A program made the position numbers and the translations under genes. The notes beneath the pieces were generated by a model. That model saw nothing but the letters and a program-made list of their open reading frames with translations. It was not told the origin of the DNA and ran no database searches. A stretch of 64,000 bases of DNA from Promethearchaeota archaeon (GTDB lineage Archaea > Asgardarchaeota > Lokiarchaeia > Sigyniarchaeales > SOKP01). Positions 1-64,000 of the stretch are shown in pieces. How positions within the stretch are numbered: position 1 is the stretch's first letter; each line of letters opens with the position of its first letter. The stretch spans positions 1 through 64,000 of the forward strand of contig JAHLWS010000070.1 of the NCBI GenBank assembly GCA_019057795.1, written 5' to 3'.

Positions 1-2
1 CC

Positions 3-551
3 TTTAAATCAAGGGTTTATCGAGCGTGGAGAGCAATTATCCGTTCTTTTCGCAAGGAATTAGAAGATTTAAAATCTGGTTTCCAAGACGCAAAATACTT
101 GGTTTTAATGAACCCAATAAACATGGAGCGATTCGAAAAGAAAGCATTAAGAAAAGCACTGGTAAAATTTCCGTGGCTTCGCTCAATCCGTAGAATCGTG
201 ACTAAATTTTATTATCAATTTCGCCTCTCCCCTGCAAAACGATGTTCTTTAAACTTCTTATTAGGGCTTGTTTCACAACGTTGTCATTCTTGGCTTAAAA
301 GTGCCGTAGATACGCTAATAAGGTATGAGGAACAAATCTTTCGTTTCCAAGTGCTAATTGAGAAATATCCGGCGTTAAAGAACGTTAAGTCGATAAAAGT
401 AGTCGATGAATCGACCATGAGAAAGATTAACAAACTGTATCAAACGCAGTTCGGGATGCGAACGGTTGAAACTCTGGAGATGAGACTTAAACACTATCTT
501 GAGTGTCCTTTCATCATAGTTCCAAGCGTTTTGGAAGAATTAAAAAGTTAG
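3..551 (+). mobile_element. ISL3-family-like transposase, C-terminal part (5'-truncated by window edge)
   Basis: Frame is open from position 3 (FKSRVYRAWRAIIR...). AKYLVLMNPINM resembles ISL3 'RYxLLKNPENL', and ESTMRKINKLYQTQFGMRT resembles 'EGxNNKIKxIKRxAYGFRN'. Visibly less AT-rich than the downstream flank. Confidence 0.5.
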
Positions 552-616
552 CTATTATTCAAAGATCATACTCAAAAAATAAAGAAAAATAATGAAAAAA
601 TCTTTCAAAATATTAA

Positions 617-1510
617 TTAATTTGATGGAGCAAAATTAAAACTGATATTTTTAAGGAGTTCTTTATACCTTGAGCGTAATGTGACTTCCGTAACGGAAAT
701 TACACGCGAAATATCTTTCTGACTCACTTTAACATTTCTCAACTTCGCAACAAGATATATGGCGCCCGCACACAATCCTTTAGGATCCTTGCCAGATATA
801 GATGTAGTTTTAATAAAATTTTGAAGTACGCGCATCGCCTCTTTTTCGACCTCAATCCCTAAACTCAAATCTGCGCAATAACGTGGAATGAGTGTAACTG
901 GATCGATATGCGATATTTTTAAATTTAACTCCCGAACCAATATTTTATAGCACTTTTTTACGATATTATCATTAATAGAGGCTTCCGCTAAAATCTCTTG
1001 AAGAGTAATAGGTACTTTTTCGTCTTTACACGCGTAATAAGCACACGCCGCAACCATACCATTAATTGACCTGCCTCTTAATAGTTGTCTTTTGAAAACT
1101 TCTTTATACAATCGTACTGCTGATTTTTTTACTCTTTCAGGAAAATTTAAGTTGCCACCAATTCTTTTTAATTCGGTTATAGCCATCAACATGTTGCGTT
1201 TCTCCCAAGATAAGTGCGTATTCCACTTAGCAGCCCGTCTTAAATCTGGGTTTTTGATTTTTGTCCTATCAATAACAGTACTTAAGCCAATATCTGGCAT
1301 CAAAATCGACATAGGGGATCCAGTACGCTCCTTTCTATCTTTTTCGTGTTTAGAATAAGCTCTAATTCCGCTATGATTAAGGTCTAAATTTCTCTCACCT
1401 ACAACCAAACCACATTGTTGGCAGACGGTTTCCCCTCTTTCTAGAACATTGATAGTACTTCCCCCGCATTCGGGGCATAAATTTGATATCACATCTATTT
1501 CTACGACCAT
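617..1510 (-). CDS. tfb: Transcription initiation factor IIB (TFB)
   Basis: Zn ribbon CPECG...CQQCG, ERTGSP, two cyclin repeats (GRSINGMVAAC; GKDPKGLCAG), VTEVTLRSRYKEL. Confidence 0.97.
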   Translation of the reverse strand: MVVEIDVISNLCPECGGSTINVLERGETVCQQCGLVVGERNLDLNHSGIRAYSKHEKDRKERTGSPMSILMPDIGLSTVIDRTKIKNPDLRRAAKWNTHLSWEKRNMLMAITELKRIGGNLNFPERVKKSAVRLYKEVFKRQLLRGRSINGMVAACAYYACKDEKVPITLQEILAEASINDNIVKKCYKILVRELNLKISHIDPVTLIPRYCADLSLGIEVEKEAMRVLQNFIKTTSISGKDPKGLCAGAIYLVAKLRNVKVSQKDISRVISVTEVTLRSRYKELLKNISFNFAPSN

Positions 1511-2175
1511 TTTAACATACCTCTTTCCTATCCATGTAAAAATTATCTTTTTTATCTTTTTTTTTTTTTAATTTTCCTAATTTTCATAGGAATTAATTGA
1601 TAACAAAAATTACTTTTTGAACACACACAATTTTGATTGTTACACAAATTAGTCTTCATGCATATTTAAACATTACTATTTTAAATCAAAAATTTACAAA
1701 TTCTAGCAACAAAACTTTTTTTTGATAACTAATTCAATATTTTTCTGTGAAAAAAATGAATTTGAATATAAATATTTTTAATGGGATTAAAAAGCAATAT
1801 AATATCGATATATACCATAAGTAAAGATTCTTTTTTGTCGAGATTGGATTATTCGATTCATAACAAGGAATTATTTTAGAATGTGGAAATCTGTTAAAAT
1901 TTCATTTTTTTCGTAAGTTGGCACGACTTAAATTACCCAAAAAAAATTAGTTGCTTAAGTGTGAGCAAAAAATTTCTATTTAGATAATATTAAATAATAC
2001 TTCTTTCACTAATTTTTTGGTAAAAATCGTGTGTTAAGGTGAAATACTGATCATAGAAGAACGGAGAAAATCGGAAGATAAGTCAAAAAAAGGAGACCAT
2101 AATTCAAAAAAGGAGAAAGAGCAAATTAAAATTAAGAAGGGGGGAAAAACTGAAAAAAGCGGCGATAGTGCTCGA

Positions 2176-3084
2176 ATGACAGAAAAAGAAATTAAAAACC
2201 TTGATTTGGACGATGAAAAAATTAAACTTCGCATGAAGAAATACGAGAGAGAAACGGGTAAATACGCGATTTGGCGGGGAGCTATAACAGAGGGATTTAA
2301 GAAATGGCTGAAAGGCGAAAAAATATATAAGCGAGATAAAGAAAGAATTTCTTTATATGTAGCTGACGACACTAAGGATGAGTGGCAAGAATTCATCAAC
2401 ACAAACAAAGGAGAGTTTCCTACTTTTTCTGAGCTAATAAGACAGAGCGTCAAGTCATTTATTGAAGACTCTAGTAAAGTTTCGAACGAATTATCAAAAC
2501 TTAACCCGAAAACAATATCCAACATATCTCACGCGTTAAAAGAACCGTTAACTTCTATTAAAGGGTACTCTCAATTATTGCTTGAGAGCGAAGAATATAA
2601 AGGTAAATTGAGTACTCATGTAAAAGAAACTGTGAAAAATATCTTTGATCAAAGCAATATGTTAGAGAATATTATAAAGAATTTCTTAGACAACATCAAA
2701 CCCGAAACTTCTCCATGCGACATTTTATTAATTGAAGACGATTTAGCGACAATTAGATTGATTACCAGTTATTTTGAAAGTAAAAAGTTCACTTGTAAGG
2801 GTGTAGTTAGCGGAGCGAAAGGATTAGAAGAACTACGAAGAACCACACCTAAAGTCATTTTATTAGACATAATTTTGCCAGATTTAAGTGGTTACGATAT
2901 TTGTAAAACCATAAAAACTGATAACTCTTATAAAAAAATTCCTGTGTACTTTCTTACGGCCATTGCGGCGTCTGAGGTAAAAAAACACCTGGAAGAAACA
3001 AAAGTAGATGGGTTTATTCTTAAACCTTTTAACTTTTCTGATTTTGATGTTATTTTTGAAATATTAAACGGAAGAGCAAAATAA
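2176..3084 (+). CDS. RHH-like + HisKA(DHp) + receiver domain signalling protein, paralog 1; frame is open upstream to 2038
   Basis: RISLYV...TFSELIRQSV (RHH-like), H-box SHALKEPLTSIKG, REC motifs ILLIEDD, LLDIILPD, KPF. No HATPase domain. Confidence 0.8.
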   Translation: MTEKEIKNLDLDDEKIKLRMKKYERETGKYAIWRGAITEGFKKWLKGEKIYKRDKERISLYVADDTKDEWQEFINTNKGEFPTFSELIRQSVKSFIEDSSKVSNELSKLNPKTISNISHALKEPLTSIKGYSQLLLESEEYKGKLSTHVKETVKNIFDQSNMLENIIKNFLDNIKPETSPCDILLIEDDLATIRLITSYFESKKFTCKGVVSGAKGLEELRRTTPKVILLDIILPDLSGYDICKTIKTDNSYKKIPVYFLTAIAASEVKKHLEETKVDGFILKPFNFSDFDVIFEILNGRAK

Positions 3085-3281
3085 TTAAATTCAGATTTTC
3101 TTATAAAAATTCTTTACTATAAGAGAAAGAGATGCTTACATTTAAAGATAATATATTATAGATTAATCACTTATTATTAAAATAAACAATATTTATTTTT
3201 TGTAAAAAATTACTTTTATATAATATTTGACATAACAAAGATAGATTTTTTTATAAAATAAGTAAATATTTACATTAAATT

Positions 3282-4286
3282 TTGAACGGTAAAAAACAAT
3301 TAAATCACAAAATAAAAATAAAGGTGTTAAAAATTCCTGACGAAAAGAAACGCAATAGTAATTTGAACGATAAAAATAACTATTCTATGCCTAAAGTGAC
3401 TGAAAATGAAATAAAAAATCTTGATTTGAAGAGTGAAAAAACTAAAGAACTAATGAAAGAATACGAAGCGGAAACCGATAAATACGCTATCTGGCGCGGC
3501 TCTATAACCGAAGGCTTTATTAAATGGTTGAAAGGAGAAAAAATTTATGATCGCGAAAAAGAGCGAATTTCGTTGTATGTAGCCGATGAAACTAAAGCTA
3601 ACTGGCAGGATTTTATAAATACTCATAAAGATAAATACAAAACCGTATCAAAACTCATAAGAGAAAGCGTAAATTACTTTATTAAGCAGAAATCGGGTTT
3701 AATCGGTGAAGATTTGCATAAACTAGACAAGAAAACTCTTACGAACATATCCCACGCGTTGAAAGAGCCATTAACATCAATTAAGGGGTTTTCACAACTA
3801 TTAATTGAGAATTATAGGGAGGAATTGGTGGATGATGTATTTAATACAATTCAAAATATCTTCGATCAATCTTTACTTCTCGAGAATAGAATTATTAATA
3901 TACTAGACAATATAAAAACGGAAAGCTCTCATTACGATATTTTGCTAATCGAAGATGATTTAGCTACCATTCGTTTATTAACGAGCTATTTTGATAGCAA
4001 AGGTTTTTCTTGTAAGGGTGTCGTAAGTGGAACAAAGGGATTGCAAGAATTAGCCAATAACCCTTGTAAATTAGTTCTTCTCGATATTATTTTGCCAGAT
4101 TATAGTGGTTACGACATCTGTAAAAAAATTAAATCAAATAAAAATCTTAAAGACATAAAAGTCTTTTTACTAACAGCTATCCCGGGTTCTGAAGTAAAAA
4201 AAAATTTTGAGGATAGTCAAGCCAATGGCTACATCTTAAAACCTTTTGATTTCTCTGATTTTGAAGTGATATTTCAATATTTATAA
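3282..4286 (+). CDS. RHH-like + HisKA(DHp) + receiver domain signalling protein, paralog 2; true start probably 3324, 3333 or 3387
   Basis: Same architecture and high similarity to 2176..3084 (KYAIWRG, SHALKEPLTSIKG, ILLIEDDLATIRL). Confidence 0.8.
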   Translation: MNGKKQLNHKIKIKVLKIPDEKKRNSNLNDKNNYSMPKVTENEIKNLDLKSEKTKELMKEYEAETDKYAIWRGSITEGFIKWLKGEKIYDREKERISLYVADETKANWQDFINTHKDKYKTVSKLIRESVNYFIKQKSGLIGEDLHKLDKKTLTNISHALKEPLTSIKGFSQLLIENYREELVDDVFNTIQNIFDQSLLLENRIINILDNIKTESSHYDILLIEDDLATIRLLTSYFDSKGFSCKGVVSGTKGLQELANNPCKLVLLDIILPDYSGYDICKKIKSNKNLKDIKVFLLTAIPGSEVKKNFEDSQANGYILKPFDFSDFEVIFQYL

Positions 4287-4323
4287 AGAGATAAATCTTT
4301 TTTCTTTTATTTTAAAAAATAAG

Positions 4324-4397
4324 CGGGCTATGAGGGAATCGAACCCCCGACCTGCCGGTTAAGAGCCGGATGCGCTACCTGCCTGCGCTAATAGCCC
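4324..4397 (-). tRNA. tRNA-Lys(CTT)
   Basis: Acceptor stem GGGCTAT/ATAGCCC, anticodon loop CT-CTT-AA, T arm GGGGG-TTCGATT-CCCTC. Confidence 0.95.
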
Positions 4398-4422
4398 CGT
4401 TTACTAAAAACATCATCGAAAA

Positions 4423-4527
4423 CGCACCTGGAGGGATTTGAACCCCCGAGCGCTTACGCGCACTGGCTTACTTGATAGTTTCTATTGTACGCTCAAGGCC
4501 AGCGTCTTACCACTAGGCTACAGGTGC
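4423..4527 (-). tRNA. tRNA-Ser(TGA) with 23-nt canonical intron (4469-4491, position 37/38)
   Basis: Acceptor stem GCACCTG/CAGGTGC, anticodon arm CTGGC-CTTGAG^A-GCCAG, long variable arm. BHB helix CTTG/CAAG with bulges AG|C and TA|A. Confidence 0.93.
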
Positions 4528-4764
4528 TCTGGAATTACGATTTTTCGACAAAGTGGTATTAGTATCACACTCCACCGAATTATCCATGTTTAATGGATGA
4601 TCTATATTTTATTTTTTTTGATTATGATATAGGTATTAAAATAGATTATATTTAATAAAATAAATTTTTTTTTATTTTACTCTCGTAATTCATACTTTAA
4701 GGAACACTTAAAAGAAAAATATAAATTTTATGTTTAATTTTTAATAATTGAGATGATATAAAAA

Positions 4765-5253
4765 ATGAGCGGGGCAAAAGATTTTAGGTATTTAATACCA
4801 GAGCGAATTTTTAAACAAATCACTGACCGAGCCACAGAAGTTTATCCTAACATCGAAAATTACTGGATTTTTGCGGATCGTAAAGAAAACTTCGGAATAG
4901 TAAATAAATTTATTATCAATCCAGATTTGAGAAAAACCAAAACTCACGTAAAACCTAGAAGTTGGATGCGATATAAGAAATCGAAAATCTACAATATGCG
5001 GAAGTTTAAACAAGAGCTTGGAATAGATATAATCTGGCAGGCTCATACACACCCTTCAGGAAACGATAAATTACACGCAATCGATAAAAAAATTTTAAAA
5101 TATCTCTCAAATGGTGTAATGATAATCGTAATTCCCAATCTTCCCGAAAATGATCCTCCTTTAAAAGCTCATTTAGTTGGTTGGTATTACGATAAGCGAT
5201 ACACGAAGAAGCCAATCATCGAGAAAATGGTGTTTGAGATAATCCAAGAGTGA
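4765..5253 (+). CDS. JAB/MPN (JAMM) domain protein
   Basis: YPNIE and HTHPSGNDKLHAID (HxH-x7-[S replaced by H]-xxD). Confidence 0.75.
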   Translation: MSGAKDFRYLIPERIFKQITDRATEVYPNIENYWIFADRKENFGIVNKFIINPDLRKTKTHVKPRSWMRYKKSKIYNMRKFKQELGIDIIWQAHTHPSGNDKLHAIDKKILKYLSNGVMIIVIPNLPENDPPLKAHLVGWYYDKRYTKKPIIEKMVFEIIQE

Positions 5254-5453
5254 TTTTGAGCTTAAATTTCTCTCTTTTCTTTTTAAAATTTAACTTTTTC
5301 TAATTTAGTTTCACAATGATTTTTTTTTTCTTTGTTTCATTTCAATACAGATCCAATACGCGATACAATGAAAAAGTATTAAAATTTTAAATCGTTATAA
5401 TGAAAAAAGAAACACACCTAAAAAAATTGTATTTATGCTCGGGACTATAAAGA

Positions 5454-5567
5454 GCTCAGCTCATTAGCCTCTTCGTGCTAGTGAAAGTTCGTCGCTTAGC
5501 CTGGTAGAGCGCTGGATTGCTAATCCAGTGTCCATCGGATGCGTGGGTTCGAATCCCACCCTGAGCG
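5454..5567 (+). tRNA. tRNA-Ser(GCT) with 31-nt non-canonical intron in the acceptor stem (5460-5490, position 6/7)
   Basis: The 3' acceptor strand CCTGAGC-G needs GCTCAGG, which forms only by joining GCTCAG (5454-5459) to G5491. Anticodon arm CTGGA-TTGCTAA-TCCAG, long variable arm, T arm GTGGG-TTCGAAT-CCCAC. Confidence 0.88.
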
Positions 5568-5615
5568 TATCTATTTTTAAAATTTTGATTGTTAATTAAT
5601 AGTTTTTCTTTGTTT

Positions 5616-6968
5616 TTAACCTAAAAAATTGTCTAAACCTCCCTTTTTCAGCTTCAAAGAATCTGTAAAAGGATCATAATCTAAATCATAATTAAACGGA
5701 CATTTTATACCCGTCTGCTCGTTAAATTGTTTTAATATTTCTGTTTGGAATGTATTTATAGTCTTTTTATTAAATCCATTAATTTCCTTTAACCTTATTA
5801 CAACTGTATTGTAATCAGAAAGACCAGCTATAACATTCTTCTTTTGATCATTTTCCTGTTGTTTTTTAAAATCTTCCCAAGATTTATGAATCCAATTTGG
5901 CCATCTATCGTGTTGAAGACCATCATATTCAAATGAAATCTTAAAAATCTCTCCTTTCACAGAAACCTTATTATTATAACCATCCCATCTTAACTGCCCT
6001 CCTTCCTCTGCAGAGAGCCCATATGCATTTTTTAACGAAGTTTCTGAAAATTCTGCATCAAATATTGCTTCCATATATAAACGTGTAATTTTTTGACAGA
6101 AATATTCTTTACATGTAGGACACCATTGATTATGGTATAAAATGTGAAGGATTTGAGGTGAAAAAGTATGGTTTTCTTCACAGACAATTTCAATGTGTTG
6201 TTGACTAGGAAATTTCATAGAATCGAACTGCTCTTTTGATGTTAATAAGGTCCCTCTTCTATTTCTAATAAAGTTTTGTAATTTTTCATACTTTAATCTT
6301 ACATCTTGACCACCCTGTCTATTAGTCCAAATTTCTTTAAATCTTATTGCAGACTCTTCTGACCCAAATTCCCTCAATAAGTATTTTTCTATCCAATTTG
6401 TGATGGTGTTTCTTTCAACATTTATCATATCTGCAAAATCTTGTAATGAAGGAATCTTTGAAATATCATTAGGATAATTTTTAATGTATTCATGTAAGAT
6501 TTGGTAAAATTTTTCTCTTTTAATTTTGTTTACTAAAGAACCTTGAGGCCATAGATCTTTCTTAATTCTCATCATTTCCTGTTTAGTATATCTTAGTTTA
6601 ATATATTTATTAAGAAAATCTATAACAAACGGTTTTGAAACATCAAATTTATTTGCAAGTTTATTCATACTTAATATTTTATCTTCTCTGATATTCTCGG
6701 GATAATTTTTTAAAATAGAATCAAGATACTCATTTAATTCTTTTCTAACATTATGATAATGGGATTTGCCTCTTCTTGATTTCTTTAGTGATCTATATTC
6801 TCTTTCATCTCTGGGTTCAAACTCAAATTCGGAATCACTTTCGTCTAATCTAATTTCATCTTCTGGTTCAAAATCGTTTTCAAGATAATAGTTTTCAATT
6901 ACATCTTCATTATTGATATCAAACTTATTTTCTTCATCCTTATATTCATTATCATTATGTTCTTTCAT
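5616..6968 (-). CDS. Hypothetical protein: acidic N-terminus, HTH-like segments, Zn ribbon and C-terminal PD-(D/E)XK/Vsr-like endonuclease domain
   Basis: CEENH...WCPTC; LRWDGY...FEYDGLQH; HTH-like SMNKLANKFDVSKPFV and SLQDFADMINVERNTI. Confidence 0.6.
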   Translation of the reverse strand: MKEHNDNEYKDEENKFDINNEDVIENYYLENDFEPEDEIRLDESDSEFEFEPRDEREYRSLKKSRRGKSHYHNVRKELNEYLDSILKNYPENIREDKILSMNKLANKFDVSKPFVIDFLNKYIKLRYTKQEMMRIKKDLWPQGSLVNKIKREKFYQILHEYIKNYPNDISKIPSLQDFADMINVERNTITNWIEKYLLREFGSEESAIRFKEIWTNRQGGQDVRLKYEKLQNFIRNRRGTLLTSKEQFDSMKFPSQQHIEIVCEENHTFSPQILHILYHNQWCPTCKEYFCQKITRLYMEAIFDAEFSETSLKNAYGLSAEEGGQLRWDGYNNKVSVKGEIFKISFEYDGLQHDRWPNWIHKSWEDFKKQQENDQKKNVIAGLSDYNTVVIRLKEINGFNKKTINTFQTEILKQFNEQTGIKCPFNYDLDYDPFTDSLKLKKGGLDNFLG

Positions 6969-7175
6969 TGCTTAACACTTATTGATAAAAATTTGATTAA
7001 AGGCATTGTCGTTAGAAAATATTCTGAATGAAATTATAAAAAACTATATAATTTTTGATCGTTGAGATATTAACCATCCTTATAAGTAAAAATATCCTCA
7101 AATCGCTTTAAAAAAATATTAAAGTATTAAATTACTATCTTATATCTAAATAATTAGATATAATAAGCACTAATA

Positions 7176-7278
7176 GGGCCCATGGTTTAGTGGTTATGAT
7201 TTAATTTTTAGGAATTGAATAATATACGTCTCGCTTACACCGAGAAGATCGGGAGTTCAAACCTCCCTGGGCCCACCA
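7176..7278 (+). tRNA. tRNA-Val(TAC) with 27-nt non-canonical D-stem intron (7199-7225, position 23/24), CCA encoded
   Basis: Acceptor stem GGGCCCA/TGGGCCC-ACCA, anticodon arm TCTCG-CTTACAC-CGAGA. The D-stem 3' strand TG|AC is interrupted; BHB helix GTTA/TAAT with bulges TG|A and AT|A. Confidence 0.92.
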
Positions 7279-7288
7279 TTTTTCCATT

Positions 7289-8074
7289 CTATACAAATAA
7301 TTTTCTAATTCTTTCAGGTCTAATTGCGCTCAACTTACAATTCTTAAGGTATTTGCCAATATCTGCAATAATTCCTGGAGCGTTTGTGTTTTGTCTTAGA
7401 ATTACAACATTCTCAAGAAATCCGAATCGCTCTATTGATGCGATGTCTCGATAATGACCGGTCCTTATAAGAGCTTTTTTGAACTGCCCTTTTGTTTCAC
7501 CGCTTACAAAAACGCCTTCGAGATTTTCCACAATTAATTTACCGTAAAGTTCTAAAGTCTTCTGATCTAGATTGCCTTGGATTTGTTCTTTTTCTTTATC
7601 GATTGAAGTAATTTTTATATAAACAGGATAATGATCGATAAAATCGTAAGCTTTAATAATTTCTGTTAGCGAAACATCTCTTCCTTTACACAATTGTTTT
7701 CTAAGAGCGTGAAGATTAAGCAAAACATCCGTTTTAGGGTTTAAAATAGCGCAATCCACAAAAATTCCAAACCCTACCTTTCCTACATCTAAAAAGACTC
7801 CTTTATACGTTTGATTTATTTCGACCTCATTGAACTCAACGATAGCTCCAACTTCTTTCTTAAATAAATTAAGAAGGAAGATTTCTTCTGGTCCCGATAT
7901 TAGAATCTCAACTCTATCGTCAAATTGTCTTACTTTTTTTATTTGAACTTTTGTATTTGGAAAGCTTTGAGCTAATTCGTTCAAATACTTTCGATATCTT
8001 ATTGAAATTTCTATTTTATCTTTTTCTGTATAGACATTATAAATTTTATCGTATAGGACTAAATTTTTTACCAT
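7289..8074 (-). CDS. DUF2110-like conserved archaeal protein (OB-fold)
   Basis: DVGKVGFGIFVD and IERFGFLE...APGIIADIG recall DUF2110. Confidence 0.7.
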   Translation of the reverse strand: MVKNLVLYDKIYNVYTEKDKIEISIRYRKYLNELAQSFPNTKVQIKKVRQFDDRVEILISGPEEIFLLNLFKKEVGAIVEFNEVEINQTYKGVFLDVGKVGFGIFVDCAILNPKTDVLLNLHALRKQLCKGRDVSLTEIIKAYDFIDHYPVYIKITSIDKEKEQIQGNLDQKTLELYGKLIVENLEGVFVSGETKGQFKKALIRTGHYRDIASIERFGFLENVVILRQNTNAPGIIADIGKYLKNCKLSAIRPERIRKLFV

Positions 8075-8260
8075 AAAAATTCCTAAATATAGAAATATGA
8101 ATCATAAAAATAATTATTATAATAGTAAGTAAAACGTAATATTTCTTATTTTCTCTTATTATATTATTTAATTTTAACTTAATTTCGTTCTAATAAAATT
8201 TAAATTGATGAACTTTTATGATAGTTTAAAGAAAAGCATAAGAATTTGTTGATGTGAGTT

Positions 8261-8632
8261 ATGGAACAACAACGATTTAATTATTTAGTTGAAGAACTAA
8301 GAAAATACGAAGGTACGGAAGAAATTTTCTTGTTGGATTCTAACGGCGAGATTCTTTTTAAATCTGAAGAATTCTCATTATCAAACGAAGAAGCTAAAGC
8401 TATGCTTGTAGCGTGGAAACAAAAGGAACCAGCTCTTAGCTTTCAAAACTATAGATTTGCGATATTAAAAAATGATGACATTCAATTAGCGGCAAAAAAT
8501 ATAGCTGGGGGGAAGGGTAATATAGTTGGATCGATAACAAAAGACGGAGATTACCTCATAGCACATACTCGAGACGAAGGTTTGATTTTACTTGAGTGGT
8601 CAATTTTTATCAATAAGGTTGCTTGGAGTTAA
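8261..8632 (+). CDS. Asgard profilin-like protein
   Basis: 123 aa. LLDSNGEILFKSEEFSLSNE and LSFQNYRFAILKNDDIQLAAKNIAGGKGNIVG match the Loki profilin pattern as recalled. Confidence 0.65.
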   Translation: MEQQRFNYLVEELRKYEGTEEIFLLDSNGEILFKSEEFSLSNEEAKAMLVAWKQKEPALSFQNYRFAILKNDDIQLAAKNIAGGKGNIVGSITKDGDYLIAHTRDEGLILLEWSIFINKVAWS

Positions 8633-8859
8633 ACTATTTGGAGAATTCACCTAATTATAATCAAGTCTTGTAAAATTACGTTTTATTTTTTTTTATATAT
8701 CCCGAATTTAAGCAAATAGATTTTATTTTTTATTATGAATTTGTGTTCAAAAGCTAATACTTTATTTAGACAAAATATAAATTTTATTAAAAATTTCAAT
8801 ATTTTAATAGTAAAAAAAAAATAAGATAATTAATTAAAAATTAAAAAGGGATAAATATC

Positions 8860-9576
8860 ATGTTCCAGCAAGCAGGACGAGGGTACGACATGGCTATAAC
8901 TCAGTTTTCTCCAGAGGGGAGGCTGTTTCAGGTTGAGTACGCTATAGAAGCCGTGAGAAGAGGAACAACGGCTATTGTCTGTAGGAATAGTCATTCCGTT
9001 GTTTTTGCCGTTGAAAAAAAGAGTTCTGAACTTCAAGAAATTATAGGCTCGGAAAAAATATTTAAAGTTGACGACCACATTGGCGCGGCTATCGCTGGGC
9101 TTACTGCTGATGCTAGAGTGCTTATAGATAGAGCAAGAGTTCAGGCACAAGTTAATATTTTAAATTACGACGAGAGAATTTCGATTAAAGATAGTACGCT
9201 TAATATCTGCGAATATCTTCAACTTTTCACGCAGAACGCAGGTGTGAGACCTTTTGGAGTGAGTTTCCTCATAGCTGGAGTTGATCCAAATGGAGAAGCT
9301 TCGTTGTATTTGACAGACCCATCGGGTGCTATGTGGGGCTATAAAGCTTTTGCGATAGGTGCAGGTGCAACTGAGGCGCGGGTTTACCTTGAAGAAAATT
9401 ATAAAGAAGATATTATTGATGATGAATTAAAATTATTACCTTTAAGGGCTTTGAAAGAATTAATGGGTGATAAATTGAATAAAGAAACCTGTGATGTAGC
9501 TTTCATTATGAAAGACGATATTAAATTTAAATTATTGAGTAATGAAGAAAAGGAAGATTTATTGAACAAATTATAA
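8860..9576 (+). CDS. psmA: Proteasome subunit alpha
   Basis: GYDMAITQFSPEGRLFQVEYA, RPFGVS, TDPSG. Confidence 0.98.
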   Translation: MFQQAGRGYDMAITQFSPEGRLFQVEYAIEAVRRGTTAIVCRNSHSVVFAVEKKSSELQEIIGSEKIFKVDDHIGAAIAGLTADARVLIDRARVQAQVNILNYDERISIKDSTLNICEYLQLFTQNAGVRPFGVSFLIAGVDPNGEASLYLTDPSGAMWGYKAFAIGAGATEARVYLEENYKEDIIDDELKLLPLRALKELMGDKLNKETCDVAFIMKDDIKFKLLSNEEKEDLLNKL

Positions 9577-9692
9577 TCTTCTATAAAATATTTAAGGTTC
9601 AAAGTTAACCCTCATTAACATTTATCAATTAATATAAGGCAAATAATAGTAAAAAGCGAGATCATTCAAAAAGTAGTTAGTGAAAAATTTAA

Positions 9693-10484
9693 ATGATAGG
9701 TAGAGCAAGAATAGATTTAGGTGGTTTCATTGTTGGGCGCATAATTAAAGAGGGGCGCACCTTTGAGATGTTATTAGCCCCGGACAAAGCATGGGAAGCC
9801 AAAAAAATCATTCGAGAAGAAATAAACAAACGTCTTATGGAAGGAAGCAAAAAATCTCGTATTTCTGCCGAAGAACTCTTGAAAAACCCTAAAATTTCAA
9901 TTGAATTAATTTTTGAAAGTTTTACCGTGTTTGAAGATTTGAGAAGGGGAAAAAAAGCAACTGACGGCGATATGGAAGCTGTATTTAATACTAAAGACGG
10001 AAGAATTATCGCAAGTACCATTTTATTAGAAGGAGAAATACAATGGACTCGAACCCAACGAGATGATGAAAGAGATAAAAAATTAAAGCAGATAATTACA
10101 ATTATCACTAAAAACGCGATAAATCCTCAAAATAAAAAACCACATCCTTATCAAAGAATTGAAAAAGCTATAGAGGAAGCAAAAGTTAAAGTTGACTTAA
10201 TGAGAAGCGCGGAAGAACAAGTGGACGATGTACTTAAACAGATACGCGCAATTATACCTATTCGAATGGAGCAAGTGGAAATTGCGATAAAAATACCTTC
10301 GGTCTTTACTGCAAAGGGATATAATGTTGTTGCGCAATTAGCACAAATTAAGAAGGAGGAATGGCAATCGGATGGATCTTGGGTTTCAGTGGTGAGTTTG
10401 CCTGCAGGATTGCAAATGGAATTGATTGATAAATTGAATAAGTTAACTCACGGAAGAGTTCAAATTAAATTAATGAAATCCTAA
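9693..10484 (+). CDS. sbds: Ribosome maturation factor SBDS/Sdo1
   Basis: FEMLL..PDKA, NAINPQNKKPHPYQRIEKA, EEWQSDGSW; lies between psmA and rrp4. Confidence 0.95.
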   Translation: MIGRARIDLGGFIVGRIIKEGRTFEMLLAPDKAWEAKKIIREEINKRLMEGSKKSRISAEELLKNPKISIELIFESFTVFEDLRRGKKATDGDMEAVFNTKDGRIIASTILLEGEIQWTRTQRDDERDKKLKQIITIITKNAINPQNKKPHPYQRIEKAIEEAKVKVDLMRSAEEQVDDVLKQIRAIIPIRMEQVEIAIKIPSVFTAKGYNVVAQLAQIKKEEWQSDGSWVSVVSLPAGLQMELIDKLNKLTHGRVQIKLMKS

Positions 10485-10573
10485 CCAGATAATTTTTAAC
10501 TAATTTTCATTAATGGTTTTTTACGATAATTAATCAAATGTATAAATTATAAATAGAGAGTGATTAAAAATAA

Positions 10574-11383
10574 ATGGAAAATGAAGAAGATGAATCAAAG
10601 GAAGAAACTATAACAGATAATGATGAAGCTGAAGAAGTAGCTGAATTCGAGAGTGAGGAGATTTCTCGGGAAGTTGTCGTGCCAGGAGAGGTATTGACAG
10701 AAGATACAAAAAATTTCTTACCCGGAAGAGGTACAATTTTAAATAAAGAAAGAACAAAAATAATATCGTTAAACATTGGTTTAAAGCAGATTAATAAAAA
10801 TTACATTAACGTTATCCCTCTTAAAGGGTTTTATACGCCTCGAGCAGGAGATAAGGTTATTGCTTTAGTTACAGATAAAAACCCAGTCAAATATAGATTA
10901 GACATTAACGCTAAAGATGATGGGATTTTAAAACCTAGGAATACAGTAAAAAGAGGAAAAACCAGGGGATTTAGAGGGGGAGGTTCAGATTCTGCAGATC
11001 TTTCAACTGATAAGTATCAAATTGGAGATATATTAATTGTAAAAGTACTTTCTGCAGATCGTCTAAATCAACCTGAATTAACAACCGTGGGTCAATATTT
11101 AGGCAAAAGAAGAGATGGCATAGTTATCTCAATTAATCCTCCAAAAATTCCACGAGTTATTGGACGTAATGGTTCTATGATTAAAATGTTAAAAAATTTG
11201 ACTAAAAGTAATATATTTGTAACGCAAAATGGGCGTATTTGGTTAAAAGGTGAAAATATTGCTTATGAAAGGTTATTAATTGACGCAATAAAGAAAATTG
11301 AAAGAGAAGCCCATACGGTTGGGTTAACAGACCGAATTTCAGAATATATTGATAATGAAAAAAAGATAAGAGGTATAAATTAA
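10574..11383 (+). CDS. rrp4: Exosome RNA-binding subunit Rrp4
   Basis: VVVPGE, S1 domain (YTPRAGDKVIA), KH domain (KIPRVIGRNGSMI, QNGRIW). Confidence 0.95.
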   Translation: MENEEDESKEETITDNDEAEEVAEFESEEISREVVVPGEVLTEDTKNFLPGRGTILNKERTKIISLNIGLKQINKNYINVIPLKGFYTPRAGDKVIALVTDKNPVKYRLDINAKDDGILKPRNTVKRGKTRGFRGGGSDSADLSTDKYQIGDILIVKVLSADRLNQPELTTVGQYLGKRRDGIVISINPPKIPRVIGRNGSMIKMLKNLTKSNIFVTQNGRIWLKGENIAYERLLIDAIKKIEREAHTVGLTDRISEYIDNEKKIRGIN

Positions 11384-12151
11384 ATGCCACTAATTATTAA
11401 AGATGAGTACCCAGAAAAATTATTTCGTGAAGATGGGAAGAGACTTGATGGTCGAGACAAACATGAGTTAAGACCTATAAAAATGGAAGTAGGAGTACTA
11501 AAAAATGCAGATGGTTCAGCATATTTAGAATGGGGTAATAACAAAATTTTTTGCGCTGTTTACGGACCTAGAGATGTTCATCCTCATTATTTAGCGAAAC
11601 CAGATAGAGGAATTCTGAGAGTTTTTTATAGAATGGCAACCTTTTCGGTGTTTGATAGAAAACGCCCAGCTCCAGGACGTCGAGAAAAAGAAATTTCAAT
11701 GGTATTAGCAGATTGCTTAGAACCTTTGCTTTTTCTTGAACTTTATCCGGGTAATTCGTTTGAGGTTTTTATTAACGTGATGGATGCTGATGGCGGAACA
11801 CGGTGTGCATGTGTCACGGCTGCTGCTTTAGCGCTTGCTGATGCGGGGGTTCCAATGAGGAGTCTAGTAACAGCTGTTGCCGTTGGAAAAATTGATGGAG
11901 AATTAGTAACAGACTTATCAGGAATTGAAGATAAATCAGGTGATGCAGATTTACCGTGTGCGATAACATGGTTTAATGAGGAAATTTCATTACTCCAATT
12001 CGATGGCAGTATGAATTTAGAAGAGTTTGACGAGGTTTTAACTCTTGCTAAAAATGCTCTAATAAAGATCCATGAAATACAGTTAAACACGCTAAAAAAT
12101 AAATATATTGCAATTCAAGAAGAATATTCTGGAGGAGAGAATAAAAAATGA
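11384..12151 (+). CDS. rrp41: Exosome exonuclease Rrp41
   Basis: RLDGR..ELRP, ADGSAYLEWG, VYGPR, ADGGTR. Confidence 0.97.
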   Translation: MPLIIKDEYPEKLFREDGKRLDGRDKHELRPIKMEVGVLKNADGSAYLEWGNNKIFCAVYGPRDVHPHYLAKPDRGILRVFYRMATFSVFDRKRPAPGRREKEISMVLADCLEPLLFLELYPGNSFEVFINVMDADGGTRCACVTAAALALADAGVPMRSLVTAVAVGKIDGELVTDLSGIEDKSGDADLPCAITWFNEEISLLQFDGSMNLEEFDEVLTLAKNALIKIHEIQLNTLKNKYIAIQEEYSGGENKK

Positions 12152-12972
12152 TGAATACAAAACGCGTAATCTCGACAATAGAAAAAAATTACATTCTCAA
12201 TAATTTGAGGAAAGAAGAAAGAATTGACGGTAGAGGACTTTGGGAATATCGAGATTGGACTATAAAACCAGATGTTATTACTTCAGCAGAAGGATCTGCT
12301 GACGTAACATTAGGAGATACAAGAATAATTACGGGGTTAAAATACGATGTAGGAACACCCTTTCCTGACATTCCTGAAGAGGGCGTTTGTACTTTTATGG
12401 CGGAACTGCTACCTTTAGCATCTCCTATATTTGAAAGAGGGCCTCCAAGCGAGCAATCAATTGAGCTTGCACGTGTTGTTGATAGAGGGATTCGACATGC
12501 TGACTGCGTCCAAACAAAAAAACTATGTATAAAAGCAAATAAAGCTGTGTATATTTTATTTGTAGATCTATATGTTATCAATTATTCGGGGAATTTAATT
12601 GATGCAGGTGGTATAAGTTCGTTAACTACATTAATCTCGAGTCACATTCCCGAAGGAAAATGGGTGGACGATCAAATTGAATGGACGGGCAAATATTTAA
12701 CCGGAGAAACTATTGTAAATGAACTACCAATTGTTACAACATATGGAAAAATCGGCGATGTCATCTTTTTGGACCCTACTTTACCAGAAGAACTAGTGAG
12801 TGATGGAAAAATCTCCATTTCTGTTACCGAAGATAAAATAGTATCTATTCAAAAAAGTGGTCTTGCTACATTTTCTATAGAAGAAATAAATATGTTGACC
12901 AAGAAATCTATGGAGATGGGTAAAAAACTTAGGAAGGAATTAAATCTTTGGCAATATAAAGTTAAAATTTAA
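12148..12972 (+). CDS. rrp42: Exosome subunit Rrp42
   Basis: RIDGR, AEGSA, ELARVVDRGIR, GNLIDA. Confidence 0.97.
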   Translation: MMNTKRVISTIEKNYILNNLRKEERIDGRGLWEYRDWTIKPDVITSAEGSADVTLGDTRIITGLKYDVGTPFPDIPEEGVCTFMAELLPLASPIFERGPPSEQSIELARVVDRGIRHADCVQTKKLCIKANKAVYILFVDLYVINYSGNLIDAGGISSLTTLISSHIPEGKWVDDQIEWTGKYLTGETIVNELPIVTTYGKIGDVIFLDPTLPEELVSDGKISISVTEDKIVSIQKSGLATFSIEEINMLTKKSMEMGKKLRKELNLWQYKVKI

Positions 12973-13058
12973 AACTTTTATTTAATTGTATTTTTTTTAA
13001 AATTTTATTTTTTATTTGTTTTAAACATTTTTTTTTAAGATTAATTAATAAATCAAAA

Positions 13059-14030
13059 TTATTGTTTTCTAACTTTTCTTAGAGTTTCAAACGTACCATA
13101 TCCTCCCGAAATTCCATCAAGTTCAAAAGTTCCAAATGCTTGTACCAAGATTGCTTGATTACCTTCATCATCTTGAAAATTTACGGGGATAATTGAGCCT
13201 ACATTAGCTTTGAGTATGTGTCGATCACCGAGATTATCGATCAATTCTAACTCTGAACTTATAGGTAAAATACCATCCGGTTGAAATTTTTGATTTATTA
13301 TTCGTAGAGTCTTTAAAGGAATATTTTTTCCATCTTTATATAAAAAACCACCCGTAGATAACCTGCCATCATCAGTAACAATCGCAGCAGGATTAATTGC
13401 TAAATTTTCGTTAAACCAAACTACGTAGTAAAACCAATCTCCAATACCAGTCCAATCTCTTACCCCATAAGTGTGATCTCGTTGTCCTAAAACCCGTTCA
13501 ATATTAAAAATTTCATCACCTACTATTAATTCCCCAGAAACAAGTCCTATTTGTTCCCAATGTTTATCTCCTGATTTTTTACCGATCTCTAGTGATTCTG
13601 GAGTCATATATTCGCTATATTCGTACGGTTCGTTGATAGGATTAAATGATAAATTCATTTCAATAGATTGGACTTTTAAAATGAGTTTTGGGTTTTCACG
13701 CACTTTTGGTAAATCTAACGAGTTCTTTACAAAAACCATATTACCTTTAAATTTATAATTCCAATTTCCATCTGATTGCCAACCATGTACCATTCCTTTT
13801 ACTTTAAGGGCATCTGAATAATCGTTTATTTTAATCTGTTGGTGATATCCTGCTACGGAACCATCAGGCAGAAAAAGAAAGAAAAAAGTCATGCCCTCCT
13901 GTTTATTTGGTTTAAAACCAATTCTAGACATGCCCCCCAATTTGTCCTTTTTACTATAAAAAACAAAATAATAACTTTCGTTCCATTCAGGATGTTTGGT
14001 TGATTTATCTATATGAGTTATTTTTTCCAT
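13059..14030 (-). CDS. Hypothetical beta-rich AttH/lipocalin-like (DUF7064/7065-like) protein
   Basis: WNESYYF, HWEQ.G, GQRDHTYGVRDW motifs. Confidence 0.55.
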   Translation of the reverse strand: MEKITHIDKSTKHPEWNESYYFVFYSKKDKLGGMSRIGFKPNKQEGMTFFFLFLPDGSVAGYHQQIKINDYSDALKVKGMVHGWQSDGNWNYKFKGNMVFVKNSLDLPKVRENPKLILKVQSIEMNLSFNPINEPYEYSEYMTPESLEIGKKSGDKHWEQIGLVSGELIVGDEIFNIERVLGQRDHTYGVRDWTGIGDWFYYVVWFNENLAINPAAIVTDDGRLSTGGFLYKDGKNIPLKTLRIINQKFQPDGILPISSELELIDNLGDRHILKANVGSIIPVNFQDDEGNQAILVQAFGTFELDGISGGYGTFETLRKVRKQ

Positions 14031-14048
14031 TTTTATTTTAAACCTTTA

Positions 14049-16778
14049 TTAATCTTTAATTTTAATAATTCCATTATAGCCATTAATATTTACAATTTGA
14101 CCGTTTTTAAAGAGTTTACAGGCGTTTGGAACGTTAGTAACTGCGGGTATACCATATTCTCGAGAAACTACGGCACCATGGCTAAGTACGCCTCCCGTTT
14201 CAGTGATAAGACCGCCTATTTTTGAAAATACAGGAGTCCATCCTGGATCTGTTCGAGGTACTACAAGGATCTCGTTTGCTTTAACTGTAGAGATTTGATT
14301 AATAGTTCGAATTATATGAATTTTTCCAGTAAATATTCCATGGCTGGCTGGTATCCCTTGGAAAATTGAACTATCTTTTGAGTATTTTAAAACATCGTTA
14401 AATTCGTGGGAACCTAAAAGAAATTTTGGAGGAACTTCATTCTCAAATTTTAGAAAATCTCTTTTTCTATTACTGATTTCAATCTGTAATTTGGATATTT
14501 GTTTCTCATTAAATTTATGATGTAATAAATCTTCAATCTCTCTTTTTTTTAGAAAAAATATATCATTTGACTCCTTTAGAATTCCTTCATTAGTTAACAG
14601 TTTCCCTATTTCTAAAAAAACCCTTCGATTTCTTGTAATCCAGCGATCCAAGATAAATCTCTGATTTTCTCTAAAGATTATGTATAATCGGCTTAGTTTT
14701 AAAATAACACTTAAGATTTTCCATTTTATAAAACCAAATCGCTGTGATCTAATTTTATATTCAACAATTTTCTCAGTTTTTTCTTGGATCTCACAACTGG
14801 AAAAGTTTTTACTAATTTTTTCATGTGTTGTTTCCGTGGTTAATGGTTTTAAGATATTAAATACGTGAGTCATTGGTTTTTCGCTCCAACGGGGATAGTA
14901 TGGCTCTCTAGTGAATCCACGATCGCCAAATTTCTTTAAAAAATTATCAAATTCTATTAGAAAATTGTGAATTTGTGAATTTTTTTCATGTTTTAGCAGG
15001 TCATAAATGTTTTCAGATTTATTATCGAGTATTATTGACTTTAAGTTAGAATTATCTTGAATTAAGGCCGCTAATGAATGAATTCCTTCATTTGTTTCAG
15101 TTAACTTATTTTTTATGCCCGATATTAAAACAGGATAATATAGTAGTGATTCGTTTTTCCCTAGAAAACGAGTTAGAAGATATTGTGTCATTAAATTCAT
15201 TCCAATATTGTGAACGGGGATCCCATATCTTACTAGACTGAAATGAGGAACCATTACACGATTGAGATCTTCTACAAGTGAAAATAAAACTAGTCCATCG
15301 CTTGTATCTTCGATTTTTTTGAATTTTAAATCAAAATTTATGCAAAACGGATTAAATATCTTATTAGTCCACTCATCGTATTTTACTGCAGTTTTAGTAA
15401 TACTACCATCAGGATCGTAAATCATTATTCGAATTTCTGCAATTACACGATTCTTAATATGGAAAGGAAGGTTTGTAATTGTTTCCTTACCGTAGTATCC
15501 AGAACCATCTGGAAAGTAATTTAAAATATCTTCATTTCGCAGCATTTTTGGAATTTCATTTTCTACTTTAAGTTTAAGAACTTTTAAATTAAAATACACA
15601 TGACCATTATAAAGCTTTAAAAGCTTATTATCTATATTTTCATAGCCTAAAATACTATTAAGCTCGATATTAACAATTTTGGTTAAATTTTCGCCTAATA
15701 ATTCGAAAAAGAGAGGACTAACAGGATCATTCCAATAATCATCGCTATAGCCTCGACTCCACATTTTTTTTTCTTTGATTTTTTGGGGACTCATTGAGGT
15801 TATAGGCCGCGATTGAAGAAGATAGATGAGATCGTCTTGATCTATAGCCCATTCGATATCTTGAGGCTTTCCTCCAAAGATATTCTCAATTTTGTTCCCA
15901 ATTCTAGCAAGTTTAATAATAACTTTGTCTGAGAGGGAAGATTCCGTGCTTTTTTGTTCGGAGAGGAGTTTTTGCTCTATACCACTATCGCCATTAGTCT
16001 CTTTTGAAAAAATGGCAAATTTTTTTTTTCCTATTCGTTTGTCAATGACTCTAAATACTTTTTTTCCTTTTTTAAGTATTTTTTGAACTATGTATTGATC
16101 TGGATTAATCTCGCCAGACATTAAGGATTCTCCCAATCCAAAATTGGATTCAATAAGAATTTCTGAAATATCCGAAGTAATTGGATTAGCTGTAAATAAT
16201 ACTCCTGCAGATTTTGGTGAAATCATTTTTTGAACAATGGTTGCAATCTTAACGCTGTTATGAGGTATCTTGTTCTTTATCCTATAAGATATTGCTCTAC
16301 CCGTCCAAAGAGAGGTATAACACTGTTTAATGTGATGAAAAATCTGCTTGAAACCTTTAAGATTTAAATAAGTATCGTACTGACCCGCAAATGAAGCTTC
16401 AGGTAAATCTTCTGCCGTAGCCGACGATCTTACGGCAACATAATAAGAATCATAATGAGGATATATAGCAGAGATTTCATTGGTGAGTTCAATAGGAAGT
16501 AGGCTCCCCTCAAAAGCGTTTTTAATTGATTTCGCTGCTGCTTCAATAGAGTCATAATCATCATCTTTGATTTTATTTAATGAATCTTGGATAATATTAT
16601 CAAGCTTATTACGCATTAGAAATAAAGTATAAGCCGAAGTTTTTATGACGTATCCTTCTGGAACAAAAAAATCTTTTGTCATTAGAAAGCTCAGATTAGC
16701 AGATTTGTTGCCGATCTCTTTAACATCATCAGTTGAAATATCAGTTAATTTTACTGTAAAAGGACCTTCTACAACCAA
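14049..16778 (-). CDS. PEP-utilising enzyme with rifampin phosphotransferase-like architecture (ATP-grasp, central substrate domain, C-terminal His swivel)
   Basis: AVRSSATAEDLPEASFAGQY, PQDIEWA, LQSRPIT; C-terminal TDPGWTP...GGVLSHGAVVSREYGIPAV. No PEP/pyruvate TIM barrel. Confidence 0.85.
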   Translation of the reverse strand: MVVEGPFTVKLTDISTDDVKEIGNKSANLSFLMTKDFFVPEGYVIKTSAYTLFLMRNKLDNIIQDSLNKIKDDDYDSIEAAAKSIKNAFEGSLLPIELTNEISAIYPHYDSYYVAVRSSATAEDLPEASFAGQYDTYLNLKGFKQIFHHIKQCYTSLWTGRAISYRIKNKIPHNSVKIATIVQKMISPKSAGVLFTANPITSDISEILIESNFGLGESLMSGEINPDQYIVQKILKKGKKVFRVIDKRIGKKKFAIFSKETNGDSGIEQKLLSEQKSTESSLSDKVIIKLARIGNKIENIFGGKPQDIEWAIDQDDLIYLLQSRPITSMSPQKIKEKKMWSRGYSDDYWNDPVSPLFFELLGENLTKIVNIELNSILGYENIDNKLLKLYNGHVYFNLKVLKLKVENEIPKMLRNEDILNYFPDGSGYYGKETITNLPFHIKNRVIAEIRIMIYDPDGSITKTAVKYDEWTNKIFNPFCINFDLKFKKIEDTSDGLVLFSLVEDLNRVMVPHFSLVRYGIPVHNIGMNLMTQYLLTRFLGKNESLLYYPVLISGIKNKLTETNEGIHSLAALIQDNSNLKSIILDNKSENIYDLLKHEKNSQIHNFLIEFDNFLKKFGDRGFTREPYYPRWSEKPMTHVFNILKPLTTETTHEKISKNFSSCEIQEKTEKIVEYKIRSQRFGFIKWKILSVILKLSRLYIIFRENQRFILDRWITRNRRVFLEIGKLLTNEGILKESNDIFFLKKREIEDLLHHKFNEKQISKLQIEISNRKRDFLKFENEVPPKFLLGSHEFNDVLKYSKDSSIFQGIPASHGIFTGKIHIIRTINQISTVKANEILVVPRTDPGWTPVFSKIGGLITETGGVLSHGAVVSREYGIPAVTNVPNACKLFKNGQIVNINGYNGIIKIKD

Positions 16779-16987
16779 ATAAATCCACCATTTAATTTTG
16801 ACTATAATTTTAAATTTAAATAAAAATCTTTAATACATCTTTGTTTAAATTTGTTTATAAAAGTTAATTTAACTTAAACTAGAAATTTACGGATTTAAGG
16901 GAAATTGATTATTCTTAATTGGAAAAATTTAAAGTTTATAGTAGTTTTTATTTAAACACAACATATTAAAAGAAATTAGTGATATTA

Positions 16988-17278
16988 ATGGGTAAAACGA
17001 AAAAAACCGGTCTTTCTGCCACTTTTGGAGCTCGCTATGGCTCTAATGTTCGTAAAAAATGGAGACTAGTCATGGAAAAACAAAAAAGTGGAAATTTAAA
17101 ATGCCCTCGATGCGAAACAGGAGGCTCGATCCGTAGAATTTCGACCGGTATATGGCATTGTAAAAAATGTAATGCTAAATTTACAGGAGGGGCATATTAC
17201 ACACAAACGCCTCGAGGCGCAGAGTCCTTTAGAATAGCGAAGCGAAAACAAAGAGAATTAGAAGTAATCGAAGAATAA
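16988..17278 (+). CDS. rpl37ae: 50S ribosomal protein L37Ae (eL43)
   Basis: FGARYG..VRK, CPRC...GIWHCKKC..KFTGGAY. Confidence 0.97.
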   Translation: MGKTKKTGLSATFGARYGSNVRKKWRLVMEKQKSGNLKCPRCETGGSIRRISTGIWHCKKCNAKFTGGAYYTQTPRGAESFRIAKRKQRELEVIEE

Positions 17279-17547
17279 TGAATAAAAATAATTTTTATAC
17301 AATAAAATCTACTTTAGAGCTTAAATTTAAAACTTCTAAACTATGCGATATTTCATATAACTCATTTTTGCCAGAGTTTAATATAGTGAAATCGAAAAGA
17401 TCTACAATATCGATGAAAAAAGAGGAATATTCGTTAATATTCCAAATCGATAGCAACGATATCACTGCTTTCAGGGCAAGTATTAATGAGATAATCAGTT
17501 TCGGAAAGGTTATTGATAATACGCTAAAAATTGTTGAAATTCCGTAA
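17278..17547 (+). CDS. pcc1: KEOPS subunit Pcc1
   Basis: SNDITAFRASIN motif, size and superoperon position. Confidence 0.85.
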   Translation: MNKNNFYTIKSTLELKFKTSKLCDISYNSFLPEFNIVKSKRSTISMKKEEYSLIFQIDSNDITAFRASINEIISFGKVIDNTLKIVEIP

Positions 17548-17600
17548 ATTTCATATTAGAAATTTCATTTACTAATATAAAAAATATTATGTGATTATCA

Positions 17601-17957
17601 TTGACAATTAATTTCGACCAATTAAATGAAGAAACAAAGAAGAAATTTCAAACTTTAACTCAATTTGGTCAAACTTTAGAGATCCTTACACAACAGAAGT
17701 TACAAATTGATAGTAATATTAGAGAAACAGAACTAGCAATAGAAAGCCTAACTGAAGCTACTCCAGATACACCTGTTTACAAGAGTATTGGTGGCGTGAT
17801 GGTAAAAAGCACTCGAGACAAACTACTTGACGAGAAAAAATCTAATAAAGAAACTCTAACCATGCAATCTAAAACGCTTGCTCAAAAAATAGAAAGAACC
17901 AAGAGCACTTTTGATAACATGCAGAGATCTCTTCAAGAAGATTTACAAAATCAGTAA
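17601..17957 (+). CDS. pfdB: Prefoldin beta subunit
   Basis: Coiled coils flanking VYKSIGGVMVK. Confidence 0.92.
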   Translation: MTINFDQLNEETKKKFQTLTQFGQTLEILTQQKLQIDSNIRETELAIESLTEATPDTPVYKSIGGVMVKSTRDKLLDEKKSNKETLTMQSKTLAQKIERTKSTFDNMQRSLQEDLQNQ

Positions 17958-17973
17958 TATATTCAATATTTTT

Positions 17974-18981
17974 ATGCTTAATTCTAAAAAAGAAGATTTT
18001 TTAAATTATTTAAAGGGAAAAAATCTCTTAATTGTCACTCATGATTCAGCTGATCTTGACGGGTTTGTGTCTGCTTTAGTTTTAAAATTCTTTTTAGAGA
18101 ATTTTTTTACAAATCAAAATATATTTTTAATGTTCTCAAAATTATCTAAATATACTAAAAACTTCGTGGTAAAATTTCTCCAAAAATTTCCAGATTTTAA
18201 TTTCCCTTCTAAAAATGACGAAAACTTCTCAAATATTGACGTGATAGTAATAGTCGACTCAAATAATTTAGAACAAATAAAATTGTCAAGCATGCTAAAT
18301 TTAGATGTCCCCTTTATTTTTGTAGATCATCATTTAGATTTAAAAAAGAATCATGAAGGAAATATAACATCATTAAATTTAATATTTGAAAATTATTCTT
18401 CGACAGCAGAAATAATATTAGAGTTAATTGATAATTATAACTTTGATCTTCCAATCCCATACAAATATCTTTTAATATCGGCAATATTAACCGATTCAGG
18501 GTTTCTTAAATATGGAAATACCGAGACTATCAAGCATATATTAAATATTTTGGAAGATGAAATAGAATTTCAAGATGTTCTACTTTTATTAGAGAACGAA
18601 ACTGATATCTCTAAAAAAATTGCAAGTATTAAAGGGTTGCAAAGAACTAAACTAATTCGAGTTGACAGTTGGTTAATTGGTATTTCACATGTTAGTAGTT
18701 TTGGCGCTTCCGTTGCATCAACCTTAATAAAAGTTGGATTTGATGTTGGAATTGTTTATACAAAAGAAAAATCTAAATATAGAATCAGCGCTCGAGCAAA
18801 AAAAAATGTATGTTTAAAAACTGGGTTGCATCTTGGGAAAATTTTAAATGGTATAAGTAATGCAGATGGTGGCGGGCATGATGGCGCTGCGACTTTAAAC
18901 GGTGAGAATGATTTAGAGCGTAATCTTAACGAAATAGTAGATAATATAAAGCGAACTTTAATTAATTATCAACCGTTATAA
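17974..18981 (+). CDS. DHH family phosphoesterase (NrnA-like, DHHA1)
   Basis: THDSADLDG, VDHH, ILTDSG, ISARA, GGGHDGAA; ATG at 17974. Confidence 0.9.
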   Translation: MLNSKKEDFLNYLKGKNLLIVTHDSADLDGFVSALVLKFFLENFFTNQNIFLMFSKLSKYTKNFVVKFLQKFPDFNFPSKNDENFSNIDVIVIVDSNNLEQIKLSSMLNLDVPFIFVDHHLDLKKNHEGNITSLNLIFENYSSTAEIILELIDNYNFDLPIPYKYLLISAILTDSGFLKYGNTETIKHILNILEDEIEFQDVLLLLENETDISKKIASIKGLQRTKLIRVDSWLIGISHVSSFGASVASTLIKVGFDVGIVYTKEKSKYRISARAKKNVCLKTGLHLGKILNGISNADGGGHDGAATLNGENDLERNLNEIVDNIKRTLINYQPL

Positions 18982-19011
18982 AGCAAAAAGATATGTAGAT
19001 ATCCTTATATA

Positions 19012-19851
19012 ATGAGCTTAATTAAATTTAGCAATTTTCATTTTCGATACAAAGGAAACGAAGAATATGCTTTAAATAATATTAATTTAAAAATTGAATC
19101 TAATAAATTTATTTTGTTAGCCGGAGAGACTGGATCTGGAAAAACTTCGCTAATCAGATGCATGAATGGGTTAATCCCCCAATTTTATGCGGGTTATTAT
19201 AAGGGATCTGTGGAAATCTCAGGAAAAAATACTATTGAAACACCTATATCAAATTTATCTAAAGATATTGGAATTGTATTTCAAAATCCTGAAAACCAAT
19301 TAATTGCAATGAATGTAGAATACGAAATTGCTTTTGGCTTGGAAAACCTTGGATTTCCGAGGGAAGTTATTAAAGAAAGAATTGAAGAAGTTGTAGAAAT
19401 AACTGAAATTGAAAACATAATGGATAAAGCACCTTTTGAGATCAGTGGCGGTGAGCAACAACGAGTTGCTATTGCTTCAATTTTAGTATTAGAGCCTAAA
19501 ATTATCGTTCTAGACGAGCCTACCGCAAATTTAGACCCTTTTTTTGCTCAAAAAATAATTACTTTATTGAAAAAAATCCAAATTGAAAAGAAAATTACTG
19601 TTATAATTAGCGAACATCGAATGGACTTACTTGTCCCAATTGTGGATGATATAATCTTGATGAAAGAAGGTGAGGTTATCGCTTACGACGATAAAGATAA
19701 GATAATTAGTGATGACATTTTTGAGAATTTAAATATCAATAAACCAAAAATATATTCAATTTTTAATAAATTGAAAAAAAGAAATTTATTTGGACAAAAT
19801 ATTCCAATATCGATTCAAGGTGCTATTAATTTATTAAAAACTATCAATTAA
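19012..19851 (+). CDS. ecfA1: ECF transporter ATPase A
   Basis: GETGSGKT, FQNPENQ, SGGEQQR, LDEP. Confidence 0.9.
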   Translation: MSLIKFSNFHFRYKGNEEYALNNINLKIESNKFILLAGETGSGKTSLIRCMNGLIPQFYAGYYKGSVEISGKNTIETPISNLSKDIGIVFQNPENQLIAMNVEYEIAFGLENLGFPREVIKERIEEVVEITEIENIMDKAPFEISGGEQQRVAIASILVLEPKIIVLDEPTANLDPFFAQKIITLLKKIQIEKKITVIISEHRMDLLVPIVDDIILMKEGEVIAYDDKDKIISDDIFENLNINKPKIYSIFNKLKKRNLFGQNIPISIQGAINLLKTIN

Positions 19852-19863
19852 ATTAGAAAGGCT

Positions 19864-20739
19864 ATGAAGGAAAATAACTCGTTACCTTTAATAATGATGC
19901 ATGATGTTGAATATGTTTATTCAAATGGGACGGTAGCATTAAAAAAAGTCTCTCTCAATATCAATAAAGGCGAGTTTGTAGCAATAATGGGACAAAACGG
20001 AGCGGGAAAAACGACATTAATTCGAACTATTAATGGCTTAATCCGTCCTACTAAGGGAGAAATTTTTTTAGAGGGTGAAAATATCGACTCTAAAACTATT
20101 GCTACTTTATCTAAAAAAGTAGGAATTATTTTTCAAAATCCTTCACATCAACTATTTTCTAATACAGTTGAAGATGAAATTAAATTTTCGTTGAAAAATC
20201 TTAATTTGGACAAAGAAGAAATTCAGATAAAAGTTGATAAAGTATTAAAAGAATTTAATCTAGAAAAGTATCGAAAGAGATCGCCATTAAACCTATCTGG
20301 TGGAGAATCAAAAAAAATAGCTATTGCTTCAATTATATGCCGCGACCCCGAAATTTTAGTTTTTGACGAGCCAACATTGGGTCAGGATGCAAAAGAAATT
20401 AGATTTTTTGTTAAATTAATACATAATGAATTGAAAAAGGGGAAAACAATAATTATAGTAACTCATAGTGTAGAATTTACTATAGAGCACTCCCAAAGGA
20501 CTGTTTTAATGAGCGGAGGAAGAATTATTGCTGATGGCCCAACAAAAAATATTCTTACTAATGAATTTTTAGTAGAAAACTCATCGCTAATTATGCCACA
20601 AGTTTATCAACTTAGAATAGAACTTCAAAAAATTGGAATTGATGTCCCTAAAGAAGTTGTAAAGGAGCAAGAAATGATAAATTTTCTAAACAATTATTTG
20701 GAAAATAAAACAACAACTATTCCCGAGGGTCGTCTATAA
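19864..20739 (+). CDS. ecfA2: ECF transporter ATPase A'
   Basis: GQNGAGKT, FQNP, LSGGE, FDEPT. Confidence 0.9.
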   Translation: MKENNSLPLIMMHDVEYVYSNGTVALKKVSLNINKGEFVAIMGQNGAGKTTLIRTINGLIRPTKGEIFLEGENIDSKTIATLSKKVGIIFQNPSHQLFSNTVEDEIKFSLKNLNLDKEEIQIKVDKVLKEFNLEKYRKRSPLNLSGGESKKIAIASIICRDPEILVFDEPTLGQDAKEIRFFVKLIHNELKKGKTIIIVTHSVEFTIEHSQRTVLMSGGRIIADGPTKNILTNEFLVENSSLIMPQVYQLRIELQKIGIDVPKEVVKEQEMINFLNNYLENKTTTIPEGRL

Positions 20740-21516
20740 ATGTCTTTAGAATTTCTCAGTGCATTCAAATTTTTGAAAAAAGATACTTTTTTACATAATC
20801 TAGATCCAAGAGCTAAATTATTGTTAGCAATAACATACACTATTAACGCCTTGTTGTTCCAAGAAATTGTCCCTTTAATATTAATTTTAATAACTTTACT
20901 ACCCATAATACTTCTAGGACGCTTATTTAAACAATGGTTAACAAGTATCAAGGGAATGTCCTTTCTCTATATTTTTATAATTATTTTGAACACCCTATTT
21001 ATCAAAGACAGGGGGTTATCATTTGCAATTGCCATGATTTTAAGAATCTCCATAATGATTTCAGCATTTTCATTGTTTTTCTTGACTGTCGACCCAAATG
21101 ATTTAACTCTTTCTTTGATTTCTATGAAGATTTCCTATGAATATGCATTTGCCTTTTCATTAGCTTTTAGATTCGTGCCAACGATTGCAATAGAGGCTCA
21201 AAATATTATGGACGCTCAACAAAGTCGAGGTTATGAAATGCAAAAAAAAGGCATTATTAATCAAATAAAAAACCTATTTCCTCTCTTAGTCCCTCTAATA
21301 ATAAGCTCTATAAAAAGAGCTTTTAGCGTCGCAGAGGCTCTAGAATCAAGGGGTTTTGGAAGTATAAAGGAGCGTACTTTTTATTTTACTATTAAATATT
21401 CAATCAAAGATTGGATATTTACGATATATTTGATTTTGTTGTCGATTACTCTAATTTTTATCAAGATCCACTTTATTTCAATGCCATTATGGTTTAGATG
21501 GGGTTTACCTGTATGA
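20740..21516 (+). CDS. ecfT: ECF transporter transmembrane T component
   Basis: LDPRAK, LAFRFVP, AQQSRG, ALESRGF. Confidence 0.92.
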   Translation: MSLEFLSAFKFLKKDTFLHNLDPRAKLLLAITYTINALLFQEIVPLILILITLLPIILLGRLFKQWLTSIKGMSFLYIFIIILNTLFIKDRGLSFAIAMILRISIMISAFSLFFLTVDPNDLTLSLISMKISYEYAFAFSLAFRFVPTIAIEAQNIMDAQQSRGYEMQKKGIINQIKNLFPLLVPLIISSIKRAFSVAEALESRGFGSIKERTFYFTIKYSIKDWIFTIYLILLSITLIFIKIHFISMPLWFRWGLPV

Positions 21517-22169
21517 TCATAAATTCTTTTAAAGGTTTAACCGAAAATCTTAAGTATTGCGTAGGAATTAATCAAATTGAGGTTGATCCAGAAGAATTAT
21601 CTCTAGAAAATTTATTAAAATTAATTGAAGTTATACAAAAAAATCACATAGACACTGTATTACAATTTTTCAACGAAAAGTATGTTCTAAATAAAGAACA
21701 CATATTTCACGCTTGTTATTTCGTTCAAAGCGCTTTTTTTAATAAAACTAATATTTCAAATAAAAAAAATATTGAATTTTTTTTATATTTGGCTGCTAAA
21801 AGGCAAATTAAGTTAGGTCTCGAAGATTTTGGGATAGATAATTATAATATTAATAATCGTAGAATTAGTTTTTGTATAATCTCCTCGAAAAATAACATTA
21901 AGCAAATTAATTTGGAAGTAAATAAGTATTTAGGTTCTAAAGATATGAGTTTAAATTTAGAAGAGACATCTATAGAAAAATATAAAATCGTTAAAAATTA
22001 TTTTAATTTTTCTAATAAGCAAATTTTAACTGTGTTAAAGTCTTATGGAATTAAATTAAATTACATAGAACCGAACGAGAAAAATATCGTGAATCTGTTT
22101 AGAGCTTTAAACGATTTAGTATGTGAAGAAATGGCTTTGTTAAGTTTAGAGAAAACAAGATCTAATTAG
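21513..22169 (+). CDS. cgi121: KEOPS subunit Cgi121
   Basis: QFFN..YV..EHI, EFFLYLAAKRQIK.GLEDFG, EEMALL. Confidence 0.85.
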   Translation: MIINSFKGLTENLKYCVGINQIEVDPEELSLENLLKLIEVIQKNHIDTVLQFFNEKYVLNKEHIFHACYFVQSAFFNKTNISNKKNIEFFLYLAAKRQIKLGLEDFGIDNYNINNRRISFCIISSKNNIKQINLEVNKYLGSKDMSLNLEETSIEKYKIVKNYFNFSNKQILTVLKSYGIKLNYIEPNEKNIVNLFRALNDLVCEEMALLSLEKTRSN

Positions 22170-22696
22170 AGCCTATTGAACTTATTACTAATTCTAATTA
22201 TATCGTCTGGGTTTAAAAAAGAAATTCCAGTAACATTTCCCAGAATTTCTATCCTTATAATTTTATCTGGATTATCCAAATTAACTTTATTATTAACAAT
22301 TTTAGCAATCGATTCAATAACAGTGTCCCTTTCTACTAACTCATTTTTCCTACGTATTAACTCAATCTTAAACGACTGATTTTCATTAATATAGATACGA
22401 TAATATTTATCTATGAATTCTTTGATAGTTTTTATATTAGTTTCACAAACATATTCAATTGGAGTAATTTTTAAAATGAACTGAAAAAAATTAAAATCAT
22501 TTTCTATTATCTTTTTAATTTTATATATAACTTCTTTACGATCAATAATAGTTACTGCTGTTATCAATCCAGGATACTTTATCCCCGAAATAATGGGGTA
22601 TTTATCGCCACACATTAACAGAGTAAACCAGATTTCTGCCTTTGCGTTTGTCTCGTTATATCTTGAGGTTGAGATCAATAAATTAAAGTTGTTCAA
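22166..22696 (-). CDS. THUMP domain protein
   Basis: SFKIELIRR, KVNLDNPDKIIRIEILG. Confidence 0.85.
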   Translation of the reverse strand: MNNFNLLISTSRYNETNAKAEIWFTLLMCGDKYPIISGIKYPGLITAVTIIDRKEVIYKIKKIIENDFNFFQFILKITPIEYVCETNIKTIKEFIDKYYRIYINENQSFKIELIRRKNELVERDTVIESIAKIVNNKVNLDNPDKIIRIEILGNVTGISFLNPDDIIRISNKFNRL

Positions 22697-22712
22697 ATTA
22701 TACTCCCCACAC

Positions 22713-23381
22713 TTAATCTTCCTTTATTTCTAAAATGCTTTCGATATCTTCTTCTTTTATCAACCCAATTCGCAATAATTTTAACTTTTCTGAGCTACAA
22801 TCAACGATTGTTGTAGGAACTTTCGATTGTGATTTTCCTCCATCAATTATTAAGTCTATAGGTGTTAAAAATTTTTTCGCAACTTCGCTTCCACTAATAG
22901 ATGCAGTCTCTCCAGAATAGTTTGCTGAAGTTCCAATTATCCCACCAAAACACCCTTTTAATTTCAGCTTTTTTAAAATATGTAAAACGATCTCGTTTTC
23001 AGGAACACGGATACCAATAGTATTTTGAAAAGCAGTAACTTCTGGAGGAATGATATTTGGTTCTTTTTTTTTTAAAATTAAGGTTAATTGGCCAGGCCAA
23101 AAATGATCTGCTAGTTTTCTACCTAAAATGTTAAACTCAGCAATTTTAGAAGCTTCCTCAACATCAGCTACTAACAATAATAATCCTTTAGATCGTTCTC
23201 GAAATTTTATTTCGTAAATTTTTTCTATCACATCGAGATTTAGTGGATCTCCTCCAAGCCCATAGACAGAATTGGTAGGAAAAGCGATAACTTTTCCTTC
23301 TATTATGTTTTCCACTACAATATCTAGAAAATATTCAATTTCTTCTATTTTTTTTCCCGCTAATTTAATTAAAAAACCCAT
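22713..23381 (-). CDS. sua5: Threonylcarbamoyl-AMP synthase (Sua5/TsaC, YrdC domain only)
   Basis: AFPTNSVYGL, FWPGQLT, GIRVP, TSANYSG, PTTIVD; ATG at 23381. Confidence 0.92.
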   Translation of the reverse strand: MGFLIKLAGKKIEEIEYFLDIVVENIIEGKVIAFPTNSVYGLGGDPLNLDVIEKIYEIKFRERSKGLLLLVADVEEASKIAEFNILGRKLADHFWPGQLTLILKKKEPNIIPPEVTAFQNTIGIRVPENEIVLHILKKLKLKGCFGGIIGTSANYSGETASISGSEVAKKFLTPIDLIIDGGKSQSKVPTTIVDCSSEKLKLLRIGLIKEEDIESILEIKED

Positions 23382-23440
23382 AATATTCGGATAAAAATAT
23401 AAATTGATAATAGAAAATGAAGATAGTAATAATTTAAAGA

Positions 23441-24382
23441 TTATTTTTGGTAATTTTCTTGACAACTTAACTCAGCAGCAATTCGTTCCCAATTGCGATC
23501 GAGGCGTTCTTGTAGTTCAATTAAATCCTTTTCTGAAAGTTTTGAGAATCTTTTTTGATTCGAAAGATAGTCGATCAAAGGCGTCCTCTTAGAAGGGTCT
23601 AATAGTGGTTGGCTCTTTTTTGAAAGTTTCATTATACCATTTTCAATCTCATATAATATCCAAGAACCCGTTTTAACGGCCAAACGCGATAGTTCAATTG
23701 TATTTTCGGATTGATACCCCCATCCTGGTGGACATGGTGCTAGAATGTGAATATATCTACATCCCTTAATAGATTTTGCTTTCTTAAATTTGTCGTAAAG
23801 ATCAAGCGGTTCACTAACACTGCACGTGGCAACATATGGAATCTCGTGAGCTGCCATTATAGCAGGAAGATTTTTTTTGTACCTTTCTTTTCCCAATGTT
23901 GTCGTCGTTGTAACAGCCCCGTGAGGCGTGCTTGATGATCTCTGGATACCCGTATTCATGTAAGCCTCGTTATCGTAACAGCAATAAATAAAATCAGAAT
24001 TCCTTTCAGCAGCTCCACTTAGACCTTGAATACCGATGTCTGTCGTACCTCCATCTCCAGCAAAAACTAGTGTTGTCATTTCCCCCCATACTTTACCTGG
24101 AAATCGATAATCCTTTGCTTTGAAGGCTGCAGACATCCCAGTTGCTGCCGCTGCTGCCGCTGCAAATGCCATGTTTGTAAAGGGAAAGGTTGGTGCAGCT
24201 TTAGGCCATAATCCTACAACTACATTTAAACAACTAGCTGGCGTTACTAACGCTGTATTAGGCCCTAATGCTTTCATTGCCCATCTTAGGGCAATTTCGA
24301 GACCACACCCAGCACAACAAGAATTGCCTGGAAGAAAAAATTCTTCTTGACAAGATTCTAATACTTCTTTTAATTTTACCAT
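23441..24382 (-). CDS. porB: Pyruvate/2-oxoacid:ferredoxin oxidoreductase beta subunit
   Basis: CAGCG, GDGG..DIG, YDNEAYMNTGIQRS, PCPPGW. Confidence 0.93.
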   Translation of the reverse strand: MVKLKEVLESCQEEFFLPGNSCCAGCGLEIALRWAMKALGPNTALVTPASCLNVVVGLWPKAAPTFPFTNMAFAAAAAAATGMSAAFKAKDYRFPGKVWGEMTTLVFAGDGGTTDIGIQGLSGAAERNSDFIYCCYDNEAYMNTGIQRSSSTPHGAVTTTTTLGKERYKKNLPAIMAAHEIPYVATCSVSEPLDLYDKFKKAKSIKGCRYIHILAPCPPGWGYQSENTIELSRLAVKTGSWILYEIENGIMKLSKKSQPLLDPSKRTPLIDYLSNQKRFSKLSEKDLIELQERLDRNWERIAAELSCQENYQK

Positions 24383-24385
24383 TAC

Positions 24386-25642
24386 CTATTTCACCTCTAA
24401 TAGTCCGTCCCAATAAGTGCCATAAAGCATATCTTTTGGGAACTCTCCGGTTTCGTTTAGTTTTATTAACATTTTTAATTGATTTTTTTGTTGTTCTAAA
24501 GTAACTTCTCTTCCGCCTAAACCGTTTATCATTGGCAATATTCTAGCGGTCCCCTTAACATCGTGTAAAGCCGTTTTTACCTCGGAGCTCACGGGTCCTC
24601 CCGTTGGACTTCCAAACGCCGTTGCTCTATCAACTACTCCAAGAAGTGGGACTTTTTTAGCAATTTCAATAATATCTTCAACTGGAAAAGGTCTTAAATA
24701 CCTTAATTTAACCATACCAACTTTATATCCTTCTTCTCTCAAATCATCAACTGCTTGTTCCATTTGTAGAGCTAGGTCTCCATAAATTACCATTCCTATA
24801 TCTGCCCCATCCATTTTATATTCTTGAATTAAACCATTTCCGTAATTCCTACCAAAGACTTTTTCAAAATCTTTTGCTACACTCTTGATTTTCTCTTTAG
24901 CTCTAACCATGGCATCGTGGATCTTCATTCTGAATTCGTAATAGAATCCCGAAGGCATGATAAGATTTCCAAACATTAGAGGCCTTTCCGGATCAATCCA
25001 CATATGAGGCCATCCCTTTTCATCTGGCAAAGGTGGTAAAAATGAATCAACAAGATCTTGATCTTCAATTATTACAGGTTTAGACGTGTGGGATAATATA
25101 AATCCTCCATAAGCGACGAACTTAGGCAATAAAACATCGTAATCTTCACATATGTTATAGGACATTAATACTTCGTCGTAAATTTCTTGGTGAGTCGCAC
25201 AAAACGCAGTCATCCATCCAGTGTCCCTGCAACTAATAACATCTGTAAAATCGGCCCATATATTCCATGGCGGTGCAGCTCCCCTTGATGCGATGGTGGT
25301 GACTATTGGTAATCTGGACCCACTCGCCCAATGAAGCATTTCAAACATGTAAAAAAGGCCTTGACCTGCCGTTGCTGTAAAAGTTCGAGTTCCAGCCATA
25401 CTCGCGGTAATCATTGATGCCATTACAGAATGCTCAGACTCCACTTTTATATACTGAGTCCCTGGCATTAATCCATTATCGACAAACTCAGATAATTTTT
25501 CTACTACTGTTGTTTGAGGCGTAATTGGATAAGCGCTTATTACTTGAACTCTAGCAGATTTAGCGGCGTAAGCAGCAGAGATGTTTCCTTTTATTACTAT
25601 TGTTTCTTTTTCTTGAACAAAATCATTTGTGGCTTCAACCAT
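24386..25642 (-). CDS. porA: Pyruvate/2-oxoacid:ferredoxin oxidoreductase alpha subunit
   Basis: AYPITPQT, ESEHS, FTAT.GQG, RPFP, GLGGR. Confidence 0.93.
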   Translation of the reverse strand: MVEATNDFVQEKETIVIKGNISAAYAAKSARVQVISAYPITPQTTVVEKLSEFVDNGLMPGTQYIKVESEHSVMASMITASMAGTRTFTATAGQGLFYMFEMLHWASGSRLPIVTTIASRGAAPPWNIWADFTDVISCRDTGWMTAFCATHQEIYDEVLMSYNICEDYDVLLPKFVAYGGFILSHTSKPVIIEDQDLVDSFLPPLPDEKGWPHMWIDPERPLMFGNLIMPSGFYYEFRMKIHDAMVRAKEKIKSVAKDFEKVFGRNYGNGLIQEYKMDGADIGMVIYGDLALQMEQAVDDLREEGYKVGMVKLRYLRPFPVEDIIEIAKKVPLLGVVDRATAFGSPTGGPVSSEVKTALHDVKGTARILPMINGLGGREVTLEQQKNQLKMLIKLNETGEFPKDMLYGTYWDGLLEVK

Positions 25643-25985
25643 CTATTATATCACTCTCTCTAACCATTTCAATATTTTTCGTAGGACATTCTTTTGCGCA
25701 TATTCCACATCCTTTACAATACAATAAATCAATTTCAAAATGCCCATCTTCTTTCTTTTCAATAACACCTTCGGGGCAGTACATCCAACAAAATCCGCAT
25801 TTATTACAATTTTCTTGATCTATTACAGGTCTAAATGTTCTCCAATCTCCAGTCTCTCCCATGTTTCCTTCTATTGGTAGGGAAATAGGAATTGGAGATA
25901 GTTCTTTCCAATTTTTATATTCTTGAACTTTAGGACGTTCTTCTTTGGATTTATTAATCTTCTTCCATTTTTCAGATTCGGACAT
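25635..25985 (-). CDS. porD: 2-oxoacid:ferredoxin oxidoreductase delta subunit
   Basis: TGDWRTFRP, two CxxCxxCxxxCP motifs. Confidence 0.93.
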   Translation of the reverse strand: MSESEKWKKINKSKEERPKVQEYKNWKELSPIPISLPIEGNMGETGDWRTFRPVIDQENCNKCGFCWMYCPEGVIEKKEDGHFEIDLLYCKGCGICAKECPTKNIEMVRESDIIDG

Positions 25986-25987
25986 GT

Positions 25988-26563
25988 TTATACCTCCCTT
26001 ACAGACTCGTAAGCATCGTTTGCCACAGTCATGTTTTTTTCTAACCTATTTTCTCCAAATTCTTTTTTTAGAACTTTTTCCATAATCTTAAGATCGTAAT
26101 ACCCTGTAATTTTACCAAAAGCCCCTAACATAGGAATATTTAGAATTGGTCCACTAGAATGCATGAATCCTCTATTAATGCAAATTCCAGTTGCATCTAC
26201 TAAATAGATCTTTAGGTTTTTTGGAAATAAACTTAAATCGATCGGTTTAGCGCTATTGATTAAAAGTGTAACTCCTTCTTTAATCGTTTCTTTCACTCTT
26301 GGAATCTCTAACAAAGAAGTATCAAAAACCATGATGTAATCCGGATTGACTACACTATCGTAAGTTTTTATAGGTTTATTCCTTGAAATTTTAGTGAATG
26401 CTTGAATTGGAGCTCCTCTTCGTTCAGCACCGATAATTGGGATCGCAATAGCATCTTTAAAGCCTTTTTCAAAAGCTAATTGTGCTAATAATTGACTGGC
26501 AGTAATAGCAGTCTGGCCACCCCGACCATGGTAGGATATTTCTATAATTTTATTATCTATCAA
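25988..26563 (-). CDS. porC: 2-oxoacid:ferredoxin oxidoreductase gamma subunit
   Basis: HGRGGQ, GAERRGAP, N..MLGA. Confidence 0.93.
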   Translation of the reverse strand: MIDNKIIEISYHGRGGQTAITASQLLAQLAFEKGFKDAIAIPIIGAERRGAPIQAFTKISRNKPIKTYDSVVNPDYIMVFDTSLLEIPRVKETIKEGVTLLINSAKPIDLSLFPKNLKIYLVDATGICINRGFMHSSGPILNIPMLGAFGKITGYYDLKIMEKVLKKEFGENRLEKNMTVANDAYESVREV

Positions 26564-26774
26564 AATTTTTTTTCACTTATTCGTTATACAAAATAAACAT
26601 TAAATATATACTATTACGGTTATCTTGCGATTTTCACATATAATTATAGTTATACTATTAAAGATAAAATTATTTCCAATACATTAAAAATTTCTGGAAA
26701 AGATTTATAAGTAAGCTGTTTAATAAACAATAGGCTATTTTAGTAAATAATAAACAAGAAAAAAATTAACACCT

Positions 26775-27344
26775 ATGTCAGAGAAGGCTAAAAAAACCAA
26801 AATTAATTTTTCCTTTAAATGCCCAATTTGTAGCGAAGGAAAAATTGAAATCAGTAAGGTGATATATGATGTACCAGACGGAGATAAAATATTAATTATT
26901 AAATTTGAATGTAACATATGTAATTATTCCAATAATGATATAATCCCCTTAACAACTAATTTTACTCCAGGTATTATGAAATTAAAGGTTACGAATGAAG
27001 ACGACCTAAAATCTAAAATATATCGTTCCCCAGTAGGGTCATTAGAAATTCCAGAATTGGAATTAGTTGTTAACCCAGGTCCTAGAGCTGATTTTTATTT
27101 AACAAATGTTGAGGGTATTTTGTTTCGATTTGAAAACGCAGTTTCAATATATCGTAAAAACCTCGAAGAAGATGACGCTCAAATAGAAGAAATTGATAAA
27201 ATTTTACAAGACTTGGGAAAGGCAATAAACGGAGAATTTAAGTTCACTTTAATTATAACTGATACTGGAGGGGGAAGTTATATTATTCCTAACGATAAAT
27301 CAAAATATTCATTCGAAAAATTTGAGCCTAAAGAATTAAATTAA
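26775..27344 (+). CDS. ZPR1-related zinc finger protein
   Basis: CPIC...CNICNY, IPELEL...PG, TNVEG, D..G.SYI. Confidence 0.88.
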   Translation: MSEKAKKTKINFSFKCPICSEGKIEISKVIYDVPDGDKILIIKFECNICNYSNNDIIPLTTNFTPGIMKLKVTNEDDLKSKIYRSPVGSLEIPELELVVNPGPRADFYLTNVEGILFRFENAVSIYRKNLEEDDAQIEEIDKILQDLGKAINGEFKFTLIITDTGGGSYIIPNDKSKYSFEKFEPKELN

Positions 27345-27421
27345 AAATAATAAAGGAAATCATCATTATTTTTTAATAAGTATTAATGAAAAAAATAAAA
27401 TTATTAAAAATGTGAAATCAA

Positions 27422-28631
27422 ATGGTAATTAAAAAAGTTGGAATTTTAACGGGCGGCGGAGCCATGTTCAAGACTTTTCTTGACTGCCGTACACTGCCCC
27501 GGGTTAAATAGTGTAATTTATGGGATAATGTTAAAAGCCTACGATGCCGGTATAGAATGTGTTGGGATTCTTAAAGGTTGGAAAGGATTTGTGGAGAACT
27601 TAACTATCCCTCTAAATATCGCCGAACATGATGATTTACACACAGTTGGAGGTACAATATTATATACCAGTAGAACCAATCCTTTTAAAGGAGTTGATTC
27701 GAAAGAAGAAAAAGCAAAAGAATTAGCAAAGAAATTTGATGAATTAGGTATTGATGCACTTATCGCTATCGGTGGAGATTTAAAACGGTTTACATTTTAA
27801 ACCTAAAACGATACTTTAAGTGTTGCGGATGCTATGTGCAAATACTCAAAAGCGAATGTAATTGGCTGTCCAAAAACGATAGACAATGACTTGTTTGGGA
27901 CCCATTACACGTTCGGATTTTGGAGTTCGACGCAATTAGCTTCTAATGCAATGGACAATCTCACCACAACAGCTCGTTCGCATCAGCGGGTTTTTATAGT
28001 TGAAATAATGGGGAGAGATGCAGGATTTCTTACAATGTATAGTGGAATTTCTGCTGGTGCCGATATAATATTAATTCCTGAAACACCGTTTAGTTTAGAA
28101 AAGGATGTTATTGACGTGCTTAAAAAAAGAGTCAATGCAGGGTACAAATATCACATAATTGCCACCTCAGAAGGAGCTTATCCAAATTCAGAGTCGTTGA
28201 ACAAGGATTTTAAAACGATATCAAAAGAAACGATAGATAAATTACCTAAGGATACATACGGAAACCCGTTGCTTGTAAAATTGAATATATCCAAAATAAT
28301 TGTTGAAGAACTCAACTTAAGAGAAGATTTGAAAAAGGAATTTCAGAATAATGGTGTGGATTTTGAGTGTAGAAGCGTAGTCCTGGGCCACACAATGCGA
28401 GCAGGAACTCCTAATTGTTTTGATCGTATATTAGGATTAAGGTTTGGTTTAGCTGCAATGAAATTGGTTTTAAACAAAGACTTTGGTTATATGGTTTCGC
28501 TCCAAGGAACTAAAATAGAGAAGGTTCCCTTAGCTGAAGGTGTTAAAAAGAAGTATATAACATTTGATAATGATAAAATGGAATTACGAGACCTATTAGT
28601 GAAAATTAGATATTTATCGAAACAAAATTAA
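27422..28631 (+). CDS. pfkA: PfkA-family 6-phosphofructokinase (PPi-type signature), spliced: join(27422..27461,27493..27777,27808..28631), 382 aa
   Basis: Spliced product reads MVIKKVGILTGGG-D-CPGLN ... GGTILYTSR ... IGG-D-DTL ... PKTIDND ... EIMGRDAG ... LGHTMRAG. The two inserts fold as BHB or relaxed BHB. Confidence 0.88.
27462..27492 (+). other. BHB pre-mRNA intron 1 in pfk (31 nt)
   Basis: Central helix GCGG/CCGT, bulges AG|C and AC|A, inner stem CA/TG plus TCAAGA/TCTTGA. Removal restores GGA GAC TGC CCC GGG. Confidence 0.85.
27778..27807 (+). other. Relaxed BHB pre-mRNA intron 2 in pfk (30 nt, contains in-frame stops)
   Basis: Outer stem ATCG/CGAT, inner stem TTTAAAA/TTTTAAA, central GTGG/CCTA (2 of 4 paired), bulges AG|A and AA|A. 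Removal restores GGA GAC GAT ACT. Confidence 0.75.
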
Positions 28632-28678
28632 TTTCAGTGTTTTTTTTTATTTGTTGTATTTAAAAAAAGAAATTTAAA

Positions 28679-29917
28679 TTAACCGTAGTGTTTTTCTTCC
28701 TCGTGTTCAGCGTCAATTGCGTCTTGCTCTACATCGCGACCAAGCCATTTTTCGCTTAAAATTTCCTTGTAATACTCGTGTTGGATAATTAAATTCATTA
28801 TTTCTGTTGTGCCGGTCCAAATCTCTCCTAAACGGGCGTCCCTCATTAATCTTTCTATAGGATAGACGGTTGTGTATCCAATTCCACCCATGATTTGCAT
28901 CGATTTATTGATTACTTTCCAACACATTTTTGTTGAAAACTTTTTGGATTCAGAAACTAATCTTCTTTGGAGAGCGGGTGGCGCACCTGCATCTATTGTT
29001 TTCGCAGTGTTAAAGACAATTGCTCTTACTGCGTCTAAATATGTAATACAATCAGCGATCATGAAGTTAACAGCTTGAAAATTCTTAATTACTTGTCCAA
29101 ACGCTTTTCGTTTAGTGCTATATTTGGTAGCAATGTGTAGACAAGCACGTGCTAATCCAATAAAGCCAGAAGCTGTAGACAACCTCTCTGGAACCATCAT
29201 TTGATAGAATATTTTACCTCCCTTTCCCTCTCCCAGAATTAAATTTTCTTTTGGGATTTCTGCATCTTTAAAAATTATTCTACCCGCTCCGCCGCCTCTA
29301 GTACCTAACAAACCATATATATATGCTGCCTCTACTGCATCACTTTTATCAACAATAAATAAGCTTAAAGAATCACGAGGGGGGGCTTTAGGATTCGTTT
29401 TAGCGTAAACCAAAAAGAAATCAGCACCTTCAGCGCCAACAACGAATCGTTTTTCTCCATTTAATATATAGTAATCTCCTTCTTTTACAGCAGTAGATGT
29501 GGCTCCAAAAAAATCCGAACCTCCTCTTGGTTCAGTTAACGCTTCAGCAGTGAATTTCTTACCCTCACACATAGGCTTTAAATAATTTAACTTTTGGTCT
29601 TCTGTGCCAAATTTATTAAGCGCTTCCCCACATATACTCGGTAATGAAAATAAACAAGCTAGAGAACTTCCTAGTACGCCAACTTCTTCTTGGGCAATAA
29701 TTTCGCTTTCCCAATTTAATCCACGACCCCCATATTTCTTTGGAAACCTTATTCCAATCAAATTTTGTTTAGCTAATGCCTCCATCCACTCACTTGGATA
29801 TTGAATCTCGTCTTTATCCATTTGTTTTAATAATGAAGGTGGTACAGCATTTTTAACGAACTCTCGAACTTCTTCTCTAAATTTTTTATTTTCTTCGTTT
29901 AATAAATAATCATACAT
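28679..29917 (-). CDS. Acyl-CoA dehydrogenase
   Basis: [45 protein letters not shown]. Confidence 0.95.
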
Positions 29918-30069
29918 TTTCGATTCTCCTTAGATGATTTATACTACAATTAAGTAATGATGGGTCTAATAAAAATAATAGATAAATTTAGCTTTATTAG
30001 TTTAGAATTATTTAAATTGATCATTAGATATTGGATATATTTTTGAATTCATAAATTAGTGATCTAATT

Positions 30070-31307
30070 ATGCTTACAAAAATTAAAAATGGTTATAAAG
30101 AATATCCTAATGCGTTTAAAGTGTTGGTCCTCTCCACTTTCATTGACAGATTGGGATTTTTTTTATTATTTCCTTTTTTTGCATTGTATATAACCGCACA
30201 TTTTAATGTAGGAATGACCCAGGTAGGATTTCTATTTGCGATATTTTCGGCAGGAAATATAATCGGTGGTATAATCGGAGGTGCGTTAGCCGATAAATAT
30301 GGGCGTCGTGCTATGCTACTTGTTGGCTTGATTTCTAGCGGTGTAAACAGCATCTTCATGGGATTAGTTGATGATTTGAATATTTTTTACATCCTCGCTG
30401 CGTTTATGTGTTTAATGGGAAATTTTGGAGGTCCTGCGAGACAAGCAATGGTAGCAGATTTGCTTCCAAAAGAGAAATAAGCAGAGGGATTTGGGATTCT
30501 ACGGGTGGCTGTTAATCTTTCAGCAGCGATCGGTCCTATCTTTGGTGGAATTATAGCGACTCAATCTTATCTGCTTTTATTTATTGCAGATGCTGTAAGT
30601 AGTTTAATTACAGGTATTATTGTATTTTTGTCATTCCAGAAACGAAACCTGAAAAAAAAGAAGGCGAAGCAGAAGAAACAGTTGTGAAAACCGTGATAGG
30701 ATACAAAGAAGTTTTAAAAGATTGGAGATATATGTTGTTTCTCTCTGTATCTGCTATAACAGTGATTGTATACATGCAAATGAATGCCACCTTGTCGGTA
30801 TTTTTGCGTGATGTCCATGGATTTCCTACATTGTATTTTGGTTTTTTGTTAAGTATGAACGCGGTGATGGTGATATTTCAATTATGGATAACCAGGAAGA
30901 TGTCAAAATATTCTCCTATGAAAGTGATGGCTATAGGAACGCTGTTTTATATGGTTGGATTTGGTATGTACGGTTTTGTTTCAGAGTCATACCTATTTTT
31001 TATCGCTATGATAATTATTACTATAGGGGAGATGATTGAGATGCCTATTGGGCAAACTGCGGCAGCATCTTTTGCTCCTGAAGATAAACGAGGACGGTAT
31101 ATGGCAGTATTTGGCTTCCATTGGGCGATCCCTAATTTATTCGCTATTTTACTCGCGGGATTAGTAATGGAACATATTGGACCAAACTGGGTTTGGTATT
31201 TCGCATGTATTCTATCACTCTTTGCGGCGATAGGATTCTGGCTACTTCATGGAATTACAAAAGCTCGATTTTCTATAGAGAAGGAGTTACTCATTGAAGA
31301 AGTGTAA
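30070..31307 (+). pseudogene. MFS transporter pseudogene (MdtH-like)
   Basis: Motif A (GALADKYGRR). In-frame TAA at 30478-30480 followed by AEGFG; a 1-nt loss in the T run at 30625-30629 breaks ...VIPETKPE... No inserted hairpin at either lesion. Confidence 0.8.
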
Positions 31308-31442
31308 GAAATATGATTTTTAAAAAAATATTTATCTCTCACCGTTCTGGTTAAAATTGAATAATCAATTTTTTTTTAAACGTAAAAATAGGGCAAAACA
31401 AAAAGATTGGATATAAATTTTATACTTAATTAGTTTAATGAA

Positions 31443-32975
31443 ATGCAGTGGAAAAGAATTTTATTACTAGTCGCAAATTTTAAAACGACTGGTTATGATT
31501 TTTACGATTCGGCTTTTCCTCCCTTGGCACTTGAATATATAGCTGCGTATGTAGAGGATTTGGTTAAAGTAAAAATATTAGATTCTAAAGCAGCTAATTT
31601 AAATTTTTTTCAAGTAAAAAAAAAAATTGAAAAATTTAAGCCTGATTTAGTTGGTCTATCAGTTCCAGTCACAAGCTCTATAGATATTGTTTTAGAATAC
31701 GCAAAAATTGCTAAATTATATGGTGCAACAACAGTTATAGGCGGGTGGCATCCAACTTTAGCAGTTGAACAAACCTTATCTTCTCCATGGGTAGATATTT
31801 TAGTTAGAGGAGAGGGTGAATTTACTTTTCGTGAATTAATCAAAAAGGGTTCCCCAAAGTCTGTTAATGGTTTGTCATATAAAATAAATGGAAAAATGAT
31901 ACATAATCCAGATAGACAATTTTTAAAAAACTTGAATGAGTTAAAGCTTCCCTCTCGCCATCTTGTAGAAAAATATAAGTATAAAATATTTAATATGAAT
32001 TGCGACGCGATAGAAACATCTCGCGGATGCCCACAAGCATGTAAATTCTGTAGTACTAATGTGGTTTATAAGCAAACTTGGAGAGCTAGATCGGTAGAAA
32101 ATATAATAAAAGAATTGGAAATAGTATCAAAAAATAAAAGAGTCAAAGATGTTTTTTTTGTAGATGATAATATTCTTGTTAATATGAAACGGGTTGGGAG
32201 ATTATGTATTGAAATTATAAAAGGTAAAAGAGAAGGAAGAATTAAAAAAAAAATGTATTTTTTCTTTCAAGGACGCTTAGATTCCATGGCAAAACGACCA
32301 GGAGTTGTTAAATTAATGGCTGAAGCGGGCTTTTGGCTTGTTTTAGTAGGTGTTGAAGCAACCGATAATAGCCGATTAAAGAGTATTAAAAAAGGATGTA
32401 ATATAGAGCAAATTAAGAGAGGTATAGAGGTTTTACATCAAAACGGAATAGTAGTTATGGGAAATGTCATTCTTGGAATAAATCTAGATGATACATTGGA
32501 TGATGTTCTAATTACAATTAATAGAACTAGAGATTTAACTTTAGATTTACCTAGTTTTACATTGTTAACACCATTTCCAGCTACTGGTTTTTATGAAGAA
32601 ATGAAAGAGAAAGGTTTACTACTCACAGAAGATTATAGTAAATTCAATTGGTTAAATCCTGTAATAAAAACTCCAAATTTCAATTCGGAAGTTCTAAAAA
32701 AGTTATTATTTCTTGGATTTTATGCTAATGGTTTTTACGCTGGAAATTTAAGGAATAAAATTACTTTACTTCGTAGAACTATTAAATTAAGAGGATATTT
32801 TTATATTCTCCTTCCTACGAGAATATATCTAACAATTATTGCATATTTTAAATGGAAAAAAATTGTCCTCAATAACTTAAAAGGAATTAAAAAAAAAGAA
32901 ATAAAACAGATAAAATTAGGAAACCTGAATCAAATGAAGAATTTAAAAAATGAAATTTTAAAGCTAATGGATTAA
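31443..32975 (+). CDS. B12-binding domain radical SAM protein, paralog 1
   Basis: PPLALEYIA, GGWHPT, RGEGE, TSRGCPQACKFC, VDDN. Confidence 0.92.
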   Translation: MQWKRILLLVANFKTTGYDFYDSAFPPLALEYIAAYVEDLVKVKILDSKAANLNFFQVKKKIEKFKPDLVGLSVPVTSSIDIVLEYAKIAKLYGATTVIGGWHPTLAVEQTLSSPWVDILVRGEGEFTFRELIKKGSPKSVNGLSYKINGKMIHNPDRQFLKNLNELKLPSRHLVEKYKYKIFNMNCDAIETSRGCPQACKFCSTNVVYKQTWRARSVENIIKELEIVSKNKRVKDVFFVDDNILVNMKRVGRLCIEIIKGKREGRIKKKMYFFFQGRLDSMAKRPGVVKLMAEAGFWLVLVGVEATDNSRLKSIKKGCNIEQIKRGIEVLHQNGIVVMGNVILGINLDDTLDDVLITINRTRDLTLDLPSFTLLTPFPATGFYEEMKEKGLLLTEDYSKFNWLNPVIKTPNFNSEVLKKLLFLGFYANGFYAGNLRNKITLLRRTIKLRGYFYILLPTRIYLTIIAYFKWKKIVLNNLKGIKKKEIKQIKLGNLNQMKNLKNEILKLMD

Positions 32976-32979
32976 ATAA

Positions 32980-34449
32980 ATGGACGATGAAAAATTAAAA
33001 AATCAGAATTTTAATTGGGAGAAAATTCTATTAATTAAACCTAATTATAGAGCGACTGGTTGGGACTACTACAATATGGATTTTCCTCCAATCAATTTAA
33101 CATATATAGCTAGTTATTTAACTGACTTAGATGTTGAAATTGAAATTCTTGATGCAAAAGTAAAGAATTTAAATTATAACCAAATAAAGAAAAGGATTAA
33201 AAAATATAATCCAGATTTAGTAGGAATTTCCGTTTTTGTTTCTGCTGCGTTAGAAGTCTCAAATTCTATAGCGAAAATTGTAAAAGAAGTCAATTCAAAA
33301 TGCACTGTGGTATATGGGGGACGACACCCTACCTTTGAGCCCGATTCAACAATTAAATCTAATGAAGTCGATATTATAGTTAGAGGAGAAGGAGAGTTAA
33401 CATTTCGAGAATTAATTATTAAAGGTACTCCTAAAGACATAAAAGGTATTTCGTATAAATCTAATGGAAAAATAATTCATAATCCAGATAGGCCATTAAT
33501 TAAAAATTTTAAAGATATTAGATTTCCCGTAAGAAAATTTACAAAGAATAATAAATATAAGATGTTTACGGTGAGATTAGAAACAGTAGAAACTTCAAGA
33601 GGATGCCCATATACTTGTAAATTTTGTACAACACATATTTTCAATAATAATTTATGGAGACCACGACCAGTTGAAAAAATAATAGCAGAATTAAAAATCA
33701 TTTCTCAGAACAAGAAAATCACAGATATTTTTTTTGTAGACGATAATTTAACTGCTAATACTAAAAGAATTGAAAATTTATGCGAAAGAATAATTGAATG
33801 CAAAAAAAAGAAAGAAATTAATGATTTTAAATTTTTTGCGCAGATTAGAGTAGATTCTCTAGTTAAAGCGCCACAAATGGTAAATAAAATGTCCAAAGCA
33901 GGGTTTTGGGCTATTTTTATAGGAATTGAGAGCGTTAACGAGGACACTCTTAAAGAAATGAGAAAAGGATTCCAATTTAATAAGGTAATTGAAGCGTTAA
34001 GAATTTTGCATGATAATAATATAATAGCTATTGGAAATTTGATAATAGGGGTTGATTTAAATGAAACAGAAGAAGAAGTTATTAAAGAAATTAAATTTAT
34101 GAAAACTATTGATGTAGATATAGTTAGTTTTGTATTGTTAACTCCGTTTCCCGGAAGTGATACTATGAAAGAATTAGATGAGCAAGGTCTTGTTGTCTCT
34201 AAAGATTGGTCTAAATATACTGTCTTTGAACCTGTTATAAAAACTCATCAATTAAGCCCAAAGCAATTATATGATCTTTTATACTTTTCTTTCAGAGAGC
34301 TTAAGTATATTAATGATTGGAAAGGTTTAAGTTATCGCGTTCTTAAAACTCGAGGATTACTATTTTTACTTAACCCAAGACGTTTATTATCCTTAATAAA
34401 TTCCTTTTTAAAAGTGAGAACTTTATTCAAAGATTTTAAAAAAAGTTAG
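32980..34449 (+). CDS. B12-binding domain radical SAM protein, paralog 2
   Basis: GGRHPT, RGEGE, TSRGCPYTCKFC, VDDN, GIES, TPFPG. Confidence 0.92.
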   Translation: MDDEKLKNQNFNWEKILLIKPNYRATGWDYYNMDFPPINLTYIASYLTDLDVEIEILDAKVKNLNYNQIKKRIKKYNPDLVGISVFVSAALEVSNSIAKIVKEVNSKCTVVYGGRHPTFEPDSTIKSNEVDIIVRGEGELTFRELIIKGTPKDIKGISYKSNGKIIHNPDRPLIKNFKDIRFPVRKFTKNNKYKMFTVRLETVETSRGCPYTCKFCTTHIFNNNLWRPRPVEKIIAELKIISQNKKITDIFFVDDNLTANTKRIENLCERIIECKKKKEINDFKFFAQIRVDSLVKAPQMVNKMSKAGFWAIFIGIESVNEDTLKEMRKGFQFNKVIEALRILHDNNIIAIGNLIIGVDLNETEEEVIKEIKFMKTIDVDIVSFVLLTPFPGSDTMKELDEQGLVVSKDWSKYTVFEPVIKTHQLSPKQLYDLLYFSFRELKYINDWKGLSYRVLKTRGLLFLLNPRRLLSLINSFLKVRTLFKDFKKS

Positions 34450-34536
34450 GAAATTTATTTTACCATATCTTATAAATACATTATAATTCTTTTAATCGAC
34501 CATGCCCATTCAAATAATAAAAGGGAGTATAGAAAG

Positions 34537-34980
34537 ATGGAAGACGTAGAAAAAGAGGATAAGAAAGAAATTCCAAAATTTACTTGGGTTGTCCTAATTA
34601 TTCTGGGATGCATTGACCTATTTTGGGGTATAATGCACACCATATTTATTGATGAAGCTATTGCTCTTTTTGCCCACTTTGATTTAAGCGGTCCAATGGC
34701 AGGAGACCTAATGTTACAAATGACTGCGTTTGGAATTTCTAATTTAATCACCGGTGCAATGTTTATAATGATTGCATTAAAAGCAAGACAACTGGCAGAA
34801 ATAGTGTTAATATGCATTCCTGTTGCATATTTAATCGGAATAATTGCAATTAAGATAAAAAATATTGTTCCGCAGTCCGATCTTCTTGGGCAATATGGAA
34901 TGATGGTCTATCTTGTTGTCTGTATTATTACATTTATCGCAACGAGAGTGAAAATATGGCATGAAAATAAAAAGAAATGA
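34537..34980 (+). CDS. Hypothetical membrane protein (about 4 TM)
   Basis: Four hydrophobic segments; purine-rich sequence upstream of the ATG. Confidence 0.7.
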   Translation: MEDVEKEDKKEIPKFTWVVLIILGCIDLFWGIMHTIFIDEAIALFAHFDLSGPMAGDLMLQMTAFGISNLITGAMFIMIALKARQLAEIVLICIPVAYLIGIIAIKIKNIVPQSDLLGQYGMMVYLVVCIITFIATRVKIWHENKKK

Positions 34981-35002
34981 TATTTTTTTTTGAGTTTTTT
35001 AA

Positions 35003-36154
35003 TTATTGTTCAATTTCGAATATAACCTTAAGATATTCGTATTTAGAATTAAGTAATTTTAGTATATTTTTCGCAATTTTTCTTAGGTTTTGTGCGTGCA
35101 ATGGTTTCTCTTCTGCTTGTTCATCGTAGAAATCATGAATCATCCTTCTTGTTTTATCTACTCCGTTAGCATCCCAAAATTTTTCCCAATGAGTTGAGAT
35201 TCTACAGAGTGATTTTATCTTCTCGTCGGGATATTTAGGTTTATCTAAAATAATATCTTTGTATTTTTTAATAGCTTCGCCAACTTTTTCAAGGTGGTCC
35301 GCAATAGCAAAAGAATAACGATAAATGCTTATTAGATTTGATGTAGTTCTAGTATTTCGTGTATTGGCTGCCTGTTCAAAAGAATTCCATGCATCTAACC
35401 ATTCATTTTTGTGAATACCATCAATGTCATTGTTCACCATTGCTACATTTATAATATCGCTCAAATCTACATCATGACCTCTTTTAATTTTTTTATCAAA
35501 TATTTCCTTAAGACTTGACCCTTCAAGATAGCTCCCCGCCCCAAAATCAAGTAATTGATTAAGATTGTTTGCAGCAAATAATGTTTCGCGTCTAAATTCT
35601 TTAGTGTTAGGATTATTCCATTCAATTGTTTTTTCCCATTCTCCTGTATTTTTATTTTTTATGAAGCTACAATCTCTCAATGTTGAATCCAACAAATTTA
35701 TCTGAAACATCCAAAAATCAATGTCGTCTGTGAATCTTTTCCTTCTCCAATCTCTCGTAGTATACTTACCTAAATAGAGTTTCAATGTACCCCTAACTAA
35801 AGAAAATTTACCATGTTTTAACGCGTCGCGGGCTAATTCACAATAATGGTGATTAGGATCATTTGAACATTCTTCTAGTTTCTTAAGAATTTTACGAGCT
35901 TCTTCAGCTATAATATCACATGGGATACTTCCATCGGAAGGATAAGCTCTTGACCCTCCTTCAATAAAATTTTCAAAAAGTTCAAAATTGTTTTCTGGAA
36001 TCGAATACCAAGGATTATTAAAAGCAGCTTTACTAAAAATGTAATGAGTAAAACCGCTATCGTCTTTCCATGTTTTATCTAGTAGGGGTGAAACATCTCT
36101 GAGGTTATCTCCTTTTTTTACTGCGTCGGCTTTTATATCCCAAATTCCGTTCAT
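35003..36154 (-). CDS. Hypothetical protein with nucleotidyltransferase-like (AbiEii/pol-beta-like) motifs
   Basis: LVRGT.....R.RFTDDIDF and KK..RGHDVDLSDI. Confidence 0.45.
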   Translation of the reverse strand: MNGIWDIKADAVKKGDNLRDVSPLLDKTWKDDSGFTHYIFSKAAFNNPWYSIPENNFELFENFIEGGSRAYPSDGSIPCDIIAEEARKILKKLEECSNDPNHHYCELARDALKHGKFSLVRGTLKLYLGKYTTRDWRRKRFTDDIDFWMFQINLLDSTLRDCSFIKNKNTGEWEKTIEWNNPNTKEFRRETLFAANNLNQLLDFGAGSYLEGSSLKEIFDKKIKRGHDVDLSDIINVAMVNNDIDGIHKNEWLDAWNSFEQAANTRNTRTTSNLISIYRYSFAIADHLEKVGEAIKKYKDIILDKPKYPDEKIKSLCRISTHWEKFWDANGVDKTRRMIHDFYDEQAEEKPLHAQNLRKIAKNILKLLNSKYEYLKVIFEIEQ

Positions 36155-36301
36155 TGAAGAATCCTGCTTAATATTTAATAAAAATAAGAAATTTTTGAAA
36201 TTATTATTAAATTAAACTTTGCTATTATTAAAAAGGTAAAAATTATTTTTAAAAATTCTTTTATAATATAATATAAATAATATAACCATTTTTGCAAGAA
36301 T

Positions 36302-36979
36302 ATGAATAATTTCTTTTCAGTTTTTACATATACTCCTTGGGATAATCTTAATACAAAGTTGTTAGCTGAAGTCAAGTTATTATCACTTAAAAGTATAACC
36401 AAAAAGTTTCCCGTAATTGAACCAGAATTTTTTGATGACTTACTTTCAAACTTATATAATTTCAAGCATTATTCATGGGTTCAATGTATTAAAAGAATTA
36501 TCGGTCCTAATAATGAAGATTACGATATAGCCCCCTGGAATTTCATATGGGCAATGGATAATGAAGGAAGAATTTTTCAATTCTTAATTCAAAAAGAGAA
36601 AAAAGAATTTAAAGACTCACAAGCAACATTAGTAGCTTTAGCCCCTCCAGAATTAGGTAAATTATTTAATCAATATAAAGAAGGAGCCATATTACGAACT
36701 TTATCTTTACTAAATAATCCGAAAAAGATGAAATTTTTAATAGTTTTAGCACCTAAAGGTAAATCAATCGCTGAGGAACAACAATTAATTCAAGTTGATA
36801 AAAAGGCTTTAGAAAAATTAAAACTTATTAATAAACTAAGGCAATTGCCTAACATACAGGGCCAATGGTTCCCTACATCTGAAGTAAAATGTCCAATTTG
36901 TAAGGGACCATTAACAGAGATAAGTGATTATAAAGTTGGATTCGTGTGTCCACGATGTGGATTTAAAAAAGTGAAGTAA
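36302..36979 (+). CDS. Hypothetical protein with C-terminal zinc ribbon
   Basis: CPIC...CPRCG at the C-terminus. Confidence 0.7.
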   Translation: MNNFFSVFTYTPWDNLNTKLLAEVKLLSLKSITKKFPVIEPEFFDDLLSNLYNFKHYSWVQCIKRIIGPNNEDYDIAPWNFIWAMDNEGRIFQFLIQKEKKEFKDSQATLVALAPPELGKLFNQYKEGAILRTLSLLNNPKKMKFLIVLAPKGKSIAEEQQLIQVDKKALEKLKLINKLRQLPNIQGQWFPTSEVKCPICKGPLTEISDYKVGFVCPRCGFKKVK

Positions 36980-37078
36980 AACTAATTTTTTATTAAAACC
37001 TTTAATAATGATTTTTATTACATGATGTGATCTATAACTTATTATTGAACCGAAATATAAAAGGAGAATTTTCCAACT

Positions 37079-38617
37079 ATGTTTGTTGCAGCTTTAGACT
37101 TAGGAACTACGGGATGTAGGACATTTATTTTTGATATAACCGGATCTATTTTATCAAGTGATTATCAAGAGTGGGAGAGTTTTTATCCAGTACCTTCATA
37201 TGTGGAGCAAGATGCAAATTTATGGTGGGAGTCAATTAAAAAAACCATCGAAGTAGCCATAAAAAAGAGTGGAATCGACAAATCAGAAATTGTTAGTCTT
37301 TCCGTAACAAATCAACGAGAAACAATCGTACCTGTTGATAAGGAAGGAACCCTATTACATAACGCATTAGTTTGGCAAGATAGACGGACAACTGAACAAG
37401 TAGACTTTATAAAAAATAAAATAGGAATAGAAAAAATTTATAGTACTACGGGTTTAACAATAGATCCGTATTTTTCAGCTACAAAGATTCTTTGGTTCAA
37501 AGATAAGAAGCCGAACATCTACCAGAAGACTCATAAATTTTTATTGGTATCTGATTACATAATTTATAAACTAACAGGACAATATGTTAGTGATTTTAGT
37601 AATTTAAGTAGAACGATGTTATTTGATATAAATAAACTCAAATATTCAGAAGATATTGCCTCTGAGTTAGAAATAGATTTGGATAAAATGCCAGATGCTA
37701 TTGAAAGCGGAGTTGATATAGGGGAGATCGTTACAGAAGAGACTTTATTCGATAAAAAAACCTTGGTTATTACGGGTGCCGGGGATCAACAAGCAGCAGC
37801 CCTCGGAGTGGGTGTCGTCTCTCCGGGGAGAATAAAATTAACGACCGGAACTGGAAGTTTTATTTTAGCTTATTTGGAAAAACCCAATTTCGATCCCCAA
37901 AAGCGAGTATTATGTAGTTGTCACGCAATCCCGGGAGCTTGGATCCAAGAAGCAAGTATTTTTACAAGTGGGGCTTTTCTAAGGTGGTTTAGGGATCAAC
38001 TCGGAAAAGAAGAAAGCATATTAGCTGAAGAACAAAATCAAGATCCTTACGTAATTCTAACGGAAGAAGCTGAAAAGTCTCCTATTGGTGCTAATGGGCT
38101 ATTAGCAATCCCCCACTTAGTTGGTGCTGGAGCACCACATTGGAATCCATATGCGAGAGGTATAATTTATGGTTTATCTTTAGGTCATAAAAGAAGAGAT
38201 ATCGTTAGAGCGATTCTTGAAGGAGTAGCATTTGAAGTCAAAAAGAATATTGAAGTTTTTAGAAAGCTAGGGATTGAAACAAAAGAATTAAGACTAACTG
38301 GAGGGGGTTCTCGCTCAGATTTTTGGAATCAAATTTTTTCCGATGTATTAGGTGTAACATGCGTCAGAAATGTTATTGAAGAGGCTACATCGTTGGGAGC
38401 AGCAATATTAGCGGCTACGGGAGCGGGATTGTTTTCAGATATCGCCAAAGCTGCCGAAAATGTGTGTAAAGTAGATAATAGATGGAATCCTGATTTAAAC
38501 CGACAGGAGTTTTATCAAGATATTTACAAATTATCGAATGATTTATACAAGATTTTGAATGAGAAAAATTTTTACAGAACTTACTTTAATATGCTTCAAT
38601 ATAAAAAATCTGATTAA
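37079..38617 (+). CDS. FGGY-family carbohydrate kinase (xylulokinase/glycerol kinase-like)
   Basis: DLGTTG, TNQRET, WQDRR, GDQQAA, EGVAF, GGGSRS. Confidence 0.92.
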   Translation: MFVAALDLGTTGCRTFIFDITGSILSSDYQEWESFYPVPSYVEQDANLWWESIKKTIEVAIKKSGIDKSEIVSLSVTNQRETIVPVDKEGTLLHNALVWQDRRTTEQVDFIKNKIGIEKIYSTTGLTIDPYFSATKILWFKDKKPNIYQKTHKFLLVSDYIIYKLTGQYVSDFSNLSRTMLFDINKLKYSEDIASELEIDLDKMPDAIESGVDIGEIVTEETLFDKKTLVITGAGDQQAAALGVGVVSPGRIKLTTGTGSFILAYLEKPNFDPQKRVLCSCHAIPGAWIQEASIFTSGAFLRWFRDQLGKEESILAEEQNQDPYVILTEEAEKSPIGANGLLAIPHLVGAGAPHWNPYARGIIYGLSLGHKRRDIVRAILEGVAFEVKKNIEVFRKLGIETKELRLTGGGSRSDFWNQIFSDVLGVTCVRNVIEEATSLGAAILAATGAGLFSDIAKAAENVCKVDNRWNPDLNRQEFYQDIYKLSNDLYKILNEKNFYRTYFNMLQYKKSD

Positions 38618-38720
38618 AGCTTTTACTTCTTTATATTTTCCCTAAAAGTATGCTATAATAATCAATTTTAAATATTTAGAATGCTATAAATCTTTTAAAT
38701 AAAATAATTTAGTGAAAAAA

Positions 38721-39347
38721 ATGGAAGAATATCAACCTAGTCCAATGATTGAACCTAGACCAAAAGTTGAATATAATAAAGCTCAAAGAATTACTGCTAC
38801 AGTATTTTATGTTTTAATCGTTGCATCATGTTTAGTAATTATTGGAGGTGCAGTTTATTCGCTTGGAGATTTTGTCACTCCTACTGGTAAAATGGAAGCA
38901 TTTTTAGCATTAAATCTCGGTTACCAAATAGCTATTATAGGGGCATTCTTAGCAGGTTTATTTTTTCTTCTGATTTTCTTTTTTGGGTTGTTTAAAAAAG
39001 GACGGAAATGGATATTAAGAATCGCATTTAAGAGAAGGGAAGTCGAAGAACAATATAAGAATAGAATAAATGTAAAAATTGTTGCTGGTGGGTTATTATT
39101 AAGTATAATTGCAATTATTATTGGAATAGTATATGCTGTTATTGAAGAAATTTTATTGGGTTCTCCTAGTGGTTCACCACTTTCAGGTCTATTGAGTTCC
39201 TTTTCAATTGGGAATTGGGTGTTATTTATAGGAATTTCACTATTATCTATTTCGTTTACTGGACTTTTTCTGATTTACTTTTGGAAAAATGGGTATATCA
39301 TGATACTTAAAATTATGGGGACATTAGAAAAAGAAGAAAATGAATAA
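38721..39347 (+). CDS. Hypothetical membrane protein (4 TM, internal duplication)
   Basis: Two TM-hairpin repeats ending FKKGRKWILRI and WKNGYIMILKI. Confidence 0.7.
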   Translation: MEEYQPSPMIEPRPKVEYNKAQRITATVFYVLIVASCLVIIGGAVYSLGDFVTPTGKMEAFLALNLGYQIAIIGAFLAGLFFLLIFFFGLFKKGRKWILRIAFKRREVEEQYKNRINVKIVAGGLLLSIIAIIIGIVYAVIEEILLGSPSGSPLSGLLSSFSIGNWVLFIGISLLSISFTGLFLIYFWKNGYIMILKIMGTLEKEENE

Positions 39348-39452
39348 ACTTCATGAAATTGAAAAATTTTTTCTTTATTTTTACAGTTATTTAAATCAGT
39401 AAATTCACCCTCTTATCTTATTTTTATTAATTAGGCGTCATATCTAAAATCA

Positions 39453-40979
39453 ATGCTCTTTAAGGTTGGTATTGTTTTTAATTTTCTTCAATTGCCTGAT
39501 GTTTCTAAATATCCATTCGTAATTAACAAACGAAATGACCATATAATTGTTAAAAAGGGATTGTTTGTATCCACTAAAACAATTGAGGGTTATTTAATCG
39601 GCATAATTGAGAAAATTGTTTTAGTAAACGAATATTTCTCGGATGCCTTAACAATAAAATCTTATAACAGCGAAAACAATCCCAATATTCTCAAAGGGCT
39701 ATTTCCTAGTGATGATTTTGAATATGCTATTGCTATCGTTAGGAATTTAGGGATAATAGAGTTTAAAGAGGATAGCGAAGAAGAAATTAGATTAATATCA
39801 AGGATGACATATCCTGCGAGTCCCGGTAAAGAAGTTTATTTGGTAGAAGAAGACATTCTCAATAATTTTATAGGTTTAGATAAAGAGCATGGTTTAAATT
39901 TAGGAAAATTAAAGGTATCAAATGTCGATGCTTATATAAACATGAATCGATTATTGAATAAACACCTTGCTATTCTTTCGATATCGGGAGGTGGTAAAAG
40001 TTATCTTACTTCTATTATTATTGAAGAATTATTAACAAGAAATAAAACTTTTGGAACACCCGCAATTATAATGATTGATGTCCATGGAGAATACAAGTAT
40101 CTAAGTGCAACCTCTACGATAAAAAATAAAGTTAAGGTTATAGACACTTCATATTTTCAAATTTCTGTACCTAGATTGAGTGCTTATTCTTTTAAAAAAT
40201 ACCAAGAGCAAATATCTAATGTCCAAATAAGAGAATTATCTAAGTACATTAAAAAGTTAAGAAAAAATAAAGATATAAAGAATAATTATAATCTAAATAA
40301 CATTATAGATGTAATTGAAAAAGAAACTGACGGTAATAAAAGTACAAAGCAAGCATTAGTGGGGTGGCTTTCTGAATTAGAACATTTAACCCTTTTTGGT
40401 TCGCAAGAAAATCCAATTTTAAAAAAAGTCATAAATCAAGGAGAAATTACTATTTTTAATCTTCAAAACGAAATTTCGATTCGCAAAAAACAAATTATAG
40501 TTGATTATATTTGTAGTCGTTTGTTTTATCTAAGAAGAATGAATGAAATTCCCCCTTTTTTATTAATTATTGAAGAGGCTCACCAATTTTCTCCTGAAGC
40601 TGCTCATTCTAAGGCACTATCTAAATCTATAATTGAAACTATCGCCAGAGAGGGAAGGAAATTCATGGCGTGTTTATGTTTAATAAGCCAAAGACCCAAA
40701 AAGTTAAGCACAACGGCTCTATCCCAAATTAACTCAAAGTTAATTCTAAATATTAAGAACCCATACGATTTAAAGCATTTAATGGATAGTTCAGAATCTA
40801 TCACTAAAGAATACGCTGACATGATTTCAAGTTTAGGAGTAGGTGAAATGTTATTGATGGGTAATGCTGTAAATTATCCAATATTTTTAAAAATAAGGGA
40901 GAGAAAATTTATATCTCAAACTGAAAATATATCTTTAACTCAAGTGTGTTTAAATTGGAAAAAATTCCAATCAATTTAA
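39453..40979 (+). CDS. HerA/DUF87-family ATPase
   Basis: HLAILSISGGGKS, IDVHGEY, IEEAH, IAREGRKF, ISQRP. Confidence 0.88.
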   Translation: MLFKVGIVFNFLQLPDVSKYPFVINKRNDHIIVKKGLFVSTKTIEGYLIGIIEKIVLVNEYFSDALTIKSYNSENNPNILKGLFPSDDFEYAIAIVRNLGIIEFKEDSEEEIRLISRMTYPASPGKEVYLVEEDILNNFIGLDKEHGLNLGKLKVSNVDAYINMNRLLNKHLAILSISGGGKSYLTSIIIEELLTRNKTFGTPAIIMIDVHGEYKYLSATSTIKNKVKVIDTSYFQISVPRLSAYSFKKYQEQISNVQIRELSKYIKKLRKNKDIKNNYNLNNIIDVIEKETDGNKSTKQALVGWLSELEHLTLFGSQENPILKKVINQGEITIFNLQNEISIRKKQIIVDYICSRLFYLRRMNEIPPFLLIIEEAHQFSPEAAHSKALSKSIIETIAREGRKFMACLCLISQRPKKLSTTALSQINSKLILNIKNPYDLKHLMDSSESITKEYADMISSLGVGEMLLMGNAVNYPIFLKIRERKFISQTENISLTQVCLNWKKFQSI

Positions 40980-41243
40980 GCCTTGCAGAATTTCTTCTCT
41001 AATTCTTTGAGATTTTTTGTTAAGCACAATCATCTTTTTGGTTTTTGAGACTCGGAAGACATTAATAATAGTTCGGCTTTCTAATTTCATCAATAATTCT
41101 TCTAACATCAATGGGTTAATGTAAGGGAATTCCTTTTTAAGTAGTTCTTCCAATCGTTTATTTAATACTTCTCCTTTATTTTTAATCAGAATATCGATTA
41201 AAGAATTTACTACAGGCTTTTGATTCCAACGTTGTGTTTCGAT
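40971..41243 (-). CDS. Small hypothetical (winged-helix-like) protein downstream of cdc48; start uncertain (TTG 41153, or ATC 41243 / ATA 41246)
   Basis: Frame is open 30 codons upstream of the TTG, up to an AGGTGA motif at 41250-41255. Confidence 0.6.
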   Translation of the reverse strand: METQRWNQKPVVNSLIDILIKNKGEVLNKRLEELLKKEFPYINPLMLEELLMKLESRTIINVFRVSKTKKMIVLNKKSQRIREEILQGLN

Positions 41244-41317
41244 TATTGATCACCTTTTAATTAATTTCAAATAAAAAAAAGTATATTGCAATTAAAATGA
41301 TTTTTCCCAAATTAACT

Positions 41318-43552
41318 TTATGCAACCATTCGATCTTCTTTAGATTGTTCAATGATTCTACTTTTAAATTTTTCTCCAAACTTTTCATACCATTTAATTA
41401 CTTCGGGTAATATACTAGGATTTATTAATTCCGTTGCCTGCTTAAAATGCTCTTTCGTAATTTTTCTTGCTCTTATATTTTCTCTAAGAGCAATCATACC
41501 CGCCTCGCGACATAATGTCTCAATATCCGCACCAGAGAAACCATTTAATAGCTTATTTAAGACATCTAAGTCTATATTACTCGCAAGTGGCATATCTTTA
41601 GTAAATATTTTTAATATTTCAAGTCTACCTATTTCATCAGGCGGGGGTACAAGTAGCATCCTATCAATTCTTCCAGGGCGGATTAAGGCTGGGTCTAAAA
41701 TATCAGGGCGGTTGGTAGCTGCAATCACCACGATGTCTTTCTTAACTTCTAAACCATCTAATTCAGTTAAAAATTGTGATAGAACTTTTTCGGATACTCC
41801 CGAATCTGTAGTATGCCTACCTCTACTTGGAGCTATTGAATCAAATTCATCAAAAAAGATAATACATGGTGCCGCCATTTTTGCTTTTCGAAAAATTTCG
41901 CGAATTGCTTTTTCGCTTTCTCCTACGTATTTAGATAGCAATTCAGGTCCTTTAATAGAGATAAAATTAGCTTTACTTTCGTGTGCAACTGCTCTTGCCA
42001 AAAGCGTTTTTCCACACCCAGGTGCCCCATATAATAAGATTCCTCTAGGAGGATTTATTCCCATACGCTCAAAAATTTTAGGATGCGATAAAGGCCAATC
42101 TACAGCCTCTATTAGGCTCTGTTTTAATTCCTCTAATCCACCTATCTGATCCCAAGAGACATTTGGTATTTCAACGAATACTTCTCTTATTCCAGATGGC
42201 ATTACTTCCTTTAAAGCCTCCTCAAAATCAGCTTTAGTTACCTCTATTTGTTCAAGTAATTCAGGATCTATCGTATCAGAATCTAAATCAATCTTTGGTA
42301 AATACCTTCTAAGAGCTGCCATCGCAGCTTCTCTACACACTGCCATAATATCCGCACCAACGAATCCATGAGTAATGTTAGCATAATCTTTTAAAGATAT
42401 TTTTTTATCGAGAGGCATATTTCTTGTGTGAATTTGAAAAACTTCTCTTCTTCCTTTTTCATTTGGAACTTTTATCTCAATTTCGCGATCAAATCGGCCT
42501 GGACGCCTTAACGCGGGATCTAAACTATTAGGTCTATTTGTTGCACCAATAACGATAACTTTTCCTCTACTATGTAGCCCATCCATCAAGGCTAATAATT
42601 GAGCAACAACCCTTCGCTCTACTTCACCAGTTACAGTTTCTCTTTTTGGGGCAATTGCATCTATCTCATCAATAAATATTATTGATGGGCTCTTTTCTTC
42701 AGCTTCAATAAATATTTTCCGTAATTTTTTCTCTGATTCGCCATAAAATTTGCTCATAATTTCTGGACCGTTTATTGAAATAAAATAAGCTTCGCTTTCA
42801 TTAGCTACAGCTCTCGCTAACAAAGTTTTTCCGCAACCAGGAGGACCCCTTAGTAAAATTCCTTTTGGGGGATCAATACCTAGACGTTTAAATAAAGAGG
42901 GGTGTCTTAGTGGGAGTTCAACCATTTCTCTAACCCTTTGTATCTCGCGATCTAATCCACCAACAACTTCATAAGTAACATAATCAGCTCCCCTTTCTTC
43001 GTCTTCAGTAATATGTTCGCTAATATGTAGAGCTGTTTCGGGTTTGATCATACAAACTCCACTTGGTCTTATGCTTATAACTTTAAACGTAATCTCTCGA
43101 CTTATTCCTATTGAGATAAATATAAAATCATCGATCGTAACAGGATAATTATTTAATTTTCGTTTAACGAAAGTTTCAAATCTAGGATTGGACTTTATTT
43201 TTACACTTATTGGCGCTAAAACAATATTTTGAGCGGGGTGAGCGTTGACCTTCCGAATTTGGATTGTTTCATCTATACTTGCTCCCGTATTTTTTTTTAA
43301 TCTAGAATCGATGCGAATAATGCCTAATCCACTATCTTGGGGATAACTTGGCCAAGCGATTCCCGCACTTTCTTTCTTTCCAGAAAGAGCGATGACATCG
43401 CCAGTTTGAATATTTAACTTTTCCATAGTTTCTTGATCAATTCTAGCAATATTACGCCCAATATCTCTTTTTTTAGCTTCTTGCACCCGCAGTGCAACTA
43501 TTTGTGAATCTTTACTATTTGGTCCCTTTTTTTCGTTCTCTTTAGTTGACAT
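41318..43552 (-). CDS. cdc48: Cdc48/VCP AAA+ ATPase
   Basis: N-domain plus two AAA modules ([21 protein letters not shown] and [20 protein letters not shown]). Confidence 0.97.
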
Positions 43553-43645
43553 TTTAGATCGAATAAACAAAGTATAATTTTTAATATATATGAAGTAATA
43601 ATTTTGTAAAAATTTTTCCTTTTTTGCTAACTTTTAGTTTTAATT

Positions 43646-44695
43646 TTATTTGAAGAAGCTGTCCAAAGACACCTGTCTTTTAGAAGAGTCTTGCTTTTTC
43701 AACCGTTCAATTGCGTTTTCAACCCTGATTTTTGAAAAATTGTGTTGCTCTATCAGTAATTCTTCAACTTTCTCGTAATTAATTTTTTCCCAGATTATCT
43801 TTGGATATTTTTTTTTTACATCTGGATATAAAAATATATCTTTTATTTGGTCAATTAATTCTTTTTCTAGTTGAATTTCTATGTTACCAACTTTTACATT
43901 ATTTTTTAAAATATTTTCTAACGAACCATATTTCTTGATTAGGTTATAAGCCTTATGTTGACCGATTCCCTTAATTCCAGGGAAAAAATCAGTTCCTATT
44001 AAAATCCCCATCTCTATCAACTGTTCTCGAGTAATATTTAAATTTTCAAGAAATTTAGATAATGAAATGTATTCTATATCTAAAGTGACTGTAGTATCTC
44101 TAACCTTTTTACTTCTGCTTATTGCGAAATTTCTAATTAACCTTTTTCCTCCAAATAATAATGTGTCATAATCCTGGGATGCACACGCCCAAGCATCACC
44201 AGCTTCAACTAGAAGGGCAGATTGAGCTTCGCCTTCAGAGCTCGCCTCTACAATTGGAATCCCCAGATATCTTAATAATTTTTTACTATCTTCAATCATG
44301 TTCGTATCTAATTTAGATGTCATCTGAGCGAATTTTTTTGCTTCTCTAAAATCTTCCTTCTCCTGAGCTTTTATCATTTTTTCCTTAGCATCTTCTTTAA
44401 TTCTCCTTCGTTCTTTTATTGTTTCTAATTTTAATTCAGAAGGAGTCCCATCAAACACATAAATTGGTTTGATATTATGCTCTAAAAAATTTATTGTTCG
44501 ATAAAATAATCCAGATAGATGAGAAGTCACATTACCATTATAATCTTTTAAAGGAGTGCCATCTCTTTGCCTAATAATTGCTAAAAATTGATAAATCGTG
44601 TTAAATGCATCAATGGCAATGCGTTTATTTAATAGGTTATCAAATGTAATAGTCCTTTTTACTTCTTTCACTAATTCATTTATTTTAGTACCCAT
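43646..44695 (-). CDS. fen: Flap endonuclease 1
   Basis: IDAFNTIYQFL, EGEAQ, SQDYD, GTDF; PIP box QVSLDSFF. Confidence 0.97.
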   Translation of the reverse strand: MGTKINELVKEVKRTITFDNLLNKRIAIDAFNTIYQFLAIIRQRDGTPLKDYNGNVTSHLSGLFYRTINFLEHNIKPIYVFDGTPSELKLETIKERRRIKEDAKEKMIKAQEKEDFREAKKFAQMTSKLDTNMIEDSKKLLRYLGIPIVEASSEGEAQSALLVEAGDAWACASQDYDTLLFGGKRLIRNFAISRSKKVRDTTVTLDIEYISLSKFLENLNITREQLIEMGILIGTDFFPGIKGIGQHKAYNLIKKYGSLENILKNNVKVGNIEIQLEKELIDQIKDIFLYPDVKKKYPKIIWEKINYEKVEELLIEQHNFSKIRVENAIERLKKQDSSKRQVSLDSFFK

Positions 44696-44753
44696 GGTTT
44701 ATCTTTTTTATTTTTTCCAATATTTGTTTACATTTTTTCCTATATATTTTGCA

Positions 44754-45311
44754 CTATATTTTTTCCTTTTTTAGTGGTCGTCTTTTTAATTTAGATCCAC
44801 CACACATTTCACAAATTTTATTAAAATCTTTAGGTTTGAAAATTGTTTTACAATAGGGGCAATATATCTCAAAAAATATCTTTTCTTTTATACCCTCCTT
44901 AAACATAGGCATAAATTTTATCTTTAATTCACTACATAAATTTTCCATGGAATAATCATTTGTATAGAGAATAATCTCTTGGTTATATGTGTCCATCAAT
45001 TCTAAAGCTAATGCTATTAAATTCACATCAGCATTAGATAACGCATTTATATCTCCCGTTAGTTTAGATTTTGCGTTTACTATGTTAATGTAATTTTCAT
45101 TAGCTTTTTTTATAATTAATTTTCCTAGTTCAACTGCCACTTCTATCCTATGAATAATATTTCTATTCTTATCTTTATATCTTTTAACTTGAATCTCATC
45201 GATAATTTCTGGAGTGGTGAAAATTGTCTCCTTAAAAAAATTGAAATCGATACCTTTTAAAAAAATGTTAGTATCAAAAACTAGAATTGAACTCTTCTTC
45301 AGGACTGTCAT
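44754..45311 (-). CDS. nob1: Nob1-like PIN endonuclease with Zn ribbon
   Basis: VFDTN, LSNAD..LIALA, TNDYSMEN, CPYC...CEMCG. Confidence 0.9.
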   Translation of the reverse strand: MTVLKKSSILVFDTNIFLKGIDFNFFKETIFTTPEIIDEIQVKRYKDKNRNIIHRIEVAVELGKLIIKKANENYINIVNAKSKLTGDINALSNADVNLIALALELMDTYNQEIILYTNDYSMENLCSELKIKFMPMFKEGIKEKIFFEIYCPYCKTIFKPKDFNKICEMCGGSKLKRRPLKKEKI

Positions 45312-46200
45312 CTCTCGGAACCTTTATAGTTCCAATAATTTTTTTCCTTAACCGTCTAATATAATTATCGCTTATGCTTCTGGAAAGACGGATAAATTTA
45401 GTATGGGAATTTGCTTTACGGACTTTGATAACTGTATTTGGTTGGATATTTTTAAAAGTTCTCTGGCCGTCAATTATAATTTTTGCACTTAGTCTTGGTC
45501 TTAGAAGTTGAATTTCAACTTCGCTATCAATAGGAAGCACTAGTGGTTTCAATCCTGATCTTGCAAAACTATTTAATGGGGTTATTTGCATAATATCCAT
45601 CGTAGGTTTTACGATAGCTCCTCCCGCACTTAGATTATACCCCGTAGAGCCTACTGAAGTTGAAATAATAATACCATCTAAATAACTTCGATTTAGAAAA
45701 CAACCATCTATTTTAACTGATGTTAATAATACTTTAGAGCTTTTTGATGAAATTATTAGAACTTCGTTCAATGCATTATTTAATTTAATTTCTTCAGAAG
45801 CTTTAATTACATATGGGGTTAATTTAGAGCATTTTTCAATTATATATTCGCCTTTTAATACACGATCTATGTCATTAAAAACGTTTCTTTCATTAGTTTC
45901 GTCTAGAAAGCCGATAGACCCAATATTTACGCCCAAAATGGGTGGAGCGTTGCGTTGTGATAGGCCACTTGCCACTCTCAGAATAGTTCCGTCTCCACCA
46001 ACGGATATGAGAAATTTAGTATTCTCTGCTGTCATCTCTTTAAGATCCATATCATTGTGAGGTAAGATTTTAGGTGCGATTCTGGTTTCCAATTGAACAA
46101 TTTCGCCTTTTTTCACTAAATAATCAAAAAGTCTCTTAGTTAAATTTATCGCTCTCTCAGAATCCATTCTGCAAGCTAATGAAACTGCCTTTTTTTCCAT
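45274..46200 (-). CDS. nadK: NAD kinase
   Basis: GGDGT, G.IGFL, LNE, DG.IIST..GSTGYNLSAGG. Confidence 0.93.
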   Translation of the reverse strand: MEKKAVSLACRMDSERAINLTKRLFDYLVKKGEIVQLETRIAPKILPHNDMDLKEMTAENTKFLISVGGDGTILRVASGLSQRNAPPILGVNIGSIGFLDETNERNVFNDIDRVLKGEYIIEKCSKLTPYVIKASEEIKLNNALNEVLIISSKSSKVLLTSVKIDGCFLNRSYLDGIIISTSVGSTGYNLSAGGAIVKPTMDIMQITPLNSFARSGLKPLVLPIDSEVEIQLLRPRLSAKIIIDGQRTFKNIQPNTVIKVRKANSHTKFIRLSRSISDNYIRRLRKKIIGTIKVPRDDSPEEEFNSSF

Positions 46201-46313
46201 CGAACTCAGACTTCTTTTATATTTTTCTTTACTTTTATTGATAGATTACAAAAATGAATAAATTTTAAGAAAATAATATTCTAATTCTGCTCAAAAAAGA
46301 TTATAATAACATT

Positions 46314-46742
46314 CTAATTAATAATTACTCTATTTATTAACGTTTTTCCTGCAAGCTGCCAATATTCTACTTGTGCCATTGACATTTTTCCGGGATCGGC
46401 TTGTAAATCCTTTATCTTTGCTTTTAAATTTTCCTCGTCCGGCCAAGCAACATCCACTGATTCATAGGATTCAAGATCCATAATGTTAATTAATGTATCT
46501 TCAATAAAGTTAATCTGTGCAGCACCCTTGATTATCTCGGGAATAGAAACCATATGACCCGATGGTATAGTTAGAGATCTCTTGTTATTATCGAATACAC
46601 CAACACATACGACCCTAACTTTGGCGTGTCCATGTTTTCCTGACTTACTTCTTTCAGTAGCTTTTATAACGCACGGTTCATCATCAACCATAATGTATTG
46701 ACCAGTTTTAAGCTTTTGGACTTCTGTTCTTCTTATGCTCAT
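46314..46742 (-). CDS. eif5a: Translation factor aIF5A
   Basis: SKSGKHGHAK hypusine motif. Confidence 0.96.
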   Translation of the reverse strand: MSIRRTEVQKLKTGQYIMVDDEPCVIKATERSKSGKHGHAKVRVVCVGVFDNNKRSLTIPSGHMVSIPEIIKGAAQINFIEDTLINIMDLESYESVDVAWPDEENLKAKIKDLQADPGKMSMAQVEYWQLAGKTLINRVIIN

Positions 46743-46898
46743 AAATCATTTTCTCCTTTTTTTTTCAATATTAGGTTTATATGAAATATTTTTTATTTTC
46801 AAATTTCTTTTTTTATATAATATTATCATTATTTAAAAAAAAATATTAGTTTTTGTTAATATTATTTATTAAAACATAAAAGTAAAAATAGATTTGTT

Positions 46899-48275
46899 AT
46901 GGCGTTTAAGAAACTAGGGAAAGATCTAGAGAACATAATGCGAAAATTACGAGGTTTACCAAAGATTGATAAGAATGTAATTAACGCAATCATTCAAGAT
47001 TTGCAAAGAGCATTACTAAGTGCTGATGTTAAAGTTGAATTAGTTTTCCAGATGACTGAAAATATTAAAAAAGAGTCAATGAACACTGATCTTAAAAGAG
47101 CCAGAAGAAAAGATTTCATAATTAAACTTGTTCATGACGAATTGGTTAAAACTATCGGAGGGAAATCTGCTCCTATTAGAATAAAACCAGGGAAAAGTAA
47201 CATAATTTTACTTGTCGGAATTCAGGGATCAGGTAAAACTACTACTGTTGGTAAGTTAGCACGCTTTTATAATAATAAAGGGTATAAAGTAGCTACTGTC
47301 ACAACGGATACATGGCGTCCAGGGGCTTATGAGCAACTTGTTCAATTAACAGATCAAATAGGGGTGAAATGCTATGGAAATCCTAATGAAAAAAATGCAA
47401 TTAAACTTGCCGTAAGAGAAACTAAAAAAGCGATAAATGATGGACACAAGATAATTATTGTTGATACTGCTGGGCGCCATAAGGAAGAGAAAGAATTAAT
47501 GAAAGAGATGGAAAAAATTGAGAGCAATTTAAAGCCTAACGAAGTAATCCTCGTAATTGACGGAAGTATAGGTCAACAAGCTTATTCACAAGCAGAAGAA
47601 TTCGCAAAATCCACAAAAATTGGTAGTATAATAGTAACTAAATTAGATGGAACCGCTAAAGGGGGTGGTGCTCTTTCTGCTTGTGCTGCGACTAATCAAT
47701 CCATAAGATTTATTGGTGTTGGGGAAAAACTGGATGATTTTGAAGAATTCAATTCAAGTACTTTTGTAGGCACTTTATTAGGTATACCAGATATAGAAGG
47801 CTTAGTAAAAAAAGTTGAGGAAGCTGAAATTGAAGTGGATCCGGATATGGTTAAAAGAATGATGAAGGGTAAGTTTACTCTAGATGACCTTTATCTACAA
47901 TTAAAAAGCATAAAAAAGGTAGGTAAGATGAAAAATATTTTAGCCATGATTGGAGGAGGTAATATTCCTGACGCATTAACTGATGACGCTGAGAAGAATT
48001 TAGAAAAATGGCGTGTGGTTTTAGATTCTATGACTTCGGAAGAAAAGTTCGACCCAAAAATTATCAAAAAAACCAGAAAAAGAAGGATTGCTCTCGGAAG
48101 CGGTACAGATTATGCTACAATAAATCGAATGCTCGATCAATATAACCAAATGAAAAAGTTCTTCAAAAAAGCCTTACAAATGCAAAAGAAAGGTAAAGGA
48201 ATGCCAGGTATTCCAGGAATGGGAAAGCAAGGAGCACAATTTATGAATAAATTGGGAAAGGATTTTAAATTTTAA
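46899..48275 (+). CDS. srp54: Signal recognition particle protein SRP54
   Basis: GIQGSGKTT, DTAGR, TKLD, Met-rich M domain. Confidence 0.97.
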   Translation: MAFKKLGKDLENIMRKLRGLPKIDKNVINAIIQDLQRALLSADVKVELVFQMTENIKKESMNTDLKRARRKDFIIKLVHDELVKTIGGKSAPIRIKPGKSNIILLVGIQGSGKTTTVGKLARFYNNKGYKVATVTTDTWRPGAYEQLVQLTDQIGVKCYGNPNEKNAIKLAVRETKKAINDGHKIIIVDTAGRHKEEKELMKEMEKIESNLKPNEVILVIDGSIGQQAYSQAEEFAKSTKIGSIIVTKLDGTAKGGGALSACAATNQSIRFIGVGEKLDDFEEFNSSTFVGTLLGIPDIEGLVKKVEEAEIEVDPDMVKRMMKGKFTLDDLYLQLKSIKKVGKMKNILAMIGGGNIPDALTDDAEKNLEKWRVVLDSMTSEEKFDPKIIKKTRKRRIALGSGTDYATINRMLDQYNQMKKFFKKALQMQKKGKGMPGIPGMGKQGAQFMNKLGKDFKF

Positions 48276-48288
48276 ATATAATTAGAAT

Positions 48289-48936
48289 TTGATAAATTTG
48301 GTTAATTTTCTAATACTAATTGAGAAATTCCCTAAATTTTCTAAAAGCGATATAGATGTAGGAAAAACTCCTATTTATGTGTATAATTTATGTTCTATAA
48401 TACGGGAATCATTTTGTTTATCTTATTCAATCAGAAAAAATAATAACTTATATCTATATTTTGAATCACTTCAACTTCTAATAAAATATGAGGGTAAAAA
48501 ATTGAGATTTCTAGGTTCTGATGAGAGATCTCAAGCATTACTTTTAAAAAGAGCATTAGCGAAAATAAATGGAGATGAAAAAGTAAAAACTCAAGAATGG
48601 GAAAAATCTACTCCGGGTATTTTTATTAAGAGATTACCAAATTCGGGTTCTATTTTAGAAAATATTAATAATATTCTTCATAACAAAATAGTATTTATTA
48701 CCGAATTTGAAAATAAGAATCTTTATCCTGATGTCATCAATTTAGATGATTTAGACGATATAAGCGAATATTGTTGTATTTTTCCTTATTCTCAGAATTC
48801 ACAGAGTTCATTGAGATTTTTACAAGTAATTAAAGAAAACTACAATTTAAAATACATTAATCTTTCAAACATTAAAGGGATTGAAAATAAAATCTTATAT
48901 ATTAATTTTCGAATTGACCAAAGTAAGAATTTTTAA
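48289..48936 (+). CDS. Divergent TrmY/DUF358-like SPOUT-family protein
   Basis: SFCLSYSIRKN, G..LRFLGSDERS, STPGI; C-terminal SAM-knot motifs not recognisable. Confidence 0.55.
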   Translation: MINLVNFLILIEKFPKFSKSDIDVGKTPIYVYNLCSIIRESFCLSYSIRKNNNLYLYFESLQLLIKYEGKKLRFLGSDERSQALLLKRALAKINGDEKVKTQEWEKSTPGIFIKRLPNSGSILENINNILHNKIVFITEFENKNLYPDVINLDDLDDISEYCCIFPYSQNSQSSLRFLQVIKENYNLKYINLSNIKGIENKILYINFRIDQSKNF

Positions 48937-48951
48937 TAAGGAAATAGAAAA

Positions 48952-50355
48952 ATGATTTTAAAAAATGCGCTCATATATATTGATGGTTCACTTCGGAAGG
49001 GAGCCCTATTAATTCATAATGGAACGATTAAATCAGTTGTAAATGAAAAATCGAAGGAAGATTTAAAGAAAATTCGAAGTCATAACGAAGATGGAATAGA
49101 GATAGATTGCGGAAAGAGAATGGTTTTACCGGGTATTATTGATATTCACTCTCATTTAAGAGATATGGGGCAGAGCGAAAAAGAAACTTTTTTAACAGGA
49201 ACATTAGCAGCAGCTTTTTCTGGAATAACAACAGTATTTAATATGCCGAATACAATACCTCCTGCTATAAATGCTTATCAAGTTAAAAAATGGATGGAAA
49301 AAGCACAAAATAACATTTATGTGAATGTGGGGTTTATTGCTGGAGTTCCAAGAGAATTTAATTTCGATGAAGTTATTTCGATTATAGATTTAGGCGTTAT
49401 TGGATTCAAAATTTATCCGATAGGTTCATTAAATGAGATCGATTGGTTAAATTACTTAAATGTTCAAAAGATTCTTAATATTTCATCTAAATTACAAATT
49501 CCTATATTTATACATCCAGATTGGCCTCTTTCTTTTGAAGAAAAAAATGAAATTTACGAGAATTACACGCTGGAACAATTTCCAACCTTAGAATTGCATA
49601 ATAATCTTTACCCCGTTTCTATGGAAGCTAAATACGTGAATTTTGTTCTTGAAAATTATTATAAGATTATAGTAGATCTAGATTTAAGCCCGAAAGATTA
49701 TCCTATCGTCCATTTCTGTCATATAAGTTGCAAGAATAGTTATTCTCTAATACAAAATGCTTTAAAGATGAATAATAACTTAAAAATATCCTTCGAAATA
49801 ACACCACATCATTTATTTTTAACTAATAAAATAAAATTAAGCAATCCAAATTATGGTAAAGTCTTACCTCCTTTAAGAGATGAAGAACATTCCTTATATT
49901 TATTTAAGGAACTTAAAGAAGGGCATATAAGCCTTATAGGTACAGATCATGCACCGCACACATTGGAAGATAAAGGACAAGGATATCTTGATGCACCTTC
50001 AGGATTTCCCGGATTTGAAACATATCCGTTAACGCTATTAGACAAAGTTTGTAGATCTGAACTCTCTCTTGAAAGATTTGTTAAAATTACTTCAGAAAAC
50101 CCGGCAAAGATCTTTAACTTAAAGAATAAAGGATTTATCAAAGAGGGATATGATGCCGATTTAATTATAGTTGATAAAATTCCAGAATACCCTATTAAAT
50201 CAAAAAAATTCAAAACAAAAGCAAAATTTTCCCCCTACGAAGATTACAAAACCACTGTTAAGATTTGGAAAGTTTTTCTAAGAGGCAATGAGGTTAATAC
50301 CGAAAAATCTGAACCAATGGGTAAAATCATTAGAATGAAAAATATAAATGTATGA
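48952..50355 (+). CDS. pyrC: Dihydroorotase (amidohydrolase family)
   Basis: PGIIDIHSHLR, MPNT.P, EITPHHL, PPLR, TDHAPH. Confidence 0.88.
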   Translation: MILKNALIYIDGSLRKGALLIHNGTIKSVVNEKSKEDLKKIRSHNEDGIEIDCGKRMVLPGIIDIHSHLRDMGQSEKETFLTGTLAAAFSGITTVFNMPNTIPPAINAYQVKKWMEKAQNNIYVNVGFIAGVPREFNFDEVISIIDLGVIGFKIYPIGSLNEIDWLNYLNVQKILNISSKLQIPIFIHPDWPLSFEEKNEIYENYTLEQFPTLELHNNLYPVSMEAKYVNFVLENYYKIIVDLDLSPKDYPIVHFCHISCKNSYSLIQNALKMNNNLKISFEITPHHLFLTNKIKLSNPNYGKVLPPLRDEEHSLYLFKELKEGHISLIGTDHAPHTLEDKGQGYLDAPSGFPGFETYPLTLLDKVCRSELSLERFVKITSENPAKIFNLKNKGFIKEGYDADLIIVDKIPEYPIKSKKFKTKAKFSPYEDYKTTVKIWKVFLRGNEVNTEKSEPMGKIIRMKNINV

Positions 50356-50399
50356 AGAATATAATTATATAATAATAATTCTGTCTTGAAGTGGAAATT

Positions 50400-51038
50400 A
50401 TGACTGATGAGAATTCTTTTACTTTAGAAGATGGTATATCATTAATAAGATTTGCTCGAGAAAATATTGAATTTTTTCTTAAAAACGATCGAAGGATACC
50501 CGTTCCAGATGACATTAAAAATAAATTTTCAGAGAAATATGGAGCATTTGTCACTTTAAATATAGTAAATGCGCCAAGCAACTCTTTACGAGGTTGTATA
50601 GGTTATATTGAACCAACTTATCCATTATATGATGTAATTCATAGAGTTTCAATTAGTTCAGCAATTGAGGATCCGCGTTTTCCATCTGTTTCACTCGAGG
50701 AAATGAACGATATTATTATAGAGCTTTCTATATTAACGCCTCCTAAATTAATCAAAGTAAATCATCCAAAAGAATATCTTGATAAAATTGTTATCGGGAG
50801 AGATGGACTTATAGCTGAAAAAGGTATGAGGAGAGGATTGCTTCTTCCTCAAGTACCAATTGATCATGGGAGAGAATGGGATGTAGAAACATTCTTAGGT
50901 CATACTTGCGTTAAAGCATGGCTCTCAAATGACGATTGGAAAGATAATAAAACAAAAATTTTTTCATTTCAAGCAATTCTTTTTGAAGAAAAAGAACCAA
51001 GGGGAGAAGTTGTTCGGAAATATCTTACTTCATCCTAA
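50400..51038 (+). CDS. AMMECR1 domain protein (TIGR00296)
   Basis: GAFVTL, LRGCIG, DPRF, GRDGL, LLLPQV. Confidence 0.92.
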   Translation: MTDENSFTLEDGISLIRFARENIEFFLKNDRRIPVPDDIKNKFSEKYGAFVTLNIVNAPSNSLRGCIGYIEPTYPLYDVIHRVSISSAIEDPRFPSVSLEEMNDIIIELSILTPPKLIKVNHPKEYLDKIVIGRDGLIAEKGMRRGLLLPQVPIDHGREWDVETFLGHTCVKAWLSNDDWKDNKTKIFSFQAILFEEKEPRGEVVRKYLTSS

Positions 51039-51307
51039 TTTTGCCATAATCCGTTATTAAATTCGTTTTTATGTATTTTTTAGTAATTTCATTATAAAAA
51101 AAATTTATTAACTTTATTAATCTGAAACTCATAATTAAAAATATATCATTTGATGTTACTTTAAGAGAAAAATTGTAAAATTACAGGGACTACAATTAAC
51201 TTTTAATACAGAGGGAATTGAGAAATTCAATATGATTATATACATTAAATCAGTATAAATTAAAAAATTTACAATTTCAAATTATTTTTCGAAATGAGGA
51301 TATCAGT

Positions 51308-53389
51308 ATGACTAAAATCCGTGGTGTTATTGTTCCATCACTCACATTTTTTAATAAAGATTTAGAGGTTAATACTGAGCTTCATTCTTTACTAACTCGT
51401 CATCTACTCGTAAACGGAGCGGATTCAATTTATTTATTTGGGACTAAAGGTGCTGGGTTTTATTTTTCAGATAAACTAAAAGAAAAAATTAAATTGATAA
51501 ATTTAACATTAGAAGTCACTGGTAAAAAAACTCCGCTAATTGTAGGAATATTTGGAAATAACAAGGATCGAATAATCGACCAATTAGAGGAGTTAGGAAA
51601 AAAATTTGGTACCATTAATTTTATAATAGCCCCACCTTATTTAGAAAAAATTAAAGATGTAAATTCGTATTTAGATTACATTTTAGGAACTGTTAACATC
51701 GATAACCATATTTATATCCATAACAATCGTGAGAAATTTGCCGGAAATGAAATTAACCCTTCTATAGTTAAGGAATTGATTGGTTATGAAAATCTTTCTG
51801 GATTTATTGACTCTTGTGATAACATAAATTATTGTAAATCATATATAAAACTAATAAATGAAAATTTTTCTTTATTGTGTGAGAACGAGGAGACTTTTCA
51901 GAAATTCCTTCAACTAGTTCCTTTAAACCTAAGAAAATATGTTGGAATTGTTCCCTGTGTTAGCAACTTAGTTAATTTAAGTTCAAAGTTATATTTTTGT
52001 GCAATTGAGGAAAAGATTTTAGAGTTACACCAACTTCAAGAACAAATAAATGATATTAGAAATAAATTATATGATAATAAAGCTCAAGATGGAATAGAAC
52101 AACGAGGCTTGAAGTATGCGTTTTTATATTTATACAAAAGTTTTTCACCAAATTTAATAGAAGATTTAAATATTTTAAGTCCAAATTTAAAAGGGACCCT
52201 CGATGAAATCACAAAAGAAAGAATAGAAGCATATGTGAACTATTTAAAAAACCAAAAGCATATTTATCAATTATTTTCCTTAGGGAAAGATAATATATAT
52301 CAATTAGATGATATGATAAACATATTTTCTAATGTAGAAGTCCTCCTTTCTCAAGGCAACATAAAGAAGGTTATTGGTCCCTTCGATGCTGATATAAACA
52401 CAATATACAGAGTAAATTTTGAAAAGAGTCAGTTAATCTTCAAATTCCGGACTTTAAAATCTTTTCAATATGAAGATATTGTAAAAGAAAAACTTCTATT
52501 TCCTTTCCTAGACGGGTCGCTAAATTCCAATTCCTTTGATCTTAGAGAAAAAATAAAAAAAATCGTTTCGATCAAGAAAGGAGACTACCAATTTAGTAAC
52601 GATAAACCCCCTATTATACCAGTAGCAAATTTAGTTTATTTTGATGAAACTAAAGAAGTTATTCCATATATTTTTACTATCCAAGAATATGTCCACGGCA
52701 AGTCTTTAAAAGATTTGTTTAATCAATATAGTAAAGAGGATTTAAGCTTTTCTAAGTCCAAATTCTTAACTTTGTTTAATGATTTAGGAGAACTTTTAGG
52801 GAAATTACATACAATATCTTTTGATTCGTTTCAAGAGCACATTTATAATATAGGTAAAATATCAAAAATTAATTGGTTAGAACTTATTAATTCAGAATTT
52901 AAAATAGAGAGCCAAGAAGCAAGAAGAAAAAAACTTGGTTATGATAATGAAATAAAAACATTTTTAAAGGATAATATTTCTTTATTAGAAGAAGAAAACG
53001 AACCAGTTGTACTTCATAATGATTTTCAATGGACAAATCTAATAGTCAAAGATTCCCCTAACAAAATCCAGATAAATGGGATTATAGATTTTGATGATTG
53101 GCGAGTTGGTGCTAGGGCACAAGATTTTGTAAAAATGGAATTTTATACCTTAAAACCTATAAATAACATTGATATTAGAGAATCTTTTTATAATGGGTAT
53201 AAGAAATATTGTAATGTTGGGCAAGATTTTTTCAAAAAACTTGATATTTATTCATTATTATGGTTTTTAAAGTTTTATAATTCATTATATGGTAATTTAG
53301 CCAATCTAAAAGGTTCTAATTCAATTAATGAAAGAGATAAATTATGGAATTCATATATTAAAGAAATAGAAAGAATTATTAATTCCTAA
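51308..53389 (+). CDS. DHDPS/NAL-like TIM barrel fused to an APH/choline-kinase-like phosphotransferase
   Basis: N-terminus GVIVP.LTFF, NGAD...GTKG, PLIVG, PPY; C-terminus LGKLH, LHNDFQWTN, GIIDFDD. Confidence 0.75.
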   Translation: MTKIRGVIVPSLTFFNKDLEVNTELHSLLTRHLLVNGADSIYLFGTKGAGFYFSDKLKEKIKLINLTLEVTGKKTPLIVGIFGNNKDRIIDQLEELGKKFGTINFIIAPPYLEKIKDVNSYLDYILGTVNIDNHIYIHNNREKFAGNEINPSIVKELIGYENLSGFIDSCDNINYCKSYIKLINENFSLLCENEETFQKFLQLVPLNLRKYVGIVPCVSNLVNLSSKLYFCAIEEKILELHQLQEQINDIRNKLYDNKAQDGIEQRGLKYAFLYLYKSFSPNLIEDLNILSPNLKGTLDEITKERIEAYVNYLKNQKHIYQLFSLGKDNIYQLDDMINIFSNVEVLLSQGNIKKVIGPFDADINTIYRVNFEKSQLIFKFRTLKSFQYEDIVKEKLLFPFLDGSLNSNSFDLREKIKKIVSIKKGDYQFSNDKPPIIPVANLVYFDETKEVIPYIFTIQEYVHGKSLKDLFNQYSKEDLSFSKSKFLTLFNDLGELLGKLHTISFDSFQEHIYNIGKISKINWLELINSEFKIESQEARRKKLGYDNEIKTFLKDNISLLEEENEPVVLHNDFQWTNLIVKDSPNKIQINGIIDFDDWRVGARAQDFVKMEFYTLKPINNIDIRESFYNGYKKYCNVGQDFFKKLDIYSLLWFLKFYNSLYGNLANLKGSNSINERDKLWNSYIKEIERIINS

Positions 53390-53745
53390 ACTTGTTCATA
53401 GAGAACACATGCCATTAAAGTAAATTTCCAAGGTGCTTTATCACTACTGTAAACTAGTGATTTAACTTCCTCAGAAGATTCGATTCCTGAATAATCACTA
53501 AATACTTTCCAAGCAATTTTACCAATAGCGTCATGATCTTCTAGAATTGTTTTAAAATTTTGTTTAATTCCCGCCCAATATATTTTTCTTGAATCCATAA
53601 TTTCCTTCAGTTTTGGCAACTCAACTAAACCTTCTAGTACGAGGTTTTCAGAAACAAATGAGAAAAATTCACTAAATTTTTTTGAGACGTCATCTGGAGC
53701 TCCTAAATTTCTATCGTATAAAAACACAAGACCAATTGATTTCAT
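53386..53745 (-). CDS. Hypothetical protein
   Basis: 119-aa ORF with an upstream GGTGA motif. Confidence 0.65.
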   Translation of the reverse strand: MKSIGLVFLYDRNLGAPDDVSKKFSEFFSFVSENLVLEGLVELPKLKEIMDSRKIYWAGIKQNFKTILEDHDAIGKIAWKVFSDYSGIESSEEVKSLVYSSDKAPWKFTLMACVLYEQV

Positions 53746-53907
53746 TTTTTTAAATTCACCAATTCATCGAGTTAATTATCTTTATTATAAGTTTAGATTA
53801 TATTCCATAAAAGATTAAACATATTCGCATTATAATTATAAATTATGGAAGAATTAATAAATAGATATAATTAAAGTTATTCGAAAGAGAAGCTATTATA
53901 AAATTGC

Positions 53908-54321
53908 TCACCAAAAAGCATCTTGGAATTTTTTAATCGTTTCTTCTAAGCTATCTTCAATTTCTTTTTCAAAATTCATAAAAACGCTTACATCATTATC
54001 CCAGTTAAGCAAAATGTCCTCTGAGTATAGGTCGAAAAATTTGTTAGCAATAAATAACATTTCTTGCATAACTTTTTTTTCTTTTACTTTTTTCGCTGAA
54101 TTTGCTATAAATAGTATACTATTTTTTTTTAACAGAGTATAACGTTTATCTTGTAATTCAAAATTAGATAACCCTTTATGAACAAGTTCTTCAGCAAATG
54201 AATTTAACGCGGCCATTAACCCACCAAAAAGTTGATCATCCATATTTTCGTCAAATCTACGATGATAAAGAACGATTCCCGATTCTATGAGAATCCAAAT
54301 ATCTTGTAGTACTTTAGACAT
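53908..54321 (-). CDS. Longin-like domain protein (Asgard type)
   Basis: IWILIESGIVLY...QLFGGLMAALNSFAEE...F...Y pattern. Confidence 0.65.
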   Translation of the reverse strand: MSKVLQDIWILIESGIVLYHRRFDENMDDQLFGGLMAALNSFAEELVHKGLSNFELQDKRYTLLKKNSILFIANSAKKVKEKKVMQEMLFIANKFFDLYSEDILLNWDNDVSVFMNFEKEIEDSLEETIKKFQDAFW

Positions 54322-54407
54322 TTTTTTTACTGCTCCAAAAAAGACTCTAACTTCTTTTTAATTAGTCTTTATACTATATTATAAGAAAAAAAAGGTTTAA
54401 ATTTAAT

Positions 54408-55151
54408 CTATTTTTCACTTTTTGGTCTAATGTATCCAAAGTAAGCACCTAAAATGGCAAAAATAACAAAAATCCAGGCTAAAAAGTAGAACAACGAAAA
54501 TCCCGGTCCTCCTGCTAAAATAAGTACTCGATCAATTAAAAAACTTAATGGTACAAGGATAAAGAATATAGCCATTATTGCTAATGATAAAAAGGCTGTT
54601 TTAAAAACCTTATTATCTGTATCTTTATACGATTGAAAGGATTCAATGAAAAAGGGTATGTAAATTAATGCCATAAATACGAAAATAAATAGAAAAGCAA
54701 AAACATCGTATAGCGTATTTCCTCTCTGATATACAAATAAAGCAAATCCTGCGGTAAAAATCGCATAAAGTGTTACGATAATTCTCAAAACCTTATTGAA
54801 TCCTTTTCCGAAAACTTTTACTTTGAAAACGTATGAGAGATAGATACCAATAGATAAGAAGACAAAACTTATTCTAAAATCAGTTATTCTAAGTATAATC
54901 CAGGACAATAACGTACCAGGATCTGGAAGGATGGCGTTATACACATAATCGATTCCAGAATATAGCACAAAAATCTTCGATAACCAAGAAAATATAATTG
55001 CAATTACGTAACTTAGGAAAATTAAGAAGAGATACAAAGTTAACTGGTGTTTCTTTTCGTAATATTTCATTAGGATTAAGACTAGAAAAATCATTGCTAC
55101 TAAGATAATAAAAGTTTCAAAGACCATCCCAACGAATTGTAAGTCAGCCAT
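54408..55151 (-). CDS. Hypothetical 7-TM membrane protein
   Basis: About seven hydrophobic helices ending YFGYIRP. Confidence 0.7.
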   Translation of the reverse strand: MADLQFVGMVFETFIILVAMIFLVLILMKYYEKKHQLTLYLFLIFLSYVIAIIFSWLSKIFVLYSGIDYVYNAILPDPGTLLSWIILRITDFRISFVFLSIGIYLSYVFKVKVFGKGFNKVLRIIVTLYAIFTAGFALFVYQRGNTLYDVFAFLFIFVFMALIYIPFFIESFQSYKDTDNKVFKTAFLSLAIMAIFFILVPLSFLIDRVLILAGGPGFSLFYFLAWIFVIFAILGAYFGYIRPKSEK

Positions 55152-55370
55152 ATAAATTATTAAAAAGTAGAAGTATTTATATTTTAAGTTTCTAAGAAAT
55201 AAATCTGATTGATGAAAATGATAATTTTATTCTCAGGGAACTGCCAAATCTTTGAATATATTTAACTAAAATTTAATTTCTTAATAACATATAATAATTT
55301 AACTTTCTGTTTTTAATGTTTTCTAATAAAAGAGAGAGAGAATACAATTTGCACAGATGGTTTAATTTTT

Positions 55371-56303
55371 ATGTCGAACTTTAATAAAGAATTATCCTTA
55401 GCAATTAAATTGGTTAAAGAAGCTTCAGAAATTACAGAATGGTTTAGAAAAAAAAAAGTTTTATCATTTAAGAAAGAAGATGAATCGCCTGTAACTTTAG
55501 CAGATTTTGCTTCCCAAATCTTTATTATATCTAAAATAAAGGAGCTTTTTCCCGAAGACCAAATTATTGCGGAAGAAGATAGTGGAGCTTTTCTAAATCT
55601 AAATGCTGAAGATATTATAAAAAAGTGTTACAATTCGTTGAATCTAGTGATTGAGGATGACTTTAAAGACACTTTAAATTACCGAGGTTCTAATTCTAAA
55701 CGCCAATGGACAATAGATCCCATCGATGGTACAAAAGGATTCCAAAAACATTTAGCATATGCTATTGGGATTGGATTTATGGTTCAATCCGAACCAACAG
55801 TTTGCGCAATATCTGTACCAAACTATAATGAACAGAATCTAACGATTTTTTCTGCGGAAAAAAACCACGGAGCCAAAGTTTCGTATGGAAACCAAAACTT
55901 TAATCTAATTAAGGTAAGTGAAAATAAAATAATTAAGAATTTTCGTATGTGTCATTCGTTGCATTACGATAAACCTTGGGTAATAAATTTCGCTCGTTCA
56001 CTTGGTATAACCTACTTTGTTCAAATGGACAGTATGGCGAAGTTTTGCATGGTTGCTGATAGTACAGCCGATCTTTACGTTAAACCTTTGAATATAAAAC
56101 GTTCATTTACATGGGATTTTTTACCGGGAGATTTACTGGTTAAAGAAGCGGGAGGGATCATTACAGATCTAAATGGGAATTTAATTAAATATTTAAACGA
56201 GAAATGTATAATTACCGCTCCGGGTCTTATTGCTTCCAATGGGGTTTTGCATAAGGATTTATTAAACGCATTAAAATCAAGCAAAATCATAAAAAGTAGT
56301 TAA
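55371..56303 (+). CDS. 3'(2'),5'-bisphosphate nucleotidase / inositol monophosphatase family (HAL2-like)
   Basis: K.DESPVTLADF, IAEE, DPIDGTKGF, DS.AK, WD...G..LVKEAGG. Confidence 0.88.
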   Translation: MSNFNKELSLAIKLVKEASEITEWFRKKKVLSFKKEDESPVTLADFASQIFIISKIKELFPEDQIIAEEDSGAFLNLNAEDIIKKCYNSLNLVIEDDFKDTLNYRGSNSKRQWTIDPIDGTKGFQKHLAYAIGIGFMVQSEPTVCAISVPNYNEQNLTIFSAEKNHGAKVSYGNQNFNLIKVSENKIIKNFRMCHSLHYDKPWVINFARSLGITYFVQMDSMAKFCMVADSTADLYVKPLNIKRSFTWDFLPGDLLVKEAGGIITDLNGNLIKYLNEKCIITAPGLIASNGVLHKDLLNALKSSKIIKSS

Positions 56304-56313
56304 AAAATCCGAA

Positions 56314-57402
56314 TTAAACTGCTAAATAATTTATTAATGTAGTTTGCATTGCACTTGGAGCTTTTTCTATATTTGACAATTTAATGCCAACGAGTCTAAC
56401 TTTCTTGTTCATTATAGAAAATTGATTTAATAAATCAACAATTACTCTCAATACTTTATTCTTATCTTGAATATGATGAGCAAAAGATTTTGAGCGAGTG
56501 TATGTTAAAAATCCTTCAAGTCTTATTTTTAAAGTTACCGTCCGATAAAATATTTTATTTTTAATTACTTTTTTATGAATTTTATTATTTAATTCTTCAA
56601 GTTTAGTTAAAATTACTTTGAAATCATCCGTATCCTCATAAAAGGTTCGTTCCTTGCTAATAGATTTTCTATCACCGTCAAATTCTTTCACTTCTCTATC
56701 ATCAAAACCCATAGCAATTTCCCAGGCCCATTTTCCATTTTTACCAAACAATTGAATCATTTTATGGAGCGGAGTATTAATAATGTCACCAATCGTATTA
56801 ATGCCTTTTTTGTTGTAATACAATTTAGATTTTTTTCCAATACCTGGAATAGTAGTTATATCTAAATCTTTTAAAAAAAATTTTATTTTTTCAGGTTCAA
56901 CTACGGTAATTCCATTAGGTTTATTACAATCAGAAGCGATTTTTGCTATAGATTTAGTCGATGCACATCCAATCGAGATTGTAATACCTATTTTTTTTTG
57001 GACTTCGTCTTTTAATTTTTCAGCTAAATCTCTAACTTCTTTATAATTTATACACTTATCTGATATGTCTAGATATGCCTCGTCAATACTTACCTGTTGA
57101 AACATATCTGAATAGGAATTAACAATCTCCATTACTTCTTTTGAGGCTTTATGGTATTTCTCAAAATTGGGATGAAGATAGATACCATGAGGACATCTTT
57201 TATAAGCGCGGGATATAGGCATCGCAGAATGAAGTCCGAATTTTCGAGCCTCGTAGTTACAGGTACTGACTACACCTCTTCCTTTTCCCTCTTTTGGGTC
57301 TGCTCCTATTACTATAGGTTTTCCTATATATATTGGGTTATCTCGTTCCTCAACAGCAGCAAAAAAGCAATCTAAGTCGCAATGTAAGATAAAATGGCTC
57401 AT
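56314..57402 (-). CDS. dinB: DNA polymerase IV (Y family)
   Basis: HCDLDCFFAAVE, CNYEAR, SIDEAYLD, KPNG; PIP-like QTTLINYL. Confidence 0.95.
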   Translation of the reverse strand: MSHFILHCDLDCFFAAVEERDNPIYIGKPIVIGADPKEGKGRGVVSTCNYEARKFGLHSAMPISRAYKRCPHGIYLHPNFEKYHKASKEVMEIVNSYSDMFQQVSIDEAYLDISDKCINYKEVRDLAEKLKDEVQKKIGITISIGCASTKSIAKIASDCNKPNGITVVEPEKIKFFLKDLDITTIPGIGKKSKLYYNKKGINTIGDIINTPLHKMIQLFGKNGKWAWEIAMGFDDREVKEFDGDRKSISKERTFYEDTDDFKVILTKLEELNNKIHKKVIKNKIFYRTVTLKIRLEGFLTYTRSKSFAHHIQDKNKVLRVIVDLLNQFSIMNKKVRLVGIKLSNIEKAPSAMQTTLINYLAV

Positions 57403-57580
57403 TTTTAATCGTTTTTAATAAATTCCATTAATTTAGACATTGTTAGTATTTCCAAATAAATTAAAAAAAGTTAGACTATGTTGAATTATTAATTTAAAAT
57501 TACATAATCGCATAATTCATCTCTAATGGATGTCTAATTCTATGAAATACATTTTTAATCAATCTTTAATTTAAAATCAT

Positions 57581-58267
57581 ATGGAAACGGATAAGTTAGA
57601 ACAACTTCGAAAAACGGTTGTAAGAGGAGCTCAAGAGATATATAGTAAAGGGTTAGTTGAGGATGGAGAAGGTAATGTTAGTGTAAGAATCGATAAAAAT
57701 GAAATATTATGTACTCCCACTTCAACAAAATATAAATTATTAAGTCCTGAGCTAATTGTCCATATGGATTTAGATGGAAATGTATTAGGCTCGGGTAAAA
57801 TTCCTTCCACGGAAGTTAAAATGCATCTAGCCGTTTATAAAGATAGACCTAAAGTTAAATGTGTTATCCACAATCATTCATCCTATATTACTATGCTTTC
57901 AGTTCTAAGAAGAGGCATTCCAATTATAATGGAACAACAATTGATTTTCCTTGGTGGAGAAATTCGATGTACTGAAATTACTGAAGCCCACACAGAAGAA
58001 ATGGGATTAAATGCGTTGAAAGCGCTAGATAGAAATAACGCAGCGATACTCGCAAATCATGGGGCTATCATATGCGGAAAATCTGTTGATCACGCAGTTC
58101 GGTTTGCTGTAATATTAGAAAAATTGGCAAAAGTGTATTGGGGCGCACTGCAAATTGGAGTCCCATTAACGATCCCTGAGGAAAACCTTGAAGAACACGA
58201 GAAGATGTTTAACGGATTATTTGCTTGTTATCCACGAAGAATGAGGAGTAAAAAGTCAAATAGTTGA
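57581..58267 (+). CDS. Class II aldolase/adducin family (FucA-like)
   Basis: GNVSVR, PSTE..MH, IHNHS, LANHG. Confidence 0.9.
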   Translation: METDKLEQLRKTVVRGAQEIYSKGLVEDGEGNVSVRIDKNEILCTPTSTKYKLLSPELIVHMDLDGNVLGSGKIPSTEVKMHLAVYKDRPKVKCVIHNHSSYITMLSVLRRGIPIIMEQQLIFLGGEIRCTEITEAHTEEMGLNALKALDRNNAAILANHGAIICGKSVDHAVRFAVILEKLAKVYWGALQIGVPLTIPEENLEEHEKMFNGLFACYPRRMRSKKSNS

Positions 58268-58272
58268 TTTTT

Positions 58273-59103
58273 ATGGAATTAGGTATCAGTTCCTTAGGAG
58301 ATATTATCGATTTTGGACTTAGTAACAAGTGGAAGAATGTTAATGATTTGTTGTCTAAATCCACAGAAGCATGTCTTAATTTTGCCGAAAAACAAGACAT
58401 TGCTACAGTAGAAATAGTTATAGATCCACAAAATATATTTATAGACGCGATTAAACAAAAATTCGTTGACTTGATGAGTTCTTATTCTATGAAAAAGCAA
58501 GTTCATGGTCCTTTTATAGATGTAAATTTATGTTCCCACAATGATTTGATTTCTCAAGCTTCTGTAGAAGCCTATATTGAAACATCTAAACTTTGTGAAG
58601 AAGTAAATGTTGATATGATGACAATACATCCCGGTTTAGCGAACTTTATGATAGAATCAATTAGAGAATATAACAAAATTCAGTTAACCAAGGCGATTGA
58701 GACTTTATTAGATTTCACAAAAAACCTTAATTTAACGATTTGTTTAGAAAATATGCCCAAAAATACTAATATCATGTTAGATGAAAATAATATTTCCGAA
58801 ATATTAAGGAAAATTAATAGAACTGATCTTTTTCTTACCTACGATACGAGTCATTTTTATACTAACAACGGAAATGTAGAGGATTTATGGGAAACATCTC
58901 ATAACATTATCAAGAACATACATCTAGTTGATAATTTCACTAAAGAAACCGATACACACCCTCCTCTAGGCAGTGGAAAAGTCAAATTTAAAGAAATCTT
59001 AGAGATTATCAACAGTTACAACTATAAAGGAGCTCTAATTATAGAACTATCCTCTAATAAGAAATTACAAGAGAGCATCGATTATATTAACCGGTTTTTA
59101 TAA
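58273..59103 (+). CDS. Sugar phosphate isomerase/epimerase TIM barrel
   Basis: HGPF, TIHPG, LENM, DTSH, IHLVDN, DTH.P.G.G, IIE. Confidence 0.85.
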   Translation: MELGISSLGDIIDFGLSNKWKNVNDLLSKSTEACLNFAEKQDIATVEIVIDPQNIFIDAIKQKFVDLMSSYSMKKQVHGPFIDVNLCSHNDLISQASVEAYIETSKLCEEVNVDMMTIHPGLANFMIESIREYNKIQLTKAIETLLDFTKNLNLTICLENMPKNTNIMLDENNISEILRKINRTDLFLTYDTSHFYTNNGNVEDLWETSHNIIKNIHLVDNFTKETDTHPPLGSGKVKFKEILEIINSYNYKGALIIELSSNKKLQESIDYINRFL

Positions 59104-59179
59104 ACAAATTTCTCTGAAATTATTTTGTTTAATAGAAATTTTATACACTTATTTATGAAATAGTCTTATAAAATATATA

Positions 59180-59572
59180 ATGAAAATCATATCTCTTCAA
59201 ATTAGCGATGACTTGTTAGATAGGTTTGAAAAAGTTCGAAATCAGAGCGGATTTAATTCAAAAAGCGAAGCATTAAGAGATTCAATAATAAAATTCATTG
59301 AAAACTATGAAAAATTTGAAAATTTAGAAGGATATCGAATTATGAATATAAATCTTGTCTATCCATTTAAAGAACCTATTGCGGATGAAATTTCTGAACT
59401 TTATCACCAATTCCACGCCATAATCAAGGCCGTTACTGATTGGAGAATTGCAGAAAAAAAAATTGAAATTGTTTTAGTAGTAGGAGAATTCGGAATTATT
59501 AAGGATCTTTACAAAGCGATTGTTAAGATTAAAGACATAATAAGCTCAATCCACGAAGTTATAATCGATTAA
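59180..59572 (+). CDS. CopG/NikR-like RHH transcription regulator
   Basis: IISLQISDDLL...SKSEALRDSI plus an ACT-like C-terminal domain. Confidence 0.8.
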   Translation: MKIISLQISDDLLDRFEKVRNQSGFNSKSEALRDSIIKFIENYEKFENLEGYRIMNINLVYPFKEPIADEISELYHQFHAIIKAVTDWRIAEKKIEIVLVVGEFGIIKDLYKAIVKIKDIISSIHEVIID

Positions 59573-59583
59573 TTAATTCACAT

Positions 59584-60438
59584 TTAATCAAATCGAAGTG
59601 AAAAATCTACAAATTCAGTAGGTTTTTGCGTAAGCACGCTTGTACTTATTATATCGGGCTCGGAAATTAAATAATCAACTATGTTATCTTGCGTAATATT
59701 TCCCGAAACTTCAATAGTGACATTTTCGCGTAAATCATGTTTTTTTAGTAAGTTAATCGCATCTTGTACGCTATCAGGATTCATATTATCTAACATTATT
59801 ATATCTGCTCCGTTTTGTACAGCAATTAAAACATCCTCAACTTTTTCCACTTCAACTTCTATCTTTTTTGTAAAACTAACGTTGTTTTTCACATTTTTGA
59901 GAAGTTCTGCGACATTTCCGTTATAAAATTTTAAGTGTGTTGACTTTAAAAGCACCATATCATCTAAGTTAAAACGATGCGTATCTCCTTTTCCAAAATC
60001 TACAGCTTTTTTTTCAAATAATCGTAAACCGGGAAGGGTCTTTCTAGTACATGCTATTTTAACTATTTTTCCGGATTTTTCAATTATCTTAACAAATTTA
60101 CGCGTTGTTGAGGTAATTGCGCTCATATGGCTCATAAGATTTAAACCCACTCTTTCGCCTAACAAGATATCTTTAGTTTTTCCACGTAATTCTACTATTA
60201 CATCTCCATTTTGGATTTGATCGCCATCTTCTTTCTTGAGAGTAACGGCAATACCTAAAACATGAAATAATATCTCGATTTCTTCGATACCCGATAAATA
60301 CCCGTCACTTTTAGCAATAATCTTGGCGGACGAAATCGAATCCTTAGGGATTGATTTTGAGCTAATATCAATAAACATACAATCTTCGTGCAAAAACTCC
60401 CTTATTTTTTTTTCAATTAAAATGCGATTAAAACTCAT
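59584..60438 (-). CDS. nadC: Nicotinate-nucleotide pyrophosphorylase (QPRTase)
   Basis: ER..LN, TRKTLPGLR..EK.AV, HR, EVEV, IMLDNM, E.SG. Confidence 0.95.
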   Translation of the reverse strand: MSFNRILIEKKIREFLHEDCMFIDISSKSIPKDSISSAKIIAKSDGYLSGIEEIEILFHVLGIAVTLKKEDGDQIQNGDVIVELRGKTKDILLGERVGLNLMSHMSAITSTTRKFVKIIEKSGKIVKIACTRKTLPGLRLFEKKAVDFGKGDTHRFNLDDMVLLKSTHLKFYNGNVAELLKNVKNNVSFTKKIEVEVEKVEDVLIAVQNGADIIMLDNMNPDSVQDAINLLKKHDLRENVTIEVSGNITQDNIVDYLISEPDIISTSVLTQKPTEFVDFSLRFD

Positions 60439-60494
60439 TTTTACCAGATTCTTTAAGCAGTATTATTATTATAGATTAAACACTAATTAAAATT

Positions 60495-61169
60495 ATGCAT
60501 GGCATTGATAAAATAATTATTGAAACTAATGAAATTAGGCTTGAAGCCGAGTTTTTTCAGTTGAGTACAAATATTTCTCAGTCAGTTGTTTTAATTTGTC
60601 ACCCACATCCTCAATTTTTCTGGGTTTAAAGCCCTAAAAAGGGAAAATATGGGGGCAATCTGTATAACAATGTCGTATCTGGCGTTTTTAATATGTGCGT
60701 TCAAAATAAGATTTCATGTTTGCGGTTTAATTTCAGGGGAGTAGGAAGTTCGACTGGAAGTCATACTAGTGGAAATGGCGAGTTAAGCGATGTGAAAGCT
60801 TGTATTGATTTTTTAATAAACGAGAAAAACATTGAAAAAATAATAATCTGTGGTTATTCCTACGGCGCCGCTATCGGGTGTTCTGTTGTAAATTTTTCTG
60901 AGAAAATAATTGGCTATTGTGCGATTTCTTTTCCTTGGGATTTCATGGGCTCAAAATATAAGAAACTTTCTCAAACTAAAAAACCAAAATTGTTTATTCA
61001 AGGGAATCGAGATACTATTGCGCTCTATGAAAATTTTGAAAACCATTATAATTTCTATTTCGAACCAAAAAAATATAAGATTATTAATGGAGCTGACCAC
61101 TTTTACTCGGGATTTGAAGAAAATATCGCACAAGAAGTAAGCGAATTCTACAATTCGATTACAAAATAA
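60495..61169 (+). CDS. Alpha/beta hydrolase, spliced: join(60495..60613,60647..61169), 213 aa
   Basis: Spliced product reads VLICHPHPQ-YGGNLYNNVV, RFNFRGVG.S, GYSYG, QG.RD, GADHF. Confidence 0.88.
60614..60646 (+). other. BHB pre-mRNA intron (33 nt, contains in-frame TAA)
   Basis: Central helix TCCT/GGGA, bulges CA|A and AA|A, inner stem TTTTT/AAAAA plus GGGT/GCCC, outer stem CCCACA/TATGGG. Confidence 0.87.
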
Positions 61170-61173
61170 GATA

Positions 61174-62211
61174 TTATGAGATTTTTAATAAAACTTTTCC
61201 AAATTGTTTTCCTTCATTCAAATAGTTCTCAGCGTCTACAACCAGTTCTAGTGGAAATATTTTATCTACAATTGGTTTTAATTTGTTTTCAAAAATTAAT
61301 TTCATTACTTCCCTAAACTCTCTTTGGTTACTCATAGTAGAACCTATAACTTTTAGTTGTTTCCAAAAGATTTGGCGAATGTCAATTTCAGTTATTGGGC
61401 CTGTTGTGGCTCCTGGAGTAACTAAACGCCCTCCAGGCTTTAACAAGCGTAAACTGTTTTGAAACGTAAGTTTTCCAATACTATCAACTACGACATCAAC
61501 TCCATGTCTTTTCGTTATTTCAGTAAAGACATATTTACCGAAGTTGGGATTATCTCTATAGTTGATTACATAATCAGCACCTAACTCTTTTGCTTTTTTA
61601 ATTTTTTCAGAATTACTAGTAGTAGTTATGACCGTTGCTCCTAAAAACTTAGCAATCTGAATTGCCGCAGTAGACACACCACCACCAGCTCCATGGATAA
61701 GGATAAATTCTCCATGAAGTAGATTAGCTTGGGTAGTTAAAAGCCTCCACGCAGTTAGAAAGGTCAAAGGAGCTGCTGCAGCTAACATAAGAGATAAATT
61801 ATCTGGTATTTTTATTACATTTTCTTCTGGAACCTTAAAAAATTCGCAATAAGTCCCCCATTGATGTTCCCCCATTATTGAAAAACTCTTGCAAAAGTTT
61901 TGATTTCCGGACAAACAAAACTGACATTTTCCACAGCTTAATCCAGGGTTAATAGTTACTCTCTCTCCTTCGCTTACAGTCGTTACAGCAGACCCAACTT
62001 CTTTTATTATTCCACTTCCGTCGCTTCCTAAAATATGGGGCATTTTTATATTTAAACCTGTCCAACCTTTAATTAGAAAAACATCAATATGGTTTAAAGC
62101 TCCAAATTTTGTTTGAATTAATACTTCGTTTGGTTTTAATTTAGGAATATCAAGATTTCCAATTATTAATTGGTCTAAATCACCGTGATTTTTAATGAAG
62201 GCTGCTTTCAT
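61174..62211 (-). CDS. Zinc-binding alcohol dehydrogenase / quinone oxidoreductase family
   Basis: PHILGSDGSG, CGKCQFC....C, GAGGGV, FGKV; likely start at MKAAFI. Confidence 0.9.
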   Translation of the reverse strand: MKAAFIKNHGDLDQLIIGNLDIPKLKPNEVLIQTKFGALNHIDVFLIKGWTGLNIKMPHILGSDGSGIIKEVGSAVTTVSEGERVTINPGLSCGKCQFCLSGNQNFCKSFSIMGEHQWGTYCEFFKVPEENVIKIPDNLSLMLAAAAPLTFLTAWRLLTTQANLLHGEFILIHGAGGGVSTAAIQIAKFLGATVITTTSNSEKIKKAKELGADYVINYRDNPNFGKYVFTEITKRHGVDVVVDSIGKLTFQNSLRLLKPGGRLVTPGATTGPITEIDIRQIFWKQLKVIGSTMSNQREFREVMKLIFENKLKPIVDKIFPLELVVDAENYLNEGKQFGKVLLKIS

Positions 62212-62325
62212 AATTTCTGAATTAAAATTATAATTATTAAACATTTCATTTCTAAATTATAAAATAAGCCAAAAAAAACTTTATGATCTATAAGAAAAGA
62301 GAAGTATTAGAAAGACTGATGTTCC

Positions 62326-62724
62326 TTAAATGGAAGATAACTTTTCTAAATCTGGTGTAGCGTTTTCAACAGCCCAATCGATGAGTTGGTCGTAATAAGA
62401 TTCAATTTCATTAGATTCCGGACTTTTTGATAGGACCGCTAAAATGAATTGCGTTTTTTTATCTGCCATAATTATATTTCGACAAATAATAAAATCTTCT
62501 GAATATTTAATCTTTATACTAGAAAGTTTAGATAAATTCATTTCCTCAGACGCATTTGATGCAGCATCACTTAATAATGAGCCCATTGCCGCAACAACCC
62601 GTTCATCAATGTCTTCTGATTTTTGCGATGCTAAAACTAGTCCTGCATTTGTAGCTAGAAGAGAAGCTCTAAAATTACCGTTATCATTTAATTCTTTGAG
62701 AACTTGGTCAAGTCTGCTTACCAT
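62326..62724 (-). CDS. Roadblock/LC7 domain protein
   Basis: L..LN....ASLLAT..GLVLAS....DERVVAAM. Confidence 0.8.
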   Translation of the reverse strand: MVSRLDQVLKELNDNGNFRASLLATNAGLVLASQKSEDIDERVVAAMGSLLSDAASNASEEMNLSKLSSIKIKYSEDFIICRNIIMADKKTQFILAVLSKSPESNEIESYYDQLIDWAVENATPDLEKLSSI

Positions 62725-62815
62725 AAGAAATATTCACTCATTAAGTATTATTACATAATTGTAAAAAATTCTCGCTTAACTTTACTATGTATAAATATTA
62801 TAAACGATTTAATAT

Positions 62816-63352
62816 TTAATTTTTCCTTATTGTCTTTTTTATGTTTATTATAAATGTAGATAAAATGTTATCTTCATCAATTTTTAGCGTTATAACGCTT
62901 GGTCTCGATATAGGTTTTTCAAAGCCTCTTTTTGGAATAGGTGCTTTAGGTTTTGTAGGACTTCCCGGATTAATTATTAAAGTATTGTACGGTGTACCTG
63001 CTATGAGTGGCTGATGTGTATGTCCAAAAATAAGGATGTGGAGGTTTTTTCGCTTAAAAAAGTCTTCTAAATTATCAGGTTTCTTGTGAATTACGCCAAT
63101 GTTATAATTTTCAACATGAAATTTAATAAATGTCTCTAATCCCGTTATTTCATCTAAATCGCTTTTTACACATCTGATTGGAGCGATTTTTTTCAAATCT
63201 TCTAAGAAAAAAGGTTCACATACATCTCCAGCATGTATGATTTCGTCAACATCTTCGAAGACTTCTTTTAATTGATTAATTAAAGTTTCAACTAAATTAG
63301 GCTCATCATTCTTTGTTATGTGAGTATCTGAAATAATCCCTAATTTTACCAT
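62816..63352 (-). CDS. YfcE/MJ0936/Vps29-family metallophosphoesterase
   Basis: ISDTH, HAGD, FGHTH, NPGS. Confidence 0.88.
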   Translation of the reverse strand: MVKLGIISDTHITKNDEPNLVETLINQLKEVFEDVDEIIHAGDVCEPFFLEDLKKIAPIRCVKSDLDEITGLETFIKFHVENYNIGVIHKKPDNLEDFFKRKNLHILIFGHTHQPLIAGTPYNTLIINPGSPTKPKAPIPKRGFEKPISRPSVITLKIDEDNILSTFIINIKKTIRKN

Positions 63353-63364
63353 TTTTTTTTTTCG

Positions 63365-64000
63365 CTATAATATAATTATTACCATAATAAAAATAATCAA
63401 ACCGAATAAAAAATCCATCATTATCCTAACAATTTTTTTTAACCAACCCTCTCCCATCTCATTATCTTTTTTGAAATATGAAATAAATTCTTTAAAACCT
63501 AATGATAAACTTTCTTTGATTCGAGAGAATTGCCAAACAAACAAAATTATACTGATAATTAATAATGGAACGTAAACAATAAAGCTCATGAATGAAAAAT
63601 CGTTACCATGTATAAAATTCCAAATTGAATGGGCTGTAATAATATTATTTACTGCATGAGCAAAAATTACTGGAAATATCCAATGTCGTCTTAAAACCAG
63701 CATCGCAAGAATAATTCCTACTAAAAAAGTTTGTAAAAACCATATAATAGGAAAAATTATTGGTAACCCGATACTAGATATCGTAAAAATATAACTAAAA
63801 TGTCCTAAACCAAAAACAAAGGAAGTAATAATTACGGCAGACATTTTTTTAAAGTAATCACTTCCTCTATTAGCTAAAAAACCTCTAAATAATGTTTCCT
63901 CAAATATAGCGACAGAAATTTGTATTATAATAACAGATAGAAGAAACACGTAATAACTCTCCATAAAGTAAGAGTTGAAAGATAATTCATCCATTGGGTT
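63365..64000 (-). CDS. CPBP (CAAX/Abi) intramembrane metalloprotease, probably 5'-truncated by window edge
   Basis: EETLFRG, FGLGH, HAVNN; frame is open to the window end. Confidence 0.85.
   Translation of the reverse strand, partial: NPMDELSFNSYFMESYYVFLLSVIIIQISVAIFEETLFRGFLANRGSDYFKKMSAVIITSFVFGLGHFSYIFTISSIGLPIIFPIIWFLQTFLVGIILAMLVLRRHWIFPVIFAHAVNNIITAHSIWNFIHGNDFSFMSFIVYVPLLIISIILFVWQFSRIKESLSLGFKEFISYFKKDNEMGEGWLKKIVRIMMDFLFGLIIFIMVIIIL

What the first reader, a model, noticed from the sequence alone, without database searches (positions are those of the whole stretch)
5454..5567. tRNA-Ser(GCT) with an intron in the acceptor stem (6/7) whose BHB uses the 5' leader
The acceptor stem closes only after removing 5460-5490. 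Fold: central helix GCTC/AAGT (one mismatch), bulges AG|C and TC|G, inner stem TCATTAGC/GCTAGTGA, and an outer stem made of leader GA (5452-5453) paired with tRNA positions 8-9. Inference: splicing must precede RNase P processing, and the first exon is only 6 nt. Non-canonical tRNA introns are established in Thermoproteales, but I do not recall position 6/7. Standard scanners may miss or truncate this gene.
Basis: partly seen in the sequence, partly recalled or inferred. Interest (0 to 1): 0.7.

Follow-up and report, generated by a model that had tools for sequence, protein, structure and literature searches.

The report
Acceptor-stem tRNA-Ser intron with leader decoy
The only serine (GCU) tRNA gene of this Loki-type Asgard archaeon is split after its sixth base by a 31-base intron, and a conserved spare copy of the tRNA's first strand just upstream probably holds the tRNA's 3' end while the real first strand builds the splice signal.

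Summary
Window 5454-5459 (GCTCAG), a 31-nt insert (5460-5490) and 5491-5567 make an 83-nt tRNA-Ser(GCU). It is the only such gene in a marker-complete assembly. ARAGORN misses it and Rfam truncates it. Same-genus orthologs have the identical sequence uninterrupted, so the boundaries (position 6/7) are unambiguous.

The same intron occurs in 9 species genomes of two Lokiarchaeia-type genera and on 2 metagenome contigs.

- The inner hairpin is strong and shows compensatory changes.
- The central helix has 3 of 4 pairs here and 2-4 in relatives.
- The outer leader helix is only 2 bp.

All 11 intron-bearing genes have it. None of 93 uninterrupted Ser(GCU) genes do, nor do 34 other tRNAs of this genome. 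Constrained folding predicts that it pairs with the 3' acceptor strand and frees exon 1 for the splicing helix; scrambling it abolishes that helix.

I found no paper describing this. Earlier notes of this scan report the same "spare acceptor strand" on other DNA, including this tRNA family.

All evidence is computational. It is a new variant of a known kind.

The parts
5375..5401 (+). A/T-rich promoter-like block (AGTATTAAAATTTTAAATCGTTATAAT) shared by Ser(GCU) loci across genera. The transcription start is not mapped.
   Evidence: The same block lies upstream of Ser(GCU) genes in relatives with and without the 6/7 intron. Its role as a promoter is inferred from archaeal BRE/TATA knowledge, not tested.
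5437..5443 (+). Leader 'decoy': GCTCGGG, a copy of the 5' acceptor strand (GCTCAGG) that can pair with all 7 bases of the 3' acceptor strand.
   Evidence: Present in 11 of 11 intron-bearing genes. Six of its 7 alignment columns are invariant, against 1 of 20 in the flanking leader and linker (Fisher p = 1.6e-4). Absent from 93 uninterrupted Ser(GCU) genes and from 34 other tRNAs of this genome.
5444..5453 (+). Variable 10-nt linker ending in GA (5452-5453). GA can pair with U8 C9 as the outer helix h.
   Evidence: Linker length is 10-12 nt and its sequence varies. The final A is invariant and the G before it is kept in 9 of 11.
5454..5459 (+). Exon 1, tRNA positions 1-6 (GCTCAG). Positions 1-4 form the 5' strand of the central helix H, and A5 G6 lie in the 5' bulge.
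   Evidence: Invariant in 11 of 11. Joined to 5491 it completes the 7-bp acceptor stem.
5460..5490 (+). 31-nt intron at position 6/7. Inner hairpin 5461-5468 / 5477-5484 with loop 5469-5476; H 3' strand 5485-5488 (AAGT); bulge bases 5489-5490.
   Evidence: It is an insertion relative to uninterrupted orthologs. The hairpin has 3 pairs with changes on both sides. The whole structure is 81.8% paired, against 32-38% when the partners are slid.
5491..5567 (+). Exon 2, tRNA positions 7-73: D arm, anticodon arm (GCT at 5520-5522), long variable arm, T arm, 3' acceptor strand CCTGAGC (5560-5566) and discriminator G (5567). No CCA is encoded.
   Evidence: Rfam tRNA match at 41.1 bits over model positions 7-64. 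ARAGORN cloverleaf after in-silico splicing.
5574..5578 (+). T-run after the gene, a likely archaeal termination signal.
   Evidence: Read from the sequence. Its function is inferred.

Best explanation
This is a working tRNA-Ser(GCU) gene. Its primary transcript carries, in order:
- a leader;
- a spare copy of the 5' acceptor strand (5437-5443);
- a 10-nt linker;
- the real first six bases (5454-5459);
- a 31-nt intron (5460-5490);
- the rest of the tRNA.

In the precursor the spare copy pairs with the 3' acceptor strand (5560-5566). This gives a nested, tRNA-like fold and leaves the real exon 1 unpaired. Exon 1 then forms a short helix with the intron's 3' end (GCU with AGU). That helix sits next to the intron's 8-bp hairpin, and the 2-bp GA:UC contact closes the other side. 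Together they make a relaxed bulge-helix-bulge (HBh'-type) motif.

The two-subunit (alpha-beta) splicing endonuclease would cut after 5459 and after 5490, and RtcB would join the ends. The now complete real strand GCUCAGG would then displace the spare copy, and RNase P would remove the leader, spare copy and linker.

Shown here:
- the insertion and its exact borders;
- its conservation;
- covariation in the hairpin;
- the conservation of the spare copy and its exclusive association with the intron;
- the presence of the enzymes.

Inferred: all pairings in vivo, the cleavage sites, the order of the steps, and the strand exchange.
For: The insertion is real and must be removed:
- Uninterrupted orthologs have identical exon sequence.
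- This is the only Ser(GCU) locus in the assembly. The same holds in five other intron-bearing genomes.
- A tRNA-Ser(gct) is called only after the insert is removed.

The intron recurs in 9 of 161 genomes of the class, in two genera, with 0 hits to the reversed control pattern. It also occurs on 2 metagenome contigs.

Structure:
- 81.8% of cells are paired, against 32-38% for slid partners.
- Three pairs carry changes on both sides.
- C2-G is kept in 11/11, U3-A/G in 11/11, and A(-1):U8 in 11/11.
- The shuffle null gives 0.46%.

Spare copy:
- 11/11 intron-bearing genes have it, against 0/93 and 0/34.
- It is an island of conservation, p = 1.6e-4.
- Its only variation, A/G at position 5, keeps pairing with U68.

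Folding with the cloverleaf body enforced:
- Spare copy with the 3' strand has P about 1.0 in 11/11.
- Scrambling the copy gives exon 1 with the 3' strand at P 0.87-1.0 and abolishes the splicing helix. In this window its pairs drop from 0.87-0.95 to 0.

The proximal copy fits the motif geometry, with (H, h', h) = (3, 8, 2). The spare copy used as exon gives (3, 0, 0).

Enzymes present:
- two EndA paralogs, one with the catalytic His and one without;
- RtcB;
- RNase P RNA.

The (alpha-beta)2 enzymes are the type that cuts relaxed motifs, and their specific loop is reported to be conserved in Asgard (PMC5829648).
Against: - There are no RNA data. Every pairing is a prediction.
- The central helix is weak: 3 of 4 pairs here and only 2 in G103, G151 and G153. 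Its predicted probability is low in 5 of 11 sequences.
- A relaxed central helix alone is common by chance: 10% here, and about two-thirds of boundaries when a +/-3-nt window is allowed (preprint 10.64898/2026.10.13.758758).
- After in-silico splicing the model still prefers the spare copy on the 3' strand in 9 of 11 sequences. The proposed strand exchange is therefore not predicted by thermodynamics and would need RNase P kinetics or tertiary structure.
- RNAalifold run on the 5' part alone pairs the spare GCUC with GA+G1C2 instead. That fold would compete with the splicing helix.
- The 11 cases probably descend from one origin, so the 11/11 association is not 11 independent events.
- I found no second tRNA with this layout, either in this genome or among 244 tRNA candidates in the fetched loci.
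Confidence: 0.55

Rival explanations
1. The 6/7 intron is real and is spliced by EndA, but the upstream copy is not needed for splicing. It may be a leftover of the event that created the intron. Or it may serve another purpose, such as leader-trailer pairing for end processing or a hairpin with GA+G1C2. Splicing would work because exon 1 and the intron fold and are cut during transcription, before the 3' acceptor strand is made.
For: - The 3' strand is transcribed about 100 nt after exon 1, so co-transcriptional folding is plausible (inference).
- RNAalifold on the 5' part predicts a spare-copy:GAGC hairpin that is kept in 9-11 of 11 sequences.
- After splicing the copy would be a hindrance according to the model.
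- All cases may share one origin.
Against: - A relic should decay like its flanks. Six of 7 columns are invariant against 1 of 20, and the single change keeps pairing.
- The exact 7-nt match to the acceptor strand points to the 3' strand as partner.
- The distance from the promoter block varies from 24 to 48 nt, which argues against a role as a start-site element.
Confidence: 0.27
2. The upstream copy (5437-5442/3) is the true first exon. The intron is then about 48 nt (5443-5490), and the proximal GCTCAG is intronic.
For: - Joining the upstream copy to 5491 also gives a cloverleaf that ARAGORN accepts, with a G5.U68 wobble.
- The upstream copy can form the same GCUC:AAGU helix.
Against: - There is no helix next to either splice site: (H, h', h) = (3, 0, 0), against (3, 8, 2) for the proximal exon. 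The same holds in all 11 sequences.
- Pairing the proximal copy with the 3' strand while the upstream copy forms the splicing helix would be a pseudoknot (read from the order of the segments).
- C4 A5 G6 of the proximal copy are invariant although they would then be unpaired bulge bases.
- Uninterrupted orthologs have A5, as the proximal copy does, not G5.
Confidence: 0.08
3. The locus is a decaying or silent gene and the insert is never removed. Alternatively, the RNA works with the insert retained as an extra arm and the upstream copy as its acceptor strand.
For: - There are no expression data.
- The central helix is degenerate in three relatives.
Against: - It is the only Ser(GCU) gene in a genome that is 100% complete by markers and in five other carriers.
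- The exons are invariant or nearly so across two genera, while the linker and intron vary.
- The hairpin keeps its pairing through double changes.
Confidence: 0.04

Closest known systems
Non-canonical BHB introns of archaeal tRNA genes, including the acceptor-stem intron at 3/4 in Thermoproteales (Sugahara et al. 2008, as cited in PMC4090602)
   Same: A short protein-spliced intron lies inside the 5' acceptor strand. The first exon is so short that the splice motif has to draw on exon bases 1-4 and on leader bases. The host has the two-subunit EndA type that cuts relaxed motifs.
   Different: The position is 6/7, which none of the papers I read lists. The host is a Loki-type Asgard archaeon. 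The gene also carries a conserved upstream copy of the acceptor strand, and I found no such element described for the 3/4 cases. I could not read the 2008 paper itself.
[quoted passage not shown]
   Same: Same superphylum. Introns sit at many non-canonical positions, are missed by standard annotators, and often have relaxed motifs. Two EndA paralogs are typical.
   Different: Those studies focus on Atabeyarchaeia, Freyarchaeia and Jordiarchaeia and on D-arm and T-arm positions. Acceptor-stem cases are only lumped as 'a few ... other'. The main text does not mention leader elements: the word 'leader' has 0 occurrences.
Trans-spliced split tRNAs (Nanoarchaeum equitans, Caldivirga) and permuted tRNAs (PMC4090602, PMC4033280, PMC3218864)
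   Same: Sequence outside the mature tRNA is conserved because it pairs to build a structure the splicing endonuclease can cut.
   Different: In those cases the complementary flanks form the BHB helices themselves and join separate or permuted transcripts. Here there is one contiguous gene, and the flank would imitate a tRNA strand to occupy its partner, not form the cut site.

Membership tests
Archaeal EndA-spliced (BHB) tRNA intron | Removing the insert restores a canonical tRNA, and uninterrupted orthologs exist. | tested here: met
   ARAGORN calls an 83-nt tRNA-Ser(gct) only after 5460-5490 is removed. Orthologs read GCTCAGGTCGCTTAGC without interruption.
Archaeal EndA-spliced (BHB) tRNA intron | Strict hBHBh' motif: two 3-nt bulges separated by a 4-bp central helix. 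| tested here: not met
   The bulges can be drawn as 3 nt each, but only 3 of the 4 central pairs form (CxA mismatch). Relatives have 2-4 pairs. It qualifies only as a relaxed (HBh'-type) motif as defined in PMC5829648.
Archaeal EndA-spliced (BHB) tRNA intron | Inner flanking helix h' next to the 5' bulge. | tested here: met
   The helix is 8 bp in the window. Three pairs have changes on both sides across 11 sequences. The shuffle probability of h' >= 8 is 0.00035.
Archaeal EndA-spliced (BHB) tRNA intron | Outer flanking helix h. | tested here: inconclusive
   Only 2 bp (leader GA with U8 C9). It is kept in 9-11 of 11 sequences, but 18% of shuffled leaders also give 2 bp. The same GA can alternatively pair with the upstream GCUC.
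Archaeal EndA-spliced (BHB) tRNA intron | The genome encodes a splicing endonuclease able to cut relaxed motifs, and an RNA ligase. | tested here: met
   Two EndA paralogs of 200 and 201 aa, 32% identical, one with the catalytic His and one without. RtcB matches at 561 bits. I did not examine the broad-specificity loop. PMC5829648 reports it as conserved in Asgard.
Archaeal EndA-spliced (BHB) tRNA intron | Excision observed in RNA. | not testable with these tools
Split or permuted tRNA gene | tRNA parts encoded at separate loci or in permuted order. | tested here: not met
   All parts lie in order on one strand within 5437-5567.

The most novel reading that the evidence does not exclude
Introns that sit so close to a tRNA end that their splice helix must borrow acceptor-stem bases may be viable only when the transcript carries a stand-in copy of the borrowed strand. 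The conserved leader copy here would then be one instance of a general, undescribed class of cis-acting helper element for archaeal tRNA splicing. Such an element would set where introns can persist. It would also impose an ordered pathway: the stand-in pairs, EndA cuts, the strands exchange, and RNase P cuts.
Probability: 0.45. Interest if true: 0.8.

Novelty: new variant of a known kind. Interest (0 to 1): 0.65.

Why it matters
Archaeal tRNA introns are thought to persist only where the precursor can fold into the shape the splicing enzyme cuts. An intron six bases from the 5' end poses a conflict, because the same bases are needed for the acceptor stem and for the splice helix.

A conserved spare strand that resolves this conflict would be a new kind of RNA helper element. 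It would explain how end-proximal introns survive. It would also give a concrete, testable order of processing steps in the closest prokaryotic relatives of eukaryotes.

There is a practical side too. Standard scanners miss this gene, so genomes of this group would wrongly appear to lack a decoder for AGY serine codons.

Tried and rejected
- **Upstream copy as the real exon.** Rejected on geometry, (3,0,0) against (3,8,2), and on the invariance of C4 A5 G6 in the proximal copy.
- **Upstream copy pairing with the D-loop (CGGG.ACUA with UAGCCUG), as in the unconstrained fold.** Rejected. G129 changes the D-loop to CCCGG with no compensating change in the copy, whereas pairing with the 3' strand holds in all 11 sequences.
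- **Automatic thermodynamic switch after splicing.** Not supported. The model still favours the spare copy in 9 of 11 sequences.
- **Second instance in another tRNA.**
  - Truncated Rfam hits in this genome turned out to be T-loop introns.
  - T-arm-anchored scans of the genome found none.
  - A scan of 1.86 Mb of fetched loci found none outside this family.
  - A family-wide Rfam search listed only the top full-length hits and was of no use.
  - Anticodon-loop scans for missing tRNAs (Cys, Phe, Thr and others) found few genes, probably because of introns.
- **Intron copied from other introns of the genome.** No similarity to the two mRNA inserts noted at 27462-27492 and 27778-27807. There was no other copy in the genome.
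- **Mapping the transcription start from other tRNA promoters.** Upstream regions are too A/T-rich to align.

Full report
**What is in the sequence**

The window has about 31% G+C. It is contig C70 of a 4.95-Mb assembly that is 100% complete by markers. Close matches carry GenBank titles such as 'Promethearchaeota archaeon Loki_b31', so the organism is a Loki-type Asgard archaeon.

In a 360-nt gap between ORFs, Rfam's tRNA model matches 5491-5560. The match covers only model positions 7-64. ARAGORN reports nothing there, with or without its intron option.

Read directly, the locus consists of:
- 5454-5459, GCTCAG;
- a 31-nt insert, 5460-5490;
- 5491-5567, which encodes G7, the D arm, an anticodon arm with GCT, a 14-nt variable arm, the T arm, CCTGAGC and a discriminator G.

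When the insert is removed in silico, ARAGORN calls an 83-nt tRNA-Ser(gct) with a perfect 7-bp acceptor stem. The unspliced sequence gives nothing.

**Is the insert real, and where exactly is it?**

Several species of the same genus have Ser(GCU) genes that read GCTCAGG-TCGCTTAGCCTGGTAG without interruption (L035, L040, L043, L044). The window differs from them by exactly 31 nt between G6 and G7. The bases at the two junctions differ, so the borders cannot slide.

BLAST and pattern scans find no other Ser(GCU) locus in the assembly. The gene should therefore be essential for reading AGY codons.

**Distribution**

The pattern GCTCAG-N25-40-GTCGCTTAGC occurs in 9 of 161 genomes of the class. These are 2 of 42 in the window's genus and 7 of 54 in a second genus of the same family. 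The reversed control pattern has no hits. Two more variants came from metagenome contigs.

In five other carriers this is again the only Ser(GCU) locus.

Other members of the family carry different introns in the same gene: in the D arm, in the T loop and near the anticodon. This fits the repeated intron gain described for Asgard tRNA genes (preprint 10.64898/2026.10.13.758758; PMC11291895).

**The splice motif**

On an alignment of the 11 homologs (A1), I counted the proposed pairs:
- 81.8% of cells are standard pairs, against 32-38% when the partners are slid by 1-3 columns.
- The inner hairpin has three pairs with changes on both sides (for example U-A to C-G, and G-C to A-U).
- In the central helix, C2-G is kept in 11/11, U3-A/G in 11/11 and G1.U in 8/11. 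C4 is paired in only 2/11.
- In the outer contact, A(-1):U8 is kept in 11/11 and G(-2):C9 in 9/11.

At the exact borders the window scores 3 central pairs, an inner helix of 8 bp and an outer helix of 2 bp. Shuffled introns reach at least 3 central pairs plus an inner helix of at least 3 bp in 0.46% of trials. The central helix alone arises in 10%, and the outer 2 bp in 18%.

Three relatives have only 2 central pairs. The motif is therefore a relaxed, HBh'-like one in the terms of PMC5829648, not a strict BHB. The Asgard preprint warns that relaxed motifs are common by chance, so the weight here rests on the conserved hairpin placed directly at the junction.

**A conserved spare acceptor strand**

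All 11 intron-bearing genes have GCTCRGG 10-12 nt upstream of exon 1. In the window this is GCTCGGG at 5437-5443. It can pair with all seven bases of the 3' acceptor strand.

Its columns are invariant in 6 of 7 cases, against 1 of 20 for the leader and linker around it (Fisher p = 1.6e-4). The one variable position (A/G) keeps pairing with U68.

No such 7-mer lies upstream of 93 distinct Ser(GCU) genes with an uninterrupted acceptor strand. None lies upstream of 34 other tRNA genes of this genome. Among 244 tRNA candidates in 1.86 Mb of fetched loci, none outside this family shows the layout.

**What the copy may do**

I folded each precursor with the D, anticodon and T stems enforced.
- In all 11, the spare copy pairs with the 3' strand with probability about 1.0.
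- When the copy is scrambled, exon 1 takes the 3' strand (probability 0.87-1.0) and the splicing helix disappears. In the window its pairs fall from 0.87-0.95 to 0.

The arrangement 'spare copy with 3' strand, exon 1 with intron end' is nested. The converse arrangement would be a pseudoknot.

Treating the spare copy as the exon leaves no helix next to either splice site: (3,0,0) against (3,8,2). It also does not explain why C4 A5 G6 of the proximal copy never vary.

I therefore read the proximal hexamer as exon 1 and the upstream copy as a stand-in that occupies the 3' strand.

**Enzymes**

The genome encodes:
- two EndA paralogs of 200 and 201 aa, 32% identical, where one keeps the catalytic His and the other does not, as expected for alpha and beta subunits;
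- RtcB;
- RNase P RNA.

[quoted passage not shown] I did not check that loop here.

**Weak points**

- No RNA data exist for this locus.
- The predicted probability of the central helix is low in 5 of 11 sequences.
- After in-silico splicing the model still prefers the spare copy on the 3' strand in 9 of 11. The final strand exchange must therefore be driven by something the model lacks, such as irreversible RNase P cleavage or tertiary folding.
- RNAalifold on the 5' part alone pairs the spare GCUC with GA+G1C2. That is a competing fold, and it also accounts for the conserved GA.
- The 11 cases are probably one lineage, so their agreement is not independent replication.
- I found no second tRNA of this type myself.

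**Comparison with what is known**

Reviews list many non-canonical intron positions and name 3/4 in Thermoproteales as the extreme acceptor-stem case (PMC4090602, citing Sugahara 2008). I found no mention of 6/7.

Four literature searches and the papers I read describe no leader copy of an acceptor strand. The nearest concept is the complementary flanks of split and permuted tRNAs. Those flanks build the cut site itself.

**Relation to earlier notes of this scan**

After I had derived the decoy reading, a look-up showed that other agents had noted the same idea on other DNA. One note concerns a tRNA-Ser(GCT) 6/7 case in another genome (e1-5670772). Others concern tRNA-Cys, tRNA-Phe and tRNA-Thr.

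These are unchecked AI notes. They agree with my result but are not independent evidence for it.

**Verdict**

The intron is a new position variant of a known kind. The conserved spare strand is the interesting part and is directly testable.

Noticed in passing
window 4423-4527 (-): tRNA-Ser(UGA) with a long variable arm and an intron of about 23 nt at the canonical 37/38 position. ARAGORN mislabels it as Thr(tgt).
   Followed up: partly
window 7176-7278 (+): tRNA-Val(UAC) with a D-arm intron of about 27-29 nt and an encoded CCA end. The Ser(GCU) gene encodes no CCA. In several relatives this Val gene lies directly after Ser(GCU); here a 450-aa ORF on the other strand (5616-6968) lies between them.
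   Followed up: no
window 5468-5486; L077 (G041:C94) about 1501-1519, and G043:C190:13666-13684: The intron's loop plus 3' arm (19 nt, CCTCTTCGTGCTAGTGAAA) occurs with 100% identity at an unrelated locus in two other species of the genus. There it lies in reverse orientation at the start of a small ORF, and the 5' arm of the hairpin is absent. It may be chance (roughly 0.05 expected), or it may be a clue to where the intron sequence came from.
   Followed up: partly
L039, L049, L051 (same genus); L209, L210, L214, L215 (second genus): The same Ser(GCU) gene carries other introns in relatives: a D-arm intron at about 22/23 with a clean TGGT/GCCA central helix, a T-loop intron of 29-30 nt, and in L052 an insert in the anticodon loop. 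Some genes carry the 6/7 intron and a T-loop intron together.
   Followed up: partly
window 5434-5436 with 5567-5569: The leader bases UAU just before the spare copy can pair with G73 and the first two trailer bases (GUA). This extends the predicted spare-copy helix to 10 bp. Similar extensions of 1-5 bp occur in some relatives but not all.
   Followed up: partly
G000 C52:67433-67491 (-), C70:127976-128036, C78:135692-135758 (outside the window): Other tRNA genes of this genome (Arg-GCG, Lys-UUU, Asp-GUC) have introns of about 30 nt in the T loop or T stem. Rfam reports them only as truncated or sub-threshold matches. Rfam finds only 27 tRNA genes above threshold in a complete genome.
   Followed up: partly
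window 27462-27492 and 27778-27807: Earlier notes of this scan describe inserts of about 30 nt, shaped like tRNA introns, in the pfk gene of this window. Their sequences show no similarity to the Ser(GCU) intron.
   Followed up: partly

Follow-up and report, generated by a model that had tools for sequence, protein, structure and literature searches.

Candidate tRNA-type introns interrupt two enzyme genes of an Asgard archaeon

Two enzyme genes in the window, the whole 64,000-nt stretch of DNA analysed here, are interrupted by three inserts of 30-33 nt each that share a tRNA-intron-like shape. Judging by their sequences, these inserts are very probably archaeal BHB (tRNA-type) introns carried in pre-mRNAs, removed by EndA and with their exons joined by RtcB. 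The original prediction of EndA-type BHB introns in ordinary mRNAs is thus supported at the sequence level by exact presence and absence among relatives, covariation, cut sites, purifying selection, and the EndA and RtcB genes of the genome. One of the interrupted genes, pfk, encodes a phosphofructokinase (PFK) and is broken by two inserts; the other encodes an alpha/beta-hydrolase and is broken by one. Both genes appear fragmented in ORF listings, and their parts are as follows.

27422-27461, + strand: pfk exon 1, MVIKKVGILTGGG plus base 1 of an Asp codon; aligns with the N-termini of intron-less orthologues
27462-27492, + strand: candidate pfk intron 1, 31 nt; exact indel against relatives
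27493-27777, + strand: pfk exon 2, Pfam PF00365 profile positions 11-100 (E 1.4e-21)
27778-27807, + strand: candidate pfk intron 2, 30 nt, relaxed BHB; exact indel against relatives
27808-28631, + strand: pfk exon 3, through the stop codon, Pfam PF00365 profile positions 103-276 (E 2.9e-53)
60495-60613, + strand: alpha/beta-hydrolase exon 1, with ...CHPHP and the CA of a Gln codon at its end
60614-60646, + strand: candidate hydrolase intron, 33 nt, near-canonical hBHBh'
60647-61169, + strand: hydrolase exon 2, through the stop codon, Pfam alpha/beta-hydrolase families

Left unspliced, all three inserts introduce a stop or a frameshift. The first pfk insert shifts the frame between an exon 1 that ends GGC GGC GGA G and an exon 2 that starts AC TGC CCC GGG; the other two are in frame and contain TAA, with exon joints reading GGU GGA G|AC GAU ACU in pfk and CCU CA|A UAU GGG in the hydrolase gene. 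Excision regains the motifs GGGDCPG, IGGDDTL, and HPHPQYGG, and the pfk pieces following the short first exon represent successive parts of the Pfam PFK profile. The coordinates and restored motifs proposed for the three inserts were confirmed. Alignments with relatives reveal exact indels of 31, 30, and 33 nt, and the expectation that such genes lie hidden as fragments was borne out by truncated PFK versions of 265-274 aa and 356-360 aa in public protein sets.

In the mechanism we propose, the transcribed insert region would fold into an outer exon-exon helix, a central helix of ~4 bp, and an intron hairpin, with a 3-nt bulge on either side of the central helix, one on each strand. A two-subunit EndA would then cut both bulges behind their second nucleotide, and RtcB ligase would join the exons, yielding an intact phosphofructokinase mRNA after two splices and an intact alpha/beta-hydrolase mRNA after one. 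The actual cleavage and ligation, and the identity of EndA and RtcB as the enzymes, are what we infer from the observations below.

The hydrolase intron has a central helix UCCU/GGGA with bulges CA|A and AA|A, all four pairs of which form and are invariant in 16 species, together with an inner stem UUUUU..GGG/CCC..AAAAA and an outer exon-exon helix CACCCACA/UAUGGGGG. Across these sequences 91.4% of cells are paired, compared to at most 70% when the register is slid, and compensatory changes on both sides are found at seven pairs. The exon-exon helix of this intron covaries at synonymous sites, with CG replaced by UA at the third positions of His and Gly codons. The central helix of pfk intron 1, GCGG/CCGU with bulges AG|C and AC|A, likewise forms 4/4 pairs including a G-U and is fully (100%) paired across 11 species, where one pair has changed in a compensatory way (GCGG/CCGU to GUGG/CCAC); its inner hairpin is irregular, and its outer helix GGGCG/UGCCC depends on a 4-nt reading of the 3' bulge or a shared G. 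For this intron 92% of cells are paired in register versus at most 58% slid, and six pairs are compensatory, a number that none of 500 shuffles reached. In pfk intron 2 the outer helix UAUCG/CGAUA, the bulges AG|A and AA|A, and the inner stem UUUAAAA/UUUUAAA flank a weak central helix, GUGG/CCUA, in which two of four pairs form here and at most three in relatives (67.5% of cells paired); the whole is nevertheless 88% paired in register versus at most 44% slid, but with only one compensatory pair and hence almost no covariation. The flanking helices are paired across species as well, the exon-exon helix h at 89.6-100% and the intron hairpin h' at 84-91%, and h' carries five compensatory pairs in the hydrolase intron and five in pfk intron 1. 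The BHB central helix is thus present in the hydrolase intron and pfk intron 1 and appears in pfk intron 2 only in relaxed form, and neither pfk intron is a textbook substrate.

To locate the cut sites, the splice window was slid from -6 to +6 nt at fixed length (13 shifts) at four loci, and the junction defined by homology received the top BHB score at all four (12 versus at most 9, 13 versus at most 8, and 14 versus 12). Cutting after the second bulge nucleotide, the rule originally put forward along with the BHB fold, gives, for each of the three introns, the same junction that orthologues without the intron have, and coincides with the best of the 13 registers. Elsewhere in the genome, an alternative BHB register in rpl11 (uL11) scores one point above the register that restores the frame, so structure alone is not always enough to determine where the cut falls. 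For pfk intron 2, single-sequence MFE folding offered a different hairpin, GGUUUA/UAAACC, which would define a 24-nt intron and leave Leu-Lys inside the GGDD motif; we rejected it because relatives keep the UUUAAAA/UUUUAAA stem and intron-less genes lack the extra residues.

Three tRNA genes in the same window also carry introns.

4423-4527, - strand: tRNA-Ser(UGA), canonical 37/38 BHB intron at 4469-4491; helix CUUG/CAAG, bulges AG|C and UA|A
7176-7275, + strand: tRNA-Val(UAC), 27-nt D-loop BHB intron at 7199-7225; helix GUUA/UAAU, bulges UG|A and AU|A
5454-5568 (3' end approximate), + strand: tRNA-Ser(GCU), 31-nt intron (5460-5490) that separates positions 6 and 7 of the acceptor stem

As had been anticipated, all three obey the same cut rule and yield correct tRNAs, with excision from tRNA-Ser(GCU) rebuilding the 5' acceptor strand GCUCAG|G. 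An ARAGORN intron search misplaced the tRNA introns and misnamed tRNA-Ser(UGA) as Thr(UGU), and the BHB register and Rfam were used instead.

The genome encodes two EndA paralogues (PF01974/PF02778; regions of C69:74212 and C74:72339), one with the catalytic Tyr/His/Lys and the other without the His. The catalytic paralogue aligns end to end with its best solved match, the Aeropyrum pernix EndA chain 3P1Z_B (E 4e-34), and a stretch within this alignment is what we take to be the crenarchaeal specificity loop. By its sequence, then, this EndA is of the two-subunit, crenarchaeal-type, broad-specificity kind. An (alpha-beta)2 EndA with an L1 loop has been reported in Asgard archaea, and relaxed motifs are reportedly cut solely by EndA of such types (PMC5829648). 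RtcB is encoded on the same contig as the interrupted genes (C70:112485-113792; 561 bits). Given that two of the three motifs are relaxed, the inserts might be removed at the RNA level by some enzyme other than EndA and RtcB; we consider this very unlikely, as the motifs share their geometry and cut positions with EndA substrates and the genome possesses the broad-specificity type.

It is also very unlikely that the inserts stay in the mRNA and are skipped by the ribosome, either through frameshifting or through translational bypass (hopping) of the kind known from phage T4 gene 60. Hairpins do occur in every insert, and in two of them a stop codon follows shortly past the take-off point, like in known bypass elements; however, matching take-off and landing codons are absent, and the joint of pfk intron 1 falls within an Asp codon (G|AC), where bypass of whole codons would produce His rather than the invariant Asp. 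What is conserved, moreover, is a set of exon-intron and exon-exon helices with 3-nt bulges, as the endonuclease requires, and the tRNA introns of the same genome share this design.

The source is an uncultured Asgard archaeon of Loki type, its closest records being Promethearchaeota/Promethearchaeia MAGs. The BHB intron reading is further supported by a comparison with ~45 related species, Promethearchaeota MAGs in which each insert is either absent to the base or represented by a diverged copy at the identical site. Among genus-level orthologues, pfk intron 1 is present in 11 of ~45 and pfk intron 2 in 10 of ~45-46, and we observed all four combinations of presence and absence. At the predicted joints, the sequence of intron-less pfk genes is exactly GGxG|AyTG and GGxG|AyGAyAC. 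The hydrolase intron is found in 16 of 22 same-genus orthologues and is exactly absent from the remaining 6. In our reading the introns are old within the genus, with many events of precise loss or gain.

Had the genes been decaying, the inserts could be neutral and never removed. This would accord with the stop or frameshift that each unspliced insert causes, and the loss of pfk could be tolerated given that the genome encodes a second PFK-family gene. The selection data contradict this. Spliced pfk forms an intact 372-codon frame in 16/16 intron-bearing orthologues, none of which carries a further lesion. A check for relaxed selection, in which a dN/dS near 1 would mean pseudogenes, instead returned purifying selection, with a median dN/dS of 0.053 for intron-bearing pfk pairs and 0.053 for intron-less pairs. 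The inserts have persisted in 10-16 species over an exon dS of 0.5-2.4 while dN/dS stays at ~0.05, as in intron-less genes, and compensatory changes maintain their structure, leaving a pseudogene explanation highly improbable. The second PFK paralogue, which is uninterrupted and lies on contig C12, does imply that the cell may have some PFK activity independent of splicing. A full-length PFK at least 97% identical to the exons of this genome, as expected from assembly of a spliced transcript, was not present in the protein database, an absence we regard as uninformative.

Although the genome is a MAG of 87 contigs with 7.5% estimated contamination, the chance that the inserts are assembly or sequencing artefacts is negligible, as MAGs that many different studies assembled independently contain homologous same-site inserts, whose sequences have diverged while preserving structure. 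Group I or II introns and other ribozymes are excluded, since their catalytic core takes hundreds of nucleotides, inserts of 30-33 nt are far too small, and an Rfam scan of the window at gathering thresholds returned only tRNAs and no ribozyme. We also rejected mobile, MITE-like repeats, because the inserts are unique sequences without a repeat family: in blastn-short searches each intron matched itself alone in the 4.95-Mb genome.

From three introns in about 55 genes, the original prediction had extrapolated to many more genome-wide; the density was overstated. Unbiased sampling recovered introns in 1 of ~259 conserved genes and four lineage-specific introns in 556 kb, which suggests that intron-bearing genes number in the tens, not hundreds. 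A partial protein-to-genome census covered 27% of the closed genome of an intron-poor relative (G032), a method that misses exons of ~13 residues. We also scanned the genome intrinsically for a rigid or relaxed BHB pattern whose excision restores an ORF, with excisions shifted by -5 to +5 nt as controls, and unshifted excision gave no excess over the shifted controls. These scans yield no census, owing to the large background from adjacent same-strand genes and to real motifs too relaxed for the strict pattern. Listing neighbouring ORF fragments across the window produced too much noise to be useful. On balance we are evenly divided as to whether this Loki-type Asgard lineage uses EndA/RtcB splicing of mRNA as a regular and evolutionarily dynamic layer of gene expression, one that would span tens of ordinary genes (glycolysis, ribosomal proteins, Fe-S proteins, and others), undergo gain and precise loss between sister species, and shape flanking codon choice through the motif.

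Candidates for tRNA-type splicing thus lie in a glycolytic gene with two introns, a hydrolase gene, uL11, and other genes, in the group of archaea closest to eukaryotes. Because gene callers truncate or split intron-bearing genes, metabolic reconstructions and completeness estimates from Asgard MAGs would miss or mis-size proteins. The presence/absence polymorphism among sister species offers a natural system for studying intron arrival and precise loss. For a prokaryote in which splicing is needed before translation, one must also ask in what order splicing and coupled translation proceed, a matter relevant to models of how the nucleus arose. If such a splicing layer is real, interrupted protein genes are already tolerated and maintained among the archaeal relatives of eukaryotes, splicing and translation must be uncoupled or ordered, and the activity of the tRNA-splicing machinery could gate the expression of central enzymes.

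Several known systems resemble the one proposed here. Phage T4 gene 60 contains a 50-nt segment that is bypassed in translation; like the inserts described here, it is short, structured, situated in a coding sequence, and missing from the protein, but its bypass requires matched take-off and landing codons and whole-codon joints, which are absent here. In eukaryotes, HAC1/XBP1 mRNA is cut by Ire1 at two stem-loop sites and its exons are joined by tRNA ligase, or by RtcB in metazoa, with a change of frame (PMC5829648 ref 5). As in our proposal, a protein endonuclease acts on an mRNA together with a tRNA-type ligase; the endonuclease family and recognition motif differ, however, and that splicing is regulatory and stress-induced.

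Closer at hand are archaeal tRNA introns (Marck and Grosjean 2003; bioRxiv 10.64898/2026.10.13.758758), which share the motif, the cut rule, non-canonical positions, and repeated gain and loss. Those of the window, in the same genome, measure 23-31 nt and are similar in size to the mRNA inserts. Unlike in tRNA, the motif here sits in an mRNA: its exon half has to be made up of codons, and synonymous sites are recruited for pairing. Heavily interrupted tRNA genes have been described in some Asgard families in a study that does not treat protein-coding genes (bioRxiv 10.64898/2026.10.13.758758), and our full-text literature searches turned up no account of BHB introns in protein-coding genes of Asgard archaea.

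The nearest precedent is the BHB intron in the pre-mRNA of cbf5 (pseudouridine synthase) in Crenarchaeota (Watanabe 2002; Yoshinari 2006; Yokobori 2009, PMC2738675), the only gene for which archaeal pre-mRNA splicing by tRNA endonuclease is cited in the literature searched (PMC5829648 refs 22-24; PMC12397907 refs 4-6). In both cases a short BHB-type intron lies in a protein-coding gene and is patchily present, with gain and loss among related species, and the hetero-oligomeric (alpha-beta)2 tRNA-splicing endonuclease that removes the cbf5 intron is of the same type as the EndA encoded here. Splicing of cbf5 was shown experimentally, whereas ours is deduced from sequence. The lineages also differ, Asgard/Promethearchaeota here as opposed to Desulfurococcales and Sulfolobales, and in place of a single RNA-modification gene we find a glycolytic kinase, a hydrolase and, elsewhere in the genome, uL11 and others, with up to two introns in one gene and several such genes per genome.

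Two genes on the plus strand are interrupted by three short inserts, whose coordinates and junction peptides, as originally predicted, proved right when read from the sequence, open frames and Pfam matches:

From 27422, plus strand: start of pfk (exon 1), encoding MVIKKVGILTGGG, the phosphofructokinase (PFK) N-terminus.
27462-27492, plus strand: pfk intron 1 (31 nt); the insert shifts the frame, and the PFK frame is back at (D)CPGLN.
Between the two inserts, plus strand: middle piece of pfk, (D)CPGLN to IAIGG(D), Pfam PFK profile positions 11-100.
27778-27807, plus strand: pfk intron 2 (30 nt), with an in-frame TAA inside.
DTLS... to 28631, plus strand: last piece of pfk, Pfam PFK profile positions 103-276.
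60495-61169, plus strand: alpha/beta-hydrolase gene (Pfam), breaking after ...CHPHPQ and restarting at YGGN...
60614-60646, plus strand: hydrolase intron (33 nt), with an in-frame TAA inside.

From these sequences we infer that the mRNAs are spliced, and likewise which enzymes would do so. Read together with its relatives, each insert resolves into a predicted bulge-helix-bulge (BHB) of the archaeal hBHBh' design, with an outer exon-exon helix, a central helix with bulges and an intron hairpin. The hydrolase intron combines an outer helix CACCCACA/UAUGGGGG, a central helix UCCU/GGGA with bulges CA|A and AA|A, and an inner stem UUUUU-GGG/CCC-AAAAA. With 16 species taken together, 91.4% of its cells pair, and sliding the 3' partners lowers the figure to 70% or less; seven pairs are altered on both sides, a number reached by 6 of 500 shuffles. 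Two of these seven belong to the exon-exon helix (60600-60665; alignment A1 columns 12/63 and 15/60), and one of the two joins the third position of a His codon to that of a Gly codon; the change from CG to UA keeps the helix, so that the splicing motif constrains synonymous sites and codon choice.

Intron 1 of pfk has a central helix GCGG/CCGU, replaced by GUGG/CCAC in one species, with bulges AG|C and AC|A; its outer helix requires the 3' bulge to be read as 4 nt. Pairing holds in 92% of cells across 11 species (at most 58% when slid), with six compensatory pairs, a count matched by none of 500 shuffles. At the same site, two orthologues (L138:1159-1232 and L128:1158-1232) carry hairpins that keep the central helix and bulges on essentially unrelated stem sequence, which could reflect extreme divergence or independent insertion; a perfect 9-bp stem occurs in one of the two species, and a length of 32 nt is recorded for one hairpin. 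Intron 2 preserves its outer helix (UAUCG/CGAUA) and inner stem well, with 88% of cells paired and at most 44% when slid; given a central helix of two pairs here and at most three in relatives, and one compensatory pair overall, it is the weakest of the three, a putative relaxed motif.

The proposed cut, after the second nucleotide of each bulge, was assessed by shifting an excision of fixed length from -6 to +6 nt and summing the pairing score. The homology-defined position scored best at all four loci (12 versus at most 9, 13 versus at most 8, 14 versus 12, and 13 versus at most 9). The same rule, applied to the window's three tRNA introns, yields sensible tRNAs:

4423-4527, minus strand: tRNA-Ser(UGA), intron 4469-4491 at canonical 37/38, perfect BHB.
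7176-7275: tRNA-Val(UAC), D-loop intron 7199-7225.
5460-5490: intron of tRNA-Ser(GCU); excision rebuilds the acceptor strand GCUCAG|G.

ARAGORN called 4423-4527 a type-II tRNA-Thr(UGU) interrupted at 34/35; the BHB CUUG/CAAG and long variable arm point to tRNA-Ser(UGA). Introns in tRNAs are polymorphic too: tRNA-Lys(CUU) (4324-4397) has a 30-nt insert at ~4337 in two related genomes, G012 and G016, and none here, and tRNA-Val has a further 30-nt insert at ~7235 in G012.

To follow the mRNA introns among relatives, we searched 40 genomes for both genes and, for pfk, the public collection sampled at one genome per species, where the nearest records were Promethearchaeota/Promethearchaeia MAGs (e.g. 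ABR02, ABR04, Loki_b31 and Loki_b32), which makes the host an Asgard archaeon of Loki type. Among ~45 pfk orthologues (76-94% identity), 11 carry intron 1 and 10 intron 2; the 44 in which each site could be scored divide into 28 with neither, six with intron 1 only, five with intron 2 only and five with both. Intron-less sequences read GGxG|AyTGyCC at site 1 and GGxG|AyGAyAC at site 2, and the alignment gap coincides exactly with the joints given by the cut rule. The hydrolase intron is carried by 16 of 22 same-genus orthologues and absent to the base in the other six; open-frame lengths gave no frame break in either gene in sampled members of the order's other families. Across ~51 kb of the window alignable in five syntenic relatives, the only ~30-nt indels were the three mRNA introns, two tRNA introns of relatives that are lacking here and an AT-rich insert of 27 nt seen in comparison with G016 (13039-13065, where the minus-strand ORF 14045-13059 ends), which is probably an intergenic or C-terminal length difference and not an intron.

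Intron presence is scattered over the pfk gene tree, requiring at least six changes, and the sister pairs L108/L109, L128/L144 and L112/L122 differ in intron content. Gain or transfer may have produced this pattern; because the intron sequence is clearly homologous among distant carriers, the simplest reading would be an ancestor that had the introns and descendants that precisely lost them, repeatedly.

Relaxed selection on the exons, as expected of pseudogenes, was looked for in pfk and not seen: excision leaves an intact 372-codon frame in 16 of 16 intron-bearing genes, and pairwise dN/dS has a median of 0.053 among genes with introns and likewise among those without (dS to the present genome, 0.5-2.4). 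Translational bypass could not produce the Asp codon split as G|AC by pfk intron 1, and it would need take-off and landing codons that match, which are absent. An assembly artefact is contradicted by recurrence of the inserts in MAGs of many independent studies, and a repeat by the uniqueness of every insert within the genome.

Because intrinsic genome scans for introns failed, we estimated their frequency by homology. Aligning 556 kb of the congener G002 revealed four mRNA introns missing from it, two of them those of pfk. Aligning proteins from 1.2 Mb, evenly spread, of a closed outgroup genome matched ~259 conserved loci, of which only one, ribosomal protein uL11, was interrupted. The method of this second census is able to pick up the hydrolase intron as well as the second intron of pfk; it overlooks pfk's first exon, 13 residues long, and would discard the hydrolase through its filter at 40% identity. 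The additional introns are:

C43:23305-23333, minus strand: BHB-like, frame-restoring, 29 nt, in a CxxCxxC Fe-S protein gene; absent from G002.
C75:67876-67905, minus strand: BHB-like, frame-restoring, 30 nt, in a gene of ~660 codons; absent from G002.
C73:108881-108910, minus strand: uL11 intron, 30 nt (outgroup protein alignment).
C73:108824-108851, minus strand: uL11 intron, 28 nt (outgroup protein alignment); a 26-nt alternative BHB register scores slightly better and leaves the frame unrestored.

Taken together, the two censuses suggest that interrupted genes number in the tens, where extrapolating from three in 55 would give several hundred, and the window is above the genome average. 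The expectation that such genes lie hidden as fragments was borne out: public protein sets hold this PFK shortened to 265-274 and 356-360 aa beside intron-less versions of 381-386 aa, so interrupted genes are stored there as fragments, and a search of public assemblies' protein sets found no spliced-form PFK.

A second, divergent PFK-family gene (C12:10637-11437, plus strand; 161 bits), missed by the pfk protein search at E 1e-20, is an uninterrupted 400-aa open frame and could be a paralogue or contamination (MAG contamination 7.5%), so that glycolysis may not depend on splicing. Elsewhere in the genome, C22:30128-32529 has in-frame stops opposite conserved Cys of outgroup proteins (e.g. ICHCG versus ACQ*G) and looks like a putative cluster of selenocysteine-containing proteins.

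The genome encodes two EndA-domain proteins, candidate splicing endonucleases, one with Tyr/His/Lys catalytic residues and one without the His. Over its whole length, the catalytic EndA matches chain 3P1Z_B of Aeropyrum pernix EndA (E 4e-34), including a stretch that we take to be the crenarchaeal specificity loop. A gene for the ligase RtcB lies on the window's contig (112485-113792).

A full-text literature search found no report of BHB introns in Asgard protein genes, and a 2026 preprint on Asgard tRNA introns leaves mRNAs aside (bioRxiv 10.64898/2026.10.13.758758). For mRNA splicing of this kind, cbf5 is the one case cited in reviews and in primary papers to 2025. Relaxed motifs are reported to be cut only by (alpha-beta)2 EndA with an L1 loop, a form described from Asgard archaea (PMC5829648), and the EndA genes identified here agree with that account.

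What the first reader, a model, noticed from the sequence alone, without database searches (positions are those of the whole stretch)
27462..27492. pfk intron 1: full BHB inside the GGGD|CPG motif
The 31-nt insert CCATGTTCAAGACTTTTCTTGACTGCCGTAC splits the Asp codon (G|AC). Structure: central helix GCGG/CCGT, bulges AG|C and AC|A, inner hairpin TCAAGA/TCTTGA. Unspliced translation from ATG 27422 stops at TAG 27509 after 29 aa, so splicing would be required for a functional enzyme. The insert also contains GACTGCC (27482-27488), a copy of the spliced junction, which may hint at an origin by local duplication (inference).
Basis: partly seen in the sequence, partly recalled or inferred. Interest (0 to 1): 0.88.

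Follow-up and report, generated by a model that had tools for sequence, protein, structure and literature searches.

The report
tRNA-type intron splits Asgard pfk
A 31-base insert shaped like an archaeal tRNA intron breaks the phosphofructokinase gene of a Loki-type Asgard archaeon inside a catalytic motif, so the message probably has to be cut and rejoined by the tRNA-splicing enzymes, a route so far documented for only one archaeal protein gene (cbf5).

Summary
Window 27462-27492 is a 31-nt insert that splits the Asp codon of GGGD|CPG in a PFK-family gene. It sits in a full hBHBh' motif, and the boundaries set by protein homology fall exactly after the second nucleotide of each 3-nt bulge.

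Among 64 distinct orthologues from Promethearchaeota (Loki-type) genomes, 15 carry an intron at this exact site and 49 have a seamless junction. In carriers the central helix is paired in 100% of cells, with compensatory changes. Two carriers have unrelated inner hairpins that still pair.

Carrier genes are under strong purifying selection (dN/dS 0.04-0.09). Their exon codons inside the BHB are nearly fixed (GGC GGC GGA G|AC), while non-carriers vary. The genome encodes two EndA-domain proteins and RtcB.

No transcript evidence could be obtained, so splicing is inferred.

The same gene has a second 30-nt intron. My own scan recovered similar inserts in a hydrolase gene and in elf1 on this contig. 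Other readers of this scan had already flagged such introns elsewhere in this genome.

Closest precedent: the crenarchaeal cbf5 intron. Verdict: real, a new member of a known kind, high interest.

The parts
27422..27461 (+). pfk exon 1: 13 codons (MVIKKVGILTGGG) plus the first base of the Asp codon
   Evidence: Orthologues without the intron read straight through the same residues.
27462..27492 (+). intron 1, 31 nt, the finding
   Evidence: Absent at exactly these boundaries in 49 of 64 orthologues and present in 15. It is the only sequence of its kind in the genome. It shows up as a clean 31-nt indel against G005 and G002 in a motif-free alignment.
27456..27459 (+). BHB central helix, 5' strand (exon, GCGG)
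   Evidence: Pairs with 27487-27490. Paired in 100% of cells in 14 distinct carriers, with one C-G to U-A double change.
27460..27462 (+). 5' bulge AG|C; predicted cut after 27461
   Evidence: The cut after the 2nd bulge nucleotide equals the exon boundary set by homology.
27463..27486 (+). intron inner helix and hairpin (C63-G86, A64-U85; 27468-73 with 27478-83; loop 27474-77)
   Evidence: The first two pairs are kept through double changes in L019 and L046, whose hairpins are otherwise different.
27487..27490 (+). BHB central helix, 3' strand (intron, CCGU)
27491..27493 (+). 3' bulge AC|A; predicted cut after 27492
27451..27455 (+). outer exon-exon helix, 5' strand (GGGCG)
   Evidence: Pairs with 27494 and 27496-27499. 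98.6% of cells paired in carriers. 5 of 5 pairs in 14 of 15 carriers, against 3-4 of 5 in most non-carriers.
27494..27499 (+). outer exon-exon helix, 3' strand (C(U)GCCC)
27493..27777 (+). pfk exon 2 (AC of the Asp codon, then CPGLN...IGG plus the G of the next Asp codon)
   Evidence: PF00365 profile 11-101 and TIGR02483 profile 11-104.
27778..27807 (+). intron 2, 30 nt, relaxed BHB in GGD|DT (a separate finding in the same gene)
   Evidence: Present in 15 of 64 orthologues, independently of intron 1. Clean 30-nt indel against G002. Outer helix UAUCG/CGAUA and inner helix UUUAAAA/UUUUAAA set the BHB register, but only 2 of 4 central pairs form.
27808..28631 (+). pfk exon 3 up to the stop codon TAA 28629-28631
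   Evidence: PF00365 profile 103-276 and TIGR02483 profile 105-323, directly continuing exon 2.

Best explanation
Window 27462-27492 is an archaeal bulge-helix-bulge (tRNA-endonuclease-type) intron inside the mRNA of a PFK-family phosphofructokinase of a Promethearchaeota (Loki-type Asgard) archaeon.

Proposed mechanism. The primary transcript folds so that exon 1 (GCGG) pairs with the 3' end of the intron (CCGU). This 4-bp helix is flanked by two 3-nt bulges and held by an intron hairpin and an exon-exon helix. The heteromeric splicing endonuclease (two EndA-domain genes in this genome) cuts after the second nucleotide of each bulge. RtcB then joins the exons and rebuilds the Asp codon G|AC. 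Together with removal of intron 2, this gives a 382-aa enzyme with intact GGGDCPG and GGDDT motifs.

Shown here: the structure, its conservation with covariation, the exact presence/absence polymorphism, selection on the exons, and the presence of the enzyme genes. Inferred: that cutting and ligation happen in the cell. Unknown: whether splicing is constitutive or used to regulate PFK.
For: (1) Geometry. There is a 4-bp central helix, two 3-nt bulges and both flanking helices, and the cut sites equal the homology-defined exon ends. This matches the BHB definition in PMC4090602 and PMC5829648.

(2) Polymorphism. 15 of 64 distinct orthologues carry an intron at this exact site and 49 are seamless.

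(3) Structure conservation. The central helix is paired in 100% of cells, with a C-G to U-A double change and G.U to G-C changes. The first two inner pairs are kept by double changes. The covariation score is 0.172 against 0.134 for shuffles (0 of 500 reach it), and 87.6% of cells pair against 33-47% when the partner is slid. L046 and L019 have unrelated hairpins that still pair.

(4) The genes are alive. dN/dS among carriers is 0.04-0.09 with dS of 0.6 to over 2.

(5) Exon codons inside the BHB are nearly fixed in carriers: GGC 12/15, GGC 14/15, GGA 15/15, GAC 14/15. In non-carriers the same codons are found in 2/49, 8/49, 23/49 and 8/49.

(6) The common intron type is 83% identical between carriers, while third codon positions in the same pairs are 54% identical.

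(7) Enzymes. Two EndA-domain ORFs of about 200 aa and one RtcB are present. Asgard EndA is reported as the (alpha-beta)2 type with the broad-specificity L1 loop (PMC5829648).

(8) An internal control: a 30-nt tRNA-Lys intron in the relative G005 has the same architecture and size (sequence).

(9) Other genes on this contig carry strict-BHB inserts of 32-33 nt at conserved motifs: a hydrolase and elf1.
Against: There is no RNA evidence: the metatranscriptome runs found do not cover pfk. The BHB is not the predicted minimum-energy fold (-13.9 against -19.7 kcal/mol), and the z-score of the region is unremarkable. One central pair is G.U, and the outer helix needs a bulged U. Relatives are not independent samples, so the carrier versus non-carrier codon contrast overstates its significance.
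Confidence: 0.85

Rival explanations
1. The insert is a disabling insertion and this pfk is a pseudogene. The BHB-like fold is then incidental.
For: The unspliced gene cannot make PFK: the frame stops after 29 aa. No transcript data are available. A second, distant PFK paralogue exists on C12.
Against: dN/dS is 0.04-0.09 among 13 carrier lineages whose synonymous sites are saturated. All exons are intact in every carrier (no stops in any translated exon). The insert is kept at one exact site with compensatory pairing. The C12 paralogue is only 37% identical, so it is not a replacement of the same subfamily.
Confidence: 0.04
2. The insert stays in the mRNA and is passed over by the ribosome, either by translational bypassing as in T4 gene 60 or by a programmed frameshift.
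For: The insert contains a hairpin just after a Gly codon, which superficially resembles the gene 60 gap.
Against: The required Asp codon has to be assembled from G27461 plus A27493 and C27494, which hopping cannot do. There is no matched take-off and landing codon pair that gives GGGDCPG. Carriers differ in insert length (31 or 32 nt), and L046 has UAG three codons after the junction, so no single recoding rule fits. A read-through with frameshift would insert about 11 residues in place of the invariant Asp.
Confidence: 0.02
3. It is a real BHB intron, but one that works as a switch: the unspliced mRNA is the default off state, and splicing is regulated to set PFK levels. This is a variant of the main explanation, not a denial of it.
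For: Both pfk introns sit in catalytic motifs, so an unspliced product is null. The intron sequence is more conserved than structure alone seems to need.
Against: Close relatives do without either intron, so any regulatory role is dispensable. Presence and absence are scattered on the tree: at least 5 changes are forced by well-supported branches, and 11 by parsimony on the exon 2 tree. This looks more like neutral or selfish turnover.
Confidence: 0.12
4. It is an assembly or sequencing artefact of this metagenome-assembled genome.
For: The genome is a 87-contig assembly with 7.5% estimated contamination.
Against: Homologous inserts occur at the same site in 14 other independently assembled genomes from different studies.
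Confidence: 0.01

Closest known systems
BHB intron in the cbf5 (pseudouridine synthase) pre-mRNA of Crenarchaeota (Watanabe et al. 2002; Yoshinari et al. 2006; Yokobori et al. 2009, PMC2738675)
   Same: [quoted passage not shown] Lineage-specific loss is seen among relatives.
   Different: A different phylum (Asgard/Promethearchaeota) and a different gene (a glycolytic enzyme rather than an RNA-modification enzyme). There are two introns in one gene. Presence and absence turn over among species of one genus, whereas cbf5 shows two losses across orders. Splicing of cbf5 was shown experimentally; here it is inferred.
Archaeal pre-tRNA BHB introns, including the abundant non-canonical ones of Asgard archaea (PMC11291895; preprint 10.64898/2026.10.13.758758)
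   Same: The same motif, the same about 30-nt size class and the same hairpin-plus-central-helix build as a tRNA-Lys intron in the relative G005. The same enzymes are predicted to act.
   Different: The host RNA is an mRNA, so the exon halves of the helices must also encode protein. This shows up as fixed synonymous codons in carriers. Splicing also has to precede or compete with translation.
HAC1/XBP1 unconventional mRNA splicing in eukaryotes (IRE1 cleavage, ligation by tRNA ligase or RtcB)
   Same: A non-spliceosomal, protein-catalysed excision of a short mRNA intron that changes the reading frame. In metazoa the exons are joined by RtcB.
   Different: The nuclease is IRE1 acting on two stem-loops, not EndA on a BHB. 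That system is a stress-regulated switch, and no regulation is shown here.

Membership tests
Archaeal BHB (splicing-endonuclease) intron | A 4-bp central helix flanked by two 3-nt bulges on opposite strands | tested here: met
   27456-59 pairs with 27487-90, including one G.U pair. Bulges are 27460-62 and 27491-93. Definition taken from PMC4090602 and PMC5829648.
Archaeal BHB (splicing-endonuclease) intron | Flanking helices h and h' (strict hBHBh' form) | tested here: met
   Outer helix G55-C94 plus C54-G96 to G51-C99. Inner helix C63-G86 and A64-U85 plus a 6-bp hairpin. 96-99% of cells paired across carriers.
Archaeal BHB (splicing-endonuclease) intron | Cleavage after the 2nd nucleotide of each bulge yields the functional exon junction | tested here: met
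   The predicted cuts at 27461/62 and 27492/93 are the only boundaries that restore GGGDCPG. They match the seamless junction of 49 orthologues.
Archaeal BHB (splicing-endonuclease) intron | The structure is kept in evolution by compensatory change | tested here: met
   6 pairs show changes on both sides, and no shuffle reaches the observed covariation score. Intron variants with different hairpins still pair.
Archaeal BHB (splicing-endonuclease) intron | The host encodes the splicing endonuclease and an RtcB-type ligase | tested here: met
   PF01974 hits at C69:74212-74436 and C74:72339-72587. PF01139 hit at C70:112485-113792.
Archaeal BHB (splicing-endonuclease) intron | The intron is excised and the exons ligated in RNA | tested here: inconclusive
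   The public RNA runs found hold no contig over 27449-28518. No spliced-junction sequence from a relative was found in metagenome contigs.
Phosphofructokinase family (PF00365; TIGR02483 PFK_mixed) | A full-length match to the family profile once the inserts are removed | tested here: met
   Exon 2 covers TIGR02483 positions 11-104 and exon 3 covers 105-323 with no gap. PF00365 is matched at E 3e-22 and 3e-53. The motifs GGDDT and PKTIDND suggest PPi dependence by the textbook Asp104/Lys124 rule; this is my inference and was not tested.
Self-splicing group I/II intron or other known RNA family | A match to a ribozyme or Rfam model | tested here: not met
   There are no Rfam matches above chance in 27200-28000. 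31 nt is far too short for a ribozyme.
Translational bypass element (T4 gene 60 type) | Matched take-off and landing codons that give the conserved protein | tested here: not met
   The Asp codon is split 1+2 across the insert. No landing site gives GGGDCPG. Insert variants differ in length and in stop codons.

The most novel reading that the evidence does not exclude
mRNA splicing by the tRNA endonuclease and RtcB is routine in this Loki-type Asgard genus. On this reading, dozens of protein-coding genes carry about 30-nt BHB introns that are gained, lost and moved between species by recombination. I checked pfk (two introns), elf1 and a hydrolase on this one contig; other readers of this scan flagged more. 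That would make this genus a prokaryote with a turning-over population of protein-gene introns, in the lineage closest to eukaryotes, and many 'split' or 'pseudo' genes in Asgard genome assemblies would be annotation errors.
Probability: 0.5. Interest if true: 0.92.

Novelty: new member of a known kind. Interest (0 to 1): 0.8.

Why it matters
In the papers I could search, endonuclease-spliced introns in archaeal protein genes are documented only for cbf5 in Crenarchaeota. I found no report for Asgard archaea, where only tRNA introns have been described.

If the intron is real, it has four consequences:
- A central glycolytic enzyme in a close relative of the eukaryotic ancestor depends on mRNA splicing.
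- The tRNA-intron machinery of Asgard archaea reaches mRNAs. This raises the question of how splicing is ordered relative to translation in a cell without a nucleus.
- It offers a natural system of intron gain and loss with closely related intron-plus and intron-minus alleles.
- Gene callers mis-annotate such genes as fragments, which would bias metabolic reconstructions of Asgard genome assemblies. Here, PFK would be scored as broken or absent.

Tried and rejected
**Transcript evidence.** The look-up of sequencing runs gave three metatranscriptome runs with small word shares. Laying X1, X2, X3 and X6 showed RNA contigs only at 28572-28632 and 29801-29852, and no joints. This says nothing either way about splicing.

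**Spliced junction in metagenome contigs.** A search for the 21-mer spanning the spliced junction gave 31 hits, all from GC-rich (42-68% GC) unrelated organisms whose PFK happens to use the same codons. None was Asgard-like.

**Genome-wide census by BHB pattern plus ORF merging**.
- Under lax criteria, real and mirror-image geometries give equal counts (for example 314 against 302), because neighbouring genes on one strand are merged by chance.
- Only with a constrained-fold energy of -8 kcal/mol or lower and a length of 28-34 nt is there about a two-fold excess (43 against 21).
- pfk intron 1 itself is missed, because exon 1 is short, exon 2 is cut short by intron 2, and the outer helix has a bulge.
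- I therefore give no genome-wide number.

**Other copies of the introns.** No other copies of intron 1 or intron 2 exist in the genome, so it is not a repeated mobile element.

**Rfam.** No family matched.

**Clustering of carriers on a tree.** The whole-gene tree does not cluster carriers. A tree of exon 2 alone clusters them only weakly: 11 changes against 13.6 for shuffles.

**Origin by local duplication (GACTGCC).** This is not supported by the divergent introns.

**The hppA note from the earlier scan.** My PF03030 search found one uninterrupted 738-aa frame, so I did not rely on that note.

Full report
**What is there.** The + strand of window 27422-28631 encodes a PFK-family protein in three pieces.
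- Exon 1 (27422-27461) reads MVIKKVGILTGGG plus one G.
- A 31-nt insert follows (27462-27492).
- Exon 2 starts with AC TGC CCC GGG.
- Removing exactly these 31 nt rebuilds GGA G|AC TGC, which reads GGGDCPG.
- Left in place, the frame ends at TAG 27509-27511 after 29 aa.
- A second insert of 30 nt (27778-27807 in the BHB register) with in-frame TAA codons splits GGD|DT.
- After both removals the product is 382 aa, the length of the uninterrupted orthologues (382-386 aa open frames).
- Exon 2 and exon 3 match TIGR02483 positions 11-104 and 105-323, and PF00365 positions 11-101 and 103-276, so nothing is missing or extra.

**The structure.**
- Central helix: G27456.U27490, C57-G89, G58-C88, G59-C87.
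- Bulges: AG|C (27460-62) and AC|A (27491-93).
- Inner helix: C63-G86 and A64-U85, then a 6-bp hairpin (27468-73 with 27478-83).
- Outer exon-exon helix: G55-C94 plus C54-G96 to G51-C99.

This is the arrangement described for pre-tRNA: the 5' strand of the central helix belongs to the exon, and each bulge holds two nucleotides before the cut and one after it (PMC4090602; PMC5829648). The boundaries required by the protein are exactly these cut sites, and no other boundary gives the same protein.

Thermodynamics alone is not persuasive. The BHB scores -13.9 kcal/mol against -19.7 for the unconstrained fold, and the z-score is -1.08.

**Who the organism is.** Relatives found with exon 3 are Promethearchaeota (Lokiarchaeota) genome assemblies such as Loki_b31, Loki_b32 and ABR04. 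The genome is 4.95 Mb with 31% GC. It encodes two EndA-domain ORFs of about 200 aa and one RtcB. This fits the (alpha-beta)2 endonuclease with the L1 loop reported for Asgard archaea (PMC5829648).

**Comparative test.** I collected 64 distinct orthologues of this PFK clade from the genus and its neighbours.
- 15 carry an intron at exactly this site.
- 49 read GGN GGN GGN GAY TGY CCN without interruption.
- 13 carriers have the same intron type. Two others (L019, 32 nt; L046, 31 nt) have different inner sequences that still form the helices; L046 has a perfect 9-bp stem.

On the alignment of carriers the BHB structure is paired in 87.6% of cells, against 33-47% when partners are slid. The central helix is paired in 100% of cells and includes a C-G to U-A double change. 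Six pairs show double changes, and no shuffle reaches the observed covariation score.

**The gene is alive.**
- dN/dS between carriers is 0.04-0.09, while dS is 0.6 to over 2.
- Type-A introns are 83% identical on average, while third codon positions of the same gene pairs are 54% identical. The intron itself is therefore constrained, or has spread recently.
- The exon parts of the BHB are constrained only when the intron is present. Carriers use GGC (12/15), GGC (14/15), GGA (15/15) and GAC (14/15). Non-carriers use the same codons in 2/49, 8/49, 23/49 and 8/49.
- The outer helix has 5 of 5 pairs in 14 of 15 carriers but in only 5 of 49 non-carriers.
- Relatives are not independent samples, so I treat this as descriptive, but the carriers are scattered over the tree.

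**Turnover.**
- On the protein tree the two introns are scattered. The window's gene (both introns) is sister to an intron-free gene (SH-aLRT support 98). L019 (intron 1) is sister to intron-free L048. L040 (both introns) is sister to L038 (intron 2 only).
- On a tree of exon 2 alone, intron 1 still needs 11 changes, at least 5 of them forced by well-supported branches.
- The gene is a recombination mosaic. Against G005 the flanks are 93-96% identical, 27450-27749 falls to 61-77%, and later segments alternate between about 80% and about 94%.
- The nearest neighbour of the window's gene changes from segment to segment.
- L007 lacks intron 1 but keeps the carrier-type exon context GGGCGGCGGAG|AT, as expected after a recent precise loss.
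- I infer both precise losses and transfer of intron-bearing tracts by homologous recombination. Their relative shares are not resolved.

**Context in this genome.**
- A motif-free alignment of the whole 64-kb window against G005 and G002 found the two pfk introns as the only indels of 15 nt or more in coding sequence. It also found a 30-nt intron in the tRNA-Lys gene of G005 that the window's copy lacks.
- By hand, that tRNA intron has UUCG/CGAA as central helix, bulges AU|A and AG|U, and an 8-bp hairpin. This is the same build and size as the pfk introns.
- My BHB-plus-ORF scan was too noisy for a census. Its best hits did include a 33-nt insert in a hydrolase gene (window 60614-60646, HPHPQ|YGGN) and a 32-nt insert in elf1 (C70:101393-101424, splitting CPN|CG of the zinc ribbon).
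- Pfam places the downstream pieces at profile positions 20-27 onward and 28 onward, so the upstream pieces are needed to complete the domains.
- Other readers of this scan had flagged these and further cases in the same genome. I treat the ones I did not test as leads. One of them (hppA) did not fit my own search.

**What is not shown.** No RNA data cover the gene, and no spliced junction from a relative was found in metagenome contigs. Splicing, its efficiency and any regulation are inferred.

**Alternatives.**
- A pseudogene is contradicted by the selection data.
- Ribosomal bypassing or frameshifting cannot assemble the split Asp codon, and does not fit the length and stop-codon differences between intron variants.
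- An artefact is excluded by 14 independent assemblies.
- No Rfam family matches, and the intron is single-copy in the genome.

**Comparison with what is known.** The closest precedent is the cbf5 pre-mRNA intron of Crenarchaeota (PMC2738675 and the references). Searches of the held literature found abundant Asgard tRNA introns (PMC11291895; preprint 10.64898/2026.10.13.758758) but no Asgard protein-gene BHB intron. Subscription journals are mostly outside that library, so an earlier report cannot be excluded.

**Verdict.** It is a new member of a known kind. Interest is high because of the lineage, the metabolic target, the two introns in one gene, the fast turnover, and the signs that the phenomenon extends to other genes.

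Noticed in passing
window 27778-27807: A second pfk intron of 30 nt splits GGD|DT at the same GGAG^AC context. The BHB register is set by perfect outer (UAUCG/CGAUA) and inner (UUUAAAA/UUUUAAA) helices, but only 2 of 4 central pairs form. It is present in 15 of 64 orthologues in two sequence types, independently of intron 1.
   Followed up: partly
window 60614-60646: A 33-nt strict-BHB insert sits in an alpha/beta-hydrolase gene (HPHPQ|YGGN). My scan recovered it with a constrained fold of -18.2 kcal/mol. The downstream piece starts at about position 20-27 of the Pfam hydrolase profiles. G002 appears to carry it too, since there is no indel in the alignment.
   Followed up: partly
G000:C70:101393-101424 (L170:194-225), outside the window: A 32-nt strict-BHB insert sits in elf1 and splits the first zinc-ribbon CxxC (KIFTCPN|CGEK). 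The downstream piece begins at position 28 of 79 of PF05129.
   Followed up: partly
window 4323-4397 (-), compared with G005 (L136): The tRNA-Lys(CTT) gene of the relative G005 carries a 30-nt canonical BHB intron in the T-loop region that the window's copy lacks. It has the same size and build as the pfk introns.
   Followed up: partly
window 27450-29400: pfk and the 5' part of the neighbouring acyl-CoA dehydrogenase gene form a mosaic of about 94% and about 78% identity tracts against G005, whose flanks are 93-96% identical. This points to frequent recombination between species at this locus.
   Followed up: partly
G000:C78:170202-170232 (L171): A 31-nt strict-BHB candidate (-19.2 kcal/mol) lies near the 3' end of an SBF-family transporter gene. 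Pfam covers only the upstream piece, so it is not verified.
   Followed up: partly
Standard tRNA finders may be missing interrupted genes here.
   Followed up: no
loci L055, L058, L068, L070, L071, L075, L079: Genome assemblies titled Odinarchaeota, Hodarchaeota, Hermodarchaeota or Thorarchaeota (JBHL* series) have pfk genes 82-89% identical to this Promethearchaeota genus and fall inside it on the tree. Their record titles are probably mislabelled.
   Followed up: no
G000:C56:31605-33584 (L172): The H+-pyrophosphatase gene found with PF03030 is one uninterrupted 738-aa frame.
   Followed up: partly

What the first reader, a model, noticed from the sequence alone, without database searches (positions are those of the whole stretch)
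27778..27807. pfk intron 2: relaxed BHB in the catalytic GGD|D motif, same GGA G|AC junction as intron 1
A 30-nt insert with two in-frame TAA codons. Perfect outer (ATCG/CGAT) and inner (TTTAAAA/TTTTAAA) stems set a register with bulges AG|A and AA|A, but only 2 of 4 central pairs form. A competing hairpin (GGTTTA/TAAACC) also exists. Both pfk introns follow GGAG, suggesting a target preference. The relaxed motif implies a broad-specificity endonuclease, and the alternative fold could allow regulated splicing (inference). The spliced GGDD + PKTIDND combination is the established PPi-PFK signature.
Basis: partly seen in the sequence, partly recalled or inferred. Interest (0 to 1): 0.8.

Follow-up and report, generated by a model that had tools for sequence, protein, structure and literature searches.

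The report
tRNA-type mini-intron in Asgard pfk
A 30-base insert with two stop codons splits the catalytic motif of a phosphofructokinase gene in a Loki-type (Promethearchaeota) Asgard archaeon; its shape and its evolution in relatives match an intron cut from the mRNA by the tRNA-splicing enzymes, a process the papers I searched confirm by experiment for only one archaeal protein gene (cbf5).

Summary
Window 27778-27807 is a 30-nt insert with two in-frame TAA codons inside the GGDD motif of a PFK gene (27422-28631, +).

- **Structure:** a 4-bp exon-exon helix and a 7-bp intron helix leave exactly 7 nt on each strand. That is the bulge-helix-bulge (BHB) geometry. The central helix forms only 2 of 4 pairs here, and 3 of 4 in most relatives.
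- **Distribution:** the insert is present in 11 of 42 species genomes of the genus and in 29 metagenome contigs (24 sequence variants). It is precisely absent from 21 congeneric alleles.
- **Selection:** all 40 intron-bearing loci keep both exons open. Exon 3 dN/dS is 0.055 with the intron and 0.050 without it.
- **Junction:** across the variants, only G|AC always restores Gly-Asp-Asp. This is the cut the BHB rule predicts.
- **Exon constraint:** synonymous sites of the flanking codons are frozen only where the intron is present.
- **Enzymes:** the genome encodes a two-subunit (alpha-beta) EndA with the crenarchaeal-type loop, plus RtcB.
- **No transcript evidence:** the one apparent spliced RNA contig (intron 1) came from a relative that lacks that intron in its DNA.
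the "regulated splicing" and "GGAG target" ideas are not supported.
- **Context:** this scan has already reported similar mRNA introns elsewhere in this genome.

The parts
27422..27461 (+). pfk exon 1 (MVIKKVGILTGGG plus the first base of an Asp codon)
   Evidence: Matches the intron-less orthologue L004, which reads ...GILTGGGDCPGLN.
27462..27492 (+). pfk intron 1 (31 nt, frameshifting). This is a companion finding, used here only as context.
   Evidence: Present in 8 and precisely absent in 22 of the 30 congeneric alleles aligned.
27493..27777 (+). pfk exon 2, ending ...IAIGG plus G of the Asp codon
   Evidence: Pfam PFK profile positions 10-101. Open in all 40 intron-bearing loci.
27778..27807 (+). 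pfk intron 2: a 30-nt BHB-type insert with in-frame TAA at 27798 and 27804
   Evidence: Precisely absent in 21 congeneric alleles.
27808..28631 (+). pfk exon 3 (AC of the Asp codon, then DTLSVADAM...CPKTIDND..., stop at 28629-31)
   Evidence: Pfam PFK profile positions 103-276. dN/dS is 0.055 among intron-bearing alleles.
27768..27771 (+). Outer helix h, 5' strand (AUCG, exon 2)
   Evidence: Pairs with 27809-27812. Paired in 100% of cells. The Ile codon is ATC in 11 of 11 intron-bearing alleles but in only 7 of 21 intron-less ones.
27772..27775 (+). Central helix H, 5' strand (GUGG, exon 2)
   Evidence: Only 27774 and 27775 pair here. Pair 27773-27804 covaries in relatives as U-A, U-G and C-G.
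27776..27778 (+). 5' bulge AG|A, with the predicted cut between 27777 and 27778
   Evidence: The cut falls after the 2nd bulge nucleotide, as the BHB rule states (PMC2738675). It is the only junction that restores GGDD in all variants.
27779..27785 (+). Inner helix h', 5' strand (UUUAAAA)
   Evidence: Pairs with 27795-27801. 92.5% of cells are paired, with 3 pairs changed on both sides.
27795..27801 (+). Inner helix h', 3' strand (UUUUAAA)
27802..27805 (+). Central helix H, 3' strand (CCUA, intron)
27806..27808 (+). 3' bulge AA|A, with the predicted cut between 27807 and 27808
   Evidence: The last intron base is free in relatives (A, G, C or T), as expected for an unpaired bulge base.
27809..27812 (+). 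Outer helix h, 3' strand (CGAU, exon 3)
   Evidence: The codons are GAC and GAT in 11 of 11 intron-bearing alleles and vary in intron-less ones.

Best explanation
Window 27778-27807 is a bulge-helix-bulge (tRNA-type) intron in the pre-mRNA of a probable PPi-dependent phosphofructokinase of a Promethearchaeota (Lokiarchaeia-type Asgard) archaeon.

**Proposed mechanism**
1. The transcript folds so that exon bases AUCG (27768-71) pair with exon bases CGAU (27809-12).
2. Intron bases 27779-85 pair with 27795-27801.
3. A weak 4-position helix (27772-75 with 27802-05) sits between two 3-nt bulges.
4. [quoted passage not shown]
5. RtcB joins the exons to give GGA GAC GAU ACU (Gly-Asp-Asp-Thr), restoring the GGDD catalytic and PPi-specificity motif.

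Without removal, translation stops at 27798.

**Shown:** the insert, its geometry, its conservation pattern, the position of the junction, purifying selection on both exons, and the presence of the enzymes.

**Inferred:** that EndA and RtcB are the agents, and that splicing occurs at all. No transcript was seen.

The intron is old. It occurs in both major clades of the genus, where synonymous sites are saturated, and it has been lost precisely several times.
For: - **Clean interruption.** The PFK profile is interrupted between positions 101 and 103. The intron-less orthologue at 94% identity reads IAIGGDDTLSVADAM straight through.
- **Distribution.** 11 of 42 genus genomes and 29 metagenome contigs carry a 30-nt insert at this exact site, in 24 variants. 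21 congeneric alleles lack exactly these 30 nt.
- **Intact exons.** All 40 intron-bearing loci have open, conserved exons on both sides.
- **Purifying selection.** Exon 3 dN/dS is 0.055 with the intron (41 pairs) and 0.050 without it (162 pairs). dS exceeds 2 between clades, yet the intron is still recognisable.
- **Structure.** 89% of cells pair in the BHB model, against 35-46% when the partner strand is slid by 1-3 columns. Four pairs change on both sides.
- **Geometry.** The chance rate of this geometry is 1.6e-5 per site.
- **Junction.** Variants with T as first and T, C or G as last intron base leave G|AC as the only cut that gives Gly-Asp-Asp in every variant. This is the cut between the 2nd and 3rd bulge bases, as described for cbf5 (PMC2738675).
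- **Exon constraint.** The flanking codons read ATC GGY GGA G|AC GAT in 11 of 11 intron-bearing alleles and vary in the 21 intron-less ones. The next codon (Thr), outside the helix, varies in both groups.
- **Not simple shared ancestry.** Intron-bearing alleles are interspersed on the tree. At least 7 state changes are forced by well-supported branches.
- **Enzymes.** The EndA alpha subunit aligns end to end with the Aeropyrum pernix catalytic subunit (3P1Z_B, E 4e-34). It keeps Tyr/His/Lys and the loop Lys in 'SKPR'. The beta paralogue lacks the His. RtcB scores 561 bits on the same contig.
Against: - **No RNA evidence.** No contig of the RNA runs covers 27723-27816.
- **Weak central helix.** It has 2 of 4 pairs here, and its outermost position never pairs in any of the 24 variants (G.A or G.G).
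- **The BHB fold is not the predicted minimum.** In 48-nt models, exon A27776-G27777 pairs with the intron's C and U in a slipped hairpin that is 2.4 to about 7 kcal/mol more stable than the BHB fold. The enzyme would have to capture a minority fold.
- **Limited covariation.** Related sequences inflate the shuffle controls. The outer-helix columns in the metagenome set were fixed by my search pattern.
- **A second PFK-family gene exists.** It lies on contig C12, so pfk is not demonstrably indispensable.
Confidence: 0.85

Rival explanations
1. The insert is removed from the mRNA, but by a route other than EndA acting on a BHB. For example, a different nuclease could recognise the long slipped hairpin, followed by RtcB ligation.
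For: The minimum-energy fold is a slipped hairpin, not the BHB, in all 24 variants. The central helix is weak.
Against: Both helices sit exactly 7 nt apart on each strand, and the BHB rule predicts the one junction that the coding sequence allows. In the slipped fold the 5' cut site lies inside a helix. I found no such alternative pathway in the papers searched.
Confidence: 0.06
2. The pfk gene is a decaying pseudogene in the intron-bearing lineages, and the insert is never removed.
For: There are two in-frame stops. Gene callers split the gene into 90-aa and 265-aa pieces. A second PFK-family gene exists on C12.
Against: All 40 intron-bearing loci have intact exons. dN/dS is 0.055, equal to that of intron-less alleles, across saturated synonymous divergence. 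The insert itself and the exon bases it pairs with are conserved.
Confidence: 0.02
3. The ribosome bypasses the 30 nt (translational hopping, as in phage T4 gene 60), or reads through the stops.
For: A stem-loop with stop codons inside a coding sequence resembles a bypass element. In the window's own variant, GAT occurs on both sides of the gap.
Against: Hopping from GAT to GAT would yield GGD-T and lose the second Asp. In most variants the take-off codon would be GTT or GGA, with no matching landing codon. Readthrough would need two stops decoded and would add 10 residues inside the catalytic loop.
Confidence: 0.02
4. The gene is expressed as separate polypeptides: an N-terminal piece ending in the insert and a C-terminal piece starting at ATG 27834.
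For: An ATG at 27834 opens a 265-aa frame.
Against: The 8 codons between the insert and that ATG (DTLSVADA) are conserved as protein with synonymous changes. The ATG itself is TTG, TTA or ATA in several intron-bearing alleles. The split would remove the second Asp of GGDD from both pieces.
Confidence: 0.02

Closest known systems
BHB intron of the cbf5 (pseudouridine synthase) pre-mRNA of Crenarchaeota (Watanabe 2002; Yoshinari 2006; Yokobori 2009, PMC2738675)
   Same: [quoted passage not shown]
- Cuts fall between the 2nd and 3rd bulge bases.
- The host has a two-subunit EndA.
- Distribution among relatives is patchy, with secondary loss.
[quoted passage not shown]
   Different: - A different gene (a glycolytic enzyme rather than an RNA-modification enzyme) and a different phylum (Promethearchaeota, Asgard).
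- The gene carries two such introns.
- Splicing is confirmed by cDNA for cbf5 but not here.
- Notes from this scan suggest this genome has many such mRNA introns, against the single confirmed gene in Crenarchaeota.
Non-canonical BHB introns of archaeal pre-tRNAs, abundant in Asgard genomes (Marck & Grosjean 2003; PMC11291895; bioRxiv 10.64898/2026.10.13.758758)
   Same: - The same size class (about 30 nt).
- The same hBHBh' geometry, half built from exon sequence.
- The same presumed enzymes (EndA alpha-beta and RtcB).
- Repeated gain and loss among close relatives.
   Different: - The host RNA is an mRNA, so the exon half of the motif must also encode protein. This shows up as frozen synonymous sites.
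- Those papers report tRNA introns only.
Unconventional cytoplasmic splicing of HAC1/XBP1 mRNA in eukaryotes (cited in PMC4090602)
   Same: Protein-only removal of a short intron from an mRNA, with stem-loop cut sites and ligation by a tRNA ligase (RtcB in metazoa).
   Different: - The nuclease is IRE1, not the tRNA-splicing endonuclease.
- That splicing is a regulated stress switch. No regulation is shown here.

Membership tests
Archaeal BHB (EndA-dependent) intron | [quoted passage not shown] | tested here: met
   The relaxed form is met. The outer helix is 4/4, the inner helix 7/7, and both strands have 7-nt spacing. The central helix is only 2/4 here and 3/4 in most relatives. The strict form is not met.
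Archaeal BHB (EndA-dependent) intron | Cut sites between the 2nd and 3rd base of each bulge give a functional product | tested here: met
   The predicted cuts at 27777|27778 and 27807|27808 give GGA GAC GAT. Comparison of 24 variants leaves this as the only junction valid in all of them (rule from PMC2738675).
Archaeal BHB (EndA-dependent) intron | Structure maintained in evolution (compensatory change, constrained exon half) | tested here: met
   89% of cells pair against 35-46% in slid controls, and 4 pairs change on both sides. Exon synonymous sites are frozen only in intron-bearing alleles. The sample is small and the sequences are related.
Archaeal BHB (EndA-dependent) intron | The host encodes a splicing endonuclease able to cut relaxed motifs, and an RNA ligase | tested here: met
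   The alpha subunit has the triad and the loop Lys. The beta subunit lacks the His. RtcB is present. Activity on relaxed motifs is inferred from homologues (PMC3241643, PMC5829648).
Archaeal BHB (EndA-dependent) intron | The intron is absent from the mature RNA | tested here: inconclusive
   No RNA contig covers the site. The only joint seen (intron 1) comes from an allele that lacks that intron in its DNA.
PPi-dependent phosphofructokinase (EC 2.7.1.90) | GGDD in place of GGDG, and PKTIDxD with Lys in place of Gly | tested here: met
   The spliced reading and the intron-less orthologue L004 give IGGDDT and CPKTIDND. The signature is described in PMC12203962.
PPi-dependent phosphofructokinase (EC 2.7.1.90) | Membership of a curated PPi-PFK model, or a measured preference for PPi | tested here: not met
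   The best NCBIfam hit is PFK_mixed, at 342.7 bits against a cut-off of 430.6. The only model passed is the 'ATP-dependent 6-phosphofructokinase' subfamily NF002872, at 325.9 bits against a cut-off of 253. All PPi-PFK models score below their cut-offs. Donor specificity therefore rests on the two motifs alone. An enzyme assay is not possible with these tools.

The most novel reading that the evidence does not exclude
Splicing of this intron is conditional rather than constitutive. The weak central helix and a more stable slipped hairpin would make the BHB a minority fold. The yield of functional PFK, and with it entry into glycolysis, would then depend on EndA level, temperature or an RNA chaperone. 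Two such introns in one gene would multiply the effect. This would be an archaeal counterpart of regulated HAC1/XBP1-type splicing, in the closest prokaryotic relatives of eukaryotes.
Probability: 0.1. Interest if true: 0.85.

Novelty: new member of a known kind. Interest (0 to 1): 0.62.

Why it matters
In the papers I could search, protein-only (tRNA-type) splicing of archaeal mRNAs is confirmed by experiment for one gene, cbf5, in Crenarchaeota. Recent work on Asgard introns covers tRNA genes only.

A central-metabolism gene of a Promethearchaeota archaeon that needs two such splicing events suggests three things, if it is confirmed and taken together with this scan's other notes on this genome:
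- The tRNA-splicing machinery of the closest archaeal relatives of eukaryotes may routinely process mRNAs.
- Standard gene callers break such genes. Here pfk is called as 90-aa and 265-aa fragments, so metabolic reconstructions of Asgard genomes may wrongly score pathways as incomplete.
- The exon half of the motif puts a measurable constraint on synonymous sites.

The case also provides a defined 60-nt substrate for testing how relaxed a motif the Asgard EndA accepts.

Tried and rejected
- **RNA evidence.** I laid two metatranscriptome runs, one doubtful run and one run of unrecorded type on 27300-28700. A 292-nt contig in RNA run X3 joins 27461 to 27493, exactly the predicted intron 1 junction. 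Its interior (27523-27688) is 100% identical to the G009 allele (L006), which lacks intron 1 in its DNA. It is therefore an intron-less relative's sequence and not evidence of splicing. No RNA contig covers intron 2.
Rejected because it is not conserved.
- **GGAG target preference.** Not supported. Introns 1 and 2 show no sequence similarity beyond what the shared exon context imposes.
- **Pseudogene, bypassing and split-protein readings.** Rejected on the grounds given under rival explanations.
- **Genomic deletion between the two GAT repeats as the origin of intron-less alleles.** Rejected. It would remove 33 nt and one Asp.
- **Taxonomy.** The Protein Atlas look-up gave only generic PFK clusters. 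Record titles from genome contigs settled the question: the closest relatives, at 76-94% identity, are mostly named Promethearchaeota or Promethearchaeia.
- **A second BHB-geometry hit at 32134.** It lies inside an uninterrupted 510-aa ORF and is a chance match.

Full report
**What is there**

The window is AT-rich (about 31% GC). A phosphofructokinase gene of Pfam family PF00365 runs from ATG 27422 to a stop at 28629-31 on the + strand, but it is broken twice.

- A 31-nt frameshifting insert (27462-27492) splits GGG|DCPGLN.
- The 30-nt insert of this finding (27778-27807) splits IGG-D-DT.

The frame through exon 2 hits TAA at 27798 and again at 27804. The Pfam match ends at profile position 101 before the insert and resumes at 103 after it. 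A 94%-identical orthologue in a congeneric genome (L004) reads ...IAIGGDDTLSVADAMCKY... without interruption. Public gene calls split the gene into 90-aa and 265-aa pieces.

**Organism**

Record titles of the closest relatives, at 76-94% identity, are mostly 'MAG: Promethearchaeota archaeon' or 'Promethearchaeia archaeon', including Loki_b31 and Loki_b32. A few carry other Asgard names. This is a Lokiarchaeia-type Asgard archaeon.

**Structure**

Exon AUCG (27768-71) pairs with exon CGAU (27809-12). Intron UUUAAAA (27779-85) pairs with UUUUAAA (27795-27801). These two helices leave exactly 7 nt on each strand. That equals a 4-position central helix plus a 3-nt bulge, which is the hBHBh' layout.

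- The bulges are AG|A and AA|A.
- Of the four central positions, only G27774-C27803 and G27775-C27802 pair. The other two are U.U and G.A.
- This geometry occurs at 1.6e-5 per position and length in the window.

**Comparative evidence**

In the 42 species genomes of the genus, 11 carry a 30-nt insert at this exact site. Of the 32 pfk alleles I could read, 21 lack exactly these 30 nt. A metagenome scan added 29 contigs, giving 24 distinct variants in 40 loci.

- **Exons stay intact.** All 40 loci keep both exons open and conserved.
- **Purifying selection is unchanged.** Exon 3 dN/dS is 0.055 among intron-bearing alleles and 0.050 among intron-less ones. Synonymous divergence between the two main clades is saturated (dS above 2), yet the intron is still alignable. 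The gene is under normal purifying selection, so the stops must be removed before translation.
- **The intron is old and was lost repeatedly.** The two intron sequence types follow the two main clades of the exon 3 tree. Intron-bearing and intron-less alleles are interspersed, and well-supported branches force at least 7 changes. This fits an old, vertically inherited intron with repeated precise loss.

**The junction**

In the window's own variant the cut could slide by one or two bases. Other variants start with T and end in T, C or G, for example GGAG|TTTT...AAAT|ACGAT. In those, only G|AC yields Gly-Asp-Asp. This is the cut between the 2nd and 3rd bulge bases, the rule stated for cbf5 (PMC2738675). 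GAT GAT is excluded.

**Pairing statistics**

On the 24 variants, 89% of cells pair in the BHB model, against 35-46% when the 3' partners are slid by 1-3 columns. Four pairs change on both sides.

| Central helix position | Pairing across the 24 variants |
|---|---|
| Innermost | G-C, invariant |
| Second | G-U in 19, G-C in 5 |
| Third | U-A, U-G or C-G in 18; mismatched in 6, including the window's lineage |
| Outermost | Never pairs |

The first and last intron bases, which lie in the bulges, are free.

The flanking codons read ATC GGY GGA G|AC GAT in 11 of 11 intron-bearing alleles. In the 21 intron-less alleles every one of these third positions varies. The next codon, which lies outside the helix, varies in both groups. 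This is what is expected if the exon half of the motif is under RNA-level selection.

**Enzymes**

The genome has two EndA genes.

- One (200 aa) aligns end to end with the Aeropyrum pernix catalytic alpha subunit (3P1Z_B, E 4e-34). It keeps Tyr, His and Lys, and it keeps the crenarchaeal-type loop with its Lys (query SKPR against EKPR).
- The other (201 aa) has lost the His.

This is the (alpha-beta)2 type with the L1 loop. The literature assigns this type to the Asgard and TACK lineages and links it to relaxed motifs (PMC5829648, PMC3241643). RtcB lies on the same contig.

**Weak points**

- There is no transcript evidence. The one apparent spliced contig (intron 1, RNA run X3) is identical in its interior to the G009 allele, which has no intron 1 in its DNA. 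I withdrew it as evidence.
- The BHB fold is not the predicted minimum. A slipped hairpin that pairs exon AG with the intron's C and U is 2.4 to about 7 kcal/mol more stable.
- A second, divergent PFK-family gene exists on contig C12.

- The competing GGTTTA/TAAACC hairpin is stable only in the window's own variant. It gives no support for regulated splicing.
- The shared GGAG context of the two pfk introns follows from both sites encoding Gly-Gly-Asp.
- GGDD plus PKTIDxD is indeed the published PPi-PFK signature (PMC12203962). However, the curated NCBIfam models do not place the protein in a PPi family.

**Novelty**

The literature I could search confirms BHB splicing of an archaeal mRNA only for cbf5. 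Papers on Asgard introns treat tRNA genes only. This scan has already reported similar mRNA introns elsewhere in this same genome, in a hydrolase, thiolases, rpl11 and others. This finding is one more, well-supported member of that set. Its particular value is a junction fixed by comparison and a visible constraint on exon synonymous sites.

Noticed in passing
window 27462-27492; L024:1172-1223, L032:2594-2644: Intron 1 of pfk occurs in 8 of 30 congeneric alleles, independently of intron 2 (both are present in 4). Two alleles carry, at the same site, an insert with a completely different inner hairpin (for example GTAGTA/TACTAC in place of TCAAGA/TCTTGA). One allele has 32 nt rather than 31.
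   Followed up: partly
G000:C12:10625-11824 (L074:426-1625): A second, divergent PFK-family gene (399 aa, intact) with GGND and VPKTVDND motifs. The genome may therefore have two PFK-type enzymes. Estimated contamination of the assembly is 7.5%, so its origin should be checked.
   Followed up: partly
L004:1162-2319 against PDB 44xa_A (also 44xf, 9cir): A solved '6-phosphofructokinase' chain of 424 aa matches the intron-less orthologue at E 8.6e-138. This is far closer than any bacterial PFK, although a 2025 review states that no archaeal PFK structure exists. I could not identify the source organism of that entry.
   Followed up: no
L003 and L004 in the exon 3 tree: The window's allele and G002's are sisters with 100% support but very unequal end branches (0.003 against 0.27). 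This hints at recombination or a mosaic allele within pfk.
   Followed up: no
window 27406-27718 in RNA run X3: A metatranscriptome contig of depth about 106 carries the pfk 5' part of a G009-like strain and starts 16 nt upstream of the ATG. A relative's pfk region is thus present in that RNA library; DNA carry-over is not excluded. The contig ends with 10 unrelated letters before reaching intron 2.
   Followed up: partly
window 32134 (+), L=30: The only other place in the window with the same strict helix geometry at length 30 lies inside an uninterrupted 510-aa ORF. It is a chance match and gives a feel for the false-positive rate of geometry-only scans.
   Followed up: yes
window 26775-27344 (+): The gene directly upstream of pfk encodes a ZPR1-type zinc-finger and jelly-roll protein (Pfam PF22794 and PF03367).
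   Followed up: no
L005 against L008 (sister alleles): The intron-less sister of an intron-bearing allele reads ATT GGC GGC GAC GAT. It keeps the GAC expected after precise (cDNA-like) loss, but three of the formerly frozen synonymous sites have already changed.
   Followed up: no
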